A stretch of 64,000 bases of DNA from Candidatus Omnitrophota bacterium (GTDB taxonomy: Bacteria; Omnitrophota; Omnitrophia; JAHJGZ01; JAFGJY01). Location of the stretch: NCBI GenBank assembly GCA_016928875.1, contig JAFGJY010000089.1, positions 3,625-67,624 on the forward strand. The letters are read 5' to 3'. Within the stretch, counting starts at the first letter, position 1; every line of letters begins with the position of its first letter. The notes beneath the pieces are model-generated. The model had not been told where the DNA came from and searched no databases. It saw only the letters and a list, made by a program, of their open reading frames with translations. This document shows positions 1-64,000 of this stretch, piece after piece. The translations under genes and the position numbers were made by a program.

Positions 1-72
1 TCCGGCTTCCAACCTAAACGCTTTACGCATCTCCTGCGGTATTGTGATTCGGAACTGAGATGAAACACGCAC
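1..72 (-). CDS. AbrB/MazE/SpoVT-type DNA-binding (antitoxin-like) protein, first 24 codons only; gene runs off the window start
   Basis: Reverse complement of 1..72 reads VRVSSQFRITIPQEMRKAFRLEAG, matching the SpoVT-AbrB motif (..Q.TIPKE.R..L.L..GD). GTG at 72 lies ~11 nt after GAGGGGG. Absent from the ORF track because it is truncated; start uncertain. Confidence 0.4.
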   Translation of the reverse strand, partial: MRVSSQFRITIPQEMRKAFRLEAG

Positions 73-281
73 TTTTTCATACGCCCCCTCATGTCAATCT
101 AATTGCCAAAATGTAATTTCCCCTTTAGCTTCTTATATTTTATATAGTTACACTTTGCATAAAAGATTAACCTAATTCCTCAGCAGGTGAAAATTATACG
201 ATCTATTCGCAAACAATATAAAAAAATATCTGACCTATTTATTTCCTGCAAATTTAATATCTTATATTAAATTTGAAGCTT

Positions 282-509
282 TTATCGATCGATGTTTACT
301 GTCCCCGACCAATCAAGTTCAACTATCTCATGCGGGTCACCAATAAGACACGCTCTTTTCTTGAGACGAGCAAGCTTACCGATTGTCTCCACTCGAACGA
401 CCTGCAACAACTTCCCTTGGTATTCGAAACAGAACGACTCGCCTGACGTTGCCACCTTGTCAAGCAAACTGTAAATATTCTTACGAAATTGCGTTATTGA
501 CATTACCAT
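282..509 (-). CDS. Phd/YefM-family type II antitoxin (75 aa)
   Basis: MVMSITQFRKNIYSLLDKVATSGESFCFEYQGKLLQVV is typical of the Phd/YefM N-terminus. AAGGAGG lies 5 nt upstream of ATG 509. The ORF-track start at 590 would overlap the upstream gene. No toxin ORF follows (73..281 has no ORF). Confidence 0.7.
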   Translation of the reverse strand: MVMSITQFRKNIYSLLDKVATSGESFCFEYQGKLLQVVRVETIGKLARLKKRACLIGDPHEIVELDWSGTVNIDR

Positions 510-519
510 GCGTGCCTCC

Positions 520-966
520 TTATTCCAATTCGGCGTTCCTGACATCTTTGGCATGAAAACCGATCTTCTTCTTTGGCTGTACGTCTTCATGCCTCATAGC
601 CTCGATTATCTTAAAGATCTGAATGATCGCATCACGGTTTTCCTTTACCATTTTCGTCAACTCTTCATTCGTTGCTAAGAACTCTCGCATCTTTACAAAC
701 GCGCGCATGATCTGAATATTTATCTGGATTGCTCTTTTACTGCGCAATACGCTGGAGAGCATCGCCACACCTTCTTGCGTAAATACATGCACAACCTTTG
801 AGAATTTGATCTCTGAGGATATCACAGATTGTGATATCCTCATGACTTCATCTCGCGTTAATTGAAATATAAAGTCCGCAGGGAATCGATCGACATTTCT
901 CCTTACTGCCTGATTTAAAATCCTTGTTTCAACACCGTACAAAGCTGCCAGATCGCGATCTAACAT
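520..966 (-). CDS. ORF6N-domain (KilA-N-like) DNA-binding protein, C-terminal 148 aa of a split gene
   Basis: Starts MLDRDLAALYGVETRILNQAVRRNVDRFPADFIFQLTRDE, the core ORF6N motif. The expected preceding ~27 aa are encoded at 1259..1339. Confidence 0.8.
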   Translation of the reverse strand: MLDRDLAALYGVETRILNQAVRRNVDRFPADFIFQLTRDEVMRISQSVISSEIKFSKVVHVFTQEGVAMLSSVLRSKRAIQINIQIMRAFVKMREFLATNEELTKMVKENRDAIIQIFKIIEAMRHEDVQPKKKIGFHAKDVRNAELE

Positions 967-1221
967 TCACCCTGTGAAATAAGATTTGAGCCGATTCCTG
1001 ATAAACATCTTTCCATAATATGTCTTCAAATATTTTTCCCGTTTTATTACATCTCGTTGGCAAAGACACGCTTCATAATAGATCAATCTCAATGGCAATC
1101 TATGGCTCGTAGAATCCACCTTCCCGGAAACATGTTGCTCAAATCTTAATTTCAAATTTTGGGTATATCCCACATACATATTTTTATCCTTAACACTATG
1201 TAACACATAGGTATAAAACAT
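967..1221 (-). CDS. GIY-YIG nuclease family protein (84 aa, URI domain only)
   Basis: FYTYVLHS..NMYVGYTQNLKLRFEQH...REKYLK shows GIY/YVG, Arg and Glu spacing typical of small COG2827-type GIY-YIG proteins. Its TGA (967..969) abuts ATG 966 of the ORF6N C-fragment. Confidence 0.85.
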   Translation of the reverse strand: MFYTYVLHSVKDKNMYVGYTQNLKLRFEQHVSGKVDSTSHRLPLRLIYYEACLCQRDVIKREKYLKTYYGKMFIRNRLKSYFTG

Positions 1222-1258
1222 GATAACATCTCAAAATTTGAAATTATTTCACAGGGTA
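967..1258. mobile_element. 292-bp GIY-YIG mini-element bounded by terminal inverted repeats, inserted into the ORF6N gene
   Basis: Perfect 14-bp inverted repeat accctgtgaaataa (969..982) / ttatttcacagggt (1244..1257), 15/16 if extended to 16 bp. Removing 967..1258 joins ..LLIRGKRV to MLDRDLAALYGV.. and restores a canonical ORF6N reading frame. Confidence 0.7.
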
Positions 1259-1339
1259 AACTCTTTTCCCACGAATAAGTAAGATCTTATTCCCCACGAT
1301 CTCTACGGGAACTATGTCGTTTGGCTGTTTTTTATTCAT
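1244..1339 (-). pseudogene. ORF6N N-terminal fragment (27 native codons plus 4 element-derived codons and a stop)
   Basis: ATG 1339 gives MNKKQPNDIVPVEIVGNKILLIRGKRV, then YPVK and TAA inside the element TIR. This is too short for the ORF track. Confidence 0.7.
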
Positions 1340-1455
1340 AGCCTCATAGGATTTAATTATTTAATTATTGCAATATATTATTGCTATTTTACCAATGTTA
1401 AAAAGCAATGCAAATGATTTATGCAATTACAATATCTCTTTTTATTGTATCCACC

Positions 1456-1567
1456 GTGCACTATGAACTATGAACAATGAACCATGCACTATTTATTCCT
1501 TACTTTTGCCTTTTAACTTTTTACTTGGCAATGGACCGTCGACCATGGACTATGAACCATGCACCAT
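1456..1567. repeat. CATG-word low-complexity blocks (direct 13-mer atgaaccatgcac at 1477..1489 and 1552..1564) flanking an AT-rich core
   Basis: gtgcactatgaactatgaacaatgaaccatgcactat and ggaccgtcgaccatggactatgaaccatgcaccat. The same word class occurs at 39989..40010, 61119..61148 and 61524..61552, followed by ttcgtaattactaattcgtaatt (CGTAA-word class). Confidence 0.7.
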
Positions 1568-1614
1568 TTCCGCCATTCGTAATTACTAATTCGTAATTTC
1601 TAATTGTCTTTCCC

Positions 1615-2964
1615 TCACCATTTCCTCCCGACCCCGGCCACGAGCTCGCACGCCTTCTCTGACGCCAGCCCGCGCACGAACGCCTGCCCTGCGCCATTGA
1701 ATAGCTCTCGCTTAAGCTCCACCTCGATCCCGAGGTCCTTGCCGCGAACTGTCTTGAGCCTTGCCGAACATTCCGTATGGTCTGTAAGCGTACACGTGGC
1801 GCCAAACATAATACTGTAGACCGCACCATCACGATAGGTTATCTCAAAGATAAGCCCGAGTTTTTTGCTCACCCGCCATTTCCCCTTAAGAATGACCGTT
1901 CTCAGTGAAGGTTTCATCCCGACGCCGAGCGTGTACACCAACGCGCGCTTTTTTGCATCATACCGGCCGTATTCGACACTGAACTCAAGCCTCGTCTCGT
2001 CATCACCCTCCACCATATAGGCGATCCTGTTTCTATCGAGCACATCCCAATGCCCCTTGAGCGTAAGTGAGCGTGTTTCTTTTCGCGGCCCTTGCACATA
2101 TTTGTAGATGATCTCGTGGTGCTTATTTATTTCCCATTTTCCCCGAAGCTCAAGTTTATCGGAACGCCCGGCCGTGCGTTTAACGTCAAATGAAAGTTTA
2201 TTATATTTATTTACCTTCAAAGTTCCCGAGAGTGAAAGTACGTAAATCGTCTCCTTGCCGCGTGAATTTTTTGTCGTAAGCGCAACGCCGATCTTCCCGC
2301 CCTCAAGTGTGATCATCTCACCCGAGAGCTTTATCGTCTCAAGCCCGGTTTTTGTCCGCGTCCCTTCAAGCCGGTAGATAAGATCATGCTGCTTATCCAT
2401 CGCCCACGTCCCCTTGATCCTGATCTTCTTAAGCCCCTTGCCATCACGAGGACTATTATATTTTTCTGCCATCCTGGCGCCTTTTATTTCACTGTCATCC
2501 TGAGCCGAACGAAGTGAGGCGAAGGATCCAGGATAACCGTTCACATTGTTCGCATAACCTAGATTCTTCGCTTCGCTCAGAATGACAGCTTTGTCGTCCC
2601 CGCGCACTCCCATGTCGTCCCCGCGCACTCCCATGTCGTCCCCGCGCCTTTTTACGTCGTCCCGGAAAGCCGAAGGCTTATCCGGGACCTCGGTTCCTAG
2701 ATCCCGGCTCTTTCTTCTCCGCTGAAGCTTCGAAGCAACAATTTCTACGAAGCCTTGGCGAAGTAGAACGGCCGGGACGACGTTCTGTTCACTAACAATC
2801 CCCGCCCCCGTCACCGTATACACCAGCTGATTTCTCTTATCCACCGAGAATGTCCCCTCAGCGACCGTCCTGAACCCCGCCATCTTCCTGCCAAGCCCGG
2901 GCATATTCATGACCAGCCTGTTCTCAGGATCGATCTCGTATTTTATTTTTGTCTTTGTTTTCAT
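1615..2964 (-). CDS. Hypothetical beta-repeat protein (5 copies of an L.GxW....h.L.Y motif) carrying an in-frame repeat insertion
   Basis: Start MKTKTKIKYEI at 2964 (the ORF-track start at 3057 lies in the palindrome cluster). Repeats: AEGTFSVDKRNQLVYTV, IKGTWAMDKQHDLIYRL, LRGKWEINKHHEIIYKY, LKGHWDVLDRNRIAYMV, LKGKWRVSKKLGLIFEI. No family recognised. Confidence 0.6.
   Translation of the reverse strand: MKTKTKIKYEIDPENRLVMNMPGLGRKMAGFRTVAEGTFSVDKRNQLVYTVTGAGIVSEQNVVPAVLLRQGFVEIVASKLQRRRKSRDLGTEVPDKPSAFRDDVKRRGDDMGVRGDDMGVRGDDKAVILSEAKNLGYANNVNGYPGSFASLRSAQDDSEIKGARMAEKYNSPRDGKGLKKIRIKGTWAMDKQHDLIYRLEGTRTKTGLETIKLSGEMITLEGGKIGVALTTKNSRGKETIYVLSLSGTLKVNKYNKLSFDVKRTAGRSDKLELRGKWEINKHHEIIYKYVQGPRKETRSLTLKGHWDVLDRNRIAYMVEGDDETRLEFSVEYGRYDAKKRALVYTLGVGMKPSLRTVILKGKWRVSKKLGLIFEITYRDGAVYSIMFGATCTLTDHTECSARLKTVRGKDLGIEVELKRELFNGAGQAFVRGLASEKACELVAGVGRKW
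2493..2589. repeat. Hairpin MITE family A, copy 1 (inside CDS 1615..2964, in frame)
   Basis: tgtcatcctgag...gaaggatccaggata...ctcagaatgacagc with terminal inverted repeats and an internal gaaggatc/gattcttc stem. Translated as AVILSEAKNLGYANNVNGYPGSFASLRSAQDDS. Confidence 0.85.
2593..2688. repeat. 21-bp half-palindrome stutter array ending in a full palindrome (family B-like)
   Basis: gtcgtccccgcgcactcccat starts at 2593, 2614 and 2635 (period 21), then gtcgtcccggaaagccgaaggcttatccgggac (2656..2688; gtcccgg/ccgggac stem). Translated in frame as RGDDMGVRGDDMGVRGDD. Confidence 0.8.
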
Positions 2965-2970
2965 TTTATT

Positions 2971-3012
2971 ATTGGTGTCAGACACCGGTGTCAGGCACCA
3001 GTGCCTGACACC
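2971..3012. repeat. Cluster of GGTGYCWGRCACC palindromes
   Basis: attggtgtcagacacc (2971..2986), then ggtgtcaggcac-ca-gtgcctgacacc (2987..3012, perfect 12-bp arms). Related copies lie at 4201..4219 and 60943..60960. Confidence 0.7.
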
Positions 3013-3022
3013 ACGTGTATCG

Positions 3023-4189
3023 TTACTCCGTATACACCCTCGCCAACCCCTGATCAAGCAGTTCCTGATTTAAAAACGCCCCTTCCCGTGCCACACGCGC
3101 CGCATCATCCGCACCCGGCATATAGAATACATCGGCAAGATACCGCCCGTACTTATCAGCCTTGAACGTCCGTATCACGATCACCCGTTGCTTAGAATCC
3201 GTCTCCCCTTTTAAGGCGTAAAGCCTCGTTGAGGCAACGCCTCTTTTCGAGGGGAGTGTCGCGGAGCGACGAGGGGTTTTACGTTCAGACGCTTGCCCCT
3301 TGACCCTTGCACCTTGGCCCTTCACACCAAGCGCTCTTTCCACGTATTCCTTGGCCCTACGCCCCAGGATCGATTCTTGTTCAGGAGCATCGATCCCGCG
3401 TAAGCGTACTTTCATCTCGATCCACGTATAAAAACCAAGGTCGATCCGTAGGACGAGCGTATCGCCGTCAATGACTCGCGCAACCTCCGCCTTATAAATG
3501 TAGAGGTCGGCAGATCTGTTCACATCAGTGCCGAATGAAAATACCGCGCCATCCTTACGCACATGCGCAATATTCGATGCATTCTTATATTTGTTCTTAC
3601 AATCGATCTCGCGGTCAATACCAAATCCAAGATCGATGATCGCCCGCCGTTTCTCTTTCATAAGCTGGGGATTAAACCGCACGCGATAATAATACAACGT
3701 ACCGCGCGTAAACGCGATAACCGGCCGTTCTCCTCCCGGCCCGATCAACTCGACCCGGCACTCTTTCTGCCGCCTCAGGTCGGACATCAACTGTTGGAAC
3801 TGCTTAGGCTTGATCTTCTCGCGCCTAATGCGCGCCTCGAGCCGGCCCCGTTCACGGCCATCATCGATCGCGATCAGCACCTTATAATGCGTCCAATGCA
3901 GGCCATCATCGGGACACACCGGATAGAGCCGCTGGAATTTCGCGATCGAATAAAAATACTTCGTGCTGCTCTGATCAAAATCGCGTGTAAGCAAACGGAT
4001 GGTCTTCGCCCTCTCTGCCGCAGTCAGATCTGCCTCCATAACATGCTCATTGAGAACCTTGCCGATCCGCCAATACATGGCCACAAGCTCCTTACGCGCC
4101 GCATCCTCAACATTGACCCGCGCCCGTTCGAACTCAGACCTGATCGAATTACGTATCGTCGTGTACCGTGATTTTTCGAGGGTTTTCAT
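3023..4189 (-). CDS. DUF1016_N-like domain fused to a thermonuclease (SNase) domain
   Basis: N-terminus KELVAMYWRIGKVLNEHV...FYSIAKFQRLYP resembles the YhcG/DUF1016 N-domain. C-terminus VIDGDTLVLRID...KVRLRGIDAPE...ADKYGRYLADVF...LLDQGLARVY carries the SNase Ca/catalytic motifs. ATG 4189 overlaps the TGA of the upstream gene (ATGA). Confidence 0.75.
   Translation of the reverse strand: MKTLEKSRYTTIRNSIRSEFERARVNVEDAARKELVAMYWRIGKVLNEHVMEADLTAAERAKTIRLLTRDFDQSSTKYFYSIAKFQRLYPVCPDDGLHWTHYKVLIAIDDGRERGRLEARIRREKIKPKQFQQLMSDLRRQKECRVELIGPGGERPVIAFTRGTLYYYRVRFNPQLMKEKRRAIIDLGFGIDREIDCKNKYKNASNIAHVRKDGAVFSFGTDVNRSADLYIYKAEVARVIDGDTLVLRIDLGFYTWIEMKVRLRGIDAPEQESILGRRAKEYVERALGVKGQGARVKGQASERKTPRRSATLPSKRGVASTRLYALKGETDSKQRVIVIRTFKADKYGRYLADVFYMPGADDAARVAREGAFLNQELLDQGLARVYTE
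3188..3328. repeat. ~141-bp structured insertion translated in frame within the SNase domain
   Basis: It encodes GVKGQGARVKGQASERKTPRRSATLPSKRGVASTRLYALKGETDSKQ between the conserved ..EYVERAL and VIVIRTFKADKYGR segments. It contains the nested palindrome ctcccctttt aaggcg..gcctcgttgaggc..cgcct cttttcgaggggag and a 7-bp-periodic block ccccttgacccttgcaccttggccc. Confidence 0.6.
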
Positions 4190-5835
4190 AGGATATTATC
4201 ATTGGTGTCAGGCACCAATTGCTTTTTCTTGTAAATCAATATCTCGGGCGGAGGAAATTCGAGCGGCACATTGACATGGATGTAAAATCTTTTGACAACT
4301 TCGTACGGACTATCCTTTTTCATAAATACATCGTCATAAAACATGAATATTTCTGGCGTCGGACATGAATAACGATACCATTCGTTGGCGTATTTATCAT
4401 CGAGAACATAGTCTTCGTTCACCTTGTTATCTTTGATCGATTCTGTGACTTTATCGATATCATCCTGCCGCATAATTATGATGTCAGGATATTCTAATAA
4501 ATTCTTCTCAATGTATCGGTTAAAATCGAACTTTGGCATCCGCCAGGCATGCGTTTTCCACGTGTATTGCTCTGACACTGACCCCACGCCTACTGTCGTC
4601 CCTGCTGGTATAGTTTCTTCAATGTATTGTGAAGCAGTGATACGAGTATCATGAAGGCGTAAATATATCCCCGATACACAAGAATATATTGAAGAGCATA
4701 TGGTCAGAAAAACAAAGCTCCATCCTGCTATTTTCATGAATACATGTTTAGAACCAATAAACTGACAACACGTATATGCCGCGATTAAACATAAGAACGG
4801 TGCTATGGTCGCTATGTACCTAGCGACCGTGAAATAGCGCCAGAACATATAATATGCAATTAAAAAAACTACGAGTAAAAAAGCGTGAGGCCTCGCACCT
4901 CTTATAGAATAAAATAACCCTATGAAGGCAAGTACCGTAACATAAAGCCCCACTGCGATTCTTGTTTCCTCATACCATTGACAGATAACGTTCACCCCCA
5001 AGGATCGATACCGGTCTACCCAATGGATCTTCTCTCTGGTATAGAATCCCACATAGCCCGAAATGTCGCGAAAAATATGGGGATGAAATAAAATAAATAC
5101 AATACCTCCGACCAACAAAGATATACAAATTAACTTTAGCTGTCGGAAAAAGACTATTTGGTTAAAACCATCCTTTCGAAAAGCGGGCAATAAAAAGAAT
5201 ATACACGCAGGCGCTACGAACATTCCACTTGTTATCTTGGTCCCCATCAAGAGACCGATACACATACCGAATATCAAACTGCTGCCGATCGATTTCTTAT
5301 TATATAGATGTATAAATGAAATGAACGTCAGCAATAAGAAAAACCCCATCGTAATATCAACGGTACACAATGGACTATTTAACACATGATAGAATGAGCA
5401 ACTCAAGAATGCAGCCGCAATGATGCCTGTCATTGGGCTGAATAGCTTCTTTCCTAAAATATACACCAAATAAAGTGACCCCGTGCCGAATATCACCGAC
5501 GCTAATCTTCCCATTATTATTGCGATCAATTTATAGTAATCTCGTGCTGATAATATTTTTACAACAATGAACTTTATGGGCAACATAACCATCCCAACGA
5601 TATATTGCATCGTAGTACCATACGCAGGAAATTGTGATGTCTCCAGATAGACCGACGGGAAATTAATTATGGTCGTATACAATTTCACCTCGTCTGGATG
5701 GAATCTTTTTGAATATAACCCGATCGGAACCCCCCACGAAATAGGGATTATTCGCAAACAAAAAGACAACACCATTAAAACAAATATTAAATTATTATCT
5801 TTTATAAAATCCTTCACGACGCGTAACGTATTCAC
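4186..5835 (-). CDS. Membrane GT-C glycosyltransferase (GT39/ArnT/PMT_2-like)
   Basis: 549 aa. The N-terminal two thirds is polytopic membrane, with an early FHPDEVKLY loop, followed by a soluble C-terminal domain. The tail ..QLVPDTNDNIL is encoded by the palindrome at 4201..4219. Confidence 0.6.
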   Translation of the reverse strand: MNTLRVVKDFIKDNNLIFVLMVLSFCLRIIPISWGVPIGLYSKRFHPDEVKLYTTIINFPSVYLETSQFPAYGTTMQYIVGMVMLPIKFIVVKILSARDYYKLIAIIMGRLASVIFGTGSLYLVYILGKKLFSPMTGIIAAAFLSCSFYHVLNSPLCTVDITMGFFLLLTFISFIHLYNKKSIGSSLIFGMCIGLLMGTKITSGMFVAPACIFFLLPAFRKDGFNQIVFFRQLKLICISLLVGGIVFILFHPHIFRDISGYVGFYTREKIHWVDRYRSLGVNVICQWYEETRIAVGLYVTVLAFIGLFYSIRGARPHAFLLVVFLIAYYMFWRYFTVARYIATIAPFLCLIAAYTCCQFIGSKHVFMKIAGWSFVFLTICSSIYSCVSGIYLRLHDTRITASQYIEETIPAGTTVGVGSVSEQYTWKTHAWRMPKFDFNRYIEKNLLEYPDIIIMRQDDIDKVTESIKDNKVNEDYVLDDKYANEWYRYSCPTPEIFMFYDDVFMKKDSPYEVVKRFYIHVNVPLEFPPPEILIYKKKQLVPDTNDNIL

Positions 5836-5903
5836 TCAGCTAATCTCCTTATCGCACATGTAAGCAACTGACAGTATCCATACATTTAAATCTTAAAGTA
5901 AGG

Positions 5904-6902
5904 TTATGTTTTATTCCTTAATTCGTCGATAACCTCAGCCATCCCTTGCTCAAACGATATCGGTGTAAATCCCAAATCATCCTGAATACATTTTGAACTA
6001 CACCTTTGATTGCCCAATAAACGCCGAAGGATATTCCGATTTAAAGGCAACGTAAAAGGCGCTATAGGCTGGATCAATTCACATATTTCTGCTAGCAATG
6101 TAGCGAACGGAACAGGAATGGAAAAAGGATACAGCGAAACACGGAAGTGCTGTGCGACAACGTGTGCGATCTCACGTAATGATTTACATTCCCCATCCGT
6201 AACGATATAAACATTCCCATCCGCACGCGGAGCGAGTGTCACGCACAGCGCGGCATTAATAACATTGCGTACATACACCACGCTTCGGACTGTGCGGCCC
6301 CTATCGATCAGGACAAAACGCTTCGTGCGCACAGCTTCAATAAGCTTCATCATATTGCCCTTATCACCAATCCCATATACAACAACCAAACGTAATATCG
6401 TAGTACGGATATTATATTTTTCATGATATTCACTCACTAATCGTTCGGCAGCAAGCTTACTTTCTCCGTATTCAGAATGAGGCTCGCAAATACTGCTTTC
6501 GTCGGCCATTTCCATAGTCCCTTTCATGACCGCAACACTACTGAAATAAATGAACTGCGGGACATTCTCTGCCACGCATGCATCGAGAACACATTGTGTC
6601 CCACGCGTATTAATGTCATACAATTCATCATCAACCACTTTCTTGGAAGCACGCATTTTCCCTGCTAAATGGTATACAACGTCGGCATTATGGAGCAATT
6701 TCTTAAGAGACAATACGTCTCGTATGTCCCCCTGTACATATTCGACAGGCAAAGCTTTTATGCCCGAAGGGATCGCATGAACATCCCGGACAAGGAGTCG
6801 AACATTGTTTCCCATAGAAACAAGCTCTGAGACCAAATACGAACCAATAAATCCTGTCCCGCCTGTAACGGCTATTGTTTTACCCGTAAATTCGTATTTC
6901 AT
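5904..6902 (-). CDS. NAD-dependent sugar epimerase/dehydratase (extended SDR)
   Basis: VTGGTGFIGSYLVSEL Rossmann motif and YGESK catalytic YxxxK. Confidence 0.85.
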   Translation of the reverse strand: MKYEFTGKTIAVTGGTGFIGSYLVSELVSMGNNVRLLVRDVHAIPSGIKALPVEYVQGDIRDVLSLKKLLHNADVVYHLAGKMRASKKVVDDELYDINTRGTQCVLDACVAENVPQFIYFSSVAVMKGTMEMADESSICEPHSEYGESKLAAERLVSEYHEKYNIRTTILRLVVVYGIGDKGNMMKLIEAVRTKRFVLIDRGRTVRSVVYVRNVINAALCVTLAPRADGNVYIVTDGECKSLREIAHVVAQHFRVSLYPFSIPVPFATLLAEICELIQPIAPFTLPLNRNILRRLLGNQRCSSKCIQDDLGFTPISFEQGMAEVIDELRNKT

Positions 6903-6938
6903 ATCTTTTCTTCATAAGAATACCAAATGCGGCTGGGT

Positions 6939-8462
6939 TCATTCTATACTTTCCTGCCGACTATTCGGTTCAGTTCTCCATATGTTCGACGATAGTAATT
7001 GACCGATCTTTTCTATGATCCTTATCTTCCTGTTGACATAATAAATAAGGGGCACAATATAAATAATAAAAAATATCGTCCTTACGACATCAGTAATGAT
7101 AATGCGTCCATCCATGGTAAAACGCATAATATAAAGAAGGCCGATCGCCACATATGCGACAGGTACATGGATCCTTAATAAAGCGAGGCCGAATAATTTC
7201 CAACTCTTCCCAAATGACCGAAGGACATATGCATTTGTGAGCAACGATGCCGCATAAAATATCACTGACGTCGCTGCAGCGACTCCTACGATGCCATATC
7301 CACACGATACCATTACAATATCAACGATCGTTCCAATGGCCAAAAGAACTATCATTACATACAACAACTTTGCCTGCTTATTAAAAGCGATCAAAATGTC
7401 CATAGGGACCTTCAACAAAGACGTGAAGAACAATCCGACGAGCAATATTCTAAGGACGGTCAGCGACGGTATATACTTAGGCAAACAATAAAAGATGATC
7501 GAATCGATGTTGATAAAAATAAGGCCGAATACAATAGGTAAGAAACCCGATAATAGCATGATCGGTTTCGTGAAATATTCCTCAATTGCCGTTGTTTCTC
7601 CCGTACGGCCTAATTTATGCATCATTCGCGGCATGAGAACTGTCGCAATGGCATACGGAATAAAATGTACGATCTGTGAAATAAACGCTGCAAGGCCGTA
7701 ATACCCGGTCATGGACTTCCCGAGCATAAAATAGATAACGAACTGGTCAATGTGGGCCATTAAAAAAAAAGCGACATAGAGCACCATAATTGGGAAGCCT
7801 ATGTTCATCAATCCTTTTATCATTGTAAAATCAAAATTAAGCGCTAATGAAAATTCCCCTCTTACGCGCATCCAGACCATGAGAATAACGTTCGTGATAA
7901 TAAGCGCGACCAATAACCCATTTATCTTATAACTAAATAGCAAAATCAACCCAAAAACAGTATTCATAATGGCATAGAGAATATTGAACCTGCTCATCTC
8001 CATGATCTTACGCTCGCTATTGAATTTGAACGGCATGAATATCTTGAATGCGTTCAGGAAAAAGGCGCATGCGGCTAATATAAATTCAATGCGCCTATCA
8101 GTGTCTCTACACAAAAATGATAAAACAAGTAAAATAACGGAAACAACCCCGCACGAAAGCACATTCCACGCAAACGTTGCTTGCTGCATCTTTTCTCTGG
8201 CAGCATGGTTTCCGCGTCCTTCTTCAAGGGGAACCTGCCGCACCATCGCACTCGTTGTCCCTAGGCTCAGAAAATGCGCACTGCTTAAAAATGTCCGGTA
8301 TATAGTCCAGATCCCATACAACGCGGGTCCGAGGACACTCGCAATAATAAATCCGCGTATCATAAGCAGCCCCTGAGCAAAATAATTGGCCCCAGAGAAT
8401 GCCGCGGTCTCCTTGATGATCCTCATTTCCTCTTTATTTCTCTCTTTATGCATGATTGTCAC
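6939..8462 (-). CDS. Wzx-type oligosaccharide flippase (MOP superfamily)
   Basis: 507 aa and highly hydrophobic, about 12-14 TM segments, with the typical polysaccharide-biosynthesis-protein layout. Confidence 0.7.
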   Translation of the reverse strand: MTIMHKERNKEEMRIIKETAAFSGANYFAQGLLMIRGFIIASVLGPALYGIWTIYRTFLSSAHFLSLGTTSAMVRQVPLEEGRGNHAAREKMQQATFAWNVLSCGVVSVILLVLSFLCRDTDRRIEFILAACAFFLNAFKIFMPFKFNSERKIMEMSRFNILYAIMNTVFGLILLFSYKINGLLVALIITNVILMVWMRVRGEFSLALNFDFTMIKGLMNIGFPIMVLYVAFFLMAHIDQFVIYFMLGKSMTGYYGLAAFISQIVHFIPYAIATVLMPRMMHKLGRTGETTAIEEYFTKPIMLLSGFLPIVFGLIFINIDSIIFYCLPKYIPSLTVLRILLVGLFFTSLLKVPMDILIAFNKQAKLLYVMIVLLAIGTIVDIVMVSCGYGIVGVAAATSVIFYAASLLTNAYVLRSFGKSWKLFGLALLRIHVPVAYVAIGLLYIMRFTMDGRIIITDVVRTIFFIIYIVPLIYYVNRKIRIIEKIGQLLSSNIWRTEPNSRQESIE

Positions 8463-8471
8463 GTGAAATGG

Positions 8472-9608
8472 TTACACTCTATTTATGCGCCTATATTTAT
8501 GGCTCATCCATCGAAAATGAAACGCAAACCATGAGCGTATCACTTTATTCTGAATTGCATCATATGGTTTGAAGAATATATAAGCGTCTTCGACCTTGCA
8601 CCCTCTGCGCATCTTCACGGGATACATCCCATTACCATAATAAAATCGTTTTGCTTTTCGAGTGATCGCTCCCGTAATAGGTTCATAATAGCCAATATTA
8701 AAATAGGTGAAATCTCCTTTTGAAAGAGAATAATCAACCCCGAGATACGGCGTCAACCCCTCAGAACCATGATACACGGCCAGTGAGACCGCAACGATCT
8801 CGCCCTTTTTTTTTGCAATATAGGCAACACAATCATCACCGAAGTTATCCTTCATCTTTAAAATATAATTTTTATTAAAAGGTAATTCAAACCTGTTATA
8901 TTTCGCGAAATTCAGAGCAAGTAATTCCATCAACCGCTCATTGCAAACGGCAATATCGGCACACTCGCTTATTTCTATCCCTACTCGTGCAATCCTGTTG
9001 ATCTCGCGGTTAAGATTACGTTTCATTGAAGAATCTCGATCACGTATACATTTCTTATACTGGTCGAATGTATTCCATTCTATATCCAAATAGGCCGTCG
9101 GCAATGTTATGGTTTTTGCGTATCCCCTCTTCTCCAGTAATCCAATAAGGATTTTTTCCTTCTTCATAACGTTATTAAAACATATTCCACGCTTCATCTC
9201 CCGCTGAATCTCTTCTAAAGCACTCAACATAAATTCAGCTACTTGTATCTGTTCAGTCTCGGGCAGATCTACCTTAAACAAGAAATGCGTTCCATACCCC
9301 ATGCCCGGCCCGCAAAATATGGCAGGCAAAAATGACACACCGAATGGCCGAACAATTCTTTTAAGGCGGCCTAATAAGATATCATCAAGGTCTAGCTCGT
9401 TTACCGGTTTATCTATATACCACGCTGTTGCGCCGCATAACGTATCAACCTTATACACTAAAACATATCGACAACCATTACATTTATATAAGGTCTCCTC
9501 GCATGTCTTCATCCACGCGTAACACATAAATATATTATTATGCGCCATCGCATCCCACTGGTCCCGCGAAACATCATTGATCGTGTTAATTTTTTTTACA
9601 GTATACAT
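8472..9608 (-). CDS. FemAB-like / DUF482-type GNAT acyltransferase
   Basis: 378 aa. N-terminus ..VSRDQWDAMAHNNIFMCYAWMKTCEE plus a C-terminal acetyltransferase-like fold (..VAVSLAVYHGSEGLTPYLG..). This resembles the COG3146/FemAB_like family found in EPS loci. Confidence 0.5.
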   Translation of the reverse strand: MYTVKKINTINDVSRDQWDAMAHNNIFMCYAWMKTCEETLYKCNGCRYVLVYKVDTLCGATAWYIDKPVNELDLDDILLGRLKRIVRPFGVSFLPAIFCGPGMGYGTHFLFKVDLPETEQIQVAEFMLSALEEIQREMKRGICFNNVMKKEKILIGLLEKRGYAKTITLPTAYLDIEWNTFDQYKKCIRDRDSSMKRNLNREINRIARVGIEISECADIAVCNERLMELLALNFAKYNRFELPFNKNYILKMKDNFGDDCVAYIAKKKGEIVAVSLAVYHGSEGLTPYLGVDYSLSKGDFTYFNIGYYEPITGAITRKAKRFYYGNGMYPVKMRRGCKVEDAYIFFKPYDAIQNKVIRSWFAFHFRWMSHKYRRINRV

Positions 9609-9710
9609 ATTGCTCTATTTCTATTATCAATATTTTGGTTGAACCCTCACTGTGCCCAGCACAACGACATGCCGGTTTCTAATAAAAGCAAATCAGGATC
9701 AGTATCATGC

Positions 9711-10364
9711 TCATGCACGAGCAGAACTGAATGTATCATCACCGAAATGATATTTCTTCATGTGGAATATGATATGCCTCTTGCCGAAAAAGAATATCCT
9801 CATCCATAATTCTAATTTCTTAGCATTCAATTTCCTCAATACTTTAAGTGCTGGCCCGTTAAACACATCAACAGCGCTATACAAGAATGTCCTTCCTTCC
9901 TGTACCAATCGCATATAACATTCATATCTCAGATAAGGAGCGAAACCATATCCCCTGTATTTTGCAAATGTATAAGAATCATATAAATATGCCTCATTAT
10001 CATTTAATTTAAAACCGCATCCGGAAAGGTAGCATTTTTTATAATCGATCCAAATGAACGACGCAATTTCGCCGTTACATCGAAGAGCAAGGCATTTTTG
10101 CCCCTCATGGAGCCGTTCGATCAATTTTTCGGTCTTTACTTTTCTGAACGGCAGATCAGCGATCATACGCATATCATCCATTGTTAAACAATCGATCGAT
10201 ACGTGCCCACTCTCATACGTATGCTGCAATGATGCTCCTTCTTGAAAACGCTCTTCTACAATATAGATCGGCGATATCGATACACCGATCTTAGAAATCA
10301 CGTCACGTACAAGCCGTAATAAAGGGCTGTATTTGAATTTATTCCATATATTCATTAGATACAT
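9711..10364 (-). CDS. GNAT-family N-acetyltransferase
   Basis: ..AYLYDSYTFAKYRGYGFAPYLRYECYMRLVQEGRTFLYSAV..N.PALKVLRKL matches the GNAT motif A region (R/Q-x-x-G-x-G/A). Confidence 0.5.
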   Translation of the reverse strand: MYLMNIWNKFKYSPLLRLVRDVISKIGVSISPIYIVEERFQEGASLQHTYESGHVSIDCLTMDDMRMIADLPFRKVKTEKLIERLHEGQKCLALRCNGEIASFIWIDYKKCYLSGCGFKLNDNEAYLYDSYTFAKYRGYGFAPYLRYECYMRLVQEGRTFLYSAVDVFNGPALKVLRKLNAKKLELWMRIFFFGKRHIIFHMKKYHFGDDTFSSARA

Positions 10365-10419
10365 ATCGTCCTCCCTTTTAATGTACTGCGTGTTTCCAAA
10401 AATGCACTTTCACACAGGC

Positions 10420-11685
10420 CTAATCGATAAGAGACATAATAAGTTTGTATTTACCCACTTCCGTCCTCATGATACTATCAACATAGATAATCTTAACGGA
10501 CGATAATCCTATCACCCTTTTCAGTTCGCTAGTAATGACTTTTTCTGAATCTTCCCTGTACTGCACATTTTTAACGATCCTCACTATCAATTCACCTCTT
10601 TTTTCCTGTATCGCTTGGAACTCCTTGATACCCTTATTCTTAACCAACACTCCTTCAATTTGAGCAATACCCGGTATCTCTCGACCGTCATCTAAATGAA
10701 TACCGTCACTCTTCCTCCCATCGATCCTTTCGAGCATCGAAAACTGACGGCCGCAATCGCACTCCTTTGTTGAATAGACACCTTTATCTGCCATGGCATA
10801 CCGAATTAAGGGCATCGCAGTATTATATAGTCCGGTAATAACGATCTCGCCGCTCTCATTGTGAACACCCCGACCATTTCTATCGACCGTCTCTAAATAA
10901 ATAAGGTCATCATTAACATGTAATCCTTTATGTCGATCGCATTCCCACGCGACCGTACCGAACTCCCAGCAGTCATAAATACTGATCGGACCCACTTTGA
11001 AGGCACGCGTAATATTCTCTCTTTGAAAATCAAAAAGGGACTCTGAGTTCGTGAATATGAGTCGCGGAGCAATACCCGGATCATTCCTCTCGATCATATG
11101 CACTGCCAAACTGTTCAATCGGCTAGGATATCCTTCTAATATAGTAGGCCTTATTTCCTTTAATAATGCTGCCTGTTCAGACACCGTGAAGTTATACGGT
11201 ATTTCAATCCGCCTGCAAATACCAAAGCGATCGATCATCCTCTTTGGTATCGGGTGAAATTGAAGGACGGCGATCGTGTCTTGCATACGATAACCATGCA
11301 TGCAATACGATCTGAATACATTAGCGACCCGGATATCTTCTGTCTTATTATCAGCGAAAACACTCAACGCTATCCCCGTAGAACCGCCCGTCCTGTGCTC
11401 TTTAAGTTTCTTAGTTTTGACTTTGCACGATAATCTTTCGCTATTGTCAACATCCTTAATATCATTTTTTCTCGTAATGGGTATTTTTGACAGATCGTCA
11501 AGCGTTCGAATATCGTCCGGTGTAATCCCTGCCTTTTTAAATACTTTATTATAATAGGGAACCGTGGTGTACGCCTGGTTAATGACGTTCTTCGCCCTCG
11601 TAAATTGGTGTTCTTTAATTACCTTCCGGCTCATATGTGAATTCTTGCACAATTGATTAAGATAAAAGGCCCGTCTTAGCAACAT
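10420..11685 (-). CDS. Phenylacetate-CoA ligase-like (PaaK/CapK/F390-synthetase family) adenylate-forming enzyme
   Basis: HRTGGSTGIALS P-loop-like ANL motif, about 420 aa; paralogue of 12768..14021, 14040..15278 and 52412..53779. Confidence 0.7.
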   Translation of the reverse strand: MLLRRAFYLNQLCKNSHMSRKVIKEHQFTRAKNVINQAYTTVPYYNKVFKKAGITPDDIRTLDDLSKIPITRKNDIKDVDNSERLSCKVKTKKLKEHRTGGSTGIALSVFADNKTEDIRVANVFRSYCMHGYRMQDTIAVLQFHPIPKRMIDRFGICRRIEIPYNFTVSEQAALLKEIRPTILEGYPSRLNSLAVHMIERNDPGIAPRLIFTNSESLFDFQRENITRAFKVGPISIYDCWEFGTVAWECDRHKGLHVNDDLIYLETVDRNGRGVHNESGEIVITGLYNTAMPLIRYAMADKGVYSTKECDCGRQFSMLERIDGRKSDGIHLDDGREIPGIAQIEGVLVKNKGIKEFQAIQEKRGELIVRIVKNVQYREDSEKVITSELKRVIGLSSVKIIYVDSIMRTEVGKYKLIMSLID

Positions 11686-11689
11686 ACAT

Positions 11690-12781
11690 CTACCTCTTCT
11701 TTCGCAATAGCATTTTCTGAACTATGAGTTTCATGACGACGAAAGACGGCGGTACGCACCGTTCGCAGATAGCGAATGAACGTATCCCTTTTCGAAACTC
11801 TTCCCGTACACGCCGATAGCGTTCACCGTTCCATATGCTTGCAAATGGTTTTTGCAGGCAATTCCCAAGCGACGGAGCGTCTTTATCCCACACAAATACG
11901 GGACATGGCTTTACATTTCCTTTAACATCGATAAAGGCAGAGACCCATGGGAAATGGCACGTGATCCTATTGGGTATAAATTCATCCCGAGCCAACATCT
12001 TGTTATGAAGAGATTTCATGTGACGCATCCAATTATCAATATTCGTCGCAATTCCGTACCAGTCGGCTTTTCTCTTTGTCTCCGTGAGAATATCGGTCAA
12101 TTCTTGAATGCCTATACCGCATAACTCTTTTTTCATATCTTCAACGCTAAAATAATTAAGGTCCTGCACGTATACCATTTTCACATCGAATTCCTTTGCC
12201 AGTTCAATAAAACACGGAAGCTCATAAACATTTTCCTTCTCGAGACAGAAATTGAACCGTATCTCCGGTTTTGTAATGGACCTCTCTTTTTTGAGAGTAT
12301 TAATCAGTTTGATATTATTAATAACAACGTTAAATCTATCACATTGACGCACTTTTTTATAAACATCGGATGATGCCGCATCAAACGATACCTTTATCTG
12401 ATCGATCTCGCTATCGACCAATTTTTCGATAGCGCTCGACGACACCACTAAATTAGTCGGAAAATTAACGACACTACCCCGTTCAACGCAATATCGGATC
12501 ATTGTAAATATATCCGGGTTCAGCAAGGGCTCCCCGAGACCGCTCAAATTTATATTACGTGGCCGTATCTGATCATAGATCTTAACAAAATCATCAAATT
12601 TCATATGTAACGGTGTTTGCACAATAGACCGCCTGCCGCACGCAAGACAATTGAGGTTACAATAAGTCGTCACCTCGACCTGAACATGTTCGGGCATCGC
12701 AAACGCATTTACCGATTTCACTATCGCTTGAAAATAATTAAGACCAGAACGAACAATGTGTTTCATATTACGTATATTCAT
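11690..12781 (-). CDS. Radical SAM enzyme with C-terminal SPASM/twitch-like Cys cluster
   Basis: TTYCNLNCLACG (CxxxCxxC). C-terminus CHFPWVSAFIDVKGNVKPCP...GNC...CERCVPP. Paralogue of 57535..58557. Confidence 0.8.
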   Translation of the reverse strand: MNIRNMKHIVRSGLNYFQAIVKSVNAFAMPEHVQVEVTTYCNLNCLACGRRSIVQTPLHMKFDDFVKIYDQIRPRNINLSGLGEPLLNPDIFTMIRYCVERGSVVNFPTNLVVSSSAIEKLVDSEIDQIKVSFDAASSDVYKKVRQCDRFNVVINNIKLINTLKKERSITKPEIRFNFCLEKENVYELPCFIELAKEFDVKMVYVQDLNYFSVEDMKKELCGIGIQELTDILTETKRKADWYGIATNIDNWMRHMKSLHNKMLARDEFIPNRITCHFPWVSAFIDVKGNVKPCPVFVWDKDAPSLGNCLQKPFASIWNGERYRRVREEFRKGIRSFAICERCVPPSFVVMKLIVQKMLLRKKR

Positions 12782-14021
12782 TTACCTGTTTCGCAACCCT
12801 TTGTACGTTACAAATAACAGCTTTAAATTTATTCAGATCATTCTTAGGTATAGCATTAACGGTCATTATCCTAAATGTTAGTCCCGGCAGCTTATCTCTA
12901 ATGCATTCTGTAAAGCTTTCGATACTAAATGGACTATGAACGACCATAAACAGATCCGCTTCACCTTTTGTATCTTGAACAACTCTAAACGCTTTTACAT
13001 TCTTTTCTAAAGTAATTACATTTATAATGGCACATGGCGAAACAAGATCATCGTTCTTCAATACTAAAAAATCATCTTTGCGCCCCTGAATGGAAATAAT
13101 ATGCCTGAACGGTTTATCGCGGCTGTCATCACCAATCTCAACGATGTCTCTCAAATTATATTTTATCAGCGGCATCGCGAATTGATCAAGCGTAGTAACG
13201 ATCAACTCATTATCGTTATTAACTTCGAAAAAATATGCATCCTCGTTAAGATATAGTTTTCCGTCTTTGCTGTCTTCAAAGGCAAGCCGCCCCACTTCTC
13301 TCGCGCCATAATGCTCTTTAACTTTGGTCAAGAACTTCTCTTCTATAAATCTCTTGGTCTCGGCATCCAACATCTCTCCTAGCGCAATGACTGTTTTAAC
13401 ATGCAATGAGTTACCATCGACGATCTTGGCTATCTCACGGATATTGCTGGGAAACCCTACCAAGACCGATGGTTTATATTCCATAATTTGCTTCAATACA
13501 TAATCCGGGCTACGTACGCCATCTACAGCTTTCTTTCTGAATACACATAACTTAGCAAGAAGATTACTGCGAGGCTCATAAACAGCATCGCAATTGAACA
13601 TCTTCAAGAATGGATTATATCCTGAACACAGTAAGCTGCGTAATCGTATCGTATTTTTTTTGATAAATTCTCTTCGTGTTAAATAACAATCGAAACGCTT
13701 ACCCGAAGATCCGGATGTTGATTCGGCCTTTAATTCCGAGAGGACATACTCTCTTGTTATTAGATCGCTAACATTTCTAGCTAAAAGGTCATCTTTGCTT
13801 GATACAGGGATCTTTGAGTATAGTTCTTGAACTTGGCTAAGGCTCAGATCCTTACCAACAAATAATCCTGCCTTTTTAAAGAGATCACGATAGTAAGGTA
13901 CGTGCTTAGCAGCATAACATATAACTTTATTAAGCTTCCTCAGCTGCAATACACGCAACTCCTTACGCGACAGGAATAGATTCCTTACCGATAACACGAA
14001 AGATAAAAGTTTATAGATCAT
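12768..14021 (-). CDS. Phenylacetate-CoA ligase-like adenylate-forming enzyme
   Basis: ESTSGSSGKRF motif; 417 aa; overlaps the downstream radical SAM gene by 14 nt. Confidence 0.7.
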   Translation of the reverse strand: MIYKLLSFVLSVRNLFLSRKELRVLQLRKLNKVICYAAKHVPYYRDLFKKAGLFVGKDLSLSQVQELYSKIPVSSKDDLLARNVSDLITREYVLSELKAESTSGSSGKRFDCYLTRREFIKKNTIRLRSLLCSGYNPFLKMFNCDAVYEPRSNLLAKLCVFRKKAVDGVRSPDYVLKQIMEYKPSVLVGFPSNIREIAKIVDGNSLHVKTVIALGEMLDAETKRFIEEKFLTKVKEHYGAREVGRLAFEDSKDGKLYLNEDAYFFEVNNDNELIVTTLDQFAMPLIKYNLRDIVEIGDDSRDKPFRHIISIQGRKDDFLVLKNDDLVSPCAIINVITLEKNVKAFRVVQDTKGEADLFMVVHSPFSIESFTECIRDKLPGLTFRIMTVNAIPKNDLNKFKAVICNVQRVAKQVNEYT

Positions 14022-14039
14022 GCGCGAGTAGTCACGTTA

Positions 14040-15278
14040 CTAAGATTTATCAATACTATTTTTAACGACCTTATACTTCCCGTTCTTCTCAAGCTCTATT
14101 GACTCGCATCGTTCTATATCAACCTGCATAGTATGATGCGTTGTATCCTCAATGATCTTACGAACCTCATCACCGGCAGTATCATTATCCGTGATCACCT
14201 TAATGAACAGCGCATCGTAAGAGGTTTGCACGATCTGATATTTTAAAAGTCCTGCGATATATTCGATCGAGGTTGTTAATCGAAATGCTTCTATTAATTC
14301 ACCTGTTGGCAAATAAATGTTATCTGATGCTCTCCCACCGTATATCTTAAGCAAAGCAAGTGTCCGCCCACATGAACACGGCGTATCGATGAGCATTCCC
14401 TTATCCTGTGTATTAAAGCGAATAAGCGGCATGGCTTTATTATTTAGGTCCGTAACAACAATATCACCGATCTCTCCTGTAGCTACTGGGACGCCATCCT
14501 TCACGATCTCGCAGATCACTTCATCTTCATTAATATGATATCCTTCATGCCGCTCACATTCCCAGGCGATCTCTTTAAATTCGGTCGATCCATATACATC
14601 AAACACCTCTGCACGGAACGTTTTCTCGATATATGATCGTACCGGTTTTTCCAGATATTCCGAACTCGTAAAGATCAAACGCACGCTATCTATAGGTATA
14701 CCGTCCCTCTCCATCTCTCTCGCCAGGCGGAAGAGATAATTAGGCATACTATATATGATAGTCGGTTTACGGGTTCTTATCTTTTGTATCGTTATGGATA
14801 GCGGATCGAATATCGAAAATGCTCTCAGGTTCAAAAAAGGAAAGAGCAAAGCGAATAAACGATTTTTTTTCTTTAGCGCCTGGTCGCCGTCAGTATCGAT
14901 TATAGACACACGATCGCCAAAACGCATACCACATGCCCGTCGTGCTCGATATTTAACCCAGTATTTTTTCATGAACCATGAACGTCTATCAAAATATGTA
15001 TAAAACGGTTCACCTGTCGAACCGCTGGAACGGCTTTTTAAGCATCTCCGCTTGTCATACAATGGATGCAAACATCTATCACGTACGACGGATTTGTCCA
15101 CTATCGGCAGAGACGTAAGATCCCTCATGGTATGTACAACATCAGCATTGATGCCGTGCCTGTCATATAGCTCTTTATAGAACGGCACTTCCTGCACACA
15201 AAGCAGAAATTGTGCCCTTAATTTCTTGTTGCGCAATTCATCTAATTCCTCACGGGACGTATAAATGATGTTGTTCAT
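14040..15278 (-). CDS. Phenylacetate-CoA ligase-like adenylate-forming enzyme
   Basis: SRSSGSTGEPF motif, ..YGSTE.. and ..RFNTQD.. core motifs; 412 aa. Confidence 0.75.
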   Translation of the reverse strand: MNNIIYTSREELDELRNKKLRAQFLLCVQEVPFYKELYDRHGINADVVHTMRDLTSLPIVDKSVVRDRCLHPLYDKRRCLKSRSSGSTGEPFYTYFDRRSWFMKKYWVKYRARRACGMRFGDRVSIIDTDGDQALKKKNRLFALLFPFLNLRAFSIFDPLSITIQKIRTRKPTIIYSMPNYLFRLAREMERDGIPIDSVRLIFTSSEYLEKPVRSYIEKTFRAEVFDVYGSTEFKEIAWECERHEGYHINEDEVICEIVKDGVPVATGEIGDIVVTDLNNKAMPLIRFNTQDKGMLIDTPCSCGRTLALLKIYGGRASDNIYLPTGELIEAFRLTTSIEYIAGLLKYQIVQTSYDALFIKVITDNDTAGDEVRKIIEDTTHHTMQVDIERCESIELEKNGKYKVVKNSIDKS

Positions 15279-15312
15279 AAATTGTTTTAATCTAGATCGT
15301 AAGCGGCATGTT

Positions 15313-16527
15313 TTAAACTTTTAGAATATTCTTGTAGCACTCTTCATATTTCCGGGCGATCATGCGCCATGAATAGTGCTCACGTATTTTATTTCTTGAA
15401 GCTATGCCCATTGCGCATCGCCTTTCCGGGTCATTCTTAAGTATTCTGATCGCTTGTGCCAACGCCTGATGGTCACCCGGTTCAACTAAAATCCCATTTT
15501 GTTCATCAACAAGGTCAGGAATACCGCCTTCGCGTGCACCGATTATCGGAAGCCCGCATGACATCGCCTCTGCGAACACGATACCAAAGGACTCCGCCAG
15601 AGAAGGTAACACGAATATATCGGCACTATTGTAGAGCGCCGGAAGGTATTTTCGCTCACAATATCCGTAAAACGTGACACGGTCTATGAGTCCTAACTTA
15701 CTGCATAATCTTCGGAGTTCGGCTTCATAATTCCCGAGGCCTGCTATGGTCAATCTAATATTGGGATCATTTAAAACAGATAGCGCACGTAATATGTGTT
15801 GTATCCCCTTTCGCTCAATGAGGCGAGCTACACTGATCAACTGCAGGCTCGAAGTATCCCTCCCCCCGGATGGTCGTGGAGCAAAATGCTCGGTATTGAT
15901 CCCATTCGGGATCACGTCCATTGCCTGTGACGGTGCTGTCTTATGGGCCGTCTCGCGCAAACTCTTACTCAATGCAACTACAGTATCAGCACGACGCCAT
16001 ACCATGCGCGTTATAGGCAGTAATAAGCAGTGCATGAATTGCAACATTTTATTATGGACATCATAGAGTGGGACATCTGACCCACGCAATGATACAACAT
16101 ACGGAACACGTCGATGAAGACCGGGCCATAACGCCAACAATCCTGTCGGAAAACTGAAGAAATAATGGATCACGTCATATTTATTGCTTGCGATCAAGCG
16201 TATAAAAACAAAAAAAGCAAAAAAGACATACGTGACCGCACCGCGAAACCCGCAGTCGTGTATCCCTTTTCGCAGGCTGAACACACGGTAGACGGTAAAA
16301 CCTTCAAGCGCCTCTATTCTCTTCTGCCCTTTTATCCGTGAGGTTATAACATCGACGACATGCCCCATAGCCGCAAGTTCTTTCGCAATATTATACGTTG
16401 CGACTCCCGCACCGCCGCCCACTGGAGGGAATTCATAGTTGAGCATCAGTATTTTCAATGCATTGCGGGGAGACTTGGAATTAAGCCTCTTTTCTAAACC
16501 CTCTATTTCACTCTTTAAATTTTTCAT
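15313..16527 (-). CDS. Glycosyltransferase family 4 (GT-B)
   Basis: N-terminus EFPPVGGGAGV. C-terminus LPSLAESFGIVFAEAMSCGLPIIG (E-x7-E region). Confidence 0.85.
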   Translation of the reverse strand: MKNLKSEIEGLEKRLNSKSPRNALKILMLNYEFPPVGGGAGVATYNIAKELAAMGHVVDVITSRIKGQKRIEALEGFTVYRVFSLRKGIHDCGFRGAVTYVFFAFFVFIRLIASNKYDVIHYFFSFPTGLLALWPGLHRRVPYVVSLRGSDVPLYDVHNKMLQFMHCLLLPITRMVWRRADTVVALSKSLRETAHKTAPSQAMDVIPNGINTEHFAPRPSGGRDTSSLQLISVARLIERKGIQHILRALSVLNDPNIRLTIAGLGNYEAELRRLCSKLGLIDRVTFYGYCERKYLPALYNSADIFVLPSLAESFGIVFAEAMSCGLPIIGAREGGIPDLVDEQNGILVEPGDHQALAQAIRILKNDPERRCAMGIASRNKIREHYSWRMIARKYEECYKNILKV

Positions 16528-16565
16528 TTTAATCTTATATTTGTTTTGGCTTGTAACCAGCTTCG

Positions 16566-18122
16566 CTACTCATTAACAACCATGAGTGAAGTTTGTGGAA
16601 TACCGTCCATATCATCAGGGATCTCTTCCCCCATTAAGTATAGCAAGGTCGGTGCAATATCCCATATGTACATCTGCCCATTTAAAGACGCCTGCCGCCT
16701 GATGCCCTTCCCTGCAATTAAAAAGAAACCCTGATCTGTATGCGCGCCGGAACGTTTGTCAGGCAAATGATCACGCTCGATAAGCCCAACACGATCGGAA
16801 CATATTTTAGTAATTGGAGACGTGCCGTTCCATTTTATCACGAGATCGGGAAAATCATGATCATGATCACCGCTATATTTTTCTCGTACTCGTATTACGT
16901 CACTGACCACACTATTACCGGTATCAGGGTCTTTAAGTTCGATGAATGCCTTTGCAATATCATCACTAACCGTGTTATATTCCGCGGGGTCTAGAAGCCC
17001 TGACGGCTCGCGTCCTTTCAGATTGAGTCTGATCGTTCCCGTATTATCTCCTGGGATGTCGAATGCGCGGCTTTTAGCCCAGGTTGAACCCATATTAAGA
17101 AACCGTCGCGTCAATCCATCCCATAATATTGTTGGGATCAATTTCTTTATAAACATAATTGTCTCAATTCTCACTAACTTTTCTATCGTCTCTAGCGAAT
17201 ACACGTCAGCAGCCGGCAAAAAACGCGGTTGCTTTTTTTTATCGTCATTCGAATAATAATATCCTAATTTCTTTAACACCGGCTGCACAAAATGTCTACC
17301 ACTATAATTCGGCCCCATGCCCGTATTCGACCATACCGCAAGAACAGCGTCCGGATCGATCGCGCGGAACTCTGCGATCGCTGCATCGAATAGTTTATAC
17401 ACGTCCAATATGGGATCGCCGACATAGCGAGCGATATCCGGATCATGGTCAGGATGGTTTGTGTCGTGGATATGCCAAAAAAAGTGCGCCGCTAAATGAG
17501 TCTCGGCGCACGAAAGTAAACTGAATTCATATTTCTTTCGCGAGAGGATATCTTTCCAAATGCTGATCCTTTTCTTTGCCCCCTCGATCACTTTCTCGGC
17601 AAGTGCTTTCCATTCTTCCTTGGTCGCACATTTTCGCTGATAGTAATTCTTAAGAGGATGAGCGCCATACTTCTTATTGATCTCTTTGATCAACCCTTTC
17701 GGTGTCGACGATGTCGGCCACGCCTCAAAATCAAGGCCCCAACAAACGATCTGTAGTCCCTTCATATCCTCACACTTCGTCTCAGGCACATCCATAATCG
17801 CAATTGACTTGCCATTGTGATCGAGCGCGACCCAAAATGGTGTTCGGCCTGCCTCGCCTGCTCCTTTCTTGCGCACCTCATAGGTGCCTGACTTTAATTG
17901 CCTATGGCAAAATGCCATGCCGTGCTTGCCCGGTTTAACGCCGCAACTGATCGAAGACCATGTCGTACTACATGCAAGTTCGGCCGAGTTTGTGATGCGC
18001 GTGTATGCCCCCTGCTGCATGAGTGAAGCAATGGTCGGCAGATGCCCTTCACGCGCCCATTGTTCAATAAGCGAAGGCTCAGCTGCCTCAAGCCCGATCG
18101 CCATTATCCGTTTTCTCGTCAT
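16566..18122 (-). CDS. Alkaline-phosphatase-superfamily protein (type I phosphodiesterase/nucleotide pyrophosphatase-like)
   Basis: N-terminus MAIGLEAAEPSLIEQW..GHLPTIASL, then ACSTTWSSISCGVKPGKHGM (T-nucleophile/..G..P..HG motif) and C-terminus GAHTDQGFF. There is no sulfatase C/S-x-P-x-R motif. Confidence 0.55.
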   Translation of the reverse strand: MTRKRIMAIGLEAAEPSLIEQWAREGHLPTIASLMQQGAYTRITNSAELACSTTWSSISCGVKPGKHGMAFCHRQLKSGTYEVRKKGAGEAGRTPFWVALDHNGKSIAIMDVPETKCEDMKGLQIVCWGLDFEAWPTSSTPKGLIKEINKKYGAHPLKNYYQRKCATKEEWKALAEKVIEGAKKRISIWKDILSRKKYEFSLLSCAETHLAAHFFWHIHDTNHPDHDPDIARYVGDPILDVYKLFDAAIAEFRAIDPDAVLAVWSNTGMGPNYSGRHFVQPVLKKLGYYYSNDDKKKQPRFLPAADVYSLETIEKLVRIETIMFIKKLIPTILWDGLTRRFLNMGSTWAKSRAFDIPGDNTGTIRLNLKGREPSGLLDPAEYNTVSDDIAKAFIELKDPDTGNSVVSDVIRVREKYSGDHDHDFPDLVIKWNGTSPITKICSDRVGLIERDHLPDKRSGAHTDQGFFLIAGKGIRRQASLNGQMYIWDIAPTLLYLMGEEIPDDMDGIPQTSLMVVNE

Positions 18123-18123
18123 T

Positions 18124-19017
18124 TTATCGTGTCCTCAATCCTTCAAAAAAACCACGACACTGCGCTGTAATAACACGTGCATGGCCAGTAAGCACCATTT
18201 CACCAATAATATAAAGCCCTTTTAACGGGACCCCTATACAACAACATAATTTTTGGACTATGTTCGTATGCCGTTTTAATAACAATAAATAATTCTTTAT
18301 CTTATTCCGTTCATACGCAGGTTTTGGGTCCCGCCCCATTTTCGTTCCTTTGTGGACAACTACCGCTGTGGGCATATAAAACGTTCTATACCCCATATCA
18401 CGCGCACGCAAGCAAAGATCTGCATCTTCCCATCCATACGGGCTATAACTTTCATCAAAACCGCCTGCTGATTCAAAAAGATCTCTCCGGATGGCTATTG
18501 CAAATCCACCGCACGCGTCTCTATAACATGGCGTATCATGATGCCCTTCATCTTTTTGCCCGCGCCCTATATCATATATTAGACCTGTATAAAAATTGAC
18601 GGATAATCCAACTGAACAAAATATTTTTGTATTCCAATCAACATACGCTTTCGCCGTAATGATGCCTATATCGGATCGGTCTTGAAATACACGCACTACA
18701 TTACTAAAGTATTCGGGAGCCACCTCTACGTCATCATCTAAAAATATCAGGATCTCAGAATCGAAATTTTCTTTTGCGTAACGCCAGCCCATGTTCCGCC
18801 CCTTCGCCACCCCAACATTTTGTTTATTGCGAATAAGTGGGGTGTTTGGATATGTACTCGCGATCGCATCGGCCGACCCATCTGATGAATTATTATCGAC
18901 CACAACGACAGATATATTCGAGCAGTCCGATGCGTATATCGATCTCAAACAAGATAAACAATCATCCTTCTTATTATAATTTAGGGTAACAACTGCGATC
19001 TTCTTATTATTTGTCAT
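18124..19017 (-). CDS. Glycosyltransferase family 2
   Basis: IAVVTLNYNKKDD..VVVDNNSSDGS..LDDDV (GT-A DxD); 4-nt overlap with the upstream gene. Confidence 0.85.
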   Translation of the reverse strand: MTNNKKIAVVTLNYNKKDDCLSCLRSIYASDCSNISVVVVDNNSSDGSADAIASTYPNTPLIRNKQNVGVAKGRNMGWRYAKENFDSEILIFLDDDVEVAPEYFSNVVRVFQDRSDIGIITAKAYVDWNTKIFCSVGLSVNFYTGLIYDIGRGQKDEGHHDTPCYRDACGGFAIAIRRDLFESAGGFDESYSPYGWEDADLCLRARDMGYRTFYMPTAVVVHKGTKMGRDPKPAYERNKIKNYLLLLKRHTNIVQKLCCCIGVPLKGLYIIGEMVLTGHARVITAQCRGFFEGLRTR

Positions 19018-19907
19018 TGTGCTTGCACTTTATTTTGAGATTGCCACGCTGCATACGCATCACGCCATGACGGTGAGAGCATTTCCCGCTCGTGGCCCTT
19101 ATTGACTGCAACACAAAAATGGCCGCATAATGCACATAACTTCTGCATCTCATCATGCATAGGATCATCTTTACCAGGGATCGTATCCCGAGCCAGCCCA
19201 AAGTTGAATATACGGTCTACATTCCCTGCGATCACGCAGTAATAATATCCCCGCGGCGTAAGCCCCATGCCAAGCCCCTGCATGATCCAACACCCATTGC
19301 GGAAATCGCTGTTCTTGTGATCAGGCTCGTCGACCGGCGCAACGCTAAAAACATCAAAATCGCGATCTGCATTAGAAGTCTTAGCGGTATTCTCAACAAG
19401 GACGGTATGCGGAAGGTTCTTTAGCATTTCCCGCGTATGTTCTGTATATCCGTTTGAAATAACTGTAATGCGCATATAAGGCAGATGTGTCTTTTTGTAT
19501 TCTCTTAGCATATCTATTATTTCGCGGAACTGGGGATGCAATGTCGGCTCGCCGCCCAATATCCGAATGCCACTCCATCTGTAGTTTGATCGCACACTTT
19601 CGTTTATTAACTGTTGTATCTGCTCCAGGGAAATGCGTTCATCTGACGGCGCTTTATCGATCGATCGATTACACCCCGCACATTTCAAAGTACACGTGTA
19701 ATTGAGATCGATCTCAAGCAATGTCCTACTACGTGAAAATCGCGGTCCCATGACTCGTGTTACACCATTTGAAACCCGCCACAATTCATATGCCCTAAAC
19801 AATCTGTCTGTATGATTACGCAGCCATACCGGTAGTATTCTGCGACGACGTTCATATCGCCACCACAACGGTGATCTAAAATAATAATACATTTTCGTAA
19901 GATCCAT
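19014..19907 (-). CDS. Radical SAM protein (no SPASM extension recognised)
   Basis: NYTCTLKCAGCN CxxxCxxC, GGEPTLHP glycine-rich SAM motif. Confidence 0.75.
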   Translation of the reverse strand: MDLTKMYYYFRSPLWWRYERRRRILPVWLRNHTDRLFRAYELWRVSNGVTRVMGPRFSRSRTLLEIDLNYTCTLKCAGCNRSIDKAPSDERISLEQIQQLINESVRSNYRWSGIRILGGEPTLHPQFREIIDMLREYKKTHLPYMRITVISNGYTEHTREMLKNLPHTVLVENTAKTSNADRDFDVFSVAPVDEPDHKNSDFRNGCWIMQGLGMGLTPRGYYYCVIAGNVDRIFNFGLARDTIPGKDDPMHDEMQKLCALCGHFCVAVNKGHEREMLSPSWRDAYAAWQSQNKVQAQ

Positions 19908-20101
19908 GGTAAATGGTAATGAACTAACTTTGTAACATCTTATAAATAAAAGACTTATGACTCTTTGTGAAATCCTGTCTGGCCTTGCATTACCCTACAT
20001 CATATGTTACCCTTTGGTATTACGTACGTTAACCATCAAAAAACATTTCACTTTAGCCGATAATATATCATTACCACAACACTCAAAGGAATAGTTTACC
20101 T

Positions 20102-21400
20102 ATGGAAGAATGGATCAAGAAAAATAAAGGCATTGTGATTGTAGTCAGTATTAAATTTCTCTGCGTAATAATAGCTGCCGCTGCGTATGTCTGTTTCGGT
20201 CATACGCTGATCAGAGCCATGTACGAAGAACATGCTGTTGGTTTCCTTAATAACCTCATTGAGCATGATGGCGCCCACCAATTGGCCTATTATTACGCAA
20301 AAGCTGACCATATATTCAAACTTGGTGTGATCACATTCATAGTGATCGGCCTATTAGTCATTTCAACGTACAAACTGGTTCTTGCACATGCTAAAACTAT
20401 GTTCAAACTCCTTGTGATCAATCTTAGTATCACTGTTGTCTTCTTTGAATGTCTGACGGGCCTGCTTTTCGCCGTACCCGCATTATCTAATAACCTGCTC
20501 CATGATTTTATGTGCAGCCTTTACAGAAATGGCAACATCGCCATGCCGCAATATGAAGATCAAATGGCCATCTATGATAATGAACTTTTATATACGCTTA
20601 AACCAAACACTGAATTTGTATTCTCTAACCCTGAATTTAAAACCGCGTATACAACTAATAGCTTAGGGCTTAGGGACGATGAAGCATCATTACATAAGCC
20701 AGAGATCATATGCCTCGGCGATTCATATACTATGGGATGGGGTGTAGAACAGGATGAAACGTTCGCTCAACGACTCGAACAAATGAGCAACAAAAAAGTC
20801 CTCAATGCGGGTATTTCATCGTATGGAACAGTGCGTGAGATGAAATTATTAAACCGGCTCGACACATCCAATCTCGAATATCTGATCATCCAATATGACG
20901 GTAATGATTACAATGAAAACAACACCTTCTACCAAATGAAAAACGTATTAAATATAATGAGTCTTAATAACTACAATTCCGTTAAGGATGAATATTCTGA
21001 ACGGCTTCGCTATTATCCGGGCAAATATTTCATATTTGCGCTTACATCGATCTTTGCGAGTATAACAAACATGTCCGGGGAAAAACCTGATCACTCCTTC
21101 GGTGTGCCGAATACAGCAAAAAAAGCCGATGAATCAAAAGTATTTATAAACGCGATCATGCATGCAACCGATGTCGATCCTTCCAATATAAAGATAATCA
21201 TGACCGGCCGTAAAAATTTCTTGGATGCAGCACAGAGCACGATAGCATCCGGTGACTATCCTCTCTATATTCAAAATATCGTTTTTGTTCCTTTCCCAGA
21301 TGCAAAAACTCAACGCGATCACTATTTCACGATCGATGGCCATCTTAACGCCCGCGGCCATAATGGATTGGCTTACAAGCTATCAAACACACTAAACTAA
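20102..21400 (+). CDS. Membrane-anchored SGNH/GDSL hydrolase or acyltransferase-like protein
   Basis: N-terminal TM segments, then ICLGDSYTMGWGV (block I Ser), GISSYGT, and DGHLNARGH (block V D-x-x-H). It is the only plus-strand gene. Confidence 0.7.
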   Translation: MEEWIKKNKGIVIVVSIKFLCVIIAAAAYVCFGHTLIRAMYEEHAVGFLNNLIEHDGAHQLAYYYAKADHIFKLGVITFIVIGLLVISTYKLVLAHAKTMFKLLVINLSITVVFFECLTGLLFAVPALSNNLLHDFMCSLYRNGNIAMPQYEDQMAIYDNELLYTLKPNTEFVFSNPEFKTAYTTNSLGLRDDEASLHKPEIICLGDSYTMGWGVEQDETFAQRLEQMSNKKVLNAGISSYGTVREMKLLNRLDTSNLEYLIIQYDGNDYNENNTFYQMKNVLNIMSLNNYNSVKDEYSERLRYYPGKYFIFALTSIFASITNMSGEKPDHSFGVPNTAKKADESKVFINAIMHATDVDPSNIKIIMTGRKNFLDAAQSTIASGDYPLYIQNIVFVPFPDAKTQRDHYFTIDGHLNARGHNGLAYKLSNTLN

Positions 21401-21473
21401 TTAACCTTCGCATAAATAAAACCATCTAAAATTAAATACGTGTTGGAACTCTAAACCGACACATCGCAACCTG

Positions 21474-22421
21474 TCATTCCAACCACTGCGAGAGATCCCG
21501 CCCAATGAGCGATTGCAATTTTATAATATCGTCATGAAATATATTTATAAGACGCTGACGCGTTCTTTGCGGAAACTCGATTTTTCTTTTTTTTGCCATA
21601 ACAAAGTATTTACTTATCGTATCACGCGTTTTTCTCGATAGGATCGGCCTCAAGAGATCTCTTAGGCCATGTGATTTTGTCCAAATCAATCGCAATAACG
21701 GATTTTCAATGACGCCCGACACATTAAACTTTTCTCTCATGTCAGGAACAAAAGATTCTTCTACATTGAGGAACCGAAAAATATCTCTTAATACCATCTC
21801 TGGCGTTGCAATAAAATCATCGAATAAGTGAATAGACAGCTGTTCTTTTTTAAAAAGACGTAAATACACTGCCAATTGCGCACCATAAAAAGCGCTATAT
21901 AAATACGTATTTAACATCCATCCTTCCTCTATGCGGCGCTTCTCATCGTCAAGTGCCTCCTCAAGGGTCCGGCACGGTTCGTAACCATCACGAATTGCCA
22001 TGCTAAATGAGGAAAATACCCGTTCTATAGGATTACGCAAAATACAAATGAGTTTTACGTCCGGAATGGTTTTCTGTATTCGTTCTGCCGTACCCGGAAC
22101 CCATAAATACGTCGGTGAATTCTCTCCTATAGCACGCTCATGAGATACACCCTCAAACAATGCATGATAGTCTGCTTCTTTCCAAATCACATCATTATTA
22201 AATAGTTCCGCCCGCGGTCCGTTAAATGCCGGCTTTTTTCCGCCAAACGTAAAATAGTGAGTTTCTTTCACCGGCGCCATATAAATGTCCGGATGTTGCG
22301 CGAGATAATGATACAAAGAAGTCGTGCCTGACTTTCCCGCGCCGATAATCAGAAATGTAGGTACTCGTTTTTTCACATTATTTCCCTTGATAGACAAGAG
22401 GGGCAGATCTGACGATAACAA
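21474..22421 (-). CDS. PAPS-dependent sulfotransferase
   Basis: FLIIGAGKSGTTSLYHYL (5'-PSB loop) and ILRNPIERVFSSF (3'-PB motif). An alternative GTG start at 22376 lies just after the upstream stop. Confidence 0.8.
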   Translation of the reverse strand: MLSSDLPLLSIKGNNVKKRVPTFLIIGAGKSGTTSLYHYLAQHPDIYMAPVKETHYFTFGGKKPAFNGPRAELFNNDVIWKEADYHALFEGVSHERAIGENSPTYLWVPGTAERIQKTIPDVKLICILRNPIERVFSSFSMAIRDGYEPCRTLEEALDDEKRRIEEGWMLNTYLYSAFYGAQLAVYLRLFKKEQLSIHLFDDFIATPEMVLRDIFRFLNVEESFVPDMREKFNVSGVIENPLLRLIWTKSHGLRDLLRPILSRKTRDTISKYFVMAKKRKIEFPQRTRQRLINIFHDDIIKLQSLIGRDLSQWLE

Positions 22422-23631
22422 CGCGTATTCTCCTTCTTCCTCGCCGTTTCATAAAATCACTGGCAAAATCATCCCAGGCCCGGATCACCGTAGCGTTCTT
22501 GAACGAGCGTTGCAGCTCCTCATCCCGCAAAACCGACGATATGACGCTGAATCGCACGCTGAATTTCCGCAGCATCTTTACTATGTTAAATACACGTTCG
22601 GGGAGACAGAGCATCTCCTTAGTCGAAAAATGAGCGAGCCGGCGCTTGAGACGCTGCATGAAGGGTTGTTTTGTAGAAAAGAGTTCATGCCCACCCATCC
22701 CGTCTCTGCATTCTGCCAAAACCACCTTTTCCGTAGCAGTACCATAATGGAAAAGCGGCCAAAAGGCACGGTCCATAGCAAGGTTCACAGTACGGTCGCA
22801 TGGGTAGGTATCGATGATAAGCAGATCAACTGCACGCGGCAACTTCACGCTATGATGAGACCGTACATATTTAACCGCCTCTTTGAAACTCGACTCTGGA
22901 TCACCGCAAAAAAGTTCTACGATCTCTCTTTTACTGTTTATGATGACGTTCGCTGATAGATCAAGCCCGACCATCCCCGCGATCTCGTTTATGGTCGCGC
23001 GAAATTCGGTTTCTATCTTTCCCGCGCGCTGCTTACACCCCCGGCATTCATCATGTAATGCCCGGATCGTTTCGTATCCGCACACGCCCGGAGCGACTAT
23101 CTTGTTCCCGCCCGAGAACCCCGCTGCCGGATGCGGTACAACACAGCTTACGCCGATCCTAAGATCAGCCTCATAGACATGTTTGTTGACGCTCACGGGT
23201 ATGCCGTTAGAAGAAATACCCAACTGAACGCAATCATTACGACAGTCATGCGGGATGACCTTAAAACGCTCATGCATCGCCTCCCCGATCTTACTGCGCA
23301 TCATCGTTTCGCTATCAGGCGCATGTGTTCCATGCGATACGACAAAAAAGATGTTCTCATCGCGTATCCCCGTATCATGCAAACACGTCACAATATGCGT
23401 CACGATCACATTGGCCGGCGTCGGACGACTGGAGTCATCCACGATGATGCACGCACTTTTTTTATTACACGCACTCGCCATAACCTTATCGCTGAGACGC
23501 ACGATAATATCTTCGGTCGCTAATCGCTGTTTCGTCAAATTCCCCACGACAGTAACATCCCACGTCTTAGGCAGATCAAGGATTGTAGCAATATCTTTAT
23601 CCGCATCAGAATAAACGTAATTATACTGCAC
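22378..23631 (-). CDS. LarA-like (nickel-pincer-dependent lactate racemase family, DUF2088) protein
   Basis: IIVDDSSRPTP, VVSHGTHAP, and VVPHPAAGFSGGNKIVAPG (conserved Lys in the GGxK context); 417 aa. Confidence 0.7.
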   Translation of the reverse strand: MQYNYVYSDADKDIATILDLPKTWDVTVVGNLTKQRLATEDIIVRLSDKVMASACNKKSACIIVDDSSRPTPANVIVTHIVTCLHDTGIRDENIFFVVSHGTHAPDSETMMRSKIGEAMHERFKVIPHDCRNDCVQLGISSNGIPVSVNKHVYEADLRIGVSCVVPHPAAGFSGGNKIVAPGVCGYETIRALHDECRGCKQRAGKIETEFRATINEIAGMVGLDLSANVIINSKREIVELFCGDPESSFKEAVKYVRSHHSVKLPRAVDLLIIDTYPCDRTVNLAMDRAFWPLFHYGTATEKVVLAECRDGMGGHELFSTKQPFMQRLKRRLAHFSTKEMLCLPERVFNIVKMLRKFSVRFSVISSVLRDEELQRSFKNATVIRAWDDFASDFMKRRGRRRIRVVIVRSAPLVYQGK

Positions 23632-24937
23632 GATTCCTCTCTCTCAATCTCCCATATAATGATGCATAATCTCTTCGCACTTTATTTGTCAATTCATTGG
23701 ACAGATCATGCAATAATGAACGCACCGTGGCTCTGTCAGAATACAACGCATCGATATGAGACATCAACATATCGTAATGGTCCGCGTCAAGACGGGGTAT
23801 CGGCTTTATTGGGTAGTCGAACGACGCAAACATACCATCGATCTTGATCGTTTGCGGTGATATCGGCACCACCGGAGTATGGGCAAGGATCGAAAAGATC
23901 GCTGCATGATACCTATCGGTGACAACCAGATCAAAGTATGCCATTAGATCTTTCATTTCCGGATAATCGTACATTCTCGACAATGTCTTAAAGCGGCATT
24001 TCCCGCTTAATCCCTGTGCTATGTTATTATCATGAGCAATACAAGTACTGAGGACCCAGATCTGTTTCGTATAGCGCTTCCCTACCTCCTCTACCGCGCG
24101 ACTCCATAATTCAAGGTCTTGCGCACGATCGCCACGAATTATGAAAGCAATGTCTCCTTTTTCAACCCCCTCTCGCTCAGCGATGACCGCAACATCTTCA
24201 TGGGGAATATACGGTGCCGCAAAGGCGGAATCGCACGATGCGATGACCTTTTCCTGTGAAATCCCAAGTTCGATAAGCCGCTCCGAAGACCACGGCTCTC
24301 TTGTAACATGCATATCGAATAATGAATACACCGCTTTTATGACATTACGCGCTACAGGATGGCTTACGTCAACCGTCTGATTCAGCGAAATAACAGGTTT
24401 CCCTATTCTCTTAGCCAGATAGCACTCGAAAAGGCCTGTGACCATGTAATGCCGTAATCGATCTGATAGTAGACCTGCACCATTGTAAACAGCAACATCG
24501 GCAGCTTTAACAGCCTCGATAAAACGGCGCGCAAAATGTGCACGAAATACGAGTGGTAAGATCGTCTCGAACAATCCGCGGCTGTATTTCTTGCGGAACA
24601 CGTTCTCAAACGCATTCATAATCGGACTATTAAGTACATATTTGGAATTTAATATTTTCACTATCGCTGTCTCAACTGCGATACGTACGTTACTATAATT
24701 TAGAATGCGATCCGCGAAACGATCAAAAGACTTTAGCACATCCTCGGGTGTCGCCTGTTTCGGCAATACACTGATATTGATGTATGGAAACACCTTCCAG
24801 CCTGCCGAACGGATTTCACCATGCATCTGCTCACGCAGGAGCACCAAAGTTCCTTCTGTGAGTGCGCGGTCGCCGAGATTTATCAGGCTCTGTCGCAATC
24901 CCGTACGATCGCTTAAAATAATATATTTCTTTTTCAT
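23621..24937 (-). CDS. Polysaccharide pyruvyl transferase family protein
   Basis: C-terminal VVTDRYHAAIFSILAHTPVVPI signature (R-x-H-x-x-I) and a Rossmann-like N-terminus. Confidence 0.7.
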   Translation of the reverse strand: MKKKYIILSDRTGLRQSLINLGDRALTEGTLVLLREQMHGEIRSAGWKVFPYINISVLPKQATPEDVLKSFDRFADRILNYSNVRIAVETAIVKILNSKYVLNSPIMNAFENVFRKKYSRGLFETILPLVFRAHFARRFIEAVKAADVAVYNGAGLLSDRLRHYMVTGLFECYLAKRIGKPVISLNQTVDVSHPVARNVIKAVYSLFDMHVTREPWSSERLIELGISQEKVIASCDSAFAAPYIPHEDVAVIAEREGVEKGDIAFIIRGDRAQDLELWSRAVEEVGKRYTKQIWVLSTCIAHDNNIAQGLSGKCRFKTLSRMYDYPEMKDLMAYFDLVVTDRYHAAIFSILAHTPVVPISPQTIKIDGMFASFDYPIKPIPRLDADHYDMLMSHIDALYSDRATVRSLLHDLSNELTNKVRRDYASLYGRLRERNRAV

Positions 24938-24985
24938 TGAATTGATAACGTTGTATGGACAGGCATGAACAAAATAAATATTTTT

Positions 24986-26071
24986 CTATTCGGCAAGCAA
25001 TTTCTGATAGATATCAATATGCGCGTTCAGAGCGGTATTCATCTCGAAGGTCTTGGCTATCTCTCTTTGTCCTTCATCGCCAAGCCCCCTCCATCTATCG
25101 TTCTCCAAAAGGTAGCGTAGGCCTGCATCAAAATCATCACCAACCGCCCTATACCCATACTTTGAGGCATATTCATTAGGATCAACATAACTCAATAATG
25201 CACATTTATGTGCCAATGCCTCAATAAAAGCATTTGGCAGACCCTCACGTACCGCTGTGTTTACTAGGATCCAACTCTGTGACAAAAGCTCTGAAACCTT
25301 GTCTGAATTAAATTGATCGATAAAACCCAATATTTCCAGGTTTTTTAAATATCTATATTTCCCCACTAAATACCTTTCCCATTTTTTATCCCGCGACGTA
25401 CCTGCCAATAGAAATCTAACATGCGGGAATTTCTCGGCCAATTGCAGAAAAAGCTCAGGTCTCTTCCGTCTATCAAGACGTGCAAGATAGCATACCGTGG
25501 GCGTATTCGCCTTTTTGATCATATTTGGCAATAAAACAGGTGTAGGTAAAAACACCGGGGCCTCTTTTAGTTTATATACACGCATGGATTTTTCGCATAA
25601 ACATTCAGCGGCACAATACAAGCCGTCAAACTTCTGTAACGAACGATCTATAATAAAGTTATTCTCGAATATGCGGTTCAAAAGCACCTGTACTTTGCTC
25701 AGCGAATGGTCTTTATATTCGATATACCAATCTTCACTATCACGGGGATCTCTGAATGTTACGATGTGTTTCTTGCGTGGCCTAGCAATATGCGCCAGAA
25801 CTGAGATTAACGATGGTTCTTCGGAATGATAAATATCAGCATCGATCGTCTTCGCGTATTTAATTACCGCGAGCAGATCGTACGGCTTGAATCCGGAGAC
25901 CTTAATACCATCGAGCTCTTCATATTCATTCTGCCCTACGCGTCGTGGTACGATCGCGTACACATCGATACCGCGCTGAACGAGTTCCCGCCCGATCGTA
26001 CGCGTCGCACGGCCGAATCCGCCATACTTCCCCCATGCAAATATCTCGGTACACAAAAAGCATATTTTCAT
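24986..26071 (-). CDS. Glycosyltransferase family 4; paralogue of 28474..29577
   Basis: MKICFLCTEIFAWGKYGGFGRATRTIGREL.. versus MKVCLICVEIFAWGKMGGFGSATRTIARSL..; C-terminus ..VNTAVREGLPNAFIEALAHKCALLS. Confidence 0.8.
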   Translation of the reverse strand: MKICFLCTEIFAWGKYGGFGRATRTIGRELVQRGIDVYAIVPRRVGQNEYEELDGIKVSGFKPYDLLAVIKYAKTIDADIYHSEEPSLISVLAHIARPRKKHIVTFRDPRDSEDWYIEYKDHSLSKVQVLLNRIFENNFIIDRSLQKFDGLYCAAECLCEKSMRVYKLKEAPVFLPTPVLLPNMIKKANTPTVCYLARLDRRKRPELFLQLAEKFPHVRFLLAGTSRDKKWERYLVGKYRYLKNLEILGFIDQFNSDKVSELLSQSWILVNTAVREGLPNAFIEALAHKCALLSYVDPNEYASKYGYRAVGDDFDAGLRYLLENDRWRGLGDEGQREIAKTFEMNTALNAHIDIYQKLLAE

Positions 26072-26086
26072 ATAGTAATGGTCTTC

Positions 26087-27241
26087 CTATGTAACATGAT
26101 ACTTAATGCGATCGATAAAATCGCTATGTTGTTTAAGAGCTTCGGCACATTTTTGCGCAACATGTGGGGCAGTGTCCCGCACCCATTGTTCCTGTATTTC
26201 TTCACACGTACGTTTAAATCCTGTTATATCAAACCCCTCCATGAGCGTATTCTGATAGCACTGCGTAACACCGAATTCCTTAAGCAAACTATATATTTTA
26301 CTTTGGTCAATGCTCTGCGGCATGAATGGCTCGGTAGCAACGAATGGAATATTGTTCTTAAGACACATGACAGAACAATGGAATCGATCCGTTATACAAA
26401 AACTCAGTTTCTTAAAGAATGCAGCCCATTCATAGGGATCAACGCTGTGCCCTATGTTATAATCAGCAAACCTATTAAACATGTTGAAATTAAGTATGAT
26501 ATACCCCTTATCTCTATAATGTGTTGCGATATTAGCTGAAAACATAGGCTGACCGTATAATAAAAGCCCTAATATTGGTCTATCACCTGCTATCCCATAT
26601 TTACGCAAGATATCATCATCGTATTCGGGATACTCATACATGAACGCCGGATCGGCTATTCTTGAGACAGGGACCTCTTTATCGACCTTCGCTTCAAGCA
26701 TCATTGTCATAGTGATATCATCGCGCACACTGATCAACTTATATGAGCTCAATATTCGTCGTACCTGATCTTTATATTTACGGAAAATAGTAAGGTCTGA
26801 ACGATGGCCTGATATTGCATAAGCGATCTTTATTGCACTAATATCGCTTGCTAACCAATAAATATTCGGAAAGCGAGGGACAAACCACTTTGTCGAAAAA
26901 TCCCACAGCACTTTTGCTACTATAAGGGCATCATATGCACGTGAATGCATCTCACGTATATGTGACTCATATGTGCCGGTTACCGGGAAATTATCGATCA
27001 ACAGATTGTCATACTCAAAGTCAATTATCTTCTTGTATCTTCTCAGATTATAGAACGGTATTTTCATATTAGGCTTCATTGCCCGCAGGATCTCATATCC
27101 ATACCGATGTATAGATAAATGCCTGATGAAACGGACATCATAGTCGGGGGAACATCTTGCAAGCATGCGATTCAAAGCATTATTGAATATGCTCGACCCA
27201 TGATTAGCATCAACGGTCGTAAGTACGCCTATTTTTTTCAT
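26087..27241 (-). CDS. Polysaccharide pyruvyl transferase family protein
   Basis: CITDRFHCSVMCLKNNIPFVA signature; 384 aa. Confidence 0.65.
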   Translation of the reverse strand: MKKIGVLTTVDANHGSSIFNNALNRMLARCSPDYDVRFIRHLSIHRYGYEILRAMKPNMKIPFYNLRRYKKIIDFEYDNLLIDNFPVTGTYESHIREMHSRAYDALIVAKVLWDFSTKWFVPRFPNIYWLASDISAIKIAYAISGHRSDLTIFRKYKDQVRRILSSYKLISVRDDITMTMMLEAKVDKEVPVSRIADPAFMYEYPEYDDDILRKYGIAGDRPILGLLLYGQPMFSANIATHYRDKGYIILNFNMFNRFADYNIGHSVDPYEWAAFFKKLSFCITDRFHCSVMCLKNNIPFVATEPFMPQSIDQSKIYSLLKEFGVTQCYQNTLMEGFDITGFKRTCEEIQEQWVRDTAPHVAQKCAEALKQHSDFIDRIKYHVT

Positions 27242-27258
27242 TACAGTTCTCGTAATAA

Positions 27259-28473
27259 TTATTTTTTAAATAACGACTTCCACAAAAGGCGTGAATATCG
27301 TGCATTGATCAGCCCGGCGGGGAGTTGTTCATAGGTACGCGCATCTGTGCCTGCGCGTGGCTGGAATTTATATATTTCGACAAAATCAAAAGGCATTCTC
27401 TCTATCAACGCCTCGGTAGCTTTAAAATCGGCATCTGTTTCACCGGGGAAACCCACCATTATCTGTGAACGTACCTTAAGATGCGGATACCGTTCCTTCA
27501 ACAGCAAAATAGCATCTACGTATTCTTTTACTCCATGACTTCTTCGCATGCGTGCTAAAACTGAATCGCTGCCTGCTTCGATCGCTGAACAGAGTGTCGT
27601 GATCTTTCCGCTCTTGAGAACATCCAGCAAACCCGGAAGCATCTCAATAAGATACTTTGGATGTAAATTACGCAGCATGATCTCATAATCACCCTCGCGG
27701 CGTATCATTTCACGTAACAGATCCACTAATGTATGCCCTTCGTCTCGCCCGTATGCTCCGACATCCGTCCCGATTAAAAATATCTTTTTGTACCCTTGGC
27801 GCAATCCGTTCTCAAACTCATTGATCACCTTATCGATCGGCTTACTCTGAAGGTGTTTGCGTGATAACTTGACCGCACAAAACGAGCAGCTGCTCATACA
27901 CCCGCTTGATACTTTGATCGGGAAAACTCCCTTTGTATAAACGCCCGTATCACGGTTACCTCTTTTCATGTCAAGTATCTTTTTTATCACTTTTGAAAAT
28001 GTGGTAAACTCCAGCATGAATTCGACAAGATACTCCATTTTTGCCATTATGTTTTTATACGGATCATCTTTATAGAGGTCTGATCTGTCATTTATCCGAT
28101 CGGAATAACGATTAGCAGTGACCCGCGTACAGACTTCCGTCTCTTGTAATAATTCTTTGACATTCGGCAGTAAATCACTTTGATCCGGCAAATATTTTCG
28201 TTCTATAAGCGAACTGTTGATCTTAGGCAAGCACCCCCAAACATAAATTTTTGCATCTTTTTTCTTCAATAAAGCCAGCTCCTTAATAATGCTCATCGAA
28301 TACCTTTCAGCCTCATTCGTAAGCCCGCACGCATTAAACAATATCAGATCAGCCGCCTGGGCATTAGATGCCAGTTCCCATCCTTGCGCATGCATCTGTT
28401 CCTCGACATACGCACAGTCTAAGCGGTTTTCGGGACAACCGTTCGTAAATATATACACTGATCTATTATTCAT
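27259..28473 (-). CDS. MiaB/RimO-like radical SAM protein (methylthiotransferase N-domain + radical SAM core, no TRAM domain)
   Basis: N-domain Cys triad (TNGC.., FNACG, VWGC) with MTTase-like spacing. SSGCMSSCSFCAV is the CxxxCxxC motif. The protein ends shortly after the radical SAM core. Confidence 0.7.
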   Translation of the reverse strand: MNNRSVYIFTNGCPENRLDCAYVEEQMHAQGWELASNAQAADLILFNACGLTNEAERYSMSIIKELALLKKKDAKIYVWGCLPKINSSLIERKYLPDQSDLLPNVKELLQETEVCTRVTANRYSDRINDRSDLYKDDPYKNIMAKMEYLVEFMLEFTTFSKVIKKILDMKRGNRDTGVYTKGVFPIKVSSGCMSSCSFCAVKLSRKHLQSKPIDKVINEFENGLRQGYKKIFLIGTDVGAYGRDEGHTLVDLLREMIRREGDYEIMLRNLHPKYLIEMLPGLLDVLKSGKITTLCSAIEAGSDSVLARMRRSHGVKEYVDAILLLKERYPHLKVRSQIMVGFPGETDADFKATEALIERMPFDFVEIYKFQPRAGTDARTYEQLPAGLINARYSRLLWKSLFKK

Positions 28474-29577
28474 TTAGCCCACCGTTCCAGTGTTCGATCC
28501 TAATAGGTTTTCATAAAGTGTAATATGTTGGGTAATAACTATATCCAAAGACACGTGCTTATTTACAAACTCATATCCGCGTTCTCCGCATACCCTCCAC
28601 CTATCATCGTCTAACAGATAACGTATTCCCGCAGAATAGTCTTCATTATCAACGACTTTTCCGAATCGCGATGTGAAGCCGTCGGGATCCACAGAACTTA
28701 CTATCGCGCACCTATGCGCGGCTGCTTCTTCAAATGAAATAGGTAACGCTTCCTTCGCCGATGTATTTACCATTATCCAACTTTTACTCAATATTTTCGT
28801 AAGCCTATCTGAAGTGAACTGATCGATAAAACCTGTCATTTCGAGATTCGGCACATGCTTGTATTTATTTCTTATCCGCGCATCTACTTCTTTATCCTGT
28901 GCACTGCCGGTAGCAATAAAATTAATATCTGGCATCTTTGCCGCAAGCTGCAGAAACAGTTCCGGCCGTTTGACGCGATCCCATCGTCCGATAAAGCACA
29001 CTGTTGGAGTAGCGGATTTCTGAACGAATTCCGGCACCTCAACCGGATTAGGCATGAATCGAGGCGCACGATCAAGTTTGTATTTTTTATGTGCTTTATT
29101 GATCACGAGATCTGCCGCCGCACACAGTGCGTCTGCCTTTTTTACACATCCGCGTACGATCGGATTGTCCTCAAAAAGTATGTTTGACAGCACCTGTAAT
29201 TTATTGCGTGATGGATGAGTAAGCTCGGTGAGCCAATCGCTCAACACTCTTGTGTCTTGAAATGTGACCACATGCTTTTTCTCAGGCATCGACCGCATCG
29301 CTAAATATGTCGCGAATGATGGCTCTTGCGAATGATATATATCTGCATCACACTCTTTAAAGATCGTACGCGCATAGAATGGATCGTGCCGCGGATAGCT
29401 ATACACCGTAAAATTATCGAGCACCTCGACTTCTTTTTGATCTCGTCGTCGAGGCACCACCACACAAACATCGAGTCCGCGCGTTTTCAGCGAGCGCGCT
29501 ATAGTACGTGTCGCGCTGCCAAAACCACCCATCTTGCCCCACGCGAATATTTCCACACAGATCAAACAAACTTTCAT
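28474..29577 (-). CDS. Glycosyltransferase family 4; paralogue of 24986..26071
   Basis: See the 24986..26071 entry; the two are collinear along their full length. Confidence 0.8.
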   Translation of the reverse strand: MKVCLICVEIFAWGKMGGFGSATRTIARSLKTRGLDVCVVVPRRRDQKEVEVLDNFTVYSYPRHDPFYARTIFKECDADIYHSQEPSFATYLAMRSMPEKKHVVTFQDTRVLSDWLTELTHPSRNKLQVLSNILFEDNPIVRGCVKKADALCAAADLVINKAHKKYKLDRAPRFMPNPVEVPEFVQKSATPTVCFIGRWDRVKRPELFLQLAAKMPDINFIATGSAQDKEVDARIRNKYKHVPNLEMTGFIDQFTSDRLTKILSKSWIMVNTSAKEALPISFEEAAAHRCAIVSSVDPDGFTSRFGKVVDNEDYSAGIRYLLDDDRWRVCGERGYEFVNKHVSLDIVITQHITLYENLLGSNTGTVG

Positions 29578-30545
29578 GGCTTTATCACTCTCTGCTTCGG
29601 TTTATCGATAAGTTCAAGAACTCCGCCAACTAGCGATAAGATCGCGTTTTTGAGTAATATTAAGAATGAGAATGACAGCGCCAATGCCGGCACAATACCG
29701 AACTGCTCCATCATCACCACAAGGCTCGCTTCGCGAACACCTAAATTGCCGATCGAGATAGGCAGCATACCCAAAACTATTACCACAGACCGAATCCATG
29801 CCATGTCACTATATGAAACAGATATTGAAACAGCATGCGCCATAATAAGGAGTACGCCAATGCCGAGAAACTGTCTAACGACCGAATTGCCCAGTATATG
29901 AAGATGCGTTCGCAGGGGCAATTCATGCAACCGGGTAACGATCGTAAAGAGCTTTTCGATCTTCACTCGAATAAAATGCGGCAGAAAGCCGATGTTTGCA
30001 ACAAGCAGCTTGGCAACCCCAAGCATCCTCTCGCTAAAAGCACTGCAATACAGGGCAATGAATATCACACTTATTCCGATCAGTATCCATACTGTGGTAT
30101 AAAGTGCATTGCTGAGCAAATACGGGATCATAAATATGGCCCCAACGATGAAAACACTGCCTAATTCTATAAATCGGTTAAGAACGATGCTGATAAACAA
30201 CTCTGCCGGTCGTTTTATATACTGTTGCATCTTGACCCACTTTACTGCGCCACCGGCTAAATAACCCGGTAAGAACGAGGAATAAAATGTCGTGATAAGA
30301 TTTATTTTCAGGATCGTGACTGTTGGCAAGTCTATGGCAAACGGAAGGTTCAACACCCTGAACTGAAGCGCTGCTAAGTAACAACAAATAAGGTGTAATA
30401 TGAACGCTATACTATAAAGAACAAGGTCAGTCGTTCGTAAGGTTAGCCAAATATCAGCAAAGGGAACTTTGGTGAAAAGATACCATAGCAACCCACCCGA
30501 TATCAGGATCTTGACCACATACGACAGTGCCTTTTTATATTTCAT
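29574..30545 (-). CDS. UPF0104 / lysyl-PG-synthase-TM-region-like 'flippase-like' membrane protein
   Basis: 323 aa, about 8 TM segments. N-terminus KK..VKILISGGLLWYLF..V.F..I; 4-nt overlaps with both flanking GT4 genes. Confidence 0.6.
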   Translation of the reverse strand: MKYKKALSYVVKILISGGLLWYLFTKVPFADIWLTLRTTDLVLYSIAFILHLICCYLAALQFRVLNLPFAIDLPTVTILKINLITTFYSSFLPGYLAGGAVKWVKMQQYIKRPAELFISIVLNRFIELGSVFIVGAIFMIPYLLSNALYTTVWILIGISVIFIALYCSAFSERMLGVAKLLVANIGFLPHFIRVKIEKLFTIVTRLHELPLRTHLHILGNSVVRQFLGIGVLLIMAHAVSISVSYSDMAWIRSVVIVLGMLPISIGNLGVREASLVVMMEQFGIVPALALSFSFLILLKNAILSLVGGVLELIDKPKQRVIKP

Positions 30546-31669
30546 GATTTTCCGTGCTTTTTAGCGCTGTGATAGACTCTTAAATATTTCTCACAAACAA
30601 TATCCCAGCTAAACATCTTCTCTAATCGTTCACGAGCTTTTTTGCCAAGGGCAGTCCGCAATGCATCATCCTCTATCAATTTCACTAAAGCTCTTCTAAT
30701 TTCATCACTGCTCAGCGGTTGGACAAGGAGTGCCGCATCGCCTACAACTTCGGCACAGCCTGTGCCGCGCGTCGTTATTATCGCCATCTCTGCTGACATT
30801 GCTTCCAGGAGAACGATCGGAAAGTTTTCCATTGATGATGTGAAAACAAATATGCTCGACGTTTCGTATAATTCCTTTAATGTGGGGCCCTTATTATCAA
30901 GATGCCCCCAAAACGTAACAGCAACACCGTGTTTTTGTGCAAGGGCTTTGAGATCCTCTAAATATGGTCCATCACCGACAATATTAACTGCATGATCGAT
31001 CGGAAGTGAAGAAAGCGCCCGTATCAAGAACTGCACCCCCTTGCGTTCGAACATTCTGGTAACGACAAGAATGCTTTTTTCTTTCTTCACCTGCGGTGAA
31101 TATTTGTCTATATATATGCCGTTATTAATAACTTCTGTTCTGGCTTTTTTATGATGTGACACTACGAGCGTACGCAATCCGTTACTCGGACACACGATCA
31201 GGTCTACAGAGCGCACTATTATCTGCCATAGCGGATATAAGATCATATGCAGGACCTTAAATCGGTCAGGATTATACCCCGGGACATCAGAACCATGAGT
31301 GGTCACGACAACCGGCACGCGTGTGAGCAACGTCAGCATAAACGATATTATTCCATCCGGATAGATAAAATGCGTGTTAATAATATCATATTTCTTTGTC
31401 TTCATAAGTTTCAGCGCGCATGGAATAGCACACAGCACATACGGTATCATCTCAAACGGCGAACACACCGCTATATTCTTACGTGCCACCATGATCCTAT
31501 GCAATCGCACACCATTGACCGTCTCTTCTTTTTTTAGGCCATGACATCCCATGGTGACTATATCAATACTATGCCCTCGTCGCGTCAATTCTGTTGATAG
31601 ATCGTGCACCACTTTTGCCCCGCCACCGCCTAATGGCGGGAATTCATAGCAAAGTATCAGTATATTCAC
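30542..31669 (-). CDS. Glycosyltransferase family 4
   Basis: MNILILCYEFPPLGGGGAKV; C-terminus ..FTSSMENFPIVLLEAMSAEMAIITT. Confidence 0.85.
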   Translation of the reverse strand: MNILILCYEFPPLGGGGAKVVHDLSTELTRRGHSIDIVTMGCHGLKKEETVNGVRLHRIMVARKNIAVCSPFEMIPYVLCAIPCALKLMKTKKYDIINTHFIYPDGIISFMLTLLTRVPVVVTTHGSDVPGYNPDRFKVLHMILYPLWQIIVRSVDLIVCPSNGLRTLVVSHHKKARTEVINNGIYIDKYSPQVKKEKSILVVTRMFERKGVQFLIRALSSLPIDHAVNIVGDGPYLEDLKALAQKHGVAVTFWGHLDNKGPTLKELYETSSIFVFTSSMENFPIVLLEAMSAEMAIITTRGTGCAEVVGDAALLVQPLSSDEIRRALVKLIEDDALRTALGKKARERLEKMFSWDIVCEKYLRVYHSAKKHGKS

Positions 31670-33189
31670 TATTTATCCCCTGTTTCTTTTTTTAAATGCA
31701 AGACAAGATCATCGTTACATGATGGAAACAGCAATGATATCTTTTGACCAACGACCTCTGTTTGAAACGGGATCGTGCTCCCATCTGAAGGGAAATACCA
31801 ACACGCATCGTAGCTCCCATCCATTAGCTCTTTAAACACAACTGACGCCTGTTGTGGCCCATACGAATACCCGGCTGCACCGTTGGGTGACTCTAAATAA
31901 ATGACCGCCTGATCACGTGATTCAAGCGCATAGGTATGAGTCGCCGGATGCCCAATGACTATGTTCTCTCGAAGCTGCAATGATCCGTAATCACGGATAG
32001 TATCTACAAATTTTTTAAAGTTATAAAAATATCGTTCGGTAATTGTATTGAATCTGTATACCGGGATCACCCATCCGAATATATTGTTTTCATGCCCGAT
32101 CTTTCTAAACCCCGCATCACCAAGACCAAAAATTGTATGTATGTCACGTATAGCAAGGGCATCTGCGTAAGCCCCCGCGCTTTGGACCCCCGCCATGAAC
32201 ATGCGCCACCAGTATTTACGGCCGCGCACCTGATATTCATGCTCTGACGTTATTTCCAAGTTTTTTTCACCCCAGAAATAACATCGCTCTTTTTTTTGAT
32301 AATTCCAATCTATGTTTCTAACAGAAATCGTGGGTTTTTTATACGCTCTGCTTGTATCGCTATGTTCATCGTACCGTCCGAGGTCTTTTACTATAAGATC
32401 GAGCTTATCATACGCCAATGTAAAGCCACCGAGTTTCTGCCCTCCTTCATCATTAAGCGTAAGGAGAACATCGATATTATGCTCTCCTTCCCATGCATTG
32501 ATCTCGTTTACGATCTCCTTGACCCATTCCTGATCAGCACCTGTACCATTCCCGAGTTCATTCATAATATCATAAAAAACATTCCCCAAATCTGCAGTCG
32601 CATCCAGTATCTTGCGCACATACGCCTTTTGATGGGATAATAATGTTGGATTTGACATGGTAACAAACTCCTGTGGCCCCGCATGAAGCGACAGTTCCGG
32701 ATTTACATTGTTGTGCGGATTATAGTAGCACCTATCCCAGTTCTTCTTCCACGTCACCGCTTGCCACATCTGCAAGTGAACGACAATACCATTCTCTTTC
32801 AATAGTAAGCACGCGAGCCGCAGCGCTTCAAAATAACGTTCGTTCATGCGATCAAGATCGAATTTGTCCGGCTGGGTTAGATCACTTTCAAATAAATTGA
32901 ACGCCGCTCCTTCCACGATAAAGTGTGGCGGATAGGAGCGCACATGAGACATACCGTACTTGCGGGCCCACGTGGCCCAGTCACAGACATCGTTCCCGTT
33001 CCCTCGCGGAAGATACGTTAAAATATTTTGGGGACTTGGCCCGTACGCGAAACAGGGCGCACCTTCATAATACAAAAGTGGCCTTCCGGCATCGTTATCT
33101 CTGATCTCGAGACTTTGAGAAAAACATATAGCACCGATCATACAATTAGAAATAAGAAAAGCAACGACCGTTCTACCTAAACGATTCAT
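31669..33189 (-). CDS. Secreted TIM-barrel glycoside-hydrolase-like protein (GH5-like), putative EPS-processing enzyme
   Basis: Start MNRLGRTVVAFLISNCMIGAICFS (signal peptide) at 33189, in an ATGA overlap with the upstream stop. FYDIMNELGNG resembles the GH-A clan NE acid/base motif. Family assignment is tentative. Confidence 0.4.
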   Translation of the reverse strand: MNRLGRTVVAFLISNCMIGAICFSQSLEIRDNDAGRPLLYYEGAPCFAYGPSPQNILTYLPRGNGNDVCDWATWARKYGMSHVRSYPPHFIVEGAAFNLFESDLTQPDKFDLDRMNERYFEALRLACLLLKENGIVVHLQMWQAVTWKKNWDRCYYNPHNNVNPELSLHAGPQEFVTMSNPTLLSHQKAYVRKILDATADLGNVFYDIMNELGNGTGADQEWVKEIVNEINAWEGEHNIDVLLTLNDEGGQKLGGFTLAYDKLDLIVKDLGRYDEHSDTSRAYKKPTISVRNIDWNYQKKERCYFWGEKNLEITSEHEYQVRGRKYWWRMFMAGVQSAGAYADALAIRDIHTIFGLGDAGFRKIGHENNIFGWVIPVYRFNTITERYFYNFKKFVDTIRDYGSLQLRENIVIGHPATHTYALESRDQAVIYLESPNGAAGYSYGPQQASVVFKELMDGSYDACWYFPSDGSTIPFQTEVVGQKISLLFPSCNDDLVLHLKKETGDK

Positions 33190-34346
33190 GACAACTCCTT
33201 TTCTATCGCACCATACAACAAGTGGACTGAGTCCCGAAGACATGCATAAACATGATGTTCTTCAATAAATGCAACGGCATTATGAGTGATGCGCCGTTGC
33301 AGTTCTTTATCCTCGATAAGCGCAAGCATGCCCCGCGAGAACTCTTCCGAACGCGGTTCTGCCAAATAGGCGATATCAGTGGTAACGACTTGTGTATGAG
33401 TGTAGAGATTGGTCGCTAATACCGGAATACCGGAATGAAGATATGTATAGATCTTCATCGGAGTATTGTCTCCATGCACCCTCGATGAGACCAAGATATC
33501 TGCCTGCTGCATATAGCCCTGTACTTGATCTGTCGGTTTGGGGCCCAAGAAAAAAACGCTCTCCTCACACCCCAATGACTGCGCGAGACTTCTGTACTTG
33601 GATATATCATCGGGACGTCCTCCTATGATGACGAGTGCAAGACATCGTTCCTTTCTCGCCAACGCAAAGCTCTGTATCAAGAGGTCTATCCCCTGATAAC
33701 TCTCAAGATTACCAATGTACATGATGATAGGAGCATTTATCGAATGAACGGTCCGTATATCCATCAGGCCGTCATGGGTATCATTATCATGTAAAAGCGA
33801 AATATCTTGCCATAGCGATATCCAACGCGCACCTAGCTTCCGTGCTTCCTGGCCTAAAGCCTTGCATACCGGTGCGACAGCTATCGCTTTTTTTATCGGG
33901 ATAGATTCCAGATAACGAAAGATCCCCTCAAAAGGCCGTAAATATTTATATTTATCTACCAACTGACGTGATAACAATGAATCCATATCATAAACAAATG
34001 GCACCCTGAATAAGGATCCTACGAGCAAAGCGATGAATGAAGCCTCTTCCATCGCGTGTATAATGTCGTATTCATTTCTGCGCATGAGCTTGATCGTCTT
34101 GTAACACAGCAGCATATCACATAAAACTTTTTTCCATGAGAACCCCGGCCTTATATTTGTCAAATATCGTGAATGAAATATCCTGTACAAACGTACATTG
34201 GGATATGACATGTCCAGGCCTTCATGGAATGCAAGCACATCTACAGAATCCCCGCGCTCGCTCATGGCCCTGATCGCCAGATGAGCATCGATGGGAGATC
34301 CTCGCTCCTGGTAAAACGGTTGTGGAAGCAAAAAAAGGATTTTCAT
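33186..34346 (-). CDS. Glycosyltransferase family 4/1 (GT-B)
   Basis: MKILFLLPQPFYQERGSPI..; C-terminus ..VSSRVHGDNTPMKIYTYLHSGIPVLAT. Confidence 0.75.
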   Translation of the reverse strand: MKILFLLPQPFYQERGSPIDAHLAIRAMSERGDSVDVLAFHEGLDMSYPNVRLYRIFHSRYLTNIRPGFSWKKVLCDMLLCYKTIKLMRRNEYDIIHAMEEASFIALLVGSLFRVPFVYDMDSLLSRQLVDKYKYLRPFEGIFRYLESIPIKKAIAVAPVCKALGQEARKLGARWISLWQDISLLHDNDTHDGLMDIRTVHSINAPIIMYIGNLESYQGIDLLIQSFALARKERCLALVIIGGRPDDISKYRSLAQSLGCEESVFFLGPKPTDQVQGYMQQADILVSSRVHGDNTPMKIYTYLHSGIPVLATNLYTHTQVVTTDIAYLAEPRSEEFSRGMLALIEDKELQRRITHNAVAFIEEHHVYACLRDSVHLLYGAIEKELS

Positions 34347-34361
34347 GTATCTCTCCTCGAT

Positions 34362-36224
34362 TTAGAAAAAACGTCTATGCCATACTGCAAGATTAATAAG
34401 TGCCCATAACACATGGTTATAATTGGCTCTCTTGGAAATGTGCTCGCTCATAATATGCTCAAGATAGTTCATATCGAGAACGCTTTTTAACAGTGGGGAA
34501 TTACGCAATGTTTCATACATATAGTCACGAAGGCCTTCACGCAGCCAATTCTTCGAAGGGAAACTATAGCCTTGTTTGCCGCGCCAGACTATCTTATCGG
34601 GCAAAAGCCCTTCCAATGCTTTTCTGAAAATATATTTTGTAGTAAAACCCTTGAGCTTCATATCCCCCGGTATCGATGCTGCACATTCAACAACGCGATG
34701 GTCAAGGAACGGTACGCGTACTTCTAGGGCATACGCCATGCTCATCTTATCAACTTTCATTAATATACTGTCGGTCATGGTAAATCGCACATCGATAAAC
34801 GACTCCTGTGCTGATCTATTTTCAGAGTTGCATCGTTCCGCAACCTTACGGACCAGATCGAGCCCGTCCATCACAACAGAATCTTTAATGGACTTATTGA
34901 ATAATGCGCGTTCCATACGCTCATTCATGAAATACTGCCATTTCATATGATAGCCATGGTCAGGCAGTTCAGCTCCTTCCATGAAGCGCTTCATAATGTT
35001 AACAAGGCCCTTCTTCTCAGGCCTGTCCGGTAATGCCCCGATAAGCGGCGCTATGAGTTTATGCCTGATAAACGACGGGATAAGGCAATAATAATTGTTA
35101 TAAAATTTGCTTGCTTTAAAACGGTCATAGCCAAGAAATATCTCATCCCCGCCTTCACCGCTAAGGCACACGGTGATATCCTGCCGAGCCCGTTTACTGA
35201 TCATACGATATGGTATGGTCGATAAGTCGGTCATCGGCTCATCGAGGGACCATAGAGTATCCTCGATATCGTTGGCCGTTATGTGTTCGATCATGAGAAC
35301 ATTGTGTTCCGCGCCGAAATGACGAGCGACAAGTTCTGCATAATCCAGCTCACTATAGGTCTTGTCCGGATAGCCGATAGAATATGTCCTGATCGGTGTA
35401 TTAATATGCTTTCTCATGAAGGCAAGTATGGTGCTGGAATCAAGGCCTCCCGAAAGGAACATCCCCAGCGGAACGTCACTTAAAAGCCGCAGCCGCACTG
35501 CCGATTCAATGACATCACGCAATTTTTCTACGTACGCATTTTCATCCTTTTCCCTTTTTTCTTCAAAAGAAAGTTCCCAATATTGATGTATCGTAAATGA
35601 CGCATCTTTAAAGATAAGATAATGACCTGGCTGTAACTTATAAATATTCTCGAACATAGTGCGCGGGCCGGGCACGAACTCATACCCCAAATAATAATAC
35701 AAAGATTGATGATCTACCTTCTTTTTAACGCGATCGCTCTTTAAGATCGATTTTATTTCTGACCCGAATACGAACGCCTTGCCATCCCAGTAATAATAAA
35801 GCGGCTTAATACCGATCCTATCCCGCGCTATAAAAAGCTCCTTGGTCTTAAGATCTAATAGTGCAAACGTGAACATGCCATTAAAATGATGTACGCAATC
35901 ATGTCCCCACTCTTCAAAAGCATGCATCAGCGCCTCTGTATCAGTTGTGCTGTAAAATGTATGCCCTTTTTGTTCCAGTTCTTTTTTGAGCGCCGGGTAA
36001 TTGTATATCTCCCCGTTATACACCACACACTTAGAGCGGTCTTCATTAAAGATCGGCTGATCGCCCTTTTCGGACAGGTCGAGAATACTAAGCCGTCTGT
36101 TGCCGATCGAAAATCCGTGGCCGATGTAACAACCGTCCGAATCAGGGCCGCGATGTGCGATCACATCGGTCATTTCCTTAATAAGACCCGGATCTTCATA
36201 GTTATAACCACATATCCCGCACAT
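34362..36224 (-). CDS. asnB: Asparagine synthase (glutamine-hydrolysing) family amidotransferase
   Basis: MCGICGY Cys2 nucleophile (Ntn GATase) and SGGLDSS PP-loop; 620 aa. Confidence 0.9.
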   Translation of the reverse strand: MCGICGYNYEDPGLIKEMTDVIAHRGPDSDGCYIGHGFSIGNRRLSILDLSEKGDQPIFNEDRSKCVVYNGEIYNYPALKKELEQKGHTFYSTTDTEALMHAFEEWGHDCVHHFNGMFTFALLDLKTKELFIARDRIGIKPLYYYWDGKAFVFGSEIKSILKSDRVKKKVDHQSLYYYLGYEFVPGPRTMFENIYKLQPGHYLIFKDASFTIHQYWELSFEEKREKDENAYVEKLRDVIESAVRLRLLSDVPLGMFLSGGLDSSTILAFMRKHINTPIRTYSIGYPDKTYSELDYAELVARHFGAEHNVLMIEHITANDIEDTLWSLDEPMTDLSTIPYRMISKRARQDITVCLSGEGGDEIFLGYDRFKASKFYNNYYCLIPSFIRHKLIAPLIGALPDRPEKKGLVNIMKRFMEGAELPDHGYHMKWQYFMNERMERALFNKSIKDSVVMDGLDLVRKVAERCNSENRSAQESFIDVRFTMTDSILMKVDKMSMAYALEVRVPFLDHRVVECAASIPGDMKLKGFTTKYIFRKALEGLLPDKIVWRGKQGYSFPSKNWLREGLRDYMYETLRNSPLLKSVLDMNYLEHIMSEHISKRANYNHVLWALINLAVWHRRFF

Positions 36225-37255
36225 TATGATGTCTCCCTCTCCAGCACATTATCTACCTCTGCCGCTAGACTCACTACCTCGTTCTTTGTGGCAGCGCTCA
36301 GGCCGCTCATGTACCATAGCATGATACTTGTAGCAACAATGACAACCTCTGATGCCCTGATAATAAGTGCCGTCGAAAGCGCCTCCGCAGCAGTTAAGCC
36401 GTGAGATGTAAATATGGCAACGTATAATCCCTCCCTGACACCGACCGATGAAAATGATATCGGCAATCTCTCTAATAGCGATATCAAGGGGACAACGCCA
36501 AGCACTGCTAAGTAAGAAAATTCATGCCCTATTGCCCGCAAAGAAAAGAACGCCGCCGTGCCATACAGCGTTTTTTCCGCGACCGAGGCAAGAAAATAAA
36601 TGAAGACGAGCCGTTTCGCCTGATGCACCTGGAAAAGGACTGTAAAAAAAGCTTTCACCTTATGTTTCAAGGACTCCGGAATGAATGGAATACGGACCTT
36701 TACAATTGCACTATATTTAACAAGATCAAGCGATAGCAGCACTAGTATGCACAAGGCGAGAAAGCACGTTAGGCCGGCACCCCACCAGTTCATATTATTT
36801 CCCGGGAATACAACAGGAATGCTAAATGGCAAAAGGAGAGAAATTATACCGAACGATGAAACCATACCTATGGTGCGCTCAACAATGATCGATGATAATA
36901 CGCTCGGAATATCACCCGCTTTGTGTTTGACCATAAAGTATGTTTTGTACGAATCGATCCCGATCGTCGAAGGTAAAAAAAAGCTAAACCCACGGCCGGT
37001 AAAATACGCGATCACCGGCATTCTTACCGGCACGCGGATCCCGAACGCATACAGCAGTATATTCCATTTACTCCCCATCACTGCCAGATCGAGAATACAC
37101 GTGAGAAGCACCAGGACCGCAAAGCCCCAAGAGACCCCAGAAAATACATCTACGAGTTCTCTGAAATCTACCAACCGGACAAGCAAGTAGATGAGCACAC
37201 ACAAAAATAGCGTGCGTACAATAAAACTCAAACGTTTCTTTTTATGTTTTTGCAT
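36224..37255 (-). CDS. UPF0104 'flippase-like' membrane protein (second copy)
   Basis: 343 aa, polytopic. N-terminus KKRLSFIVRTLFLCVLIYLLVRLVDF..; its start overlaps the asnB stop region. Confidence 0.6.
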   Translation of the reverse strand: MQKHKKKRLSFIVRTLFLCVLIYLLVRLVDFRELVDVFSGVSWGFAVLVLLTCILDLAVMGSKWNILLYAFGIRVPVRMPVIAYFTGRGFSFFLPSTIGIDSYKTYFMVKHKAGDIPSVLSSIIVERTIGMVSSFGIISLLLPFSIPVVFPGNNMNWWGAGLTCFLALCILVLLSLDLVKYSAIVKVRIPFIPESLKHKVKAFFTVLFQVHQAKRLVFIYFLASVAEKTLYGTAAFFSLRAIGHEFSYLAVLGVVPLISLLERLPISFSSVGVREGLYVAIFTSHGLTAAEALSTALIIRASEVVIVATSIMLWYMSGLSAATKNEVVSLAAEVDNVLERETS

Positions 37256-37263
37256 GATTTGAT

Positions 37264-37791
37264 CTAACGACGTGTAAAGATCACTTTTGCGGGATTACCC
37301 TGAACGATCGAATTATCAGGGATCGTTGATGAAACAACAGAATTAGGTGTAATAATAGAACCGGCACCAACAGACGCCCCGTCAAGGATCACCGCGCCGG
37401 CACCTATCCAAACATTGCCTCCAATAACAATACCTTTAGAGGTCTTTTCCTGCTCCAGTATCGGCATATCAATGCGATCATACCGATAATCTCCGGCCAC
37501 AATTGATACATTCGGACTTATCAAACATTTATCACCGATCTTCAGCCCCTTTTTGCCGCTCGAGATAAATGAAGAAACTCCGATCGATGTATTTTCTCCT
37601 ATTTCGATAGTGCCGTCAGTAGCTTTGATCTTAGTAAATGAACTGACAAACGTATTCTTCCCGATCATAAGATTCGAACTTAATTCGACTTCGGCACGAT
37701 GGCTGATAAAACATCTAAATTTCAAAAAATAAATAAGCGATGTCAACCACTGCGGGATCAAGAATCGTTGAGCGAACTTTTTTATGTTCAT
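37264..37791 (-). CDS. Left-handed beta-helix (hexapeptide) O-acetyltransferase
   Basis: Hexapeptide repeats ..IGGNVWIGAGAVILDGASVGAGSIITPNSVV.. . Confidence 0.8.
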   Translation of the reverse strand: MNIKKFAQRFLIPQWLTSLIYFLKFRCFISHRAEVELSSNLMIGKNTFVSSFTKIKATDGTIEIGENTSIGVSSFISSGKKGLKIGDKCLISPNVSIVAGDYRYDRIDMPILEQEKTSKGIVIGGNVWIGAGAVILDGASVGAGSIITPNSVVSSTIPDNSIVQGNPAKVIFTRR

Positions 37792-37814
37792 ATATCACCC
37801 TTTCTTACTATTGA

Positions 37815-38798
37815 TTACAAATACCCATTTGAAACATACCACTCATAGGTGCGTTTAAGTCCTTCTTCAATGCCGATACGTGGCGTATAGCCAAGATCCT
37901 GCGCAGCCTTTTTATTGGAAAAACCTCTGTTCTCCCAATACCACTCGGCACGCCGCTTAAAAAGGGGTGGCGTAATACCAAAGGGTTTACATACCCATTC
38001 ACAGGCGCATGAGACCCATAACAAAAGCCAATACGGTGCATATATGAATTTGAACTTCTTATTCATCACCTTGCCGACATATGTCACCAGATCGATCAAA
38101 GAATAATAATGTTCGTCCCCTATTAAATAGGCATTTCCAACGGCCGTTGCCGATACCATTGATTCCATGAACGCATCAACGAGATTATCTATATATACCG
38201 GATGATAGGTTATCTTCCCCGATCCAAACATCGGAAAATACCCCTTCTTGACCTGCTTGAAAATCATGAGAAAGCGTCCCGGATCACCCGGACCGTAAAT
38301 AGCGGTCGGCCTCAAAATAACAGTGGTAAGACCGTTTCCCTTAAATTCTTTGACGACTTTCTCCCCTTCATATTTTGAAAACTCATAATAATCCTTAGGG
38401 TTTATCGGTGCGTTTTCATCAGCCGGCGTTATATCAACTTTGCCATGAACACCTTCGGTACTACAATATATAAGACGCTTGACACCCGCATTCATCGCAG
38501 CATTACACACAATACGTGTGCCTTCGACATTAACTGACCAATAAACAGCTTTCGGCAGATCAACACCGCGAAAGGCAGCGGCTAAATGAAATACGATCTC
38601 ACATCCCTCCATTGCGCGCTCGACAGCATCTTTATCTGTAACGCTTCCATAGATGATCTCTACTCCAAGGCTTTTTAATTCTTTATCAAAAAGCCCCTCC
38701 TGATTATCAAGGCTCCTTACCTGATGCCCGTCATGCACCAATCGTCTTACCAAATGATGCCCCGTAAATCCCGTTCCGCCAGTGACTAGTATTTTCAT
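37815..38798 (-). CDS. NAD-dependent sugar epimerase/dehydratase (extended SDR)
   Basis: VTGGTGFTGHHLVRRL, YEFSKYEGEK (YxxxK). GGAGAG RBS before ATG 38798. Confidence 0.85.
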   Translation of the reverse strand: MKILVTGGTGFTGHHLVRRLVHDGHQVRSLDNQEGLFDKELKSLGVEIIYGSVTDKDAVERAMEGCEIVFHLAAAFRGVDLPKAVYWSVNVEGTRIVCNAAMNAGVKRLIYCSTEGVHGKVDITPADENAPINPKDYYEFSKYEGEKVVKEFKGNGLTTVILRPTAIYGPGDPGRFLMIFKQVKKGYFPMFGSGKITYHPVYIDNLVDAFMESMVSATAVGNAYLIGDEHYYSLIDLVTYVGKVMNKKFKFIYAPYWLLLWVSCACEWVCKPFGITPPLFKRRAEWYWENRGFSNKKAAQDLGYTPRIGIEEGLKRTYEWYVSNGYL

Positions 38799-38812
38799 AT
38801 ACTCTCCTGTAA

Positions 38813-39158
38813 TTTAGTTATTCGTAAATCGTAATTCGTAAAAAGTAATGCGTAAATCGTGGTTAGTATCTAGTGCCTCGTGTATCCTAATAATAAGCCA
38901 AATATCGGGACGTGCACTCCTTAAAATATATCTATTTTGAGGATAACGTCAAAACTTTAATCAGGGAAACATTTTTAGGATTTATATTTTGCGCACAGAT
39001 TAGTTGATGCGATAACTCTTTTATTTCAATTACGTTATGAACATACACCACGTTTTACGCCTTACGTTTTACGCATTACGCTTCACGCCTCACGTTTTAC
39101 GCATCGCGCCTCACAATTCACCAACCACAATCCACCAGCCACGATTCACCAACCACCT
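38813..39158. repeat. ORF-less inverted-repeat cassette: CGTAA-word arm (38813..38860), ~185-nt core, TTACG-word arm (39049..39113) plus CACCAACC-word block (39114..39158)
   Basis: The arms are mutually complementary word arrays. The 16-mer gtaattcgtaaaaagt (38831..38846) is identical to 39404..39419. The 22-mer gccttacgttttacgcattacg (39059..39080) is identical to 41863..41884. Confidence 0.75.
38925..38952 (-). promoter_or_regulatory. Candidate sigma70-type promoter inside the ORF-less cassette core
   Basis: The minus strand reads TTGACG (38952..38947) - 16 nt - TATATT (38930..38925), ~125 nt upstream of the epimerase ATG. The context is AT-rich, so a chance match is possible. Confidence 0.2.
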
Positions 39159-39382
39159 ACATTATTCCTGACCTTTTCTTTTATCGCCCTATACGTTGTC
39201 ATCTGTTGTATTTCAGCCATCGTGAATTTCATCGAAAACTCGTTTTCAAGCGCTGTGATCATACGTAAATGTGTCATCGAATCCCAATCACCATGAGACA
39301 CCTGGGAAAAATCGTCATTAATAGACTTTACATCAATATCAAAAAAATCCGCCAGAAATTCTTTTAATTGGTCTTCCATCAT
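39146..39382 (-). CDS. Acyl carrier protein
   Basis: 78 aa with GDWDSMTHLRMITALENEF (the DS phosphopantetheine-attachment Ser context). The last codons VGGW-stop are encoded by the CACCAACC-word block. Confidence 0.85.
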   Translation of the reverse strand: MMEDQLKEFLADFFDIDVKSINDDFSQVSHGDWDSMTHLRMITALENEFSMKFTMAEIQQMTTYRAIKEKVRNNVGGW

Positions 39383-39425
39383 ATACCTCGTAAGTCGTAA
39401 AATGTAATTCGTAAAAAGTTAATTG

Positions 39426-39785
39426 TTAGCGTTTCAACGAAAATATCAAACCATTTAACATCTTTTTTATGTCTGTTATTTCTTGTTCAATCTTAAAGGC
39501 ATCTTTAACATAACCCTGTTTTTGTGCTATCACAATATGTGTATCTAATTCTGCAAGAGAACCGAGAGCCACATACAAGAACTGCGCAAACTCCTTTTTT
39601 GATTGCCTGCCTGCACCCTCGGCTATATTGGCCGGGATCGATACAGCAGCACGACGCATTTGACTAATCATCCCAAACTTTTCATCATCAGGAAAAGCTT
39701 TCACTAATACATAGATGTCGCTTACAAGTTCTATGCTTCTTTTCCATACATCGAGATCTTTATGACTTTTGTAAGTACTCATCAC
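39426..39785 (-). CDS. Four-helix-bundle protein (23S rRNA intervening-sequence protein family), copy 1
   Basis: ..KDLDVWKRSIELV..FPDDEKFGMISQMRRAAVSIPANIAEGAGRQSKKEF.QFL.VALGSLAELDT.. is the hallmark of this family. Start is GTG 39785 or ATG 39782. Confidence 0.9.
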   Translation of the reverse strand: MMSTYKSHKDLDVWKRSIELVSDIYVLVKAFPDDEKFGMISQMRRAAVSIPANIAEGAGRQSKKEFAQFLYVALGSLAELDTHIVIAQKQGYVKDAFKIEQEITDIKKMLNGLIFSLKR

Positions 39786-39802
39786 GCCTCACGTTTTACG
39801 CC

Positions 39803-41668
39803 TTACGTCTTACGAATTACCTCGATCCACGGCGTCTCAGTAATGCTACCTTTAACATCAGTACACTCGTACTCTACCGTCCCGTCATCCAGCTTCATCA
39901 CGACCTCAAACCCATGTTCATCAAAAAACGTCTTACACGGCATATTCTTCTTCGTCGGCACATACTCCGCCTTTATCTTATCTATGCCCCATGCACCATG
40001 CACTATGCACTTTTTCAGCACTCCCATCGCCGCCGCCTCTATCCCTCGCCCGAGCGCTCGGCAACTTATTATAAAACTATCTATTACCGCTTCTTTATTT
40101 TCAATTTTTACGAGGTATGTCCCAATAATGCCCAAATTCCCGAACTTATCTTCTGCTTCAACTACATGAAGAATACAATTATTATCTTTATAAAAAATCT
40201 CAATATCGCCAATATCGTAGCGTTTTGTAGTTACATTAAACTGATTGGTTTTAATAAATAACTGGTGAACACGCGCAAGCTGGTCTGTGTTGGGTTTATA
40301 GACCCGCACGGATGTACCTAGCGAATGCAAATACTCATTAATGTCAGTAATAGCACTTTTCTCCTCTTCCCGCTTCCGTTGCTGTTTGTATTGGATTGAC
40401 TTGGTCGCATCTTCGGCCGTGATAGTCAAACGTTCAAAGCACGGCAACGAATAAATAAGAGGTGCATATTCAACGGGGTCATCAGATAACTGTATGGTCA
40501 TGACATCAGGCTGCGCTTCCCTCATAAGCTCGCATTCCGCCGGATTGTCATCTATAAAGACAATACTATCGAGCCCAATATTAAGCTGCCCCGCGATCTT
40601 TGCTATATTCACCGCTTTAGGCTCCCAATCGACCATGATCGCGGAAAAATCATCCAATGAAAGGGGCATCTCTGATGCACGCAGTTTAAAAAGCTCTTCA
40701 ACATCCGCCATATTGTTCTTACTGCAAATCGCTAACAGTATCCCTCTCGCCTTAAGTGACTTTATTGCATATTGGAACGCCCTAAAGGCTTCAGCCTGCG
40801 GATTACCCTGTCCTATCAACACACCCTGCGGCCCATCTTCACCTACTATACCGTCCCACAATGTATTGTCCAGATCAACAACTAAACACTTCATTGCGCA
40901 TCCCTTGATCACTTGAATATATCGAGCAATATCAGCAGCCATAAACCGCATGAAATCATCCGACCATTCGATCTTGGATAAATAATAAAAGGTATCGTCA
41001 CATGCACGTTCACTGCCAAACCGATTAACGGCACCCGCAAGATCATAAATAACAACGCGTGGATCCTTCTTAAATGCCGTACTCAACATAGTGTTAAGGT
41101 GAGCGTAAAATGCACTTTCACCAGCCTCACTTTTTGTATCAGCGATCCCATACGCTTTACGTGCCGGCATTGCAAAATTTGCCACCATGATCATCGACTT
41201 TGTGCTCTTAGAAACCATTTGAACCCACTGTTTACATTCATCGATGATACGGGCAGCCTCAGCTTTATGTTCTGCCGATGATAAAGAGCTATACTGATAA
41301 TAAATATCCGGAGACAATTCTCGCAGTGATAATTGGAAGAAAATGACGCTAGGCTTAGCGGCATATAGGCCAGATTGCGGATTAAGCGCCTCCTGTTGGT
41401 ACTGTCCATAGGGGGCTACATATTCAGAGATCGATATCCCTCTGCACAGCGCTGATGCAATAACATTACGTGAAATTACATCAAGGGTAGTATTTCCCAC
41501 AAATGAAACTTTAATATCCGTTTTATCAGCCTCTTTATTCTTTTTATAAATCAAATCAATGTCCTTTGAGGAAAGGTCTTCAGAAGCAACAGACACAAGT
41601 ATCTTCTTCAACGCAGAAATCGACTCACTATTTTTTATCGACTCTCTTAATTGCTTATTATCACTCAT
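39803..41668 (-). CDS. FkbH-like HAD-IIIC phosphatase/acyl-loading protein with C-terminal GNAT-like domain
   Basis: CLVVDLDNTLWDG (HAD DxDxT) and IFIDDNP. 621 aa. The last codons VIRKT-stop are encoded by the TTACG-word arm. Confidence 0.8.
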   Translation of the reverse strand: MSDNKQLRESIKNSESISALKKILVSVASEDLSSKDIDLIYKKNKEADKTDIKVSFVGNTTLDVISRNVIASALCRGISISEYVAPYGQYQQEALNPQSGLYAAKPSVIFFQLSLRELSPDIYYQYSSLSSAEHKAEAARIIDECKQWVQMVSKSTKSMIMVANFAMPARKAYGIADTKSEAGESAFYAHLNTMLSTAFKKDPRVVIYDLAGAVNRFGSERACDDTFYYLSKIEWSDDFMRFMAADIARYIQVIKGCAMKCLVVDLDNTLWDGIVGEDGPQGVLIGQGNPQAEAFRAFQYAIKSLKARGILLAICSKNNMADVEELFKLRASEMPLSLDDFSAIMVDWEPKAVNIAKIAGQLNIGLDSIVFIDDNPAECELMREAQPDVMTIQLSDDPVEYAPLIYSLPCFERLTITAEDATKSIQYKQQRKREEEKSAITDINEYLHSLGTSVRVYKPNTDQLARVHQLFIKTNQFNVTTKRYDIGDIEIFYKDNNCILHVVEAEDKFGNLGIIGTYLVKIENKEAVIDSFIISCRALGRGIEAAAMGVLKKCIVHGAWGIDKIKAEYVPTKKNMPCKTFFDEHGFEVVMKLDDGTVEYECTDVKGSITETPWIEVIRKT

Positions 41669-41703
41669 ATTTTGGAATATTAAAGGTAGGGTTTCTTATA
41701 TAT

Positions 41704-41833
41704 GTCGCGTCCCGGCTTGTTTTATGTCATTCCCGACTTACTTCACGTCATTTCCGACTTGCTTCACATCATTCCCGACTTGCTTCATGTCATTCCCGAC
41801 TTGCTTCATGTCATTCCCGCGAACGCGGGAATC
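41704..41833. repeat. 21-bp half-palindrome stutter array (about 6 units) ending in a full palindrome
   Basis: Units start at 41704, 41726, 41747, 41768 and 41789 (gtcattcccgacttgcttcat and variants). The terminal unit is gtcattcccgcgaacgcgggaatc (41810..41833). Confidence 0.85.
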
Positions 41834-41862
41834 TATATTGATGTTTCCGTTTAACTTCCCAT

Positions 41863-41949
41863 GCCTTACGTTTTACGCATTACGTCTTACTCCCCGCTAT
41901 CCACCAAGCACTAATCACCAACCACCAACCACTAACCACCATCCACCAA
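41863..41949. repeat. Second copy of the composite TTACG-word + CACCAACC-word block
   Basis: gccttacgttttacgcattacgtcttac, then atccaccaagcactaatcaccaaccaccaaccactaaccaccatccaccaat. It has the same order and orientation as 39049..39158. Confidence 0.8.
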
Positions 41950-44022
41950 TTACTCCACCGCATTCACAACTTTTTGAAGATCAATGCTATCCACTGTGCC
42001 GCTACTGTCAACATCACCGTCAGCAGTGGCCGGCGTTCTTTCGATCACTTGATCTTTTACAATAGTAACATCATCAGCATCGATATCACCGTCCTTGTCT
42101 ACATCTTCTACTAATAATGCTCCAAGATCAGTAATCACTACATCGTCAAAGCTTGCAGCGTCATTATAACTACCGAAACCCACTCTGCCTTGCGGAAGAG
42201 TAACTCCGGTAGCTTGCATAACAAGATTTGTATCAAAGTAAACAGATACGGTGCTACCTTGATAAATAACTCTGACAGGATGAAATGCATTATCCGTTAC
42301 AAGGGCAGCTGCTGTATAACTGGTCAATTCTGTCCTTGTACCATTTACAATCCTAAACAGCTGATTTGAAGCAGCATTAGCATTAAATATTGCATAATAA
42401 TAATTGCTCGCATCTGTATACCCAAACACAACAGCATAGTCTGCATATCCATTCGCCACTAAGTCTTCATCAGAACGAGCATCAAGTTCGATATCAAACG
42501 TATCAAATGATTGGCTATTGAATAATGTATACTCCCCCAACATATCACCGTCTTGGTTAAAATCGGTGGTATTTATCGAATATACGATATTGCCTCCCTC
42601 ATCAACAGTTTCCCATCTACTCCCTGTTTTAGGGGAATAATTTACGGCATTCCCCGCTGTCCCGGGAGCAAAGATAGCATTTGCCGGCGCAGATTCTATA
42701 GTGAACTGATAATTTACCTGCGGCATTACATTAGCCGGATCATGAAGGTCCTGAGCATTAACCTTAATGTCAACATTTTGACCATAACTAAACGGCTGAG
42801 CAGGAGTAAATGTCACTAAATAGTCATTTTGTGAACCTGATATTGTGGGATTAACAAGCTGATCATTTACATACAAACGGATCGATGATTGATCAACCCC
42901 TTCACCCGCATCTAACACATGAAAACTAATTGGAGTATTTGCAGAAACATTAGTACTATTAGCTGTAGGAATGTGCGACGAAATATACGGAGAAGAAAAA
43001 TCATCACCCCCTGATTGACCAATAGTAACTGGGAACCCTACGCTTGGATCTCCATTATTATCAATCACAAACAAATACACTTGATTACCACTCTGAAAAG
43101 TCCCTGTGTTTACTTCTACACTAATGGACGACGCATTCCACGATGTCGGGATTTGTAGCTCACGATGAGTGCAAGCGTTATAGCTCATATTGTTACCTAT
43201 GACAACGCGTGACCAGCTTGAATCTATATATGCATCATCCATTTGAAGCAATGAGCCATCTGTTATGTCACCATAATTGCTATGCCATCCGAACCTATAA
43301 AATCTCCAGGACCCAAGAGAAGTAGAACCACCTAACCACTGGAGATTATCAGATGGATCCAAGTTACAACCACTCTTTAACTCACCATCAACATACCATC
43401 GGGCATATCCATCAGTGGCTATATTTGACGATGGAACACGAATAATAAATTCAAATAAATGCCATTGGTGGAGAGACATATCCCTTGGCGTCCATCCATC
43501 AATCATACTATATGCCGGATTGGCGTTGTTTGGGGTTAAATATGCTGAGCCGCTGACTTCTGACCAACAAAATTCAGCACCAATATCACCACCATGAAAT
43601 CTCATCCACTTATATCCATTTCCCCAGCCTGCATCCGACCAATTCCAGTTGCCAGTACATTTATACCACACAGCAGCATAAAACTTTCCACCATAGGTCG
43701 GTGGCATTGAATTCTTATTATCAAGTGCGCGAGCCCAATTTGTACCCATATCACCCTGCGCAACACCGCCACGCTGCCCATCACTTACAGTTGTAAGCTG
43801 GTAAGGATTGCTCCACTCACTTATATCAATACCATCTTCAAAGTCATCAAAAACCTGAGGAGCTGCTGTTGTTTTAGTCCCAAAGGAACTTCCTCCAATT
43901 GTGACAATTGCCTCATCAGAAAATTCACCACTTACATTATTAATTATTGGAGCAGCACAAACAGAAGAACCACAAGCCACTAGAATTAAAGAAAGAAAAA
44001 GCATGATATATTTATTTTGCAT
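41950..44022 (-). CDS. Secreted multidomain protein: ConA-like/LamG-type jelly-roll domains, Ig-like domain, C-terminal type-I dockerin
   Basis: Start MQNKYIMLFLSLILVACGSSVCAAP (signal peptide; GGAG RBS) at 44022. C-terminus DVDKDGDIDADDVTIV...DGDVDSSGTVDSIDLQKVVNAV is a duplicated Ca-binding dockerin repeat. The middle ..ISFHVLDAGEGVD..IRLYVNDQLV.. is Ig-like. Confidence 0.6.
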   Translation of the reverse strand: MQNKYIMLFLSLILVACGSSVCAAPIINNVSGEFSDEAIVTIGGSSFGTKTTAAPQVFDDFEDGIDISEWSNPYQLTTVSDGQRGGVAQGDMGTNWARALDNKNSMPPTYGGKFYAAVWYKCTGNWNWSDAGWGNGYKWMRFHGGDIGAEFCWSEVSGSAYLTPNNANPAYSMIDGWTPRDMSLHQWHLFEFIIRVPSSNIATDGYARWYVDGELKSGCNLDPSDNLQWLGGSTSLGSWRFYRFGWHSNYGDITDGSLLQMDDAYIDSSWSRVVIGNNMSYNACTHRELQIPTSWNASSISVEVNTGTFQSGNQVYLFVIDNNGDPSVGFPVTIGQSGGDDFSSPYISSHIPTANSTNVSANTPISFHVLDAGEGVDQSSIRLYVNDQLVNPTISGSQNDYLVTFTPAQPFSYGQNVDIKVNAQDLHDPANVMPQVNYQFTIESAPANAIFAPGTAGNAVNYSPKTGSRWETVDEGGNIVYSINTTDFNQDGDMLGEYTLFNSQSFDTFDIELDARSDEDLVANGYADYAVVFGYTDASNYYYAIFNANAASNQLFRIVNGTRTELTSYTAAALVTDNAFHPVRVIYQGSTVSVYFDTNLVMQATGVTLPQGRVGFGSYNDAASFDDVVITDLGALLVEDVDKDGDIDADDVTIVKDQVIERTPATADGDVDSSGTVDSIDLQKVVNAVE

Positions 44023-44070
44023 AGAAAATCTCCTTTTTTTATGTTTTAAATGCAACATTTGTTCCATCAT

Positions 44071-45009
44071 TTATATTTTTATTGTATTACTTAATAATCG
44101 TTTATGTATCATATATAAAACATTCGGCCTTTGCTTATCAATCTTTTTTAAGATTAATTTTGTGTAATCATTCATAACCTCACGCTCTGAAATGACTTCC
44201 GAACATTGTCTGAGTGCGTCTAATATCCCTTTAAACCAATATCTTAGGTACCCATCTCTCAATGAATATACAAACATTGCACCTAAGCCAACGACGAGCA
44301 TTCTCACTGCGTAGAAAAATGAATAGTGTCGAATAACAAGCCAAATCAAGTTCCGCGTGTCATAATAATATCGCCTCCAGTCAGCTCTCGCAACACTTGT
44401 ATGCCAGTGCGTAACCTCAATAGTGGGTGAGTATATAATTGTATATCCCTTATTCATCAGCTGGATCGCAAGATCTGGCCCCTCATGACTTATAAAATAT
44501 CTTTTGGGATATAAATCCGTTTTTAGAAGTGCTTCTTTCCGAAAAGCAACTGCCCCTTCAGTGATCTCATTTGTAAGAAAAACCTTGTTAGCAAAATCCT
44601 CTACCTTGCAGTGATGACACCAATTTATATTCTTTTTTGTTTCAGGATGAAGAACCTTAAAACATATTCCTCCCAGTTGTTTATCTTGATCAAATAGATT
44701 AATTATTAAATTGATCTGCTCTTCATGAATACCTAGCACGTCATCATCAAGACAGATAATAATATCTCCCTTTGCTTGTCGTATCCCAACGTTTCTAGCT
44801 TCTACACCCACGTTTTGATCTTGTTTAAGATATGTGATGTTCTTGTTATTTAGATTTTGGAAAAGATGAGAATTATCGACCTCATTACTATTATCAACAA
44901 CTATCAATTCAACCCAAGGCAAACCAAGCCTCAAGTACTCCTGGAGACTTTTAGCAATATATTCTTTACGATTGAACGTGAGTTTAATTATCGATACTTT
45001 AATTCCCAT
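44071..45009 (-). CDS. Glycosyltransferase family 2
   Basis: VSIIKLTFNRKEY..VVDNSNE..CLDDDV (DxD). Confidence 0.85.
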   Translation of the reverse strand: MGIKVSIIKLTFNRKEYIAKSLQEYLRLGLPWVELIVVDNSNEVDNSHLFQNLNNKNITYLKQDQNVGVEARNVGIRQAKGDIIICLDDDVLGIHEEQINLIINLFDQDKQLGGICFKVLHPETKKNINWCHHCKVEDFANKVFLTNEITEGAVAFRKEALLKTDLYPKRYFISHEGPDLAIQLMNKGYTIIYSPTIEVTHWHTSVARADWRRYYYDTRNLIWLVIRHYSFFYAVRMLVVGLGAMFVYSLRDGYLRYWFKGILDALRQCSEVISEREVMNDYTKLILKKIDKQRPNVLYMIHKRLLSNTIKI

Positions 45010-45018
45010 TTACTCTCC

Positions 45019-45579
45019 TTAAAGTTCATCTCTCATCTTAATTACTCTGGCAGGATTCCCGGCAACAATTGCATTATCAGGAACATCTTTCGTAACAACC
45101 GACCCCGCACCTACAACAGCGTTATTGCCGACAGTTATTCCTTTTAGTAATATAACTCTTCCGCCGATCCAAACATGATCTTTTATGGTGACCGCCCCCA
45201 CACTATACCCATCGAATCCTTCTCTTGTGATCCTATGATCCTGCGTGTATATTACAACATCTTCACCCATCATAACATGATTTCCAATGATCAATTCGCC
45301 GTTACCTCTGACCCATGCATAATTACCTAAATTCGCACATTCACCCAATGAAATCAAATTGCCATTAAATCCAAAATCAACGCCTTTATTTACACTGAAT
45401 GTTTTTCCAGTTTTTTTGAATAATGGCTTACATAAAACCGCACGTATTCTGTTTGATATCGCCCCTACGACTCCCCATCTGTCGCCATAGGGCAAATGAA
45501 TGGCGATGAAATAATAAAGGGAGTAACATAATAATTGCAAAATACCAAGTTTATTCATTCGATCAATAATGTTTTTCAT
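45019..45579 (-). CDS. Hexapeptide-repeat (LbH) acyl/acetyltransferase, WcaF-like
   Basis: ..IGNHVMMGEDVVIYT..VWIGGRVILLKGITVGNNAVVGAGSVV.. . Confidence 0.8.
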   Translation of the reverse strand: MKNIIDRMNKLGILQLLCYSLYYFIAIHLPYGDRWGVVGAISNRIRAVLCKPLFKKTGKTFSVNKGVDFGFNGNLISLGECANLGNYAWVRGNGELIIGNHVMMGEDVVIYTQDHRITREGFDGYSVGAVTIKDHVWIGGRVILLKGITVGNNAVVGAGSVVTKDVPDNAIVAGNPARVIKMRDEL

Positions 45580-45595
45580 ATTTCACCACCTATGT

Positions 45596-46837
45596 CTATT
45601 CCGTTACTAGCCCTGTTCTTTCTTCAGAGTCTGCTGATTGTTTTTCCACGATTGAATAGCAGGCCATAACTATTCCGGAAATTAACCACCAATAATTTTC
45701 AAATAGATCATGGCCGAACATACCGACGGCTAAACGCATAATGATAAACATTTGGCAACCTATCAACACGTGCCAAGTAAAAGATTTATGCCTCCCGACC
45801 ATGATCAACCTATTTTTTGTGTAAACAATATATTGAAAAAGGGTCCTCAAGAGGTATAAAAATGCCACCATCCCGAAGATGCCAAGATTGGTAAGAATTT
45901 GCAAATATAAATTATGAGATTGTTGCCATCTGCCATAAATCTTCCCACGTAATTGATAGAAGCTATCTAACCCACATCCAACAATCGGATATTTAAGAAA
46001 AACACCCCAGGCGTCCTTAATGATTTGCCATCGAGTATACATTGAGTCGTTTATTTTCTCCCCCTCGACAACATCCACAGACTGTTTAATCGAAATAAAT
46101 CTATCCCGATATTGATCCGGCATAAATGAATAAATAATTATGCCTAAAACACTTACAATAATTAAATTTCTTATTCTATATTTGCCAAAGAAAATGGCCA
46201 ATAATGCGAGCACTAAAGCCCCAACATAGGCTGTCCTTGATCCTGTTAAAATTATTACTCGAATCCCAATCGCAGAAAATAGCAATAACAGTATCTTAAA
46301 TAGAATGTTTTTTGTAAATAGAAACCACTGGATCATAAATGAGAGATTTGATGCAGTAATACCGCCGAGGGAATTATAATGAGCAAATTGACCAACACCA
46401 AAAAGATGTGAAACCCCCTGCTTATATTCAAAATTCATGCCCTGCAATGATAACAAAAAAGGCTCAGTAAAAAGAATAAATATACAGCCCAGATAAACTA
46501 TCATAAATTTTTTAAGTTTTTTCTCACTATCTACAGTTGCTACAATCATAATGTAGATAGAAAAGAACTTAAGCATTCCTATAAACACTTCTATAGAGTG
46601 AGATGCCGTATGCGTCCACAAAGCTCCGCCCATCGACAAACAAACTGATACAAAGAATAAGGCTATGGCTTTATTAAGTTTTGTTTTTCTAAAAATCTTT
46701 GTGCCCCTTTGTGCAAATAATATCAATAGAAGTAATCCCCCTATCACTAATTCTATACGAAGAGTACCTAAGGAGCGGATACGACTGCCGGGTTGAATAT
46801 AAAATATTATGAGGTATAGTAATACAGCATTGAACAT
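45596..46837 (-). CDS. O-antigen polymerase/ligase family (Wzy-like) membrane protein
   Basis: 413 aa, about 10-12 TM segments, with a central ..LTGSRTAYVGALVLALL.. Wzy_C-type motif and a large loop after it. Confidence 0.65.
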   Translation of the reverse strand: MFNAVLLYLIIFYIQPGSRIRSLGTLRIELVIGGLLLLILFAQRGTKIFRKTKLNKAIALFFVSVCLSMGGALWTHTASHSIEVFIGMLKFFSIYIMIVATVDSEKKLKKFMIVYLGCIFILFTEPFLLSLQGMNFEYKQGVSHLFGVGQFAHYNSLGGITASNLSFMIQWFLFTKNILFKILLLLFSAIGIRVIILTGSRTAYVGALVLALLAIFFGKYRIRNLIIVSVLGIIIYSFMPDQYRDRFISIKQSVDVVEGEKINDSMYTRWQIIKDAWGVFLKYPIVGCGLDSFYQLRGKIYGRWQQSHNLYLQILTNLGIFGMVAFLYLLRTLFQYIVYTKNRLIMVGRHKSFTWHVLIGCQMFIIMRLAVGMFGHDLFENYWWLISGIVMACYSIVEKQSADSEERTGLVTE

Positions 46838-46852
46838 ATAACACTCTAGAGG

Positions 46853-48019
46853 TTAATTTGATAGTAAACTTTCATATAAAGATTGATACTTGTAAGCTAT
46901 GATATTAAAATCAAATACTTTCTTGGCCTTTTCCCTTGCAGACGTCCCAAATGCTTCCCTTGTTTCTTCTAAACGTAGCAACTCTAATATCCGCCTTTTC
47001 ATATCTGTTCTATTTTTCACAATATATCCATTATTCTTATCATCTATCGTATCATAAGCAACGCCATTCATCTCACTGACAACCGAAGGTAAACCACACG
47101 CCATAGCTTCAATAATAACATTACCAAAACCTTCTAAACGAGAAGGGAAAACGAAAATATCACTTAACTTCATATATTCTTCAACATTTTCAACACGACC
47201 AATAAGTCTAACATTTAAACGCTGCTTCTCGATTTTCTTTTTTATAGTTTCTATAAAATCTTGGTTGTCTTTAAAATCATAAGGACCTACTAAAAGTAAA
47301 CAAATTTTATGGTCTTTATCTTGAATATCTCTCCAAACATTAATTAGATCTCCTATCCCTTTTCTCTCGATAATAGCCCCAACAAATAAAATTACTTTTA
47401 CATCGGGATGAATCCCATATTGTTTTTTCAACTTCATTTTTTTATCTGTATTCACTACTGGACAAAATTTATTAGTATCAACCCCTTGTGGTATTTGTAT
47501 TACCACATTCTTACTAAATCCTGCGTCCAAGCATCGTTGAGTTAATGGGGATGATATTGTTATAAAAGAATCAAACAAGTTAAATAATTTTAAACGTAGA
47601 TTGGCAAATTTATAAGTCCGCATAAAATAAATGGGATCATCCGCATCCATCAATACCATTTGCATAATACACGGTTTATGCATCATTTTGCACACAAAAG
47701 CAATAATTCCATATTTATCGAAAAATCCATGTGCATGCACTATTGAGTAATATTTATTTTTGGTAAAAAGATAAAAAACGACATGAACACAGTACTCAAG
47801 AAATTTAAGATTTTTATTCCACCTTTGAGGAATACGAATAACCTCTAAATAATCGCTTCTTTTCTCCTTATCTAATTCCTTATTCGAGTGGTTTGGTGTA
47901 ACTATTGTAAAGTTATAGCCACTCTTAGACATATATGCTGCAAGTTTCTCAATATAAATACCATGTCCCGTGTAAAATGGGGCAAAATCCATAATTAACC
48001 ATACAACATTTTTTCTCAT
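46853..48019 (-). CDS. Glycosyltransferase family 4
   Basis: The start MRKNVVWLIMDFAPFYTGHG at 48019 forms an ATGA overlap with the upstream stop. C-terminus ..FPSRLEGFGNVIIEAMACGLPSVV. Confidence 0.85.
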   Translation of the reverse strand: MRKNVVWLIMDFAPFYTGHGIYIEKLAAYMSKSGYNFTIVTPNHSNKELDKEKRSDYLEVIRIPQRWNKNLKFLEYCVHVVFYLFTKNKYYSIVHAHGFFDKYGIIAFVCKMMHKPCIMQMVLMDADDPIYFMRTYKFANLRLKLFNLFDSFITISSPLTQRCLDAGFSKNVVIQIPQGVDTNKFCPVVNTDKKMKLKKQYGIHPDVKVILFVGAIIERKGIGDLINVWRDIQDKDHKICLLLVGPYDFKDNQDFIETIKKKIEKQRLNVRLIGRVENVEEYMKLSDIFVFPSRLEGFGNVIIEAMACGLPSVVSEMNGVAYDTIDDKNNGYIVKNRTDMKRRILELLRLEETREAFGTSAREKAKKVFDFNIIAYKYQSLYESLLSN

Positions 48020-48702
48020 TCGCTTTTTCCCACTAATTTCATTATTTGCGCTTGATATTCCTCGATATACCAACGTAGATTTGATTTAAACCAATATAAT
48101 TTTTTACTAAAATATTGTTTTTTTGTTAACATTAACGATTTCTTTTCTAGTCGCTGAAATACAACAATACTCCCAGCTTCTCGATCAGAAATTACTCGCC
48201 ATTCTCCCGGCTTAGATAGTACACATTTAAAGACGGCCGACCACACCTCATTAAAACCATGCTCAGCGCTAGGATAATCATGAAAAGCCATAAATCCACC
48301 GGGAATGACGTATTTGCTCCAATTACGAATATCAGAGATAACACCGTTTTTTCGATGATCACCATCAATCCACAACAATGCGATTGGTCTTTTCCATTCT
48401 ACAGCTACGAGAGAAGACCTTTTTAAAACTCGAGTCACATACATATCAACACCTGCTTTTTTTAAATTAGATCCAACATCAGGGTGCTCATAAATATCTA
48501 TCGTAATAATCGGATTTCCACCTCTTTCTTTTTGCGCGTATCCAAGAGCTATCGTAGATTTACCCGCGCAAGTTCCAATTTCTACTATCTCACCTTTTTC
48601 TGATGTTTTTTTTGCGAGTGAATATAAAAACTCTGGTTGAGGATGAGAACACATTGATTCTGGAATGGAATGAATAAAACTAAATAAACTATCTTTTTCC
48701 AT
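48016..48702 (-). CDS. Class I SAM-dependent methyltransferase (Methyltransf_24/O-MT-like)
   Basis: IVEIGTCAGKSTIALGY (motif I), LLWIDGDH. Confidence 0.7.
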   Translation of the reverse strand: MEKDSLFSFIHSIPESMCSHPQPEFLYSLAKKTSEKGEIVEIGTCAGKSTIALGYAQKERGGNPIITIDIYEHPDVGSNLKKAGVDMYVTRVLKRSSLVAVEWKRPIALLWIDGDHRKNGVISDIRNWSKYVIPGGFMAFHDYPSAEHGFNEVWSAVFKCVLSKPGEWRVISDREAGSIVVFQRLEKKSLMLTKKQYFSKKLYWFKSNLRWYIEEYQAQIMKLVGKSE

Positions 48703-48721
48703 ATTATCTCCTTCAAGTTTG

Positions 48722-49861
48722 CTATAGTGCTAAATTTTTAGTAATTATCTTAATAACTTCTTTAATTCTATTAGCCCACGAATTTTCAATCCCATACTGT
48801 TGCCTTATCCATACAAGATTTGAATCGTCACATGAAATGCGTCGAACTATAGCCTCACAAAAGTCTTCATAATTGTCACATATATCTACAATATCAAGGA
48901 ATTTGTCCGCACCAGCAGTGCGAGTAGTCACAATGGGCTTCCCTAAATAAAGATAATCATAAAATTTTATAGGGTCATTTCCGTCAGTATAAGAATTTAC
49001 GTTATTAGGAAGAATACATATATCAAACGAATTAATAACATTTGGAAGCTCTTCGAAAGGAACAGGCTTTTTGTAATATATATTTGTAGGAGCAGAACAT
49101 AAGCGTAATGGATCTTTTTCTACCTTCGGACCGACAAAAACAAAATCATATTCCGGCAATGTTTTCGCGCACATATGTATGAGCTCAACATCAAGTCTAT
49201 CTGGAACAAGCCACCCGGCGTATCCAATTACGGGCCGGCTATTCTTTTGTTTAGGCTGCATCCGCACATGAAACATAGCCAAGTTTGTACCATTACAAAT
49301 AGGATAACTGTTGGTATTAATTTTCAGCGCACGTTTAAGCAACTTTTCGTTAACCGTAAATACAATATCAACAGATTTTATGAAGTGATTGATTTTTTTT
49401 TGTACACGCTCTTTATCATCTTCATCACCAGCAAACTGTGCGAAATCATCCGACCAATCGTATATAGAAAGTACAGAATTAGAAGTAAGTTTATCCAAAT
49501 CAACACCTCTTGGCATAACTCCGTTAATTAGCAAAATATAAGGTGTGTTCGTATACGTAGCAAGCAAATGATTTATATATAATTCTGTCCATTTAGCACA
49601 TTTTGGAATGTATACAGGTGTATAGACTTTAATATTTGACCTAACTTTATGTGGAAAACATGCACGCCAATACGCCTTTCGTAAACTTGAAAATTCTTGA
49701 AGAGGGGCTCTGAGCGACTGCTCAAACCATATAGAGGGATTTACAAAAAAAACTTCCCCAATCCATGTCTCTTCGGATAAATAATAGACCATGGTCTGGT
49801 TCCGTTTCCAAAAATCGCTCCAAGGATTATACCCAAATACAATCAGATTATATTTCTCCAT
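48722..49861 (-). CDS. GT-B-fold glycosyltransferase (GT1-like, divergent)
   Basis: C-terminal half VIGYAGWLVPDRLD...FVFVGP...ILPNNVNSYTDGNDPIKFYDYLYLGKPIVTT resembles a GT-B donor-binding domain. Confidence 0.55.
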   Translation of the reverse strand: MEKYNLIVFGYNPWSDFWKRNQTMVYYLSEETWIGEVFFVNPSIWFEQSLRAPLQEFSSLRKAYWRACFPHKVRSNIKVYTPVYIPKCAKWTELYINHLLATYTNTPYILLINGVMPRGVDLDKLTSNSVLSIYDWSDDFAQFAGDEDDKERVQKKINHFIKSVDIVFTVNEKLLKRALKINTNSYPICNGTNLAMFHVRMQPKQKNSRPVIGYAGWLVPDRLDVELIHMCAKTLPEYDFVFVGPKVEKDPLRLCSAPTNIYYKKPVPFEELPNVINSFDICILPNNVNSYTDGNDPIKFYDYLYLGKPIVTTRTAGADKFLDIVDICDNYEDFCEAIVRRISCDDSNLVWIRQQYGIENSWANRIKEVIKIITKNLAL

Positions 49862-49865
49862 AACC

Positions 49866-51335
49866 TTATTTTTTCCTTATTGACTCAAGAACAATGTCTT
49901 TAACATCAATAAATATTTTATTATCTATCACTAAAAGGGTCGTTAGGTACGTTATTACTCCTGTTATAATTACAAGAAATAATTGAGAGTAATCGGATAC
50001 TATATATTTGCATAGGAAAAACTGGAAAAGGCATATTGCGATAATCATAGATAAAGTGCTAATCAGTGGAGAACGTATAAGTAATACCAAACTTGAAAAC
50101 TTAATATTTAATATTTTTATGCAGATTTCCTTATACGCATAAATCAATCCTATACCTTTCACAATACAAATGGCCAAACAAAATCCATTCAACCCCTTCA
50201 TTACACCTAACACTGGAAATATGGTAGCCATTAATAACAGAGTTATAACAGATAGCTTTAATTTGATTTGAAATTTACCAACAGCATCGCTTACCGGGCC
50301 AAACATCTGCCCTAACGAATCAAATAACATTGCAATTAGCATGACCCTAAGAGGAACAATTACCGGCAACCACTTTGCTCCTAATAGCACCCTCACAAAA
50401 TCCGGTGCTATTAAGTAAAAACCAACAAAAAAAGGCATAATAACTGGAATTGTATATTTTATTGTTTTTGTGAAAGCTAATGACATTCGCCCAATATTAT
50501 CTTGAATTTGTGCATATGTTGGAAAAAGAACCTGAGTTATATAAACAAATAAATTATCGAGAAAATAGCGGCCCCATTGTCGCGCGACAGCATAATACCC
50601 TAACACTACCATTCCGCTTATTTTACCAATCATCATAGTATCCAGTGACGAATTAAGATAAGTAACTATAGCCGTAACATAAATCACAATGCCAAATTTA
50701 AAGTATTGCTTAACAATTGATTTTACTAAATACAGCCTTGCCTCGAGTTTTGAATAATATAGATACACTATGCTCTGGGTAAACTTTCCAACAAGTGTCC
50801 CAATAATAATACTCCAAAATGACAAACCAAGAAAAGCACAACCCACGGTTATGATGGTACTTAGCAAACTGGTAAAAAAAGTCACTGATTCCACTATTTT
50901 AAATTGTAATGATTTTTGTAACATAACACGAGGAATAAAACCAAGTATCTGAAGAAGCAATTCAATGCCCAATAATCTAATAACTAGGATCAAGTCGGCA
51001 TTGCCATAAAACCTAGCGACAAATGGAGCCCCTAAATACATGATTCCATAAAATAACACATTTTGAATACAGTTTAATGTAAACGCAGTATTAAGCTCAT
51101 CTGACGACAAAGTTTTCTTATGTATTAAGACCTTGCTAAATCCAAACGTAAACATTTGCTCTATTAAGTAAATGAATGAATAAGCAAGCGCAATAATCGC
51201 GAAATCCTCGGGAAATAGAAGTCTCGCAATAATTATACTCCTTACAAAATTAATCCCCATCCATAATACTTTAAATGAGTAAACGACGAATAAGTTTCTA
51301 ATTGTCTTTGATCTTAAATTCTCAGCGTCAATCAT
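49866..51335 (-). CDS. Wzx-type flippase (MOP superfamily), second copy
   Basis: 489 aa and polytopic. The N-terminus ..NLFVVYSFKVLWMGINFVRSIIIARLL is typical of Wzx. Confidence 0.7.
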   Translation of the reverse strand: MIDAENLRSKTIRNLFVVYSFKVLWMGINFVRSIIIARLLFPEDFAIIALAYSFIYLIEQMFTFGFSKVLIHKKTLSSDELNTAFTLNCIQNVLFYGIMYLGAPFVARFYGNADLILVIRLLGIELLLQILGFIPRVMLQKSLQFKIVESVTFFTSLLSTIITVGCAFLGLSFWSIIIGTLVGKFTQSIVYLYYSKLEARLYLVKSIVKQYFKFGIVIYVTAIVTYLNSSLDTMMIGKISGMVVLGYYAVARQWGRYFLDNLFVYITQVLFPTYAQIQDNIGRMSLAFTKTIKYTIPVIMPFFVGFYLIAPDFVRVLLGAKWLPVIVPLRVMLIAMLFDSLGQMFGPVSDAVGKFQIKLKLSVITLLLMATIFPVLGVMKGLNGFCLAICIVKGIGLIYAYKEICIKILNIKFSSLVLLIRSPLISTLSMIIAICLFQFFLCKYIVSDYSQLFLVIITGVITYLTTLLVIDNKIFIDVKDIVLESIRKK

Positions 51336-52377
51336 TTCTATAAACCTCTATAGTCTTGAGAGCGATTCTTTTCCAGCTATTAATAGCAATTCTGCGAAGA
51401 TTATTCTGCCCAAGATTATCACTAGTATTCTGGTAAAGCTGGAGTAAGGCTTTACACAAAGAGCCAATATCATCATGCTCATAAAGTATGCCTCCATCTT
51501 CATGTAAATAATCTCGGATACAACCTAAATTTGGCGCAATTACCGGTCTTCCATACGACATCGCCAATATAACGCTCCCTGATGTAAAAATACCGTTATA
51601 TGAGCAAACGACCGCATCACTTGCATTCATATAATATTGAATCTCATCATTATCTATATATTTCAAAAAGTAATATATGCTGTTAAGCTTTGATAAACTA
51701 AGAACTTTTTCCATAAATGAATCATTCAACGGTTTCCCCGCAATTACAAGAGCTATATCATCATTCTTGATTAATTCAAACGCTTTAATTAACACATCCA
51801 ACCCTTTATATGGTCGAACTGCTCCAAAAAATAAATAAATAAACTTACTTTTAGGCAATCCTAACATTTCTCTTGATTCATCTTTTGTAACATTATTTTT
51901 ATATGCGCCAATATAATGGCCATGCGGCACAACGACCACCTTGTCCTCAATCTTTCCTTTGAAATATTTGTTTTCAACTATAGTCTTCCCGGTTTTTGAA
52001 TGCACAATAATTGCATGAGACAAAGAAACAAGAACTATATTAATTATATCATTCATAAACGGATTTTTTGTATCATGCTCTCTTAGATTATGAACCGTCC
52101 ATATAATTCTTATGCCAATAATTCTCAAAAGATAAAGTTTAATTGTTGATTGTAATAGCTTAAAACTCTTGAAAAAGATATTATTGACCTTTGACGAAAG
52201 GAGAGGCTTAATCCAGTGAATATGTAGTACATGTGTGCCATTTCTATTTAATAAAAGATGTTTGATTGGTATGTCATGAGAAAAACCAACAACAACCGAT
52301 TCACTACGTAATTCGTTTGCCAACAAAGATTGATATAGATTTGATCCTCTGTAATCTGGTACAAATAAAACTTTCAT
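51328..52377 (-). CDS. Glycosyltransferase family 4
   Basis: The preferred start MKVLFVPDY at 52377 matches other GT4 N-termini (ATG 52410 is also possible). C-terminus ..CSYNGIFTSGSVILAMSYGRPVIAP. Confidence 0.75.
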   Translation of the reverse strand: MKVLFVPDYRGSNLYQSLLANELRSESVVVGFSHDIPIKHLLLNRNGTHVLHIHWIKPLLSSKVNNIFFKSFKLLQSTIKLYLLRIIGIRIIWTVHNLREHDTKNPFMNDIINIVLVSLSHAIIVHSKTGKTIVENKYFKGKIEDKVVVVPHGHYIGAYKNNVTKDESREMLGLPKSKFIYLFFGAVRPYKGLDVLIKAFELIKNDDIALVIAGKPLNDSFMEKVLSLSKLNSIYYFLKYIDNDEIQYYMNASDAVVCSYNGIFTSGSVILAMSYGRPVIAPNLGCIRDYLHEDGGILYEHDDIGSLCKALLQLYQNTSDNLGQNNLRRIAINSWKRIALKTIEVYRND

Positions 52378-52411
52378 ATTTAATATCTTCTTAACCCAAT
52401 CTTGAGACATA

Positions 52412-53779
52412 TTATAGATTACATACAGCAAACCGATATTTACCATTCTTATCTTGATCGATTTTCTCAACAGTCAAAATATCAATCTTAACACCTTGGA
52501 ACACAGCAGCTAACTCGTCAATAAGACGCTGATTGGTTATTGATGAATATGCGTCGCCATGAACAATTTTCACAATCAAGCAATCTATCTTGTCTTGAAT
52601 TATTTGCATCTGCTTTATCCCAACTACCTTCGTCAAAGTTCTTTCAATAAGTGAAATGCCAGCAACTTTAGTTCCATCCTTTTTGATCAAGAAGTCAGCT
52701 ACTCTCCCAACAACCTTCTCAAGCAATGGCAATGTTCGCCCACAAGAACATTTCTTTACTGCCATTACTCCATAATCACCTACTTCATAACGAATAAAAG
52801 GCATCCCGTAATTAATAAGGTCAGTAACAATTATACGCCCCATTTCGCCATGTTGCGCTTTTATGCCATCATCTTTAATTATTTCTACAAAAACGTGATC
52901 AGTATTAACATGCAAACCATCGTAACAACTACATTCTGAGGCGATTAAACTTACTTCTTCACATCCGTAGCGGTTTTGGACTTTGCATTGAAAAGCATCT
53001 TCGATAATGCGTCTTTCATTATCAATGAGCATCATTGATGTTGCAACGATTGATTCCATCACCAAAGAAATTTTATGAAACAAACAATAATCAGCAAATA
53101 AGAATAGTGAATGTGAATGTCCAAACAAGTGCTTAATTGCCTTCGCCTGAAGTGTATTAGCAAAAGCACTCAAAGTTGCGTCATTCATAGTTATGGTATC
53201 TAATACTTCAACTCGTTGAATACACATACTATATAATCTTTTTTTAAGAGTGTCCGGCTTCGTCGGATTCCCCCATAAAGCTCCCCTCATAGCCCCCAAT
53301 CTCCATCCTGCCCACATATCACTACGTATAGCCGCCGCATTTCTCCTTTCTACGCATTCCTTATCAGCCCATACCTCAAGAGAGGTGCCAGTCGAACCTC
53401 CTGTCTTTGATTTAAGCAATACACTTTTACCATATGCGAGAGATATAAGATTTTCGGTTCTATTTCTAATATCGTCTTTTCTAAGGATAGGAATGGATTC
53501 AATTTCTCTTGGTAATTCTAATTTGTCGATATCAATACCTAGTTTATCAAATAACTCCTTGTAATATCGTGTTGTCTCATATGCATGTTTAATTATTGCC
53601 GTGAGCTTTCGAGATATCATTACACTTCGTTTTTCAAGAGGCATCCATTGCGCCTTATTAAGCTCTTTCAAAGATCTTAAACGAACACTGCGATCTTTAA
53701 TATCCCATAAAGGATAAAATAAATGCTTCGACAGCGCCTCACCTATAAACTGTGACATTTTTTCATATACTCTCAGCAT
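52412..53779 (-). CDS. Phenylacetate-CoA ligase-like adenylate-forming enzyme (fourth paralogue)
   Basis: SKTGGSTGTSL motif, ..YGCEE.. and ..RYEVGD..; 455 aa. Confidence 0.75.
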   Translation of the reverse strand: MLRVYEKMSQFIGEALSKHLFYPLWDIKDRSVRLRSLKELNKAQWMPLEKRSVMISRKLTAIIKHAYETTRYYKELFDKLGIDIDKLELPREIESIPILRKDDIRNRTENLISLAYGKSVLLKSKTGGSTGTSLEVWADKECVERRNAAAIRSDMWAGWRLGAMRGALWGNPTKPDTLKKRLYSMCIQRVEVLDTITMNDATLSAFANTLQAKAIKHLFGHSHSLFLFADYCLFHKISLVMESIVATSMMLIDNERRIIEDAFQCKVQNRYGCEEVSLIASECSCYDGLHVNTDHVFVEIIKDDGIKAQHGEMGRIIVTDLINYGMPFIRYEVGDYGVMAVKKCSCGRTLPLLEKVVGRVADFLIKKDGTKVAGISLIERTLTKVVGIKQMQIIQDKIDCLIVKIVHGDAYSSITNQRLIDELAAVFQGVKIDILTVEKIDQDKNGKYRFAVCNL

Positions 53780-53983
53780 CAGGATTACATGCTTTAATTA
53801 GCTTCGTAGGCCACCCTCTAAAATGCAGCCGCCGCTGGATCTTTCGTTAACACACCCTTATAGAAGTCATTCCTCCTGCCTTGGCAAACACCGTCTTATG
53901 TGCGCCGACACATGGCATCTTAATGTTAGACCATAATCGGGGATAATATTGTTTTAATACAATGTTGTACTAGTAATCGTATG

Positions 53984-55102
53984 CTATGCTTCTTTCAAGA
54001 AGCGCTCATAGTAAATTTCGTGTTTTGAAACCATTGCATCTAATAAAAACTCCTTCTTTACATAATTAAAAGCTTTGTCTGTTAAATCTGTCCTTAATTT
54101 TTCATCATCTAATAATGAAATTATCGCATCTGCTATAGAATCGGCATTCCCTCGCTCGGCGAGCAATCCATTCTCTCTATCTTTAATGATTTCCATATTC
54201 CCAGGATTATTAGTCACAATCACAGCACACTTGCATGCCATATACTCAAGCACAGCATTAGACAATCCTTCAGTATCAGACGTATTAACCGCTATATCAA
54301 ATACACACATGACAGGTAAAACATCATCAACTAATCCAAGAAATTGCATTTTATCTCCAAATTTTCCTTCTCTCGCCATTTCTTGCAAACATTCTCTTTG
54401 ATATCCATCACCAACGACAAGAAATACTAAGTCCCTCTTTAGTTCATAAACTCGTTTTGCAGCTTGTATGAATAGGTCTACTCGCTTAACCACTCTATTG
54501 AAATTCGAAACTATACCTACTACAGGAATGCCTTCAGCTATCTTTAAGTTATGTCGAATACGCTGATTATTAATACATATATCCTTTATATTGAGGGCCG
54601 CATCTAAACCATTATGTATTACAGAGATGAAATCAGTCGTTATTTTTTCGTTTTTAATAACACTCTGCTTAACTGCTTCAGAATTAGCTAACACACCATG
54701 AGACAACATATTGGCTAACTTCATCAGAAACTTTGTCTTTGTATTATACCAAAACCCCAAGTCACGTCGTGATGAAATCCGGACAGGAACTCCTGATAAA
54801 TATGCGCATAATATCCCGACGACTGTTGCATCAATAAAATATGTATGAACAACATCTGGTTTGATTCTTTTTAAGTACTGAACAATGCGAACAATACGTC
54901 TTATTGTCTTGAAAGACATCAATTTATCTATCTTAAATAAATTAACCGTGAAATCAAGTTCTCCTTGGTTTTTCCCCGGTTGATCTTTAAGGCAACAAAG
55001 CTCAACCTCGTGCCCTCGTTCAATTAACTTTCTAACCAAAAGAATTAGCTGCCTTTCAGTTCCTCCACAACCTAAAGAATCGATAAAATAAATGATTTTC
55101 AT
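53984..55102 (-). CDS. Glycosyltransferase family 4
   Basis: MKIIYFIDSLGCGGTERQL; C-terminus ..NTSDTEGLSNAVLEYMACKCAVIVT. Confidence 0.85.
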   Translation of the reverse strand: MKIIYFIDSLGCGGTERQLILLVRKLIERGHEVELCCLKDQPGKNQGELDFTVNLFKIDKLMSFKTIRRIVRIVQYLKRIKPDVVHTYFIDATVVGILCAYLSGVPVRISSRRDLGFWYNTKTKFLMKLANMLSHGVLANSEAVKQSVIKNEKITTDFISVIHNGLDAALNIKDICINNQRIRHNLKIAEGIPVVGIVSNFNRVVKRVDLFIQAAKRVYELKRDLVFLVVGDGYQRECLQEMAREGKFGDKMQFLGLVDDVLPVMCVFDIAVNTSDTEGLSNAVLEYMACKCAVIVTNNPGNMEIIKDRENGLLAERGNADSIADAIISLLDDEKLRTDLTDKAFNYVKKEFLLDAMVSKHEIYYERFLKEA

Positions 55103-56640
55103 TGTCCAATACTCTCGTAAATATTGATATCAAGTTTTCTATCGAAATGAAGTTGCTTAAAGTTCTCTTCTAAGAATTTCTTAACCTCAGGTTTAAAATA
55201 CCTCTTATCATCAAGATCATCAAATCTTGATACAAAATAAACTTTTTTATGGGCTAAGACTTTTCTTATTATATTTAAATCCTCAATTCTTTTTGGGTTT
55301 CTGACTGATTCATCAAGTGACTCCATAAAACTCCATAGATAATCAGGTTCTTTACCAAAATAATAACAAAAATGTTCCCATTCTGTTGATACAAATACAG
55401 CATCCCTATCGATCTTATCTTTTATTGATTCATAGAAAGCCTTATAATCCCCCCAAGTACATTTAATTGCTCTATCGATAGCGGGAAGTGCAATAGGAAC
55501 AGTAATTATAAATATGAATACAAGTATAAAAAGACTCAAACCCGCCTTGATGGCCATTGCCTTTTCTTTCATGCTTTTCATCGCTCTATTAATGATAACT
55601 GACGCAAAAACAGCAGGAATAAGCAAATAAAATGAAATCCCATAAAAGAAATATCTCTCTTGTTTGACTCGAAACAAAAATGAATGCAATAGCACTAACG
55701 TTAAGAAAACAATACTGAAATACAAACCGCGACGTTTATACTTTTGGATCATACAAACTATGCCAAAAGGGAGAAAATATATCATAACCCCATAATAATC
55801 GGTTAATATCCATCGATAATAATGAGGAGAGAACGTCATATATTTGTCCCACCCTAATCCATAACGCGCTATTGTGTAGAACTCGATCATGTATTCTTTC
55901 TTCACAAAATAGCAGATCATAAATAATAAAGGAATTCCTACTAAAGTAAGTAAATATTTATACCACACCCCGGAAAACCGCTCCTCTCTGTCATAGGTAA
56001 CAATTACGAAGCGAATAATGGCATAAAAGAATAGAACAAAAGAAAAGTTTGCTGCCAACGGCTGAAGAATGAACGCAACTCCAAAGGCAAGACATGATAA
56101 AAAAAGCATTGTCGGTGATATCTGCATTTTATTTATGATTGGAATTCCCTTGATAATATGTTTGTCTCGATTTTGTTCATAGCCTTCGAAGAAGAACCAA
56201 ACCCCCGTAAAAAAGAATAGGTTAAAAAGAGCATACATCCGGCAACCGCGAGCGAAGTGAATGTTCAATGGGCTAAGTGCCAAGAATAACATAAATATAA
56301 ATGCCACATTAAGCCCAAAAACACTTCTCACCAAAAGAAATCCTATAATTATAAAAGCGATATCGAATATTACCGAAGGGAACCGAGCAGACCATTCATC
56401 CCTTCCAAAAAGTTTAAACGAAGCAGCAACACTATATGTGAATGGCAGAGCTCGCGTATAAAGTCGTTCTGGTGGAATTATGGGTTGACCCGTCTCAATA
56501 ATACCCTTGGCGGCCAACACATGAAAAAACTCATCTTGCCAAAAGCCGAACTTCCCAAGGTCCCACAATCTCAAACAAAGAGCTACACCGATAATCAAAA
56601 TGAACAAAGCAACATAAATAGTTTTATTATGTATTTTCAT
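55099..56640 (-). CDS. Membrane GT-C glycosyltransferase (ArnT/GT39/GT83-like), second copy
   Basis: The start MKIHNKTIYVALFILIIGVALCLRLWDLGKFGFWQDEFFH at 56640 forms an ATGA overlap and follows a GGGAGG RBS. The D-E loop after TM1 is typical of GT-C. The protein is polytopic with a soluble C-terminus. Confidence 0.65.
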   Translation of the reverse strand: MKIHNKTIYVALFILIIGVALCLRLWDLGKFGFWQDEFFHVLAAKGIIETGQPIIPPERLYTRALPFTYSVAASFKLFGRDEWSARFPSVIFDIAFIIIGFLLVRSVFGLNVAFIFMLFLALSPLNIHFARGCRMYALFNLFFFTGVWFFFEGYEQNRDKHIIKGIPIINKMQISPTMLFLSCLAFGVAFILQPLAANFSFVLFFYAIIRFVIVTYDREERFSGVWYKYLLTLVGIPLLFMICYFVKKEYMIEFYTIARYGLGWDKYMTFSPHYYRWILTDYYGVMIYFLPFGIVCMIQKYKRRGLYFSIVFLTLVLLHSFLFRVKQERYFFYGISFYLLIPAVFASVIINRAMKSMKEKAMAIKAGLSLFILVFIFIITVPIALPAIDRAIKCTWGDYKAFYESIKDKIDRDAVFVSTEWEHFCYYFGKEPDYLWSFMESLDESVRNPKRIEDLNIIRKVLAHKKVYFVSRFDDLDDKRYFKPEVKKFLEENFKQLHFDRKLDINIYESIGQ

Positions 56641-57551
56641 ACCTCCCACCGCTTCATTTTTACTATCAATTTGTGGCCTGATAAAAAGAATATCAAATGA
56701 TCGAATTGCGCGAAGAGCCAAAATAACGGATATGTCAGTGAATACGCCATAAATAGTTTCTTGTATTTATTCATGTCATGTGAAGTCACGACGTTGCCTT
56801 TGGATGGTTCTGTGTTCTGGGTTGCACGCTCGGATAAGTTCTGAGTTCCGAGTTCTGAGTTCTGGGTAGCGACATTGGATGAGTTCGGGGTTCGGGGTTC
56901 GGGGTTCTGAGATGTACACTCTGAACTCTGAACTCTGAACTCAGAACCTTTTAACAATCCCATCCCAAAACAAATAATGATGTCTATCAATTCCGAAAAG
57001 AAACGTGAATAGGCCCGGGATGTGGCTACATCAAAGCTATCGAAGAGCTCTGCAAGCTCTTTTTTTGTATACCCGGGGCGTACATGCCCGTGCTTTTCGT
57101 CTGTTAACCCTAGCATATATTGTAAAGGCCGTATGAGTGACCACGATACTTTATGCGGCGCAAGTACTATTAATTCACCTTCCGGCTTCAATATGCGTTT
57201 AATTTCCAGCGCAAAAGCGTGATCGTCCTCTACGTGTTCTAGCATATCAACGATAACGATAACGTCAAAAGCATGATCAGCAAATGGCAGATGAGGCGGA
57301 TTGTCGATATGCACGACATTAGTTTTAACCAATGACTCGATCGAGTTAACCGTTTCCATACTGAGATCCGCACTCGTCCATTGACCACCTTGCTGTCGCA
57401 ATAAATAACTGATAACACCATTATCAGAACCCAGATCAAGACAGGCCTTGTTATCTAGGTTAGGTAGTAAACGATTAATCTGGTGCCATTTTTCTTTCTT
57501 GAGCACTGATTTTGAGAATAATTTTAAATGCCAATTATCCATTGCGTTCAC
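56637..57551 (-). CDS. Class I SAM-dependent methyltransferase (type 11) with an in-frame repeat insertion near the C-terminus
   Basis: CLDLGSDNGVISYLL (motif I), FDVIVIVDMLEHVEDD. The segment SEFRVQSSECTSQNPEPRTPNSSNVATQNSELGTQNLSERATQNTEP is encoded by the repeat at 56807..56948. Confidence 0.8.
   Translation of the reverse strand: MNAMDNWHLKLFSKSVLKKEKWHQINRLLPNLDNKACLDLGSDNGVISYLLRQQGGQWTSADLSMETVNSIESLVKTNVVHIDNPPHLPFADHAFDVIVIVDMLEHVEDDHAFALEIKRILKPEGELIVLAPHKVSWSLIRPLQYMLGLTDEKHGHVRPGYTKKELAELFDSFDVATSRAYSRFFSELIDIIICFGMGLLKGSEFRVQSSECTSQNPEPRTPNSSNVATQNSELGTQNLSERATQNTEPSKGNVVTSHDMNKYKKLFMAYSLTYPLFWLFAQFDHLIFFLSGHKLIVKMKRWEV
56807..56948. repeat. ORF-less GTTCTGAG-word palindromic element inside the methyltransferase CDS
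   Basis: The left arm gttctgagttccgagttctgagttctggg (56838..56866) matches the reverse complement of the right arm ctctgaactctgaactctgaactcagaacc (56919..56948) at about 25/29 positions. The centre holds a gttcggg x3 tandem (56883..56905). Confidence 0.8.
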
Positions 57552-58557
57552 TCGTCCCTACTAATTTACGTAATGCCCCATACCCCAAATACTGATCGGC
57601 CAAAAATGTTATTGCATATTGAAACGGAATCCCGCCGATCTGCTTACGGCACAGGCGGTCGCATTTCTTACAAAGTGAAAGCTCGTTAACGTTCCCTGCT
57701 AAATTACGCCGGAGCGTTGTATACGCCGCGCCGTTCCATATTTCTTTAATAGAACTCTTGCTGACGTTCCCGAGGTTCATACACGCCATAAAGTCCTGAG
57801 GACAAGGCGTTACGGTTCCATCCCAACATATGACCATTGCGTACCATGGGAACGTGCATACATTACCGTTCAGGATCTCGCCGCCTTTATTCGATTCAAC
57901 GGCCCAGTCATATTCCTGCTTAGTAATGATCTCATTTACCCCAAGGTCACGGAATTCCTGCTCAAGCGCGCGCGTCTCAGCCGTGTCAACGTTCATGCTC
58001 TCATCTTTAAAATGAATACGTTCGATAACAATGTACGGGAGTGCCTCCCTCAACTGTTTCTTGCGTTTGAGGAGTTCTTTTATGTTCGCCACCGTTGTCT
58101 CAAAATTCCCGCCGCGACGGACCTTTTCGTATACATCCTTGGTAAAACCGTCAAAAGAAATAGATACTAAATTCGGGGCGGCTTCGATAAGGAGTTCTGA
58201 CTTATCAAGCGAAAGCAACCCGGCATTGGTGTGAAAACGCACTGCAATCCCTCTATTCTTTGCATATATGATCATTTTAAAGAGGTCTTTGTTCGTAAGC
58301 GGTTCCCCGCGATGATGCAAATAGACATCATTCACAAAATCTTTAGCCTCATCAATGATCTTTTTAAAGAGTTCAAAACTCATCTTCCCTTTCTTCTCTG
58401 CGGCCAAATCTTTGTTTGGGCACATCACACATTTGAGGTTACAGATCAGGCTTGACTCGATCCACAGCTTGATGGGCATGGTATCGAGCGTGGTCTTACG
58501 GCGCTTAAAGTTCGCGAGTATTTTGGCGAGGGTGTAGGTCTTATGTATAAAGTTCAT
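57535..58557 (-). CDS. Radical SAM enzyme with SPASM/twitch-like C-terminal Cys cluster
   Basis: SSLICNLKCVMCP (CxxxCxxC). C-terminus CTFPWYAMVICWDGTVTPCPQDF..C...CKKCDRLC. Paralogue of 11690..12781. Confidence 0.8.
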   Translation of the reverse strand: MNFIHKTYTLAKILANFKRRKTTLDTMPIKLWIESSLICNLKCVMCPNKDLAAEKKGKMSFELFKKIIDEAKDFVNDVYLHHRGEPLTNKDLFKMIIYAKNRGIAVRFHTNAGLLSLDKSELLIEAAPNLVSISFDGFTKDVYEKVRRGGNFETTVANIKELLKRKKQLREALPYIVIERIHFKDESMNVDTAETRALEQEFRDLGVNEIITKQEYDWAVESNKGGEILNGNVCTFPWYAMVICWDGTVTPCPQDFMACMNLGNVSKSSIKEIWNGAAYTTLRRNLAGNVNELSLCKKCDRLCRKQIGGIPFQYAITFLADQYLGYGALRKLVGTSERNG

Positions 58558-58580
58558 AGTTCTGGGTTCTGGGTTCTGGG

Positions 58581-58943
58581 TTATTTTAATTTTTGTGAAA
58601 AAGTAAATATCATTCGTGATAATATGTCTAATTCTTCTAATAGAGCCTTTTGTTTATCATCAGTAATATATCCTTGGTTCGCGGAAATAAACACTTGCGT
58701 TTCAAGTTCTGCGATAGAGCCACGTGCTACTGCTAAAAATTGTTTAAATTCCTTCGCATGATTTCTTCTGAATCCCTCAGCAATATTTGATGGGACCGAA
58801 ACTGAAGCCCGTCTCATTTGAGATATCATCCCAAACTTCTCGTCTTCTGGATATTTTTTCGTGATCTCATATATAGCATTGACGATATCCATCCCTTTCT
58901 GCCATATTTTTAAATCTTTATAGTGCTTTATTCCTTCTGTCAT
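58581..58943 (-). CDS. Four-helix-bundle protein (23S rRNA IVS protein family), copy 2
   Basis: ..YKDLKIWQKGMDIV..YPEDEKFGMISQMRRASVSVPSNIAEGFRRNHAKEFKQFLAVARGSIAELET.. . Confidence 0.9.
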   Translation of the reverse strand: MTEGIKHYKDLKIWQKGMDIVNAIYEITKKYPEDEKFGMISQMRRASVSVPSNIAEGFRRNHAKEFKQFLAVARGSIAELETQVFISANQGYITDDKQKALLEELDILSRMIFTFSQKLK

Positions 58944-58966
58944 AGTTAATTATAACTTTCTACTAA

Positions 58967-59100
58967 GTCCTGGGTTCAGCGTTCTGTGTCCTGAGTTAAT
59001 TCAACTTCTTTGCGAATGTTAATATCAAATGCTTTTTTCTTCTCTTATTCTAATATCCTAGCGTTCAACCCAGAACCCAGAACGCTGTACTCTGAACTCA
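58967..59100. repeat. GTTCTGGG-word arms upstream of 4HB copy 2 (an inverted pair around an AT-rich ~65-nt loop)
   Basis: gtcctgggttcagcgttctgtgtcctgagtt (58967..58997) pairs with gttcaacccagaacccagaacgctgtactctgaactca (59063..59100). There is a perfect 10-mer pair at 58977..58986 / 59078..59087. A third arm, gttctgggttctgggttctgggtt, lies at 58559..58582. Confidence 0.8.
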
Positions 59101-60036
59101 TTCAATGATCTCCGCGATGTGATATTCTTTGATATTCCGCGCGTGTGTAAAAATGATCAATTCCCCGAGCAACCCCAGGGAGGAAACCTGTACACCAAGG
59201 ACCATGAGGAGCATTCCCAACAATACCATGGGACGGTCAGCCAATGCCTCGTTCAGAAAAAGTCTCGCGTAGCCTAAATATGCCGTAATGAGCGTCCCCA
59301 TTACAAACACGGTGCTTCCTATCAATCCAAAAAATCTCAAGGGTTTGCGGGTGAATTTGATGATAAAAAAGAGTGAAATGATATCGATCATCCGCCGTAC
59401 ATATACTCCAATGCCATAAAACCTTAGTTTTTTATCTTCTTCGCGTTGCTGTGCCGGCAGCTCGCTGATCTTGTATCCCTGCTGGAACGCAAGGATCGGT
59501 ATAAAACGATGCATGTCCCCCGTCAGATTAAGGCCTTTCGCAACCTCAGCCCGCATGCACCTGAGACCGCAGGAAATATCTTTAAATGAAAAGTTCGTGA
59601 AATTCTTAATGAGCCCATGGAACACCGCGGCTTGTACCCTATTAATGATATTGTCCTGGCGCGGTTCGCGACGCGTTATAACGAGGTCATAACCGTGCTC
59701 AAGTTCATCGAGCATAGTGTTCATGACGTCCGGTACGACCTGAAAGTAGGCTGACAGCGTGAAGATTATATCTCCGCGGGCGTGTTCGAAGCCTACCATA
59801 AGGGCAACCGCTTCAAAGAAGTTTCGTGCGAATTTGATGATACGTATCTCGGGGAATTCCTGGCGTAATCCTTTGAGTGCCTGGAATGCGTCATTATGCA
59901 CGCCATCAACGACGAAAATGAATTCGAACGTCAAACCGCGTGCTTTTAAGGGTTGTGAGTATTCGGTGAAGAGTTTACGCAAATCGTGATAGCGTTCGAT
60001 CACAGGAACCACTACGGAAATCTTTGGATTATTCAT
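59098..60036 (-). CDS. GT2 polyprenol-phosphate glycosyltransferase-like (DPM1/GtrB/ArnC-type, C-terminal TM helices)
   Basis: ISVVVPVIERYHD...FIFVVDGVHND..; two C-terminal TM helices (..FFGLIGSTVFVMGTLITAYL.., ..VLLGMLLMVLGVQVSSLGLLGELII); GAGGAG RBS. Confidence 0.7.
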   Translation of the reverse strand: MNNPKISVVVPVIERYHDLRKLFTEYSQPLKARGLTFEFIFVVDGVHNDAFQALKGLRQEFPEIRIIKFARNFFEAVALMVGFEHARGDIIFTLSAYFQVVPDVMNTMLDELEHGYDLVITRREPRQDNIINRVQAAVFHGLIKNFTNFSFKDISCGLRCMRAEVAKGLNLTGDMHRFIPILAFQQGYKISELPAQQREEDKKLRFYGIGVYVRRMIDIISLFFIIKFTRKPLRFFGLIGSTVFVMGTLITAYLGYARLFLNEALADRPMVLLGMLLMVLGVQVSSLGLLGELIIFTHARNIKEYHIAEIIE

Positions 60037-60082
60037 TTATGTTCTCCTCTTGTAATTATAATTGGTGCGGGTTGTTTTTTAT

Positions 60083-60185
60083 TGTCATCCTGAGACGAGC
60101 GAAGCGAGGCGAAGGATCCAGGATAAGCATTCACGTGGTACTTGTAGCCTAGATCCTTCGCCCCTCCGGGGCTCAGGATGACAGC
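60083..60185. repeat. Hairpin MITE family A, copy 2 (intergenic, abutting the stop of 60187..61146)
   Basis: tgtcatcctgagacgagcgaagcgaggcgaaggatccaggataagc...cctagatccttcgcccctccggggctcaggatgacagc. The minus-strand frame AVILSPGGAKDLGYKYHVNAYPGSFASLRSSQDD is open. Confidence 0.85.
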
Positions 60186-60186
60186 A

Positions 60187-61146
60187 TTATTTAATTATTT
60201 CAGCTGTAACTGTACTTAATTTTTCCGCTTTGTATTTTCCTTGCCGTAAAATGATCACGCTTAATAACGCTAAAAAAATAAAATGCGTCACCAGCATGAG
60301 CATCAGCAATGTCGCTCCGGGAAAGACGATGCCCGGCGTATGCGCAAAGATATAATGTTCTATGGTCGCGATGAGACAGAGCACGCTTAATGCCAGGAAC
60401 GGTAATGTCCAGAACGCGAAGAATAATGCCGGCTTTGTTGAGAAACGAGTTAAAAGCACCATAGTAAATAGATCCGCAAACACCTTGAACGTCCGTGAAA
60501 GCCCGTATTTTGATTTCCCATACACCCTCGCATAATGGTTCACCGGCATCTCCGCGGTACGAGCACCGGTGATCGAAGCCACTGCCGGGAAAAAGCGATG
60601 CATCTCAGCGTATGCCTGCACTTCCCTGATACATTCCCGTTTGTATGCCTTGAGCGAACAACCGTAATCGTGCAAATGAACGCCGGTGAGGATCGATATG
60701 AGCTTATTGGCACACATTGAGGGTAACTTGCGCGTTAAGAATTTATCCTGGCGTTTGTACCGCCACCCGCTCACGACCTCATAGCCTTCGTCCATCTTAT
60801 CAAGCAACTTTTTCATATCAGCCGGATCGTTCTGCAGATCGCCGTCCATGGTAATAATGATATCGCCGCGTGCGTGATCGAAACCCGCGACCATGGCCGG
60901 CGTCTGGCCGTAATTCTTTCTGAAGCGGATAACGCGCAGGTCATTGGTGCCTGACACCAACTGTTTCAATATCTCAGGTGTCTTGTCACTCGAGCCATCA
61001 TCGATCAATATGATCTCATACGAACGCCCAAGCTTTACCGCTTCATCGTGGACACGCTCATAGAGCTTCTTAACGCATTCTTGTTCGTTGTAAATAGGAA
61101 TTACGATCGACAGATCAGGGTTCATGGTGCATAGTTCATGGTTCAT
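60187..61146 (-). CDS. GT2 polyprenol-phosphate glycosyltransferase (ArnC/GtrB-like)
   Basis: LSIVIPIYNEQE..ILIDDGSSDKT..ITMDGDLQNDP plus C-terminal TM helices. ATG 61146 forms ATGA with the 4HB stop. The first 7 codons (MNHELCT) lie in the repeat arm; an alternative start is ATG 61125 (MNPDLSIVIP). Confidence 0.85.
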   Translation of the reverse strand: MNHELCTMNPDLSIVIPIYNEQECVKKLYERVHDEAVKLGRSYEIILIDDGSSDKTPEILKQLVSGTNDLRVIRFRKNYGQTPAMVAGFDHARGDIIITMDGDLQNDPADMKKLLDKMDEGYEVVSGWRYKRQDKFLTRKLPSMCANKLISILTGVHLHDYGCSLKAYKRECIREVQAYAEMHRFFPAVASITGARTAEMPVNHYARVYGKSKYGLSRTFKVFADLFTMVLLTRFSTKPALFFAFWTLPFLALSVLCLIATIEHYIFAHTPGIVFPGATLLMLMLVTHFIFLALLSVIILRQGKYKAEKLSTVTAEIIK

Positions 61147-61508
61147 GGTACGATACTCTTCATTAATGCTGTAATTTTACGGCCTAATTGAGACAGCAAG
61201 CTCAATAATCGTTCTTTAATTTCATTATTTAAAAATCCCAAATTATATGAAAGCATTACTTGCGTTTCTAATTCAGCTAACGACCCTCGCGCGATACTCA
61301 AAAACTGCTTAAACTCTTTCTTGTGTGAACGTCGAAACCCTTCTGCAATATTCGAAGGAATTGAAACCGCAGCTCTTTTCATTTGTATAACAATTCCATA
61401 TTTTTCTTCATCGGGATAATTGCTACAGACCTCGTAGACAAATTTAGCCAAGACCATCCCCTCTTGCCACACGATCAAATCTTGATATGTCTGTATCTTT
61501 TTATTCAT
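61143..61508 (-). CDS. Four-helix-bundle protein (23S rRNA IVS protein family), copy 3
   Basis: MNKKIQTYQDLIVWQEGM..YPDEEKYGIVIQMKRAAVSIPSNIAEGFRRSHKKEFKQFLSIARGSLAELET.. . The start at 61508 was chosen by alignment with copies 1 and 2; the ORF-track GTG at 61535 lies in the repeat arm. Confidence 0.9.
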   Translation of the reverse strand: MNKKIQTYQDLIVWQEGMVLAKFVYEVCSNYPDEEKYGIVIQMKRAAVSIPSNIAEGFRRSHKKEFKQFLSIARGSLAELETQVMLSYNLGFLNNEIKERLLSLLSQLGRKITALMKSIVP

Positions 61509-61552
61509 ATTCTTTATTGCTTTACCATGCACCACGCACTATGCACCATGCA

Positions 61553-62386
61553 CTATACTTTCAGGGAATCCCCATACTCCGCGATGGTCATGAATTCATT
61601 GCCCGACATGATCGCACGCAATTTTGATTCTGTTTTATCAAGGTTTATATAATGTCGGAATGCTGCTAACGCGTTCGTCGTTATGCGCGGCTGTTCCGGA
61701 TCGAATTCCCACGGATGAAAGTACATATTCACAACCTGCTCTGCGGCATTGACCTGTTGCATACATTTTTTTATTACCCATAAAGGCAACATTCTAAAGT
61801 AACCGCCGCCGGCAAAGGGTATCCTCTTACCTAATACTTCTGCGGTTGATATTGGTATCTCCTGCAACTGCCCTTTTTGCGTTTTTATGACATACGGATA
61901 ACGCTCTTTACTCGGCAAGCCATAATGATCATGATGCATCGGGAACAATGATGAGTCGAACTCAATCCCAAGTTCTTTTATAACATCATATGCCCACATG
62001 GTCTTCCGTGATATTGAAAAGCATGGCGCTCGATAGGACCTTATCTTCTTCTGCGCCAAGGTGCCTAATATCTGCAGAGACCTTTCTACATCTTTCTTAT
62101 ATTCTTCTTGAGTTTGTTTGTATACGAGTTCATGCCCATAGCCATGAGAGGCGATCTCATGGCCACGTTCGGCAATGTGTCTTATCACATCAGGACGTTT
62201 TTCTGCCACACACCCAAGCACAAAAAAGGTCGCCTTGGCATTATGATCATCGAGGATACGCAATATTCTCATGAGGCCTACGGTAAGACGTGAGTCGAAG
62301 TTCTTCCACTCGTCCTGACGTATGACAGACTTGAAGTTCTCCACTTGGTAATATTCTTCGACGTCGAAGGTGAGTATGATCTTCAC
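61553..62386 (-). CDS. Polysaccharide deacetylase (NodB-type; resembles the DUF3473/PEP-CTERM-locus subfamily)
   Basis: VKIILTFDVEEYYQVENF.., ..IASHGYGHE.., C-terminal ..YFHPWEFDPEQP. GTG 62386 is preceded by AAGGAG at 6-nt spacing. The ORF-track ATG 62440 lies in a repeat (IRYTIY words). Confidence 0.8.
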   Translation of the reverse strand: MKIILTFDVEEYYQVENFKSVIRQDEWKNFDSRLTVGLMRILRILDDHNAKATFFVLGCVAEKRPDVIRHIAERGHEIASHGYGHELVYKQTQEEYKKDVERSLQILGTLAQKKIRSYRAPCFSISRKTMWAYDVIKELGIEFDSSLFPMHHDHYGLPSKERYPYVIKTQKGQLQEIPISTAEVLGKRIPFAGGGYFRMLPLWVIKKCMQQVNAAEQVVNMYFHPWEFDPEQPRITTNALAAFRHYINLDKTESKLRAIMSGNEFMTIAEYGDSLKV

Positions 62387-62444
62387 TTGGTGCTCCTTGT
62401 ATATCGTATAGCGTATTGCGTCGTGCGTATTGCGTTGCACCCCT

Positions 62445-62555
62445 CGTCATCATTACGAAAGAGTGCAGGGCCCTTGCTTCCGTCGTCATTGCGAAAGAGT
62501 GCAGGGCCCTTACTTCCGTCGTCATTGCGAGTGAACACAGCGCTCTTACTCTTCA
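62445..62555. repeat. 36-bp half-element stutter array (about 3 units) leading into MITE A copy 3
   Basis: Units cgtcatcattacgaaagagtgcagggcccttgcttc (62445..62480), cgtcgtcattgcgaaagagtgcagggcccttacttc (62481..62516), and a degenerate third unit. Confidence 0.8.
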
Positions 62556-62664
62556 TGTCATCCTGAGACGAGCGCAGCGAGGCGAAGGATCCAGGATATT
62601 TGTTCACTAGGTTCGCATAACCTGGGTCCTTCGTCACGCCTTTGGCGTGACTCAGGATGACAGC
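62556..62664. repeat. Hairpin MITE family A, copy 3 (intergenic)
   Basis: tgtcatcctgagacgagcgcagcgaggcgaaggatccaggatatttg...cctgggtccttcgtcacgcctttggcgtgactcaggatgacagc. The frame VILSHAKGVTKDPGYANLVNKYPGSFASLRSSQDD is open. Confidence 0.85.
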
Positions 62665-62687
62665 GGTATCATTATGCATTACTTGAA

Positions 62688-62789
62688 TCATGTCCTCGGG
62701 CTCCAGGTAACCAGTTTTTTGCCTCTAAGCCACTCAACCCCGGCGACCATGGAGGCGTAGTTGACGAGGCAAAGATAATAACATAAACG
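62688..62789 (-). pseudogene. Detached second copy of the last 33 codons + stop of the GT2 gene at 62932..64000
   Basis: It encodes RLCYYLCLVNYASMVAGVEWLRGKKLVTWSPRT-stop, against RLCYYLCLVNYASMVAGIQWLRGKKLVTWNPRT-stop at 62932..63033. That is 3 aa changes despite many nucleotide (mostly synonymous) differences. No upstream coding continuation exists. Confidence 0.75.
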
Positions 62790-62801
62790 TACAATCTTCC
62801 T

Positions 62802-62905
62802 TGTCGTCCTCAGCCTCTTCCCTTTGTCGTCCCGGAATTCTTCTGTCGTCCCCGCGGAAGCGGGGATCTCGGTACTTAGGTCCCCGCTTTCGCGGGGACG
62901 ACATG
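62802..62905. repeat. Family B palindromic element, copy 1, preceded by about 21-bp tgtcgtcc stutter units
   Basis: tgtcgtcc starts at 62802, 62824 and 62844, then gtccccgcggaagcggggat-ctcggtacttag-gtccccgctttcgcggggac (62844..62905). Confidence 0.8.
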
Positions 62906-62931
62906 AAGATGAAATGGGACGACGTGCTACG

Positions 62932-64000
62932 TTATGTTCTCGGATTCCACGTAACTAATTTCTTCCCCCTCAGCCACTGGATGCCGGCGACCATAGAGGC
63001 GTAGTTGACAAGGCACAAATAGTAACAGAGACGGATAACTGAGTATATCGTATTTCGTATATCGTATTTCGTCGCACCATTGTCGTCATTGCGTCTCTTG
63101 CTGTCATCCTGAGGAGTTTCGCCTTCAGGCGGAACGACGAAGGATCCAGGATATTCGTTCACTTGATTCAAGTAACCTGGGTCCTTCGCCCCTTCGGGGC
63201 TCAGGATGACAGCGGCTGCGCCGGAACGAACATATCCATACACCGCCAATGCATAAAATACCAACTGCAGCGTAAACAGCACGTGATACAACGTACCGGC
63301 CGGGATGAGAAAATAATTGGTTATAAAGACGACGAGCTGCATCCAGCCTATATCATAACGGAATCCCTTGTGTGAGATGATCTGCCAGCTTACAAGGCCA
63401 TTATTAAAAACGTTAAACGATAAGTCCTTAAATTTCATGAGCGCATGAATGCTGCGGAGCGCCACGCGCACACGCATCGAAAATTCTTCTTCATGGGTCT
63501 CATTTGCATCTTCAACGATCACCGCTTCGGGCTCATAGACAACGCGGTAATTTTTCTGCATAACTGTTAAAGGCAATACGAAATCCGGTAGGTCTTCAGC
63601 GTCCATATCTTCATAAAGCTCTAGACGACAGGCGTCTATACCGCCGTCAACGCCGATCACAGAGCCGACCTTGGTCTCGAGTTTGCGCAATGTGTTCTCA
63701 TAGGCCATGTAGGCGCCGCAGCCTTCACTGACACCGCTGTCTGTCTTTGTCTGATAGACCATTTTACCCGTTACGTAGCCGACGGTCGGGTCTGCGAAAT
63801 TACGGATAAGGGCTTTTATAGCTCCTGGTTTATATATAGAATTAGCATCGCTGAAGATAAGAATAACATCACCGTTATCACCTATTGTCGTCCCCGCGGA
63901 AGCGGGGATCTCGGTACTTAGGTCCCGGCTCTGCGGCCGGGATGACATGGCTAGGTCCCCGCTTTCGCGGGGACGACATGAATCGGTGCCGGGACGACCT
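62932..64000 (-). CDS. GT2 glycosyltransferase with C-terminal TM helices, partial (N-terminus beyond window end), carrying two in-frame repeat insertions
   Basis: ..DVILIFSDANSIYKPGAIKALIRNFADPTVGYVTG.. (GT-A D-x-D/DAN region), ..EDLPDF.., and C-terminal TM segments. The frame stays open upstream of ATG 63948 to position 64000, so the true start lies outside the window. Confidence 0.7.
   Translation of the reverse strand, partial: GRPGTDSCRPRESGDLAMSSRPQSRDLSTEIPASAGTTIGDNGDVILIFSDANSIYKPGAIKALIRNFADPTVGYVTGKMVYQTKTDSGVSEGCGAYMAYENTLRKLETKVGSVIGVDGGIDACRLELYEDMDAEDLPDFVLPLTVMQKNYRVVYEPEAVIVEDANETHEEEFSMRVRVALRSIHALMKFKDLSFNVFNNGLVSWQIISHKGFRYDIGWMQLVVFITNYFLIPAGTLYHVLFTLQLVFYALAVYGYVRSGAAAVILSPEGAKDPGYLNQVNEYPGSFVVPPEGETPQDDSKRRNDDNGATKYDIRNTIYSVIRLCYYLCLVNYASMVAGIQWLRGKKLVTWNPRT
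63102..63213. repeat. Hairpin MITE family A, copy 4 (inside the GT2 CDS, in frame)
   Basis: tgtcatcctgaggagtttcgccttcaggcggaacgacgaaggatccaggatattcg...cctgggtccttcgccccttcggggctcaggatgacagc. Translated as AVILSPEGAKDPGYLNQVNEYPGSFVVPPEGETPQDDS. Confidence 0.85.
63886..63980. repeat. Family B palindromic element, copy 2 (inside the GT2 CDS, in frame)
   Basis: Same as 62844..62905 but with an extra internal palindrome, gtcccggctctgcggccgggat. Translated as ..RESGDLAMSSRPQSRDLSTEIPASAGTT.. . Confidence 0.8.

Follow-up and report, generated by a model that had tools for sequence, protein, structure and literature searches.

Introduction

Proteins of the PF05635 family are very numerous (about 23,500 clusters; 23,527 at 50% identity reaching E <= 1e-3), yet they are still described as functionally uncharacterised and are named for a rare habitat, the intervening sequences (IVSs) of 23S rRNA. 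In the ORF-containing IVSs of Leptospira and Coxiella burnetii (S23p), terminal inverted repeats form a long stem around the ORF, and the insert is looped out of a transcribed host RNA. The Coxiella stem is 28 bp long and is cut by RNase III at its middle (PMC4990558). IVSs are distributed sporadically, seemingly through horizontal acquisition, and versions with no ORF occur.

Avd, the accessory protein of DGRs, is a nucleic-acid-binding pentamer. It is also a small basic four-helix-bundle protein (bAvd, PDB 4DWL), and a distant homolog in sequence and structure of the proteins described here.

A third comparison concerns short repeats. The STRRs of cyanobacteria and the TAACTGA repeats of Beggiatoaceae, cyanobacteria and Bacteroidetes have a 7-nt period, lie between genes in ‘forward’ orientation upstream of starts, carry stop codons in their words and span several phyla (PMC4679880). 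In Beggiatoaceae such direct repeats have been suggested to regulate translation, and have essentially no inverted partner (169 direct sets vs. one indirect set; PMC4679880) and no linked ORF family.

The locus described here joins two old puzzles, the purpose of the IVS ORF and the role of intergenic heptamer repeats. Its stem-ORF-stem architecture, which a sequence-only reading had proposed for an mRNA context, is real, and both its protein and its layout are homologous to those of the ORF-bearing IVS: the two share PF05635, terminal inverted repeats that enclose the ORF, a place within transcribed host RNA, sporadic distribution and ORF-less versions. The host, however, is polycistronic mRNA instead of rRNA, and stop and start codons directly adjoin the arms. 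The arms are 7-nt arrays with the G-rich member 5', a feature that IVS stems may or may not share. Purifying selection acts on the ORF (dN/dS 0.06-0.20); its Coxiella counterpart is reportedly decaying. In the literature searched we found no description of such heptamer-armed packaging of PF05635 relatives, which is unreported there.

Results

Three four-helix-bundle ORFs in a sugar-polymer operon

The window, that is, the whole 64,000-nt stretch analysed, comes from a Candidatus Omnitrophota MAG, and its cassette genes lie on the minus strand of a long sugar-polymer operon, adjoined by GT2, deacetylase, radical SAM, FkbH-like and ACP genes. Three paralogous ORFs of ~120 aa had been proposed here, and their coordinates, profile matches and mutual identity (40-47%) bear this out. 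All three exceed the curated cut-offs of PF05635 (E 6e-37 to 8e-39; 126-132 bits vs. 33.8) and TIGR02436 (118-130 bits vs. 24). The proteins are basic (pI 9.1-9.4) and have a homolog in PDB 2GSC (E 3e-25), an entry with five chains. We regard the cassette protein as Avd-like, with a pI of about 9, and probably a nucleic-acid-binding oligomer. The cassettes (C1 to C3), the ORF-less units (E1 and E2) and the remaining arrays are as follows.

1450..1605, minus strand: arrays at the far window end, G-type GTGCATG/GTTCATA (1450-1493, 1534-1568) and C-type TTACGAA (1575-1605)
38813..38864, minus strand: E1 3' arm, TTTACGA words, ending ~10 nt before the SD of an epimerase gene (start 38798)
38865..39045, minus strand: E1 interior, ~180 nt, AT-rich
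39046..39110, minus strand: E1 5' arm, CGTAArr words
39112..39157, minus strand: G-type array of the GGTGGTT class, heptamers encoding the ACP C-terminus VGGW and its stop
39383..39420, minus strand: C1 3' arm, TTTACGA/ATTACAT words, running up to the SD and start codon (ATG, 39382) of the acyl-carrier-protein gene downstream
39426..39785, minus strand: C1 ORF, 119 aa, PF05635/TIGR02436 four-helix-bundle protein
39783..39821, minus strand: C1 5' arm, G/U-rich heptamers CGTAAGA CGTAAGG CGTAAAA CGTGAGG CGTGATG, including the stop (39803-39805) of the FkbH-like gene upstream, an SD-like GAGG and the cassette ORF start
39980..40016, minus strand: G-type array with C3-class words, GTGCATA GTGCATG GTGCATG GGGCATA
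41865..41950, minus strand: two unpaired G-type arrays, GGTGGTT class and then CGTAA class
56833..56951, minus strand: E2, ORF-less, made up of a single G-type arm (56916-56950), a loop of 7 nt and two or three C-type arms
58549..58584, minus strand: C2 3' arm, CCCAGAA three times, holding the start (ATG, 58557) of the radical-SAM/SPASM gene downstream
58581..58943, minus strand: C2 ORF, 120 aa, PF05635/TIGR02436
58966..58997, minus strand: C2 inner C-type array, CAGAAC words
59065..59100, minus strand: C2 outer 5' arm, GTTCAGA/GTTCTGG words, starting with the three bases TGA, the stop codon of the GT2 gene upstream
61119..61151, minus strand: C3 3' arm, CCATGAA words, overlapping the cassette stop and holding the start of the GT2 gene that follows (MNPDLSIVIPIYNE, ATG about 61125)
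61143..61508, minus strand: C3 ORF, 121 aa, PF05635/TIGR02436
61522..61554, minus strand: C3 5' arm, GTGCATG GTGCATA GTGCGTG GTGCATG, overlapping the TAG stop (61553-61555) of a polysaccharide deacetylase gene

Two known identities were rejected for these genes. An rRNA-located IVS does not fit, as the Rfam scan of the window gave zero matches and no rRNA, none of the 80 related loci described below lies in rRNA (Rfam), and the flanks are protein-coding. The ORFs also match bAvd/DivGenRetAVD and the PHROG family ‘Avd protein of DGR’, but weakly, at 20-30 bits against a cut-off of 80 for the DivGenRetAVD equivalog (NF033474) and at 19-28 against 40 for bAvd (PF22296). No RT occurs among the genes adjacent to the three ORFs, and no TR or VR nearby; the cassette genes instead stand singly in biosynthetic operons between repeat arms. 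That these are ordinary DGR Avd accessory genes, or that the repeats are meaningless slippage-prone low-complexity DNA, is a view to which we give hardly any credence, since the arrays greatly exceed chance expectation both in the window and among relatives, keep a fixed polarity and co-vary.

The arms are complementary heptamer arrays

A cassette consists of 3-6 tandem G/U-rich words of ~7 nt, a basic four-helix-bundle ORF of ~120 aa and a downstream array that is the reverse complement of the first; all three window ORFs are enclosed in this way. Words of 5-12 nt had been suggested, but every array in the window has a period of 7 (TRF), and self-matches of at least 17/21 occur at 105 window positions for lag 7 and at 0-1 positions for each other lag from 4 to 12. 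This uniform period, and the fixed polarity that puts the G-rich arm 5', had been missed earlier.

The paired arms measure 30-41 nt. The C1/E1 class pairs 38820-38860 with 39064-39104 (41 nt, 78% complementary), C2 pairs 58551-58582 with 59067-59098 (32 nt, 88%), C3 pairs 61120-61150 with 61523-61553 (31 nt, 87%) and E2 pairs 56838-56867 with 56918-56947 (30 nt, 87%). The description of each ORF as bracketed by inverted repeats holds to this extent, except that in C2 a gap of 120 nt, which holds the C-type array 58966-58997, separates the 5' arm from the ORF. This inner array is 78% complementary to the outer 5' arm and can alternatively pair with it into a local ORF-less hairpin.

Relative to dinucleotide shuffles, the arm duplexes were stable in C1 (−27.2 kcal/mol, z −4.0), C2 (−43.2 kcal/mol, z −9.0), C3 (−43.4 kcal/mol, z −7.8), E1 (−44.9 kcal/mol, z −6.2) and E2 (−39.7 kcal/mol, z −6.1); the last two values substantiate the ORF-less pairs reported before. 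The closing stem was present in the MFE fold of every whole cassette. The fold comparison called for by the sequence-only reading thus succeeds for the arms alone, but whole cassettes did not fold better than shuffles (z −0.2 to −1.9). The ORF-less units folded at z −3.8 (E2) and z −3.0 (E1).

The proposal that each cassette has a private word survives in part. There are few word classes, and three of them recur at further window sites, including the GTGCATG class of C3 at 1450-1568 and 39980-40016, and the CGTAA class at 1575-1605 and 41865-41890. Cross-pairing also occurs, as the C1 5' arm with the E1 3' arm (−40.5) is stronger than the C1 pair itself (−27.2), and a C2 arm pairs with an E2 arm at −41.3.

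Further arrays lie outside the cassettes. The GGTGGTT array at 39112..39157 has no complementary partner nearby, those at 41865..41950 directly follow the stop of the upstream 706-aa gene, and that at 39980..40016 lies in a variable loop within the FkbH-like coding sequence, with no large length insertion. The E1 interior yielded no relic of a four-helix ORF and no Rfam match; its one sigma-70-like site (38952-38925) is within chance expectation.

The cassette is the general habit of close relatives

The census comprised the 80 closest relatives (48-62% identity), from >20 bacterial and archaeal phyla, and both architecture and polarity recurred among them. Period-7 arrays lay upstream in 45/75 loci and downstream in 42/75 (controls, 17/303 windows); G exceeded C in 38 of the 45 upstream arrays, and C exceeded G in 42/42 downstream. 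Neighbouring genes were co-directional upstream in 64/72 loci and downstream in 68/72, at median gaps of 63 and 56 nt, and the median distances were 5 nt from the upstream stop to the 5' arm and 22 nt from the 3' arm to the downstream ATG. Most of these neighbours act on nucleotide sugars or polysaccharides, with sugar epimerases/dehydratases, Polysacc_synt_2, RmlA, flippases and Wzt predominating. The cassette runs in the direction of its operon and occupies exactly the junction between one gene's stop and the next gene's start, as in the window, where arms touch both codons, a placement overlooked by the sequence-only reading together with the in-frame insertion into a coding sequence described below. 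The host operons are mainly surface-polysaccharide operons.

Arms of one locus match each other. The median complementarity score was 14.5 for own arms and 8.0 for cross-locus pairs, and own arms exceeded the 95th percentile of cross-locus scores in 36/77 loci; the weaker pairs include L001 and L004, which reach only about 18 nt with 3 mismatches. Variable heptamer positions co-varied (0.69 within a locus vs. 0.46 between), a value reached in 0/2000 permutations, so that the pairwise co-variation expected by the earlier reading is found among these 80 relatives. The arms evolve much faster than the ORF, being hypervariable beside a conserved ORF and conserved flanks. That reading had also held that the IVS architecture colonised a glycan operon; an accessory insertion in an mRNA context it is, but as the general habit of close relatives instead of a local colonisation. 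Operon cassettes are the normal habitat of this branch of ‘23S rRNA IVS proteins’ in bacteria and some archaea.

The arrays share features with the STRR/TAACTGA repeats, being tandem, 7-nt, intergenic and forward upstream of ORFs, but their words differ from the published ones, and they are paired and bracket a specific gene. One explanation along these lines is that they are primarily periodic protein-binding sites; in the simplest form the encoded Avd-like oligomer would coat 4-5 heptamers of single-stranded RNA (TRAP-like) and regulate translation of its own and neighbouring genes, with complementarity secondary. A GTRA core, common to about 60% of relatives, recurs at 7-8-nt spacing across phyla (upstream in 36/77 loci and downstream in 39/77, against 6/233 and 1/233 control windows), with a commonest run length of 4 and wrong polarity in 4 loci per arm. 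The basic protein, its five-chain homolog, the pentameric Avd and the unpaired G-type arrays upstream of other window genes all agree with binding. We nonetheless judge this explanation distinctly unlikely: the core is missing from the words of C2 and C3 and from ~40% of census loci, a single-strand site that reads a word cannot also read the word's complement, and the locus-specific co-variation of arms is left unexplained.

Translational punctuation was a further candidate. The 5' array would supply stops in all frames, the G-poor and stop-poor 3' array an unstructured leader with starts, and the insertion would separate genes with no polar effects, pairing being incidental. Stops in all three frames were present within 70 nt upstream in 61/77 loci and downstream in 28/77; the TRA of the core reads TGA or TAA, neither census period, 7 or 8, is divisible by 3, the arms contain the stop and start codons of the host genes, and C3 occupies the exact site where a relative has a fused deacetylase-GT2 gene. 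But any AT-rich spacer easily closes three frames, the C2 word GTTCTGG contains no stop, arrays are read through in frame in E2 and in locus L083, and arm co-variation is again unaccounted for. This makes punctuation highly unlikely as the main function.

Cassettes and ORF-less units are accessory insertions

Comparison with cassette-free orthologous loci settles their accessory status: none of the five units occurs in a syntenic Omnitrophota genome, and the three ORFs, E1 and E2 are all absent from the syntenic loci (L082 and L113). E2 is translated in frame as an insert of ~42 aa at a surface loop of a class I SAM methyltransferase (56637-57551), an insert missing from 9/9 methyltransferase homologs and from the syntenic ortholog. 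ORF-less hairpins of the cassette words thus exist and can sit in frame within coding sequences. In this, E2 resembles the Rickettsia palindromic elements (RPEs) and MITEs, as a hairpin-forming insert (z −3.8) that has no transposase and leaves the host ORF intact. It is unrelated to RPEs in sequence, however, and is built of heptamers; genome copies are not near-identical, and no clear TSD was seen by eye.

A comparison with integron cassettes gave a similar mixture. Both contain small promoterless co-oriented ORFs and imperfect inverted repeats in which structure is conserved over sequence. Here, however, the ORF lies inside the inverted repeat, with arms at both ends instead of a single attC beside it, and the cassettes are single and dispersed, not stacked at an intI/attI platform; with no integrase in the annotated neighbourhoods, integron identity was rejected.

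Mobility is inferred solely from presence/absence and phyletic scatter, and it could be that of a DNA-level element whose arrays form hairpin or cruciform ends (cf. MITE/REP ends, attC), recognised structurally by a host recombinase or transposase acting in trans, with arms kept complementary by copying and the protein as cargo or accessory factor. Mismatches show no excess of G·U (70-71, vs. 81-84 A·C), and the duplex energies are the same for the sense and antisense strands (p = 0.87); since no signature of the RNA strand is seen, pairing could persist at the DNA level or through copying. Units present or absent at syntenic sites, ORF-less forms including the one in frame, the L083 cassette, which lies within a longer ORF, hypervariable arms beside conserved flanks, and a family scattered over phyla including archaea would all fit. 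Against it, no transposase, integrase or RT occurs in or beside any cassette (annotated neighbourhoods), no clear target-site duplication was evident by eye, arms differ between copies within one genome, and there are no near-identical genomic copies; the paralogs, being only 40-47% identical, speak against recent copying or transposition. Co-orientation of ~90% and exact stop-to-start placement would also be unexpected of strand-blind insertion, barring strong later selection. A DNA-level element is therefore an unlikely explanation, albeit one with a real chance of being right.

A cassette that may loop itself out of operon RNA

The reading we prefer, tentatively and at a little short of an even chance, is an accessory cassette resident in the transcript and able to loop itself out of operon RNA. 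Such a cassette would live within host transcripts. In polycistronic RNA its arms would pair into an imperfect helix of 25-45 bp that loops out the ORF and brings the host stop codon opposite the next start codon at the stem base. The insertion would therefore be structurally self-excluding, like an IVS in rRNA. Translational coupling of the flanking genes could persist across the looped-out cassette, a terminating ribosome melting the stem base and exposing the next start.

If it behaved like the stems of the homologous rRNA IVSs, this helix could plausibly be cut by RNase III, as is established for the Coxiella stem; the cassette mRNA would then be freed and the operon transcript divided into segments. 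Pairing alone, however, would call for neither the fixed polarity nor the GTRA core seen in about 60% of loci.

A broader proposal would make PF05635 cassettes cross-phylum ‘transcript-resident’ selfish or domesticated genes, the mRNA counterpart of rRNA IVSs, insulated from the host operon by co-evolving heptamer arms. The Avd-like oligomer would specifically recognise the arrays and might govern processing or coupling of long glycan operons, or RNA-based spread with an RT in trans, echoing the Avd-RT partnership. Taken whole, this is speculative and very unlikely.

A family named for rRNA has close relatives in a stereotyped, polar and co-evolving repeat-stem cassette within operons of >20 phyla, and this packaging gives it a concrete, testable context: RNase III processing, coupling across a looped-out insert and binding of the protein to the arrays. 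It also bears on the expression of very long glycan operons. Finally, the arms affect annotation, where they are translated as false N-terminal extensions, split genes or appear as in-frame inserts in coding sequences.

The cassettes and their arms in the window

Across the 64 kb, nearly all ORFs of 130 aa or more are on the minus strand. The methyltransferase encoded in the window is 100% identical to one annotated in a Candidatus Omnitrophica MAG, and the genes around the cassettes belong to glycan biosynthesis (GT2s, a polysaccharide deacetylase, radical-SAM/SPASM, methyltransferase, PMT_2, FkbH-like, ACP and epimerase). The sole large plus-strand ORF (20102-21400, 432 aa) stands among ~50 otherwise minus-strand genes. 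Five units lie in this region: three cassettes, in which an ORF sits between complementary heptamer arrays (the arms), and two ORF-less units.

Cassettes and ORF-less units, with the energy of the duplex between the two arms of each unit and its z-score against dinucleotide shuffles
C1, cassette, ORF 39426-39785, minus strand: −27.2 kcal/mol, z −4.0
C2, cassette, ORF 58581-58943, minus strand: −43.2 kcal/mol, z −9.0
C3, cassette, ORF 61143-61508, minus strand: −43.4 kcal/mol, z −7.8
E1, ORF-less unit: −44.9 kcal/mol, z −6.2
E2, ORF-less unit: −39.7 kcal/mol, z −6.1

The sequence-only reading had described three paralogous ~120-aa four-helix-bundle ORFs, each bracketed by inverted repeats, together with two ORF-less pairs, and all of these are present. 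The ORFs match PF05635 ('23S_rRNA_IVP') and TIGR02436 ('four helix bundle protein') with E values of 6e-37 to 8e-39, and are 40-47% identical to one another. When the family HMM was used to search all six reading frames of the window, only these three came up, with neither another copy nor a relic, so E1 is not a recognisably decayed cassette. Arms paired far better than shuffled controls, and a long-range closing stem was present in the MFE fold of every whole cassette. Dominated by the coding interior, the total folding energies of the whole-cassette regions were unexceptional (z −0.2 to −1.9); whole-unit folds of the ORF-less units gave z −3.0 (E1) and −3.8 (E2).

The words of the arms proved more regular, and less exclusive, than had been claimed. 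Instead of words of variable length, TRF returned period 7 in every array, making all of them tandem heptamers (lag-7 self-matches of at least 17/21 at 105 window positions, versus 0-1 for any other lag from 4 to 12). Nor is the word private to each cassette: three word classes recur, each at three or more sites, and arms pair across units. For the C1 5′ arm, the E1 3′ arm is a stronger partner (−40.5) than the 3′ arm of C1 itself (−27.2), and C2 and E2 arms cross-pair at −41.3. Read as mRNA, 5′ arms are rich in G and U (G-type array; CGTAArr, GTTCTGG or GTGCATG) and 3′ arms are their complements, rich in C and A (C-type array). Unpaired G-type arrays lie at 1450-1568, 39112-39157, 39980-40016 and 41865-41950.

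The arms also reach into the adjoining genes. The C1 5′ arm contains the stop codon of the FkbH-like gene (39803-39805), the C2 arm has the GT2 stop as its first triplet (59098-59100), and the C3 arm overlaps the stop of the deacetylase gene (61553-61555); the downstream start codons (39382, 58557 and ~61125) fall at or within the 3′ arms. Promoter and terminator counts around the cassettes were not above those of shuffles, with no terminator at any arm. Rfam at gathering thresholds gave no match in the window, and a permissive scan of 38.7-42.1 kb was likewise empty.

Heptamer arms flank relatives in many phyla

We scanned one genome per species and kept the best 80 of at least 475 relatives (48-62% identity). 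These 80 span more than 20 phylum-level lineages, including Bacteroidota, Nitrospirota, Geobacter, Campylobacterota, Chlorobium, Ignavibacteria, Cloacimonadota, Calditrichota, Chloroflexota, Synergistia, Clostridia, Planctomycetia, Elusimicrobia, Kiritimatiellia, Fibrobacteres, Saccharibacteria, Beta- and Gammaproteobacteria and Omnitrophota, with ANME-1 and Halobacteriota among the archaea. Other copies of the ORF do carry flanking words: period-7 arrays were found within 150 nt upstream at 45/75 loci and downstream at 42/75, compared with 17/303 control windows. Period 8 added 13 upstream and 11 downstream loci; lags 5-6 added ~0. The heptamer-armed packaging is not a local oddity of the window.

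The arrays are polar, with G exceeding C in 38 of 45 upstream and C exceeding G in all 42 downstream. A core motif was common to ~60% of loci (GT[GA]A upstream, 36/77; T[CT]AC downstream, 39/77; spacing 7-8 nt); wrong polarity was seen at only 4 loci per arm, and among control windows the motif occurred in 6/233 and 1/233. The consensus heptamer is G-T-R-A-[TCA]-[GT]-[AC], and the commonest run length is 4. Such a conserved GTRA core, in runs of 4-5, would suit arrays that serve as periodic binding sites for a putative oligomer of the encoded protein; words without GTRA exist, however, and the two arms co-vary (next section), so we regard this as quite unlikely.

The core TRA is itself a stop codon, and all three frames were closed within 70 nt upstream of the ORF at 61/77 loci versus 28/77 downstream. 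Neighbours were co-directional (upstream at 64/72 loci, downstream at 68/72), with median spacers of 63 and 56 nt; the median upstream stop lay 5 nt before the arm and the median downstream ATG 22 nt after it. The arrays might be translational punctuation, with the 5′ array supplying stop codons and pairing incidental, which we consider improbable.

Among 117 census neighbours, Pfam identified NAD-dependent sugar epimerases/dehydratases (30), GDP_Man_Dehyd (25), Polysacc_synt_2 (16), UDP-GlcNAc 2-epimerases (7), RmlA-type NTP_transferase (5), Polysacc_synt_C (5) and His_biosynth (5, at Nitrospirota loci and read as a hisA-hisF junction), along with some ABC2/Wzt exporters; the hisA/hisF, rmlA and gmd identities were assigned by eye. 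No census locus lay within an rRNA gene (Rfam, 80 loci; the sole match was one tRNA fragment), so the family name reflects a rare habitat.

The arms of a locus co-vary and turn over quickly

Arms were more complementary within than between loci, with a median ungapped score of 14.5 for own-locus pairs versus 8.0 for cross-locus pairs; own-arm scores exceeded the cross-locus 95th percentile at 36/77 loci and the 99th at 19/77. Among the 25 loci with phased GTRA heptamers in both arms, the identity of variable positions was 0.69 within loci versus 0.46 between them, a value that 0/2000 permutations reached. At one orthologous Nitrospirota site (read as hisA-cassette-hisF), the paired words shift in concert (GCGTAAT/ATTACGC, GAGTAAT/ATTACTC and GAGTGAT/ATCACTC). 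Arms turn over fast: between two census loci, L001 and L004, nucleotide identity was 85-95% in the flanks and ~93% in the ORF, and 25-42% in the 5′ arm region and 72% in the 3′ arm.

The co-variation is real, and two tests looked for a signature of the RNA strand in the arms. The wobble test for RNA-level selection was null in the census arms (G·U mismatches 70-71 versus A·C 81-84), as was the strand-asymmetry test, in which sense and antisense duplex energies were equal (32 versus 30 loci, p = 0.87). Co-variation could therefore be maintained by RNA pairing, by DNA hairpins or by arm-to-arm copying. Strand symmetry and arm turnover would both fit a mobile element acting at the DNA level, with hairpin ends. 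The lack of any recombinase or recent copies and the 90% co-orientation weigh against such an element, which we consider unlikely. An integron reading was rejected, since arms stand at both ends of the ORF, the cassettes are single and dispersed, and the annotated neighbourhoods hold no integrase. A classical IS is less favoured: there is no transposase gene, arms differ from copy to copy, and no clear target-site duplication could be made out by eye.

All five units are accessory relative to a syntenic genome

A second Omnitrophota genome, GCA_042576765.1 (loci L082 and L113), shares synteny with the window across both halves of the region, with amino-acid identities of 42-80%. The comparator is distant, and the comparison is one of presence versus absence.

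The five junctions in the window and in GCA_042576765.1
FkbH/ACP: C1 in the window; in the relative (L113 1329-1500) a 159-nt spacer in which a G-type and a C-type array enclose a REP-like hairpin
ACP/epimerase: E1, ~330 nt; in the relative 16 nt
Deacetylase/GT2: two genes, separated by C3 (61119-61554) precisely where the two domains meet; in the relative (L082 4011-5822) one fused 603-aa gene
GT2/radical SAM: C2; in the relative a REP-like hairpin only
Methyltransferase: 304 aa; in the relative 256 aa

Its 16 kb of syntenic DNA contain no PF05635 ORF, and all five units are accessory relative to this genome. At the FkbH/ACP spacer its arrays have no ORF between them, so the arms either outlive or predate the four-helix ORF. 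An alignment with nine homologs traced the extra 42 aa of the window methyltransferase to in-frame translation of the E2 hairpin. Thus, arms can occur without an ORF, and ORF-less hairpins can reside within coding sequence. At the deacetylase/GT2 split, C3 supplies the stop from its 5′ arm and the start from its 3′ arm; the difference may reflect fission by insertion or a later fusion. A metagenome scan for closer cassette-free orthologs, with the neighbouring radical-SAM protein as query, returned only relatives of at most 38% identity, none with a cassette.

The array at 39980-40016 (minus strand; C3 word class, GTGCATA GTGCATG GTGCATG GGGCATA) is translated as 'CIVHGAWGI' in a variable loop of the FkbH-like CDS. 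We rejected it as a second in-frame insertion, since it adds at most 1-6 aa relative to homologs.

Both Omnitrophota genomes carry repeated copies of a REP-like GC-rich hairpin (TGTCGTCCCCGCGGAAGCGGGGATCT…) in their intergenic spacers, and in the relative it takes junctions where the window has cassettes.

REP-like hairpins
Window: 2592-2647, 62844-62903 and 63886-63978
L082: ~5845-5935 and 6885-6950
L113: 1370-1450

A stem-ORF-stem within operon mRNA

The layout is a stereotyped, polar and co-varying stem-ORF-stem, accessory, and placed in operons between the stop of one host gene and the start of the next. The element is an IVS-type stem-ORF-stem in mRNA, made of heptamer arrays. The interpretation proposed from sequence is partly supported. 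Of the possible mechanisms, we tentatively favour, at somewhat under even chances, one in which pairing of the arms in the operon transcript loops out the cassette. At the base of the helix the host stop would then meet the following start, which would make the insertion structurally neutral and allow coupling to persist. By analogy with homologous IVSs, the 25-45-bp helix would be a plausible RNase III substrate; in Coxiella, the IVS that bears such an ORF has a 28-bp terminal stem cut mid-stem by RNase III, and its ORF is decaying (PMC4990558). The mechanisms considered here are not mutually exclusive.

Intergenic heptamer direct repeats are known from Beggiatoaceae, cyanobacteria and Bacteroidetes, with a proposed translational role, but the report on them links them to no PF05635 ORF and describes essentially no inverted pairs (PMC4679880). 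Full-text searches, which do not cover subscription-only papers, turned up no account of PF05635 cassettes with heptamer arms.

The encoded protein

With 23,527 clusters at 50% identity (E ≤ 1e-3), the family is large, and the literature treats its function as uncharacterised (PMC11270868, PMC10053308). Five close pairs gave dN/dS of 0.06-0.20, indicating purifying selection. The proteins are basic (pI 9.1-9.4 for the window ORFs; census median 9.16), and the nearest solved structure is XCC0516 (PDB 2GSC, five chains in the entry). PADLOC matched no defence-system model, and just 2 relatives lay on viral contigs, so the element is not phage-borne. That the ORFs encode Avd, the accessory protein of diversity-generating retroelements, or that the pattern is an artefact, is extremely unlikely: the protein is only distantly related to Avd and scores below the curated cut-offs, no RT is adjacent, and the arrays are far above chance.

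Numerous representatives of the family reach 145-260 aa, with the domain C-terminal (e.g. P0122, P0123, P0161 and P0210). Their length is consistent with gene-caller extension upstream through the stop-poor part of the 5′ arm, as exemplified by C3, which was called as 130 aa; they could also be real fusions.

Other nested elements and repeats

At locus L083 (IMGVR_UViG_3300001682_000446), a cassette ORF (656-1021) with G-type and C-type arms lies inside a longer gene (103-1617), an ORF of 504 aa that stays open across the two arms and the entire cassette ORF in another frame. An alternative frame open over ~145 codons is unlikely by chance. By eye, the flanks resemble one continuous PglX/BREX-methyltransferase-like sequence (…GCMFGRYSLD… / …DADNVIPICDDEYFDDDIV…). 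In a Bacteroidales locus (L015 716-1379), a second cassette copy is split in the conserved PSNI|AEG motif by a ~285-nt insert encoding a small protein, GIY-YIG (URI) nuclease-like by eye; if that identity holds, the insert would be a selfish element nested in a cassette.

Further repeats in the window
41710-41819, minus strand: 21-nt unit GGGAATGACATGAAGCAAGTC, 5.2 tandem copies, in the spacer that precedes the FkbH-like gene, directly downstream of the unpaired heptamer arrays
62445-62550: 2.4-2.9 tandem copies of a 36-nt unit, at the cluster's upstream end
62397-62435 and 63040-63075: more period-7 arrays at that end (CGTATTG/GTATATC words)

Follow-up and report, generated by a model that had tools for sequence, protein, structure and literature searches.

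A four-helix-bundle gene held between complementary heptad arrays at an FkbH–ACP operon junction: a probable messenger-RNA counterpart of the 23S rRNA intervening sequence

The 23S rRNA of Coxiella burnetii contains an intervening sequence (IVS) of 428–444 nt that carries an S23p open reading frame (ORF) and three to four copies of the heptamer GACAGAT, with a copy number that varies between strains, and its terminal stem has been shown experimentally to be cut by RNase III (PMC4990558). Tandem 7-nt units are also found in intergenic regions between co-oriented genes, as the GGGAATC pairs of Xanthomonas and the STRR and GGGGAYT units of cyanobacteria; these often occur as convergent inverted pairs that could fold into stem–loops, are transcribed and vary in length between species (PMC4692102). 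Literature searches that combined the names of the four-helix-bundle (4HB) family with heptamer or heptanucleotide repeats returned the Coxiella paper as the only one linking both (PMC4990558), and we found no description of a general 4HB-plus-heptad-arm architecture in the searchable literature.

We analysed a stretch of 64,000 nt (the window) from a Candidatus Omnitrophica genome, in which a 4HB gene lies within a polysaccharide cluster. This gene (39426..39782, minus strand; 118 aa from an ATG start) forms the core of a 441-nt cassette (c1) and is its sole ORF. It is preceded by an FkbH-family gene (39803..41668, minus strand; 621 aa; TIGR01686, E = 2.2e-85, and PF21211) and followed by an acyl carrier protein (ACP) gene (39146..39379, minus strand; 77 aa from the second ATG; PF00550, E = 2.8e-5), the TGA stop of which falls inside the heptad GGTGAAT of the next array. 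An earlier, sequence-only reading had proposed that the FkbH–ACP pair is split by a 4HB gene that brings inverted arms of its own, and our analysis bears this out. The c1 protein belongs to the S23p or '23S rRNA intervening sequence protein' family (PF05635, E = 1e-38; TIGR02436, E = 5.5e-38), matches PDB entry 2GSC (XCC0516; E = 9.3e-28) and is present as an identical gene call in both NCBI and Logan. The family is very large: with c1 as the one query, our search found 2,845 proteins at E ≤ 1e-20 among 6,216 scored candidate clusters. We know of no function for the TIGR02436/PF05635 family outside DGR Avd. No Rfam family matched across 38500–42200, and c1 sits between FkbH and ACP, outside 23S rRNA. 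A promoter and terminator scan gave no signal exceeding shuffled expectation, and each of the three 4HB genes of the window (c1, c2 and c3) is co-oriented with its own operon.

The arms of c1 are two period-7 arrays in opposite orientations. On the coding strand, the upstream arm (39784..39823, minus strand) runs from a leading CGAG through GTAATTC, GTAAGAC, GTAAGGC, GTAAAAC, GTGAGGC and GTGATGA. This purine-rich series of six heptads (GTAAnnC/GTGAGGC) leads into the 4HB start codon, supplies the GAGG that precedes the 4HB ATG and, read directly from the sequence, contains stops in all three frames within 18 nt. The downstream arm (39384..39424, minus strand) consists of the inverted heptads TTTTTAC, GAATTAC, ATTTTAC, GACTTAC and GAGGTAT (nnnTTAC); it is pyrimidine-rich and complementary to the upstream array, and its last unit is the ACP Shine–Dalgarno. 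Pairing between the arrays can give an imperfect stem of about 30 bp, measured as 39390–39419 against 39791–39820 (30 nt, 80% complementary), which is close to the longer imperfect arms matching at 21 of 29 positions that had been described earlier. The 11-bp inverted repeat described with them is also real, GTAATTCGTAA (39404–39414) being the exact reverse complement of TTACGAATTAC (39810–39820), but its interpretation as the perfect ends of an element did not hold. It is one register of the two tandem arrays, several others of which are able to pair. By itself the 11-mer is weakly unusual, as 11 bp was reached in 45 of 2,000 shuffles of the 441-nt region, whereas the arms as a whole are unusual, with an arms-only duplex of −25.8 kcal/mol (z = −5). 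When the whole transcript of c1 was folded to its minimum free energy, no significant structure emerged and the terminal stem stayed open (z = −0.65), and arm strength was lowest in c1 among the three cassettes of the window.

Both neighbouring genes draw on these arms. The codons GTA ATT CGT AAG ACG TAA (39803–39820), which encode V, I, R, K, T and stop, come from the upstream arm, as had been noticed before, and the tail of FkbH beyond the conserved PWIxV motif is arm-supplied and non-ancestral, in keeping with the earlier proposal that the FkbH C terminus had been rewritten. In the comparison with cassette-free loci that this proposal called for, the VIRKT end was absent from L085, an Omnitrophota locus that is the only syntenic cassette-free relative (FkbH 54% identical) and ends in ..PWIRV-VTGD. 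L085 has no 4HB ORF, yet it carries heptad arrays at the same codon boundary of the FkbH–ACP junction, and its FkbH tail is likewise array-encoded (VVTGD, compared with IRKT in c1). Other FkbH homologues have unrelated tails of 0–10 residues, and in a cyanobacterial homologue a plain spacer of 50 nt separates the FkbH and ACP genes. At the other end of c1, CGAGGTA lies 1–4 nt ahead of the two ACP ATGs, consistent with its reading as the ACP ribosome-binding site, and the GAGG of this site forms part of the degenerate heptad with which the downstream arm ends. Because the upstream array closes all three frames, FkbH is terminated four codons past its conserved end, and because the arms provide this stop, both the GAGG and the start codon of the 4HB gene, and the GAGG of ACP, the cassette has replaced the spacer while breaking neither neighbouring gene. 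FkbH relatives were 34–35% identical in GTDB representative genomes and, apart from the 100% identical NCBI protein of the source Candidatus Omnitrophica metagenome-assembled genome, at most 54% identical in the protein database; in the absence of a close cassette-free orthologue, the ancestral junction was thus compared at deep divergence only (L085 and L086).

The two other cassettes of the window share this layout, with different heptads but complementary arms in each case, and terminal inverted repeats enclosing the ORF are clear in both. Cassette c2 (58548..59099, minus strand; 4HB gene 58581–58943) has GTTCTGG-type units upstream (59066–59099), an inner complementary copy (58966–58997) and CCCAGAA-type units downstream (58548–58582), with an arms-only duplex of −43.2 kcal/mol (z = −8.3); the TGA stop of the upstream GT2 gene is at the start of the arm, and the ATG of a radical-SAM gene lies in the last heptad. 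Cassette c3 (61115..61558, minus strand; 4HB gene 61143–61508) has GTGCATG-type (61523–61558) and CATGAAC-type (61115–61152) arms, with a duplex of −44.2 kcal/mol (z = −6.3). Here the first heptad contains the TAG stop of a deacetylase gene, and ACCATGA units contain both the 4HB stop and the start of a GT2 gene. Altogether the window holds at least five unrelated heptad units. Heptad arrays also occur in elements that have no ORF. A sister of c1 lies between the ACP and epimerase genes (38813..39157, minus strand), where a forward array (39050–39157; (GGTGGTT)n(CGTAAnn)n), a 200-nt loop and an inverted array (38813–38849) give 41-nt arms that are 78% complementary (−40.3 kcal/mol, z = −5.5); tblastn detected no 4HB remnant in it, and the ACP–epimerase junction of L085 measures just 15 nt. 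A second ORF-less hairpin (56833..56951, no strand assigned) sets GTTCTGA/GTTCGGG arrays opposite ACTCTGA arrays in 30-nt arms that are 87% complementary and spaced 50 nt apart. Upstream of FkbH, forward arrays of eight GGTGGTT and four CGTAAnn units (41865..41949, minus strand) contain unit types that recur in the arrays around ACP.

To place these cassettes in a wider context, we compared 68 homologous 4HB loci from metagenomes. Inverted similarity between the flanks reached a score of at least 12 in 66% of loci, compared with 25% for direct similarity, and flank duplexes fell below z = −2 in 56% of loci and below z = −3 in 35%. Strict period-7 arrays were found in 24 of 68 upstream and 31 of 68 downstream flanks but in only 8 of 410 control segments, and 7 and 8 were the only repeat periods across these loci. 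About one-third of the loci had no clear arms; worked examples of armed cassettes include one from the cultured genus Thermodesulfovibrio, where the cassette (locus L089) is flanked by an epimerase gene and an oxidoreductase gene. In many cassettes the arms directly abut the start and stop of the ORF, so that the loop is the gene alone. Neighbouring genes were mostly on the same strand (upstream, 30 same and 4 opposite; downstream, 40 same and 3 opposite). Upstream arrays were 62% purine, with three-frame stops in 15 of 26; downstream arrays were 39% purine, and their stops fall on the antisense strand. We also considered the upstream arms as arrays of Shine–Dalgarno motifs, but as the motif density was just 1.3-fold that in shuffles matched for composition, we dropped this as an independent claim. 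The 16 related loci that lack flanking ORFs were all located outside 23S rRNA. One of these loci lies 2.2 kb from a 16S end, with no 23S after it.

The history of such cassettes can be followed at an orthologous exopolysaccharide junction (Wzz–ExeA), where the flanks are 65–88% and the 4HB genes 78–99% identical, and heptad copy number and arms vary between orthologues. Of four look-ups at this junction, two met an occupied site, where the gene of one (L090) appears to be decaying; a third (L093) met a junction that has kept its heptad arrays without the ORF, and the fourth a locus with different synteny. No clean empty site was found in these four look-ups or at the syntenic FkbH–ACP junction of L085. 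Related cassettes have thus been passed on by vertical descent while staying at one junction of the operon. The closest relative of the c1 protein is 65% identical, and the ends of the element are therefore not definable from paralogues. We suggest that c1 is an old resident of the FkbH–ACP junction rather than a recent transposition with terminal inverted repeats and a target-site duplication, and that the ORF-less heptad hairpins at neighbouring junctions may be its degenerate or non-autonomous relatives.

The explanation that we favour, with a probability of roughly 60%, is that c1 is an IVS-type 4HB element hosted by an operon mRNA: a co-directional, promoter-less module of about 440 bp in which heptad arrays bracket a PF05635/TIGR02436 gene. 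With the same confidence, we regard it as equivalent in kind to the S23p-encoding IVS of 23S rRNA, in a messenger-RNA host. The 23S rRNA IVSs (Coxiella burnetii, Leptospira and Xanthomonas-type S23p) are similar in size to c1 and encode proteins of the same PF05635 family. Both have a sense-oriented ORF between terminal inverted repeats of a stem of about 28–30 bp, which in c1 is a potential stem, and both have tandem heptamers right before the start codon, with a copy number that varies among strains or orthologues. They differ in host, which is helix 25 or 45 of 23S rRNA for the IVS and the mRNA of a protein-coding operon for c1, and in that the arms of c1, unlike those of the IVS, also serve both neighbours, giving the gene before the cassette its stop and the gene after it a ribosome-binding site or start. 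The stem of c1 is also less perfect (80%) than that of the IVS, and excision of c1 by RNase III is a prediction. By analogy with the Coxiella IVS, the stem formed by the arms in a read-through transcript would be a substrate for a double-strand-specific RNase such as RNase III; c1 would then be cut from the polycistronic mRNA, or would at least modulate the stability and coupling of the flanking cistrons. The arrays may grow, shrink and switch unit through slippage, with selection for pairing or template-switch copying possibly maintaining their complementarity.

The most serious alternative, which we consider unlikely but well short of negligible, is that the arrays are intercistronic repeats found throughout the host genome, comparable to REP/BIME, cyanobacterial STRR or the GGGAATC pairs of Xanthomonas, and affect how mRNA is stabilised, processed or coupled in translation, while the 4HB gene forms no unit with them and is a passenger that tends to sit, or survive, in their loops. 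Period-7/8 arrays were present in 22 of 64 other intergenic gaps of the 4HB-carrying loci, and this frequency at other junctions means that the arms may be a feature of the host genome rather than part of the gene's unit. The ORF-less hairpins at 38813–39157 and 56833–56951 and at the junctions of L085 and L093 fit this alternative, as does the recurrence of identical unit types across several junctions of one operon, and Xanthomonas has 70–75 convergent heptamer pairs that were described without a link to 4HB genes (PMC4692102). Against this, arrays were enriched next to 4HB genes (42 of 70, compared with the 22 of 64 elsewhere), the arms of many cassettes abut the ORF without a gap, the arms keep a consistent polarity with respect to the ORF, and the rRNA IVS is a package of gene and heptad stem in a wholly different host molecule (PMC4990558). 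Although the Xanthomonas/Nostoc-type pairs and the arrays of the window are both convergent tandem 7-nt units in intergenic regions, the former use one G-rich (G3–4) unit per genome, which has been discussed as a G-quadruplex former (PMC4692102), whereas the window has several unrelated units within 64 kb and those of c1 are A/T-rich. The ORF-less heptad hairpins occupy intercistronic positions similar to those of REP/BIME, which are presumed to influence mRNA stability. A REP is one imperfect palindrome of conserved sequence, mobilised by a RAYT transposase; the arms here, by contrast, are tandem heptads of variable sequence, and we saw no RAYT.

We consider it improbable that c1 is a DNA transposon or MITE-like element bounded by terminal inverted repeats that inserted at CGAGGTA and generated a 7-bp target-site duplication; insertion of the cassette, with a possible target-site duplication, had been suggested from the sequence alone. 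TACCTCG does occur at both 39384 and 39818, and c1 thereby resembles an insertion sequence or MITE, with short inverted sequences around a small intergenic insert and both the 11-bp inverted and the 7-bp direct repeat at the outer ends of the arms. A repeat of at least 7 nt at that position was found in about 0.5% of cross-locus control pairs, and L085 has a weaker, 5-nt repeat (TAGGG) at the two equivalent positions. However, the duplication was not supported. Among 37 non-redundant cassettes, the longest direct repeats between the outer ends of the arms were distributed as in the cross-locus null, and c1 alone had a 7-mer; the earlier reading had itself proposed to judge the duplication by other copies, and these showed no flanking direct repeats beyond chance. 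Three of the seven repeated bases belong to the heptad phase (GTA/TAC) and four to the GAGG of the ACP ribosome-binding site, and the repeat also includes FkbH codons, each of these components having constraints of its own. Moreover, the arms are tandem arrays with units that are unrelated among the three cassettes of this one genome and differ between orthologues, leaving no conserved termini, which counts against an element defined by terminal inverted repeats and a target-site duplication. The neighbours that we tested are biosynthetic enzymes, with no transposase, integrase or reverse transcriptase among them, and the vertical inheritance of orthologous cassettes and the retention of arrays at ORF-less junctions also argue against transposition. 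4HB genes nevertheless occur at many unrelated junctions, for example cmr3/cmr2 (PMC3936711), and this requires some means of relocation. An integron attC-type cassette was rejected, as c1 has two arms rather than one site, no nearby integrase and no cassette array.

Slightly less probable still is that the arms function in DNA, as cruciforms, slipped strands or substrates for replication template switching or recombination, and that quasi-palindrome correction makes them complementary as a by-product with no role in RNA. Stem mismatches were strand-symmetric (43 G:U and 43 A:C in 37 stems, with no G:U excess) and the sense duplex was more stable than the antisense duplex in 39 of 68 loci, which amounts to no sense-strand preference; these two results thus give no specific pointer to pairing in sense RNA over pairing in DNA or on either strand. 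Array unit and copy number turn over rapidly between orthologues, and in one group of loci (cluster C) identical 4HB ORFs have different flanks that break at the ORF-proximal edges of the arrays, although these breaks may be chimeric joins made at repeats during metagenome assembly. By contrast, the purine- and stop-rich upstream arm and the roughly 90% co-orientation with neighbouring genes are properties of the sense strand, and for the Coxiella stem a role as an RNA substrate has been demonstrated (PMC4990558).

Avd is a basic pentameric protein that works with nucleic acid and a reverse transcriptase and is homologous to the c1 protein in four-helix-bundle fold and family, but we think it very improbable that c1 encodes an Avd-like partner of a reverse transcriptase located elsewhere, with DGR-like retro-mobility of a stem-bounded RNA, which would account for the co-orientation with host transcripts and for weak Avd homology (PF22296, E = 0.0022; PHROG 'Avd protein of DGR', E = 2.9e-8), given a DivGenRetAVD (NF033474) score of 20.5 bits against a cut-off of 80, the lack of a reverse transcriptase or a template/variable repeat pair near c1, c2 or c3, the lack of matches to PADLOC defence models and the lack of evidence for recent copies.

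If c1 is an mRNA-hosted counterpart of the rRNA IVS, then non-rRNA members of the 4HB family keep the IVS architecture, a gene in the loop of a tandem-heptad stem, and this architecture would tie together the rRNA intervening sequences, the intergenic excess of heptanucleotides and the 4HB genes scattered through operons, including cas loci. It would predict RNase III processing sites within operons and the uncoupling of the flanking cistrons. For annotation, arrays can supply the C-terminal tails, stops and starts of neighbouring genes, and such sequences should not be taken as ancestral protein. A broader proposal, which we put forward tentatively and regard as possible rather than probable, is that 4HB genes and complementary 7- or 8-nt arrays make up a widespread, undescribed class of 'messenger-RNA intervening sequences' that occupy intercistronic positions in the operons of many phyla, are insulated by their own stops and ribosome-binding sites, undergo RNase III-type excision or rewiring, and leave heptad hairpins behind when the ORF is lost, with the rRNA IVS as a special case. 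If this were true, ORF-less hairpins would account for much of the long-noted excess of heptanucleotides in bacterial genomes.

All genes around cassette 1, which lies between the FkbH and acyl carrier protein (ACP) genes, are carried on the minus strand. They are an FkbH-family gene (39803-41668; TIGR01686, E=2.2e-85), a four-helix-bundle (4HB) gene of 118/119 aa (39426-39782/5; PF05635, E=1e-38; TIGR02436 'four helix bundle protein', E=5.5e-38) and an ACP gene of 77/78 aa (39146-39379/82; PF00550). The nearest solved structure to the 4HB protein is XCC0516 (PDB 2GSC, E=9.3e-28). NCBI entries of a Candidatus Omnitrophica MAG contain FkbH and 4HB proteins 100% identical to those of the window, and the gene order was reproduced in an independent Logan assembly. 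The nearest relative of the 4HB protein is 65% identical, so nothing points to a recent insertion. An Avd-type function of this protein is unlikely (20.5 bits where the cut-off is 80, with no reverse transcriptase nearby). We interpret cassette 1, with a probability of about 0.6, as a 4HB cassette of the 23S rRNA intervening sequence (IVS) type, with heptad-array arms, residing in an mRNA operon.

A repeat finder and TRF both revealed period-7 structure on either side of the 4HB gene. On the coding strand, the upstream arm reads GTAATTC GTAAGAC GTAAGGC GTAAAAC GTGAGGC GTGATGA, with the 4HB ATG in the last unit, and the downstream arm reads TTTTTAC GAATTAC ATTTTAC GACTTAC GAGGTAT, with the ACP ATG directly after it. 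Because both arms are periodic, they can pair in several registers; the one with the perfect 11-mer covers 16 nt at 88%, and the flush register covers 30 nt at 80%. This 11-mer inverted pair (39404-39414 and 39810-39820) and the heptamer TACCTCG at 39384 and 39818, both described in the sequence-only reading, are exact. The 11-mer alone was matched by 45 of 2,000 shuffles, and the arm duplex as a whole reaches -25.8 kcal/mol (z = -5). The TAA-bearing units of the upstream arm close all three frames within 18 nt, and the FkbH C terminus (V-I-R-K-T-stop) is encoded inside this arm. In all, the arms provide stops in three frames, the RBS and start of the 4HB gene and the RBS of the ACP gene. The module runs in the same direction as its operon, its arms are mutually complementary, and a promoter/terminator scan detected neither element of its own.

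A tblastn search found exactly three 4HB genes in the window. Cassette 2 (gene at 58581-58943) has GTTCTGG-type and CCCAGAA-type arms (duplex -43.2 kcal/mol, z = -8.3, arms only), and cassette 3 (gene at 61143-61508) has GTGCATG-type and CATGAAC-type arms (-44.2 kcal/mol, z = -6.3, arms only). The arm units are unrelated from cassette to cassette, yet complementary within each pair. In both loci, whose neighbours encode GT2, radical-SAM/SPASM and polysaccharide deacetylase proteins, the stop codon of the upstream gene falls in the first heptads and the ATG of the downstream gene in the last. Cassette 2 (58548-59099) is three-armed: besides its upstream and downstream arms, it has a complementary inner copy located 70 nt inward of the upstream arm. 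The upstream arm can pair either locally or around the whole gene, so two alternative structures are possible. The cassette 3 unit is shared by an array within the FkbH coding sequence (39980-40016; GTGCATA GTGCATG GTGCATG GGGCATA), in a variable loop that exceeds that of the closest homologue by 6 residues, perhaps through an in-frame expansion of three heptads.

Heptad pairs dominate the inverted repeats across the window. In an ORF-less element at the ACP/epimerase junction (38813-39157), a loop of 200 nt separates the forward array, (GGTGGTT)n(CGTAAnn)n, from an inverted one, and the arms measure 41 nt; the ACP stop TGA falls in one of the element's heptads. A sigma-70-like site lies in the loop (38952-38925, minus strand). 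A 119-nt heptad-only hairpin without an ORF (56833-56951) has GTTCTGA/GTTCGGG facing ACTCTGA in 30-nt arms that are separated by 50 nt and show 87% complementarity. Upstream of FkbH, the intergenic region (41669-41949) consists only of repeats: GGTGGTT eight times, CGTAAnn four times, a CCCGCGTTCGCGGG hairpin and the 21-mer ATGACATGAAGCAAGTCGGGA five times. More arrays (ACTATGA/ACCATGC, ATTCGTA and GACCCTT types) occur without a nearby 4HB gene towards the left end of the window (1450-1605 and 3288-3322). Inverted repeats of ~55 nt (62581-62635 and 63136-63190) bracket ~500 nt in a region where heptad arrays (62397-62435, 63040-63075) and tandem repeats of 36 bp (62445-62550) are also present. 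The window has copies of a REP-like palindrome, TGTCGTCCCCGCGGAAGCGGGGATCT / AGGTCCCCGCTTTCGCGGGGACGACA, at 62844-62903 and 63886-63978, and the palindrome also occurs in another Omnitrophota genome (locus L085, 1398-1422, in the FkbH-ACP spacer); it is a second intergenic repeat family, unrelated to the heptads.

We retrieved 80 metagenome loci with an alignment of the window's three 4HB proteins, the homologues being 46-60% identical to that of cassette 1. Among the 68 loci with both flanks, a flank similarity score of at least 12 was reached by 66% in inverted orientation versus 25% in direct orientation, and the flank duplex energy had z < -2 in 56% and z < -3 in 35%. Strict period-7 arrays were present in 24 upstream and 31 downstream flanks of these loci, versus 2% of control segments. 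The only periods found were 7 (33 flanks) and 8 (14 flanks). Upstream units are diverse (GGTGAAT, AGTGACG, TAGGGAT, TAGTTTG, GTTTCGA, GTTGTCA and others), with the complement downstream. The 4HB gene lies on the same strand as its upstream neighbour in 30 cases versus 4 opposite, and as its downstream neighbour in 40 versus 3. Arm polarity is fixed: upstream arms are purine-rich (0.62), with stops in all three frames in 15 of 26, and downstream arms are pyrimidine-rich (purine 0.39), with stops on the antisense strand. A Thermodesulfovibrio genome carries the same build between epimerase and oxidoreductase genes.

By analogy with rRNA, the arm duplex would form in the read-through transcript and RNase III would process it. 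The full cassette 1 transcript showed no closed terminal stem at minimum free energy, stem mismatches showed no excess of G:U (43) over A:C (43), and sense duplexes were not more stable than antisense ones. These three results make it possible that arm complementarity arose at the DNA level, by template switching, or that the arrays are host repeats. Arrays also occur away from 4HB genes: they occupy 42 of 70 gaps adjoining a 4HB gene versus 22 of the 64 remaining intergenic gaps of the 4HB-carrying loci. A transposon with terminal inverted repeats and a target-site duplication (TSD) is not supported, as the arms are tandem arrays and 37 cassettes gave no direct-repeat signal.

That TSD had been suggested in the sequence-only reading from the 7-bp direct repeat. 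We compared the longest direct repeat at the outer ends of the best stems in 37 non-redundant cassettes with that in cross-locus pairs. Repeats of at least 5 nt occurred in 19% of cassettes versus 10% of cross-locus pairs, distributions that we judged the same, and cassette 1 had the sole 7-mer. Three components account for its repeat, CGAGGTA: the phase of the heptads, the Shine-Dalgarno GAGG of the ACP gene and the FkbH codons E-V. Given this null-like distribution and mixed make-up, we consider a TSD unsupported, although this single locus may carry one.

The only syntenic relative found for the cassette 1 locus, L085 in Omnitrophota GCA_042576765.1, has the window's gene order: FkbH (54% identical), ACP, epimerase, hexapeptide transferase, LPG-synthase-like and AsnB. 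No 4HB gene is present at its FkbH-ACP junction. The 158-nt spacer there begins GTGACTG GTGACTA GTGGTTG GTGGTTA GTGTTTG and ends, ahead of the ACP RBS, with TTTTACG CATTACG TTTCACA AATTACA; the corresponding Okeania spacer is plain and 50 nt long. FkbH ends PWIRV-VTGD-stop in L085, with the stop inside a heptad, versus PWIEV-IRKT-stop in the window, and more distant homologues have 0-10 unrelated residues beyond the same motif. These differing tails indicate that the tail is array-derived, not ancestral, in agreement with the earlier proposal that the arm supplies it. The L085 junction is an ORF-less array rather than an empty site. The ACP/epimerase junction, which holds the ORF-less heptad element in the window, is 15 nt long in L085.

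One orthologous EPS-locus junction, with a Wzz-type gene on one side and an ExeA-type ATPase gene on the other, harbours the eleven cassettes of cluster B. Identity is 65-88% across their flanks and 78-99% among their 4HB genes; the arms are CGTAAGG/CCTTACG heptads, of the cassette 1 type, in varying copy number. Among further relatives, the junction is occupied in L094, probably holds a decayed 4HB gene (86-aa call) in L090 and lacks an ORF in L093, where the spacer has arms of period 8 built from another unit. As read from these sequences, cassettes reside long at a junction, their arrays evolve rapidly and the ORF is occasionally lost. In cluster C (L070, L071, L072, L073 and L075), five metagenome contigs share a 100% identical 414-nt 4HB ORF with partly different flanks, the breakpoints lying 28 nt ahead of the start and 6 nt past the stop; either array recombination or chimeric assembly could account for this. 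In L071, the arm region also occurs as inverted copies 1.4-2.5 kb downstream. In L050 (1-6342), consecutive junctions of a PEP-CTERM-type EPS operon of Thermodesulfobacteriota hold two 4HB cassettes and one heptad hairpin lacking an ORF; L090 and L093 represent relatives of this operon.

In Coxiella burnetii, the IVS occupies helix 45 of 23S rRNA, measures 428 nt and contains an S23p ORF of the PF05635 family; its RNase III cleavage site is at the first of three/four tandem heptamers (GACAGAT), just upstream of the ORF, and heptamer copy number differs among strains (PMC4990558). Cassette 1 resembles it in protein family, size (441 nt), orientation, heptamers and terminal complementarity, but its host molecule is an mRNA operon rather than 23S rRNA. 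Intergenic heptamer pairs have been described in Xanthomonas and Nostoc without a 4HB link (PMC4692102), and cas operons with internal 23S_rRNA_IVP genes have been noted (PMC3936711). In the limited collection of literature searched, we found no description of the 4HB and inverted-heptad architecture outside rRNA. The architecture of cassette 1 matters in that it is widespread and apparently undescribed.

Follow-up and report, generated by a model that had tools for sequence, protein, structure and literature searches.

An in-frame palindromic heptamer-repeat element in a methyltransferase gene of an Omnitrophota bacterium, with likeness to neighboring four-helix-bundle gene cassettes

The window analyzed here, a 64-kb stretch of an Omnitrophota metagenome-assembled genome, contains a sugar and surface-polysaccharide gene cluster in which one ORF encodes a class I SAM-dependent methyltransferase (Table 1). 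An exact look-up of the 304-residue product that begins at the GTG codon returned no record; the public annotation places the start at an ATG at position 57542, which gives 301 residues. The TGA stop codon of the gene overlaps the ATG of the next one (ATGA), which encodes a glycosyltransferase, and a GGAGG sequence lies just upstream. In the protein, the Methyltransf_11/23 core (residues 23-173) is followed by a palindromic heptamer-repeat element, hereafter the insert, and then by a conserved C-terminal segment, YSLTYPLFWLF. The insert is translated in frame as ...GSEFRVQSSECTSQNPEPRTPNSSNVATQNSELGTQNLSERATQNTEPSKG... within this ORF, in agreement with the preliminary description of an element read through between the Rossmann core and the C-terminal segment.

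Table 1. Coordinates of the insert, its parts, the host gene, and related elements in the window
Feature	Position	Strand	Remarks
Whole palindromic heptamer-repeat element	56806..56948	minus	Ends are inverted GGTTCTG...CAGAACC; residues ~202-249
Segment extra relative to 24 homologs	56811..56939	minus	About 42-43 codons; nearly matches the residues of low pLDDT, 206-246
5' arm (mRNA sense)	56918..56948	minus	GGTTCTGA, then GTTCAGA x3
Unique spacer GATGTAC (plus strand)	56911..56917	minus	Short; adjoins array
Complementary array 1	56883..56910	minus	GTTCGGG x3 + GTTCTGA (plus strand)
Complementary array 2, the main 3' arm	56838..56867	minus	GTTCTGA/GTTCCGA x4 (plus strand); 30 nt
Complementary array 3	56807..56837	minus	GTTCTGT GTTCTGG + spacer GGGTTGCACGCTCGGATAA
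Class I SAM-dependent methyltransferase ORF	56637..57551	minus	304 aa from GTG
Cassette B	58551..59098	minus	PF05635 gene 58581..58943 inside GTTCTGG-unit arms
Cassette C	61120..61553	minus	PF05635 gene 61143..61535; 31-nt inverted arms, ACCATGA/GTGCATG units
Cassette A	39390..39820	minus	PF05635 gene 39426..39785; 30-nt inverted arms, CGTAARR units
Intergenic ORF-less hairpin, cassette-A word class	38823..39087	minus	41-nt arms

In mRNA sense, the insert, a palindrome of ~145 bases, is composed of one GTTCAGA array followed by three complementary NCAGAAC arrays, and its terminal inverted repeats are GGTTCTGTGTTCTGGGTT and AACTCTGAACTCAGAACC. The arms had initially been placed at ~29 nt with 25 of 29 positions matching; we refined them to 30 nt (56838-56867 and 56918-56947) that are 87% complementary and enclose a loop of 50 nt. 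TRF resolved the insert into AGTTCTG x4.0, GTTCGGG x3.6, and ACTCTGA x4.3, and the second of these, at 56883-56907 with 100% matches, is the threefold GTTCGGG tandem that had been noticed at the center. Internally, positions 56807-56851 and 56852-56896 form a 45-nt duplication with 73% identity. A spacer of the heptamer-repeat element reads GGGTTGMACGCTMGGATA. AAAGG is present at both ends of the insert, 150 nt apart, each time as Lys-Gly codons, one of which is invariant in homologs; there is no clear or convincing target-site duplication.

We compared the methyltransferase with 24 homologs of 45-48% identity by BLASTP. Both flanks of the insert are conserved and in frame in the alignment, with K251-G252, Y270, Y274-P275, D284, and G292 invariant downstream of it, and all 24 homologs lack the 42-43 extra residues and carry a linker of 2-10 residues instead. 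No repeat-free homolog has the same long linker (0 of 24), which favors insertion. The AlphaFold2 model (pTM 0.81) falls below a pLDDT of 50 only at residues 206-246, and the means of ten-residue blocks outside this stretch are mostly 84-98. These data give good support to the earlier proposal that the element is tolerated as a linker insertion, at a site that the predicted fold can accommodate. The C-terminal helices and strand 294-301 are modeled with confidence, suggesting that full-length translation is likely needed for function.

The syntenic operon of another Omnitrophota genome, GCA_042576765.1, has neither a four-helix-bundle gene nor the insert; its methyltransferase comprises 256 residues, and it holds no clear heptamer array, only one weak two-unit match. 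The protein database offered no close relative of the methyltransferase, the next best match being 45% identical. As the nearest homolog is so distant, the boundaries and the age of the insertion are not fixed by a close empty site.

It is extremely improbable that the feature is an assembly artifact or that the gene is a decaying pseudogene. Repeats can lead assemblers astray, and the sequence comes from a metagenome-assembled genome; the arrays, however, are shorter than a read, and the Logan assembly of SRR13394437 is 100% identical over 53637-60542 (6.9 kb). That run may be the source run of the genome, so the identity rules out an assembler-specific error but not a shared read-level error. 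A decaying gene is at odds with a frame that is intact on both sides of the insert and with conserved residues that continue up to the last strand.

The coding strand of the insert is open in two of three frames, and the opposite strand is closed in all three. In unit 2 of the 5' arm, a T-to-A variant (GTTCAGA) removes an in-frame TGA, at the price of an A.A mismatch in each heptad of the stem. An insert of this composition would have an open, frame-keeping sequence with a probability of roughly 1 in 6 to 1 in 9, which by itself is not very improbable. As a 7-nt unit does not make up a whole number of codons, adding or losing one shifts the frame, and a one-unit slip in any of the three arrays brings a translation stop at residue 253 or 261. 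The arrays might therefore constitute a phase-variation switch, in which truncation would toggle glycan methylation and make coupling with the overlapping glycosyltransferase gene downstream less tight. Such a stop would remove the confidently modeled C-terminal helices and strand, and the surface-polysaccharide cluster and the overlap of stop and start codons are suited to this role. Phase variation of Neisseria pglE is driven by heptanucleotide tracts and offers a precedent, but contingency tracts are usually longer and perfect, whereas the present arrays have 3-4 imperfect units. In Coxiella, the copy number of the heptamers beside the S23p ORF differs between strains, 2 versus 3 units (PMC4990558). 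Most arrays of the kind seen here, both in the window and in other loci, are, however, intergenic or flank four-helix-bundle genes, so that the coding position is the exception, and the two assemblies are identical. We regard a switch as improbable.

The RNA of the insert folds with a z-score of -4.0, and none of 200 shuffles folds as well, which indicates more than a chance structure. The main stem has 31 bp with three single mismatches and an energy of about -39 kcal/mol, within the range of the cassette and hairpin stems of the window described below (-25 to -44 kcal/mol). Pairing of the 5' arm with complementary array 1 is weak (-22 kcal/mol); the single sense arm is able to pair with any of the three complementary arrays, which would permit alternative structures. 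It is plausible that the stem could affect translation or stability. Taken further, the hairpin could be an adaptive RNA element that serves as an RNase III site or pauses translation and thereby tunes the methyltransferase and the downstream genes, the peptide being a by-product. A stem as strong as those of the cassettes and the choice among alternative pairings are consistent with this proposal, and RNase III cleaves the 28-bp stems of intervening sequences (IVSs), which are of similar size (PMC4990558). Cleavage within a coding region would nevertheless leave no usable message, whereas the frame beyond the insert is unbroken and conserved, and the T-to-A change weakens the stem in favor of the open frame. 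In addition, none of the 24 aligned homologs has a structure at this position, and an Rfam search of the whole 64-kb window at gathering thresholds gave no match; the window has no rRNA. An adaptive RNA element is thus quite doubtful.

Heptamer arrays are frequent in the window. We counted 18 period-7 arrays against 0.2 expected in shuffles, a ~90-fold excess, with periods of 5, 6, 8, 9, and 10 near background (0-2 arrays). All three PF05635 four-helix-bundle genes of the window are enclosed by inverted heptamer arms of 30-32 nt that are 80-88% complementary, and we refer to these units as cassettes A, B, and C. The outer inverted arms of cassette B (58551-58582 and 59067-59098) are 32 nt long and 88% complementary, and an extra inner array lies at 58966-58997. 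In a relative, the position of cassette C corresponds to the linker within one fused deacetylase-GT2 gene. The intergenic hairpin near cassette A has arms that are 85% complementary, a loop of 183 nt, and a stem energy of -44 kcal/mol; tblastn detected no significant four-helix-bundle ORF remnant in its loop (38864-39046) or upstream of cassette B. Among the window ORFs scanned against Pfam, there was no transposase or other mobility enzyme. Further likely in-gene repeat inserts were seen in ORFs 3023-4189, 39803-41668, and 62932-63948. A nuclease-like ORF gave a weak alignment to a PDB entry (E = 0.3), which does no more than suggest a second in-frame insert.

The insert had been assigned to the same word class as the four-helix-bundle gene 58581..58943, and the distribution of this word in the window confirms the assignment. 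As a two-unit pattern within 2 mismatches, GTTCTGR has 16 matches versus 0.8 expected, and these are located only in the insert, in the surroundings of that gene, and at one chance-like site at 57424. Insert and cassette B lie 1.6-2.2 kb apart. Array 3 with its spacer is identical at 27 of 30 positions, on the opposite strand, to a stretch within 59046-59083 beside cassette B; the local alignment scores 45, compared with a best score of 22 in 300 shuffles. The match covers 14 of 17 non-repeat spacer positions in the same register beside the array, and the shared spacer motif recurs only at cassette B in the window, where 0.03 matches are expected. A second segment, TGTAC(A)CTCTGAACTC, which joins the short GATGTAC spacer to its neighboring array, is found again in cassette B at 59085-59099.

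In 1.1 Mb of other loci, the shared spacer or loop motif had only matches with at least 4 mismatches, which is chance level. We therefore rejected a conserved cross-phylum element, and the kinship is demonstrated within this genome only. The preliminary description had gone further and called the insert an ORF-less derivative of that cassette type. Word class, arm length, and the 27-of-30 module uphold the kinship; derivation by deletion of the ORF cannot be shown, because tblastn found no significant four-helix-bundle ORF remnant in the insert.

The element could instead have arisen wholly in place. Under this scenario, a native Lys-Gly-Ser-Glu seed (AAA GGT TCT GAG) with GGTTCTGAG would have expanded by slippage, strand-switching would have made the complementary arrays, and the likeness to cassette B would be convergence. 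The homolog P0028 has a native LKGSE at the insert position, and a DLGSD motif of the same methyltransferase gene is encoded by GATCTGGGTTCTGA, indicating that such seeds arise by chance in coding DNA. Growth in place is indicated by the 45-nt duplication and by the uniformity of the GTTCAGA units, and a proposal discussed in PMC4679880 attributes heptamer repeats in bacteria to slippage of the polymerase on 7-nt units. Heptamer arrays also occur in many phyla with no cassette nearby: in 120 genome loci picked by the GTTCTGR pattern, a four-helix-bundle gene was found in the same 8-kb block in only 3 and within 600 nt in only 2, so we discarded GTTCTGR arrays as a general mark of four-helix-bundle cassettes. 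On the other hand, the match to cassette B extends over non-repeat spacer in the same register, the second shared segment recurs there as well, the word class is found at just two places in 64 kb apart from the chance-like site, and inverted arrays are not made by slippage alone. Taken together, an origin entirely in place is rather unlikely.

Starting from the gene rather than from the word, we found period-7 arrays adjoining the four-helix-bundle gene in 43 of 80 metagenome loci that carry one; where arrays were present on both sides, 25 of 28 pairs were inverted. Inverted 7- or 8-nt arrays thus seem commonly to flank four-helix-bundle genes and to be little described: a literature search for links between PF05635 genes and heptamer arrays turned up a single mention of heptamers next to the ORF, in the paper on the Coxiella IVS (PMC4990558). 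In other genomes, heptamer hairpins that lack an ORF greatly outnumber those that carry one. In-frame heptamer palindromes there also split protein domains, namely the TP_methylase domain of a Nitrospirae CbiG-CbiH fusion, with the same GTTCTGG word, and the receiver domain of a Nitrospiraceae kinase.

We conclude that the insert is probably an ORF-less member of an IVS-like family of palindromic heptamer-repeat elements, carried as a tolerated bystander in a permissive loop. The same kind of element would form the ~30-bp terminal stems of the ~430-550-nt cassettes with a PF05635 (S23p, four-helix-bundle, Avd-like) gene, and these cassettes resemble the 23S rRNA IVSs of Coxiella and Leptospira but sit in a protein-coding operon. 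A copy akin to the arm and spacer of cassette B may have reached the variable methyltransferase linker, between the Rossmann core and the C-terminal helices, by ectopic recombination or an unknown transposition, and would then have grown there through 7-nt slippage and the 45-nt duplication. Its persistence can be attributed to a surface loop tolerant of length change, to the only stop-free orientation, and to a frame-keeping length; under these three conditions, the insert would be translated in the cell as a hydrophilic, disordered spacer of ~43 residues. It has the appearance of selfish DNA that is tolerated, not of a functional component of the enzyme, and may be presumed a bystander in the manner of a Rickettsia palindromic element.

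A wider reading is that PF05635 genes in inverted 7- or 8-nt arrays are widespread, essentially undescribed IVS-like mobile cassettes that colonize any transcribed DNA and shed ORF-less hairpins, the arrays being the footprint of mobility or processing. Their targets might be rRNA, cistron spacers, and domain linkers, in which a stop and a start codon can come from the arm word, and the shed hairpins could settle in frame inside proteins. The arrays would stem, for example, from RNase III-defined RNA ends, or from polymerase or reverse transcriptase slippage with the Avd-like protein, and would not be plain microsatellites. We offer this reading tentatively and consider it unlikely as a whole.

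For the methyltransferase gene itself the insert is of little consequence: the enzyme most likely remains active despite an additional floppy loop, and the low-complexity peptide is not to be annotated as a functional domain. To our knowledge, bacterial heptamer repeats have been known for decades with no accepted origin or role, and we know of no function for the abundant S23p/four-helix-bundle family outside diversity-generating retroelements; at this locus, the two are linked. Three outcomes are seen within one operon, namely a cassette lying between cistrons, another at what is, in a relative, the linker of a single fused gene, and an ORF-less hairpin in frame in a protein loop, which makes spread and RNase III processing directly testable. 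It also extends protein-coding palindromes, so far known mainly from Rickettsia, to free-living uncultured phyla.

Among known systems, the Neisseria pglE-type tracts share with the insert 7-nt units in a glycan-modification gene whose slippage shifts the frame, but the arrays of the insert are short, imperfect, and palindromic, and have the same length in two consensus assemblies. Like MITE, REP, and REPIN elements, the present elements are small non-autonomous palindromes with terminal inverted repeats, dispersed and in some cases within genes. They differ in that no parent IS or RAYT transposase was seen among the Pfam-scanned ORFs, no convincing target duplication is present, and the arms consist of tandem repeats that differ in sequence from copy to copy.

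The cyanobacterial STRR and other bacterial heptamer repeats share with the present arrays tandem 7-nt units, a strong excess at period 7 only, a mostly intergenic location, and a patchy distribution across phyla. The Nostoc tRNA-Leu intron has heptanucleotide hairpins, formed inside a functional RNA by the pairing of degenerate heptamers. TAACTGA repeats, for their part, are found in Beggiatoaceae, cyanobacteria, and Bacteroidetes (PMC4679880). In contrast to all these repeats, the arrays described here occur in complementary pairs that form long stems, their words differ between elements, and they are tied to PF05635 genes, one lying in frame in a protein.

The S23p-type 23S rRNA IVSs of Coxiella and Leptospira match the cassettes in length (428 nt versus ~430 nt), in a terminal stem of ~28-32 bp, in an S23p ORF in the loop, and in heptameric repeats at the edge of the ORF; a terminal stem of this type is also present in the methyltransferase insert. 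In the Coxiella IVS, the 28-bp terminal stem is cut by RNase III and the heptameric repeats vary in copy number (PMC4990558). The cassettes, however, are outside rRNA, between protein-coding cistrons and in one case apparently within one. The insert lacks the PF05635 ORF and lies within coding sequence, where the message would be lost if excision were not followed by re-ligation, rather than in helix 25 or 45 of 23S rRNA.

Finally, Rickettsia palindromic elements occur in frame within genes (Ogata et al. 2000, as reviewed in PMC10969869). Like the insert, they are palindromes of ~150 bp in unrelated enzyme genes, add a peptide at a fold-compatible site, and have no transposase of their own. 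Unlike them, the insert is built of tandem 7-nt units with a cassette-specific word and is kin to the stems around PF05635 genes; the window has one proven in-gene copy and probably two or three others, and the host is an Omnitrophota bacterium and not an intracellular alphaproteobacterium. Given this heptamer build and host, membership of the insert in the Rickettsia family is very unlikely, and the likeness is one of how the two kinds of element work.

The methyltransferase ORF that carries the insert lies in a long polysaccharide gene cluster whose genes all run in one direction. Residues 23–173 of its product form a class I SAM-methyltransferase core (Methyltransf_11/23, domain search), and an annotated Candidatus Omnitrophica MAG protein matches this product with 100% identity, the public entry being 301 aa long. 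The ORF's stop codon shares bases with the start codon ATG of the following gene (ATGA), and a GGAGG sequence precedes them, as expected for a live, translationally coupled gene. One rival explanation is that the insert is an artefact; the Logan assembly of run SRR13394437, possibly built from the same reads as the MAG, is 100% identical across 6.9 kb including the insert. The gene also lies at the edge of a block of low G+C content (44001–56000, 33–36% compared with 41–52% in the remaining window), and some of the glycan cluster may accordingly be a separate acquisition.

Positions and properties of the repeat elements, associated genes, and compared loci
Feature	Position	Strand	Details
Methyltransferase ORF	56637..57551	minus	304 aa, ORF translation
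Insert in methyltransferase (in-frame case 1)	56806-56948	plus reading	GGTTCTGTGTTCTGG; spacer; GTTCTGA/GTTCCGA x4; spacer; GTTCGGG x3 + GTTCTGA; GATGTAC; ACTCTGA x4
Four-helix-bundle gene, cassette A	39426..39785		PF05635/TIGR02436 profile match
Four-helix-bundle gene, cassette B	58581..58943		PF05635/TIGR02436 profile match
Four-helix-bundle gene, cassette C	61143..61535		PF05635/TIGR02436 profile match
ORF-less intergenic hairpin	38823-39087		41-nt arms, 183-nt loop
ORF-less intergenic hairpin	58966-59098		69-nt loop
In-frame case 2, Nitrospirae MAG	L100 860-980		CbiG-CbiH fusion; GTTCTGG word as in window; TP_methylase domain split into two stretches
In-frame case 3, Nitrospiraceae MAG	L022 4431-4504		hybrid histidine kinase, receiver-domain loop
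Syntenic operon of GCA_042576765.1			GT2; deacetylase-DUF3473-GT2 fusion (603 aa); GT2; radical SAM/SPASM; methyltransferase (256 aa)

In a search covering 5.8 billion proteins, 1,828 relatives of the methyltransferase were retrieved. The homologues listed, the identical entry aside, are mostly 255–300 aa long, and all span both ends of the query. The preliminary description had proposed aligning orthologues and folding the RNA. All 24 aligned homologues lack the insert and have a linker of 2–10 residues at its position, compared with 42–43 extra residues in the methyltransferase. Both flanks are conserved, including the invariant Lys-251–Gly-252, Tyr-270, Tyr-274–Pro-275, Asp-284, and Gly-292. 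The AlphaFold2 model, built with the 24-homologue alignment (mean pLDDT 84, pTM 0.81), falls below a pLDDT of 50 only at residues 206–246 and places the C terminus confidently as three helices and a final strand (294–301). This placement suggests that the C terminus is part of the fold and that the protein needs read-through of the insert. In the RNA, a 176-nt region of the mRNA folds with −51 kcal/mol (z-score −4.0), a value matched by none of 200 shuffles.

Two inverted arms around tandem repeats, read through in frame, had been described from the sequence, and this was confirmed: the three arrays are 90–100% matches (TRF), the 30-nt arms (56838–56867 and 56918–56947) are 87% complementary, and the ORF spans the whole region as written. 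On the coding strand, a single sense arm (GGTTCTGA, then GTTCAGA x3) is followed on its 3′ side by three complementary arrays (CCCGAAC x3; TCAGAAC/TCGGAAC x4; CCAGAAC ACAGAAC), each of which terminates in T(Y)ATCC and about 10 unique bases. Of the three arrays, the middle one is the strongest partner of the sense arm (−39 kcal/mol), and pairing with the other two is weak (−22 and −17 kcal/mol). The last two modules make up a 45-nt duplication, 73% identical, which preserves the frame because 45 is a multiple of 3.

The insert sits in its only stop-free orientation: stop codons leave two of the three frames open on the coding strand and close all three on the opposite strand. A hypothetical perfect GTTCTGA sense arm would lead to an in-frame TGA at its second unit. 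With the actual GTTCAGA units this TGA is gone, at the price of one A·A mismatch per heptad of the stem, and our reading is that the variant would reflect selection for an open frame at the stem's expense. Slower ribosomes or recruitment of RNase III are possible effects of the mRNA stem, and the insert could on that account be an adaptive RNA element; the stem-weakening substitutions and the intact downstream frame argue instead that any such effects are tolerated, not selected. Another rival holds that the insert is a phase-variation switch. Gain or loss of one unit in any of its arrays cuts the protein short, at residue 253 or 261.

The repeat word links the insert to cassette B, one of three cassettes in the window that each carry a four-helix-bundle gene. 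A two-unit GTTCTGR pattern with up to two mismatches has 16 matches in the window (0.8 expected), confined to the insert, the surroundings of cassette B, and one chance-like site in the DLGSD motif of the methyltransferase. Beyond the word, GTTCTGTGTTCTGGGTTGCACGCTCGGATA (56807–56836) agrees at 27 of 30 positions with an opposite-strand stretch within 59046–59083, beside cassette B (local alignment score 45; best of 300 shuffles, 22), and the non-repeat spacer by itself recurs only there (0.03 matches expected). The insert and cassette B have a further short segment in common, TGTAC(A)CTCTGAACTC, with its orientation unchanged. With one common segment on the opposite strand and the other in the same orientation, the modules are arranged differently in the insert and in cassette B, which could be explained by inversion between inverted arrays. 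The preliminary description, which took the element for an ORF-less derivative of this cassette type, was largely right: insertion and kinship to cassette B are borne out by the alignment, the 27/30 module, and the word. The direction of derivation is not, since no trace of a four-helix-bundle ORF was found in the insert. Judged by their sequences, insert and cassette B are related, and we assign precedence to neither.

Together, these data show that a palindromic heptamer element, kin to a neighboring cassette arm, fills a variable loop in frame and leaves the protein otherwise intact. It would have arrived from a cassette-B-like element, by ectopic recombination or an unknown copying mechanism, and grown through slippage and the 45-nt duplication, with reading frame and absence of stops as the selective filter. 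At present it would be a neutral or slightly costly passenger, translated into a disordered spacer rich in Ser, Thr, Gln, Asn, Glu, and Pro. An alternative start would be nucleation on GGTTCTGAG, present natively in the Lys-Gly-Ser-Glu codons, and a rival account has the insert originate wholly in place; a native LKGSE also occurs in one homologue of the alignment (P0028). The codons of the conserved SAM-binding motif DLGSD (57424–57437), GATCTGGGTTCTGA, by chance come close to two repeat-word units, and native seeds of this sort could be capable of nucleating arrays.

Period-7 arrays number 18 in the window compared with 0.2 in shuffles, and periods 5, 6, 8, 9, and 10 are near background. The three PF05635 cassettes (23S rRNA intervening-sequence protein, Avd-like) are located inside the polysaccharide operon. 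Their proteins share 47–50% mutual identity and score weakly, under model cut-offs, against DGR Avd models. All three genes lie between inverted heptamer-array arms of 30–32 nt (80–88% complementary) whose words differ (CGTAARR in A, GTTCTGG in B, and GCATGGT in C); stem energies are −25, −43, and −43 kcal/mol and lengths including arms 431, 548, and 434 nt, respectively. Hairpins of like build but lacking an ORF stand between genes as well (38823–39087 and 58966–59098).

Repeats also occur elsewhere in the window. In the nuclease-like ORF 3023–4189 (DUF1016_N + SNase), about 41 extra residues are apparent within the SNase domain at 3190–3320 (GVKGQGARVKGQASERK...), encoded by a CAAGGGN heptamer array and a CGTAAAR-type hairpin; they probably represent a second repeat insert read in frame, the supporting PDB alignment being weak. 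Four GTGCATR units (39982–40011) encode CIVHGAWGI in the C-terminal domain of the FkbH-like ORF 39803–41668, and this word is the arm word of cassette C, 21 kb apart. The spacer between the FkbH-like gene and a Big_5 protein gene (41710–41949) contains a 21-nt tandem repeat x5.2 (TCCCGACTTGCTTCACGTCAT), CCACCAA x7, and other heptamer arrays. The GT2-like ORF 62932–63948, which has no Pfam match, encodes a low-complexity stretch near its C terminus (...VILSPEGAKDPGYLNQ...DDSKRRNDDNGATKYDIRNTIY), part of which is an array of GTATATC/GTATTTC heptamers (63043–63072), and a 36-nt tandem repeat x2.9 lies nearby (62397–62550). A hairpin repeat of a different kind, TGTCGTCCCGGA...TCCGGGAT, is found at 2590–2760 with a 21-nt tandem repeat (2592–2647), and in intergenic spacers of the Omnitrophota relative described below (L202 2840–2900 and 3890–3950); it may be a REP-like family that members of the phylum share.

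The closest homologue (P0002) belongs to a syntenic operon of Omnitrophota GCA_042576765.1. Four-helix-bundle genes are absent from this 6.8-kb stretch, in which period-7 repeats come down to a single weak two-unit match. The position of cassette B is a spacer of about 100 nt there, and cassette C falls exactly at the inter-domain linker of the relative's fusion protein (window 60187–62440 compared with L202 1011–2822). The window has separate deacetylase and GT2 ORFs corresponding to fusion residues 1–261 and 288–602, with the GT2 start codon within the cassette C arm word ACCATGA. By this comparison, the cassette may have split a gene here, or the relative may have acquired a fusion. The absence of cassettes and insert from the syntenic operon indicates lineage-specific additions to a conserved operon, among relatives that are distant (45–54% identity).

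Scanning GTDB representative genomes for three GTTCTGR units gave at least 120 loci in many phyla, including Desulfobacterota, Planctomycetota, Chloroflexota, Acidobacteriota, Bacteroidota, Cyanobacteria, Verrucomicrobiota, and Nitrospirota. A four-helix-bundle gene shares the 8-kb block in only 3 of the 120 matches listed, indicating that heptamer arrays are a broader phenomenon. The metagenome set comprised 80 loci whose proteins are related to the four-helix-bundle proteins of the window; 43 of these loci have period-7 arrays within 200 nt of the ORF (1.95 per kb near it compared with 0.29 farther off) and 20 have period-8 arrays; periods 5, 6, and 9 are not enriched. Of the 28 two-sided array pairs, 25 are inverted and complementary, in a wide variety of words, and a flanking inverted repeat scoring at least 16 occurs in 29 of the 64 loci with both flanks (0 of 1,280 shuffles). 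In a Peptococcaceae MAG (L115 1980–2600), a four-helix-bundle cassette is flanked by a long CCCAGAA/CCCGGAA array and, at its other end, by one of CTGAGTT units. On one flank, a segment of about 45 nt (TTCTGAGTTCCGACCCCAAATTCCTTGCCCATAAGCCCC..TCATC) occurs in duplicate; by eye it looks like the 3′ end of the neighboring gene, perhaps a putative sigma factor, and hints at cassette insertion sparing the host gene. Of 54 complementary heptamer-array pairs less than 250 nt apart in all DNA examined, only three fall within long open frames; in-frame copies are rare yet recurrent. The newer point is that four-helix-bundle genes are broadly coupled to inverted arrays of short period, in cassettes able to sit within operons and at domain linkers, which reaches beyond the insert itself. 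The association seems little described: we found no paper that ties PF05635 genes at large to inverted arrays of heptamers or octamers, most subscription journals being outside the search.

An excess of heptamer repeats has been reported in cyanobacteria, Beggiatoaceae, and Bacteroidetes, with slippage and regulatory roles proposed (PMC4679880). The Coxiella IVS has heptameric repeats in strain-dependent number beside an S23p ORF and a terminal stem cut by RNase III (PMC4990558). The window's cassettes resemble it in size (431–548 nt compared with 428 nt), terminal stem, S23p ORF, and heptamers beside the ORF. They differ in lying in protein-coding operons, and the insert has no ORF, so that two defining features of the rRNA IVS class are lacking. 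Rickettsia palindromic elements, about 150 bp long, lie in frame within many genes, at fold-compatible positions (PMC10969869); the insert behaves alike but very probably falls outside those sequence families. It is an RPE-like in-frame palindrome of heptamer arrays, kin to IVS-like S23p cassettes.
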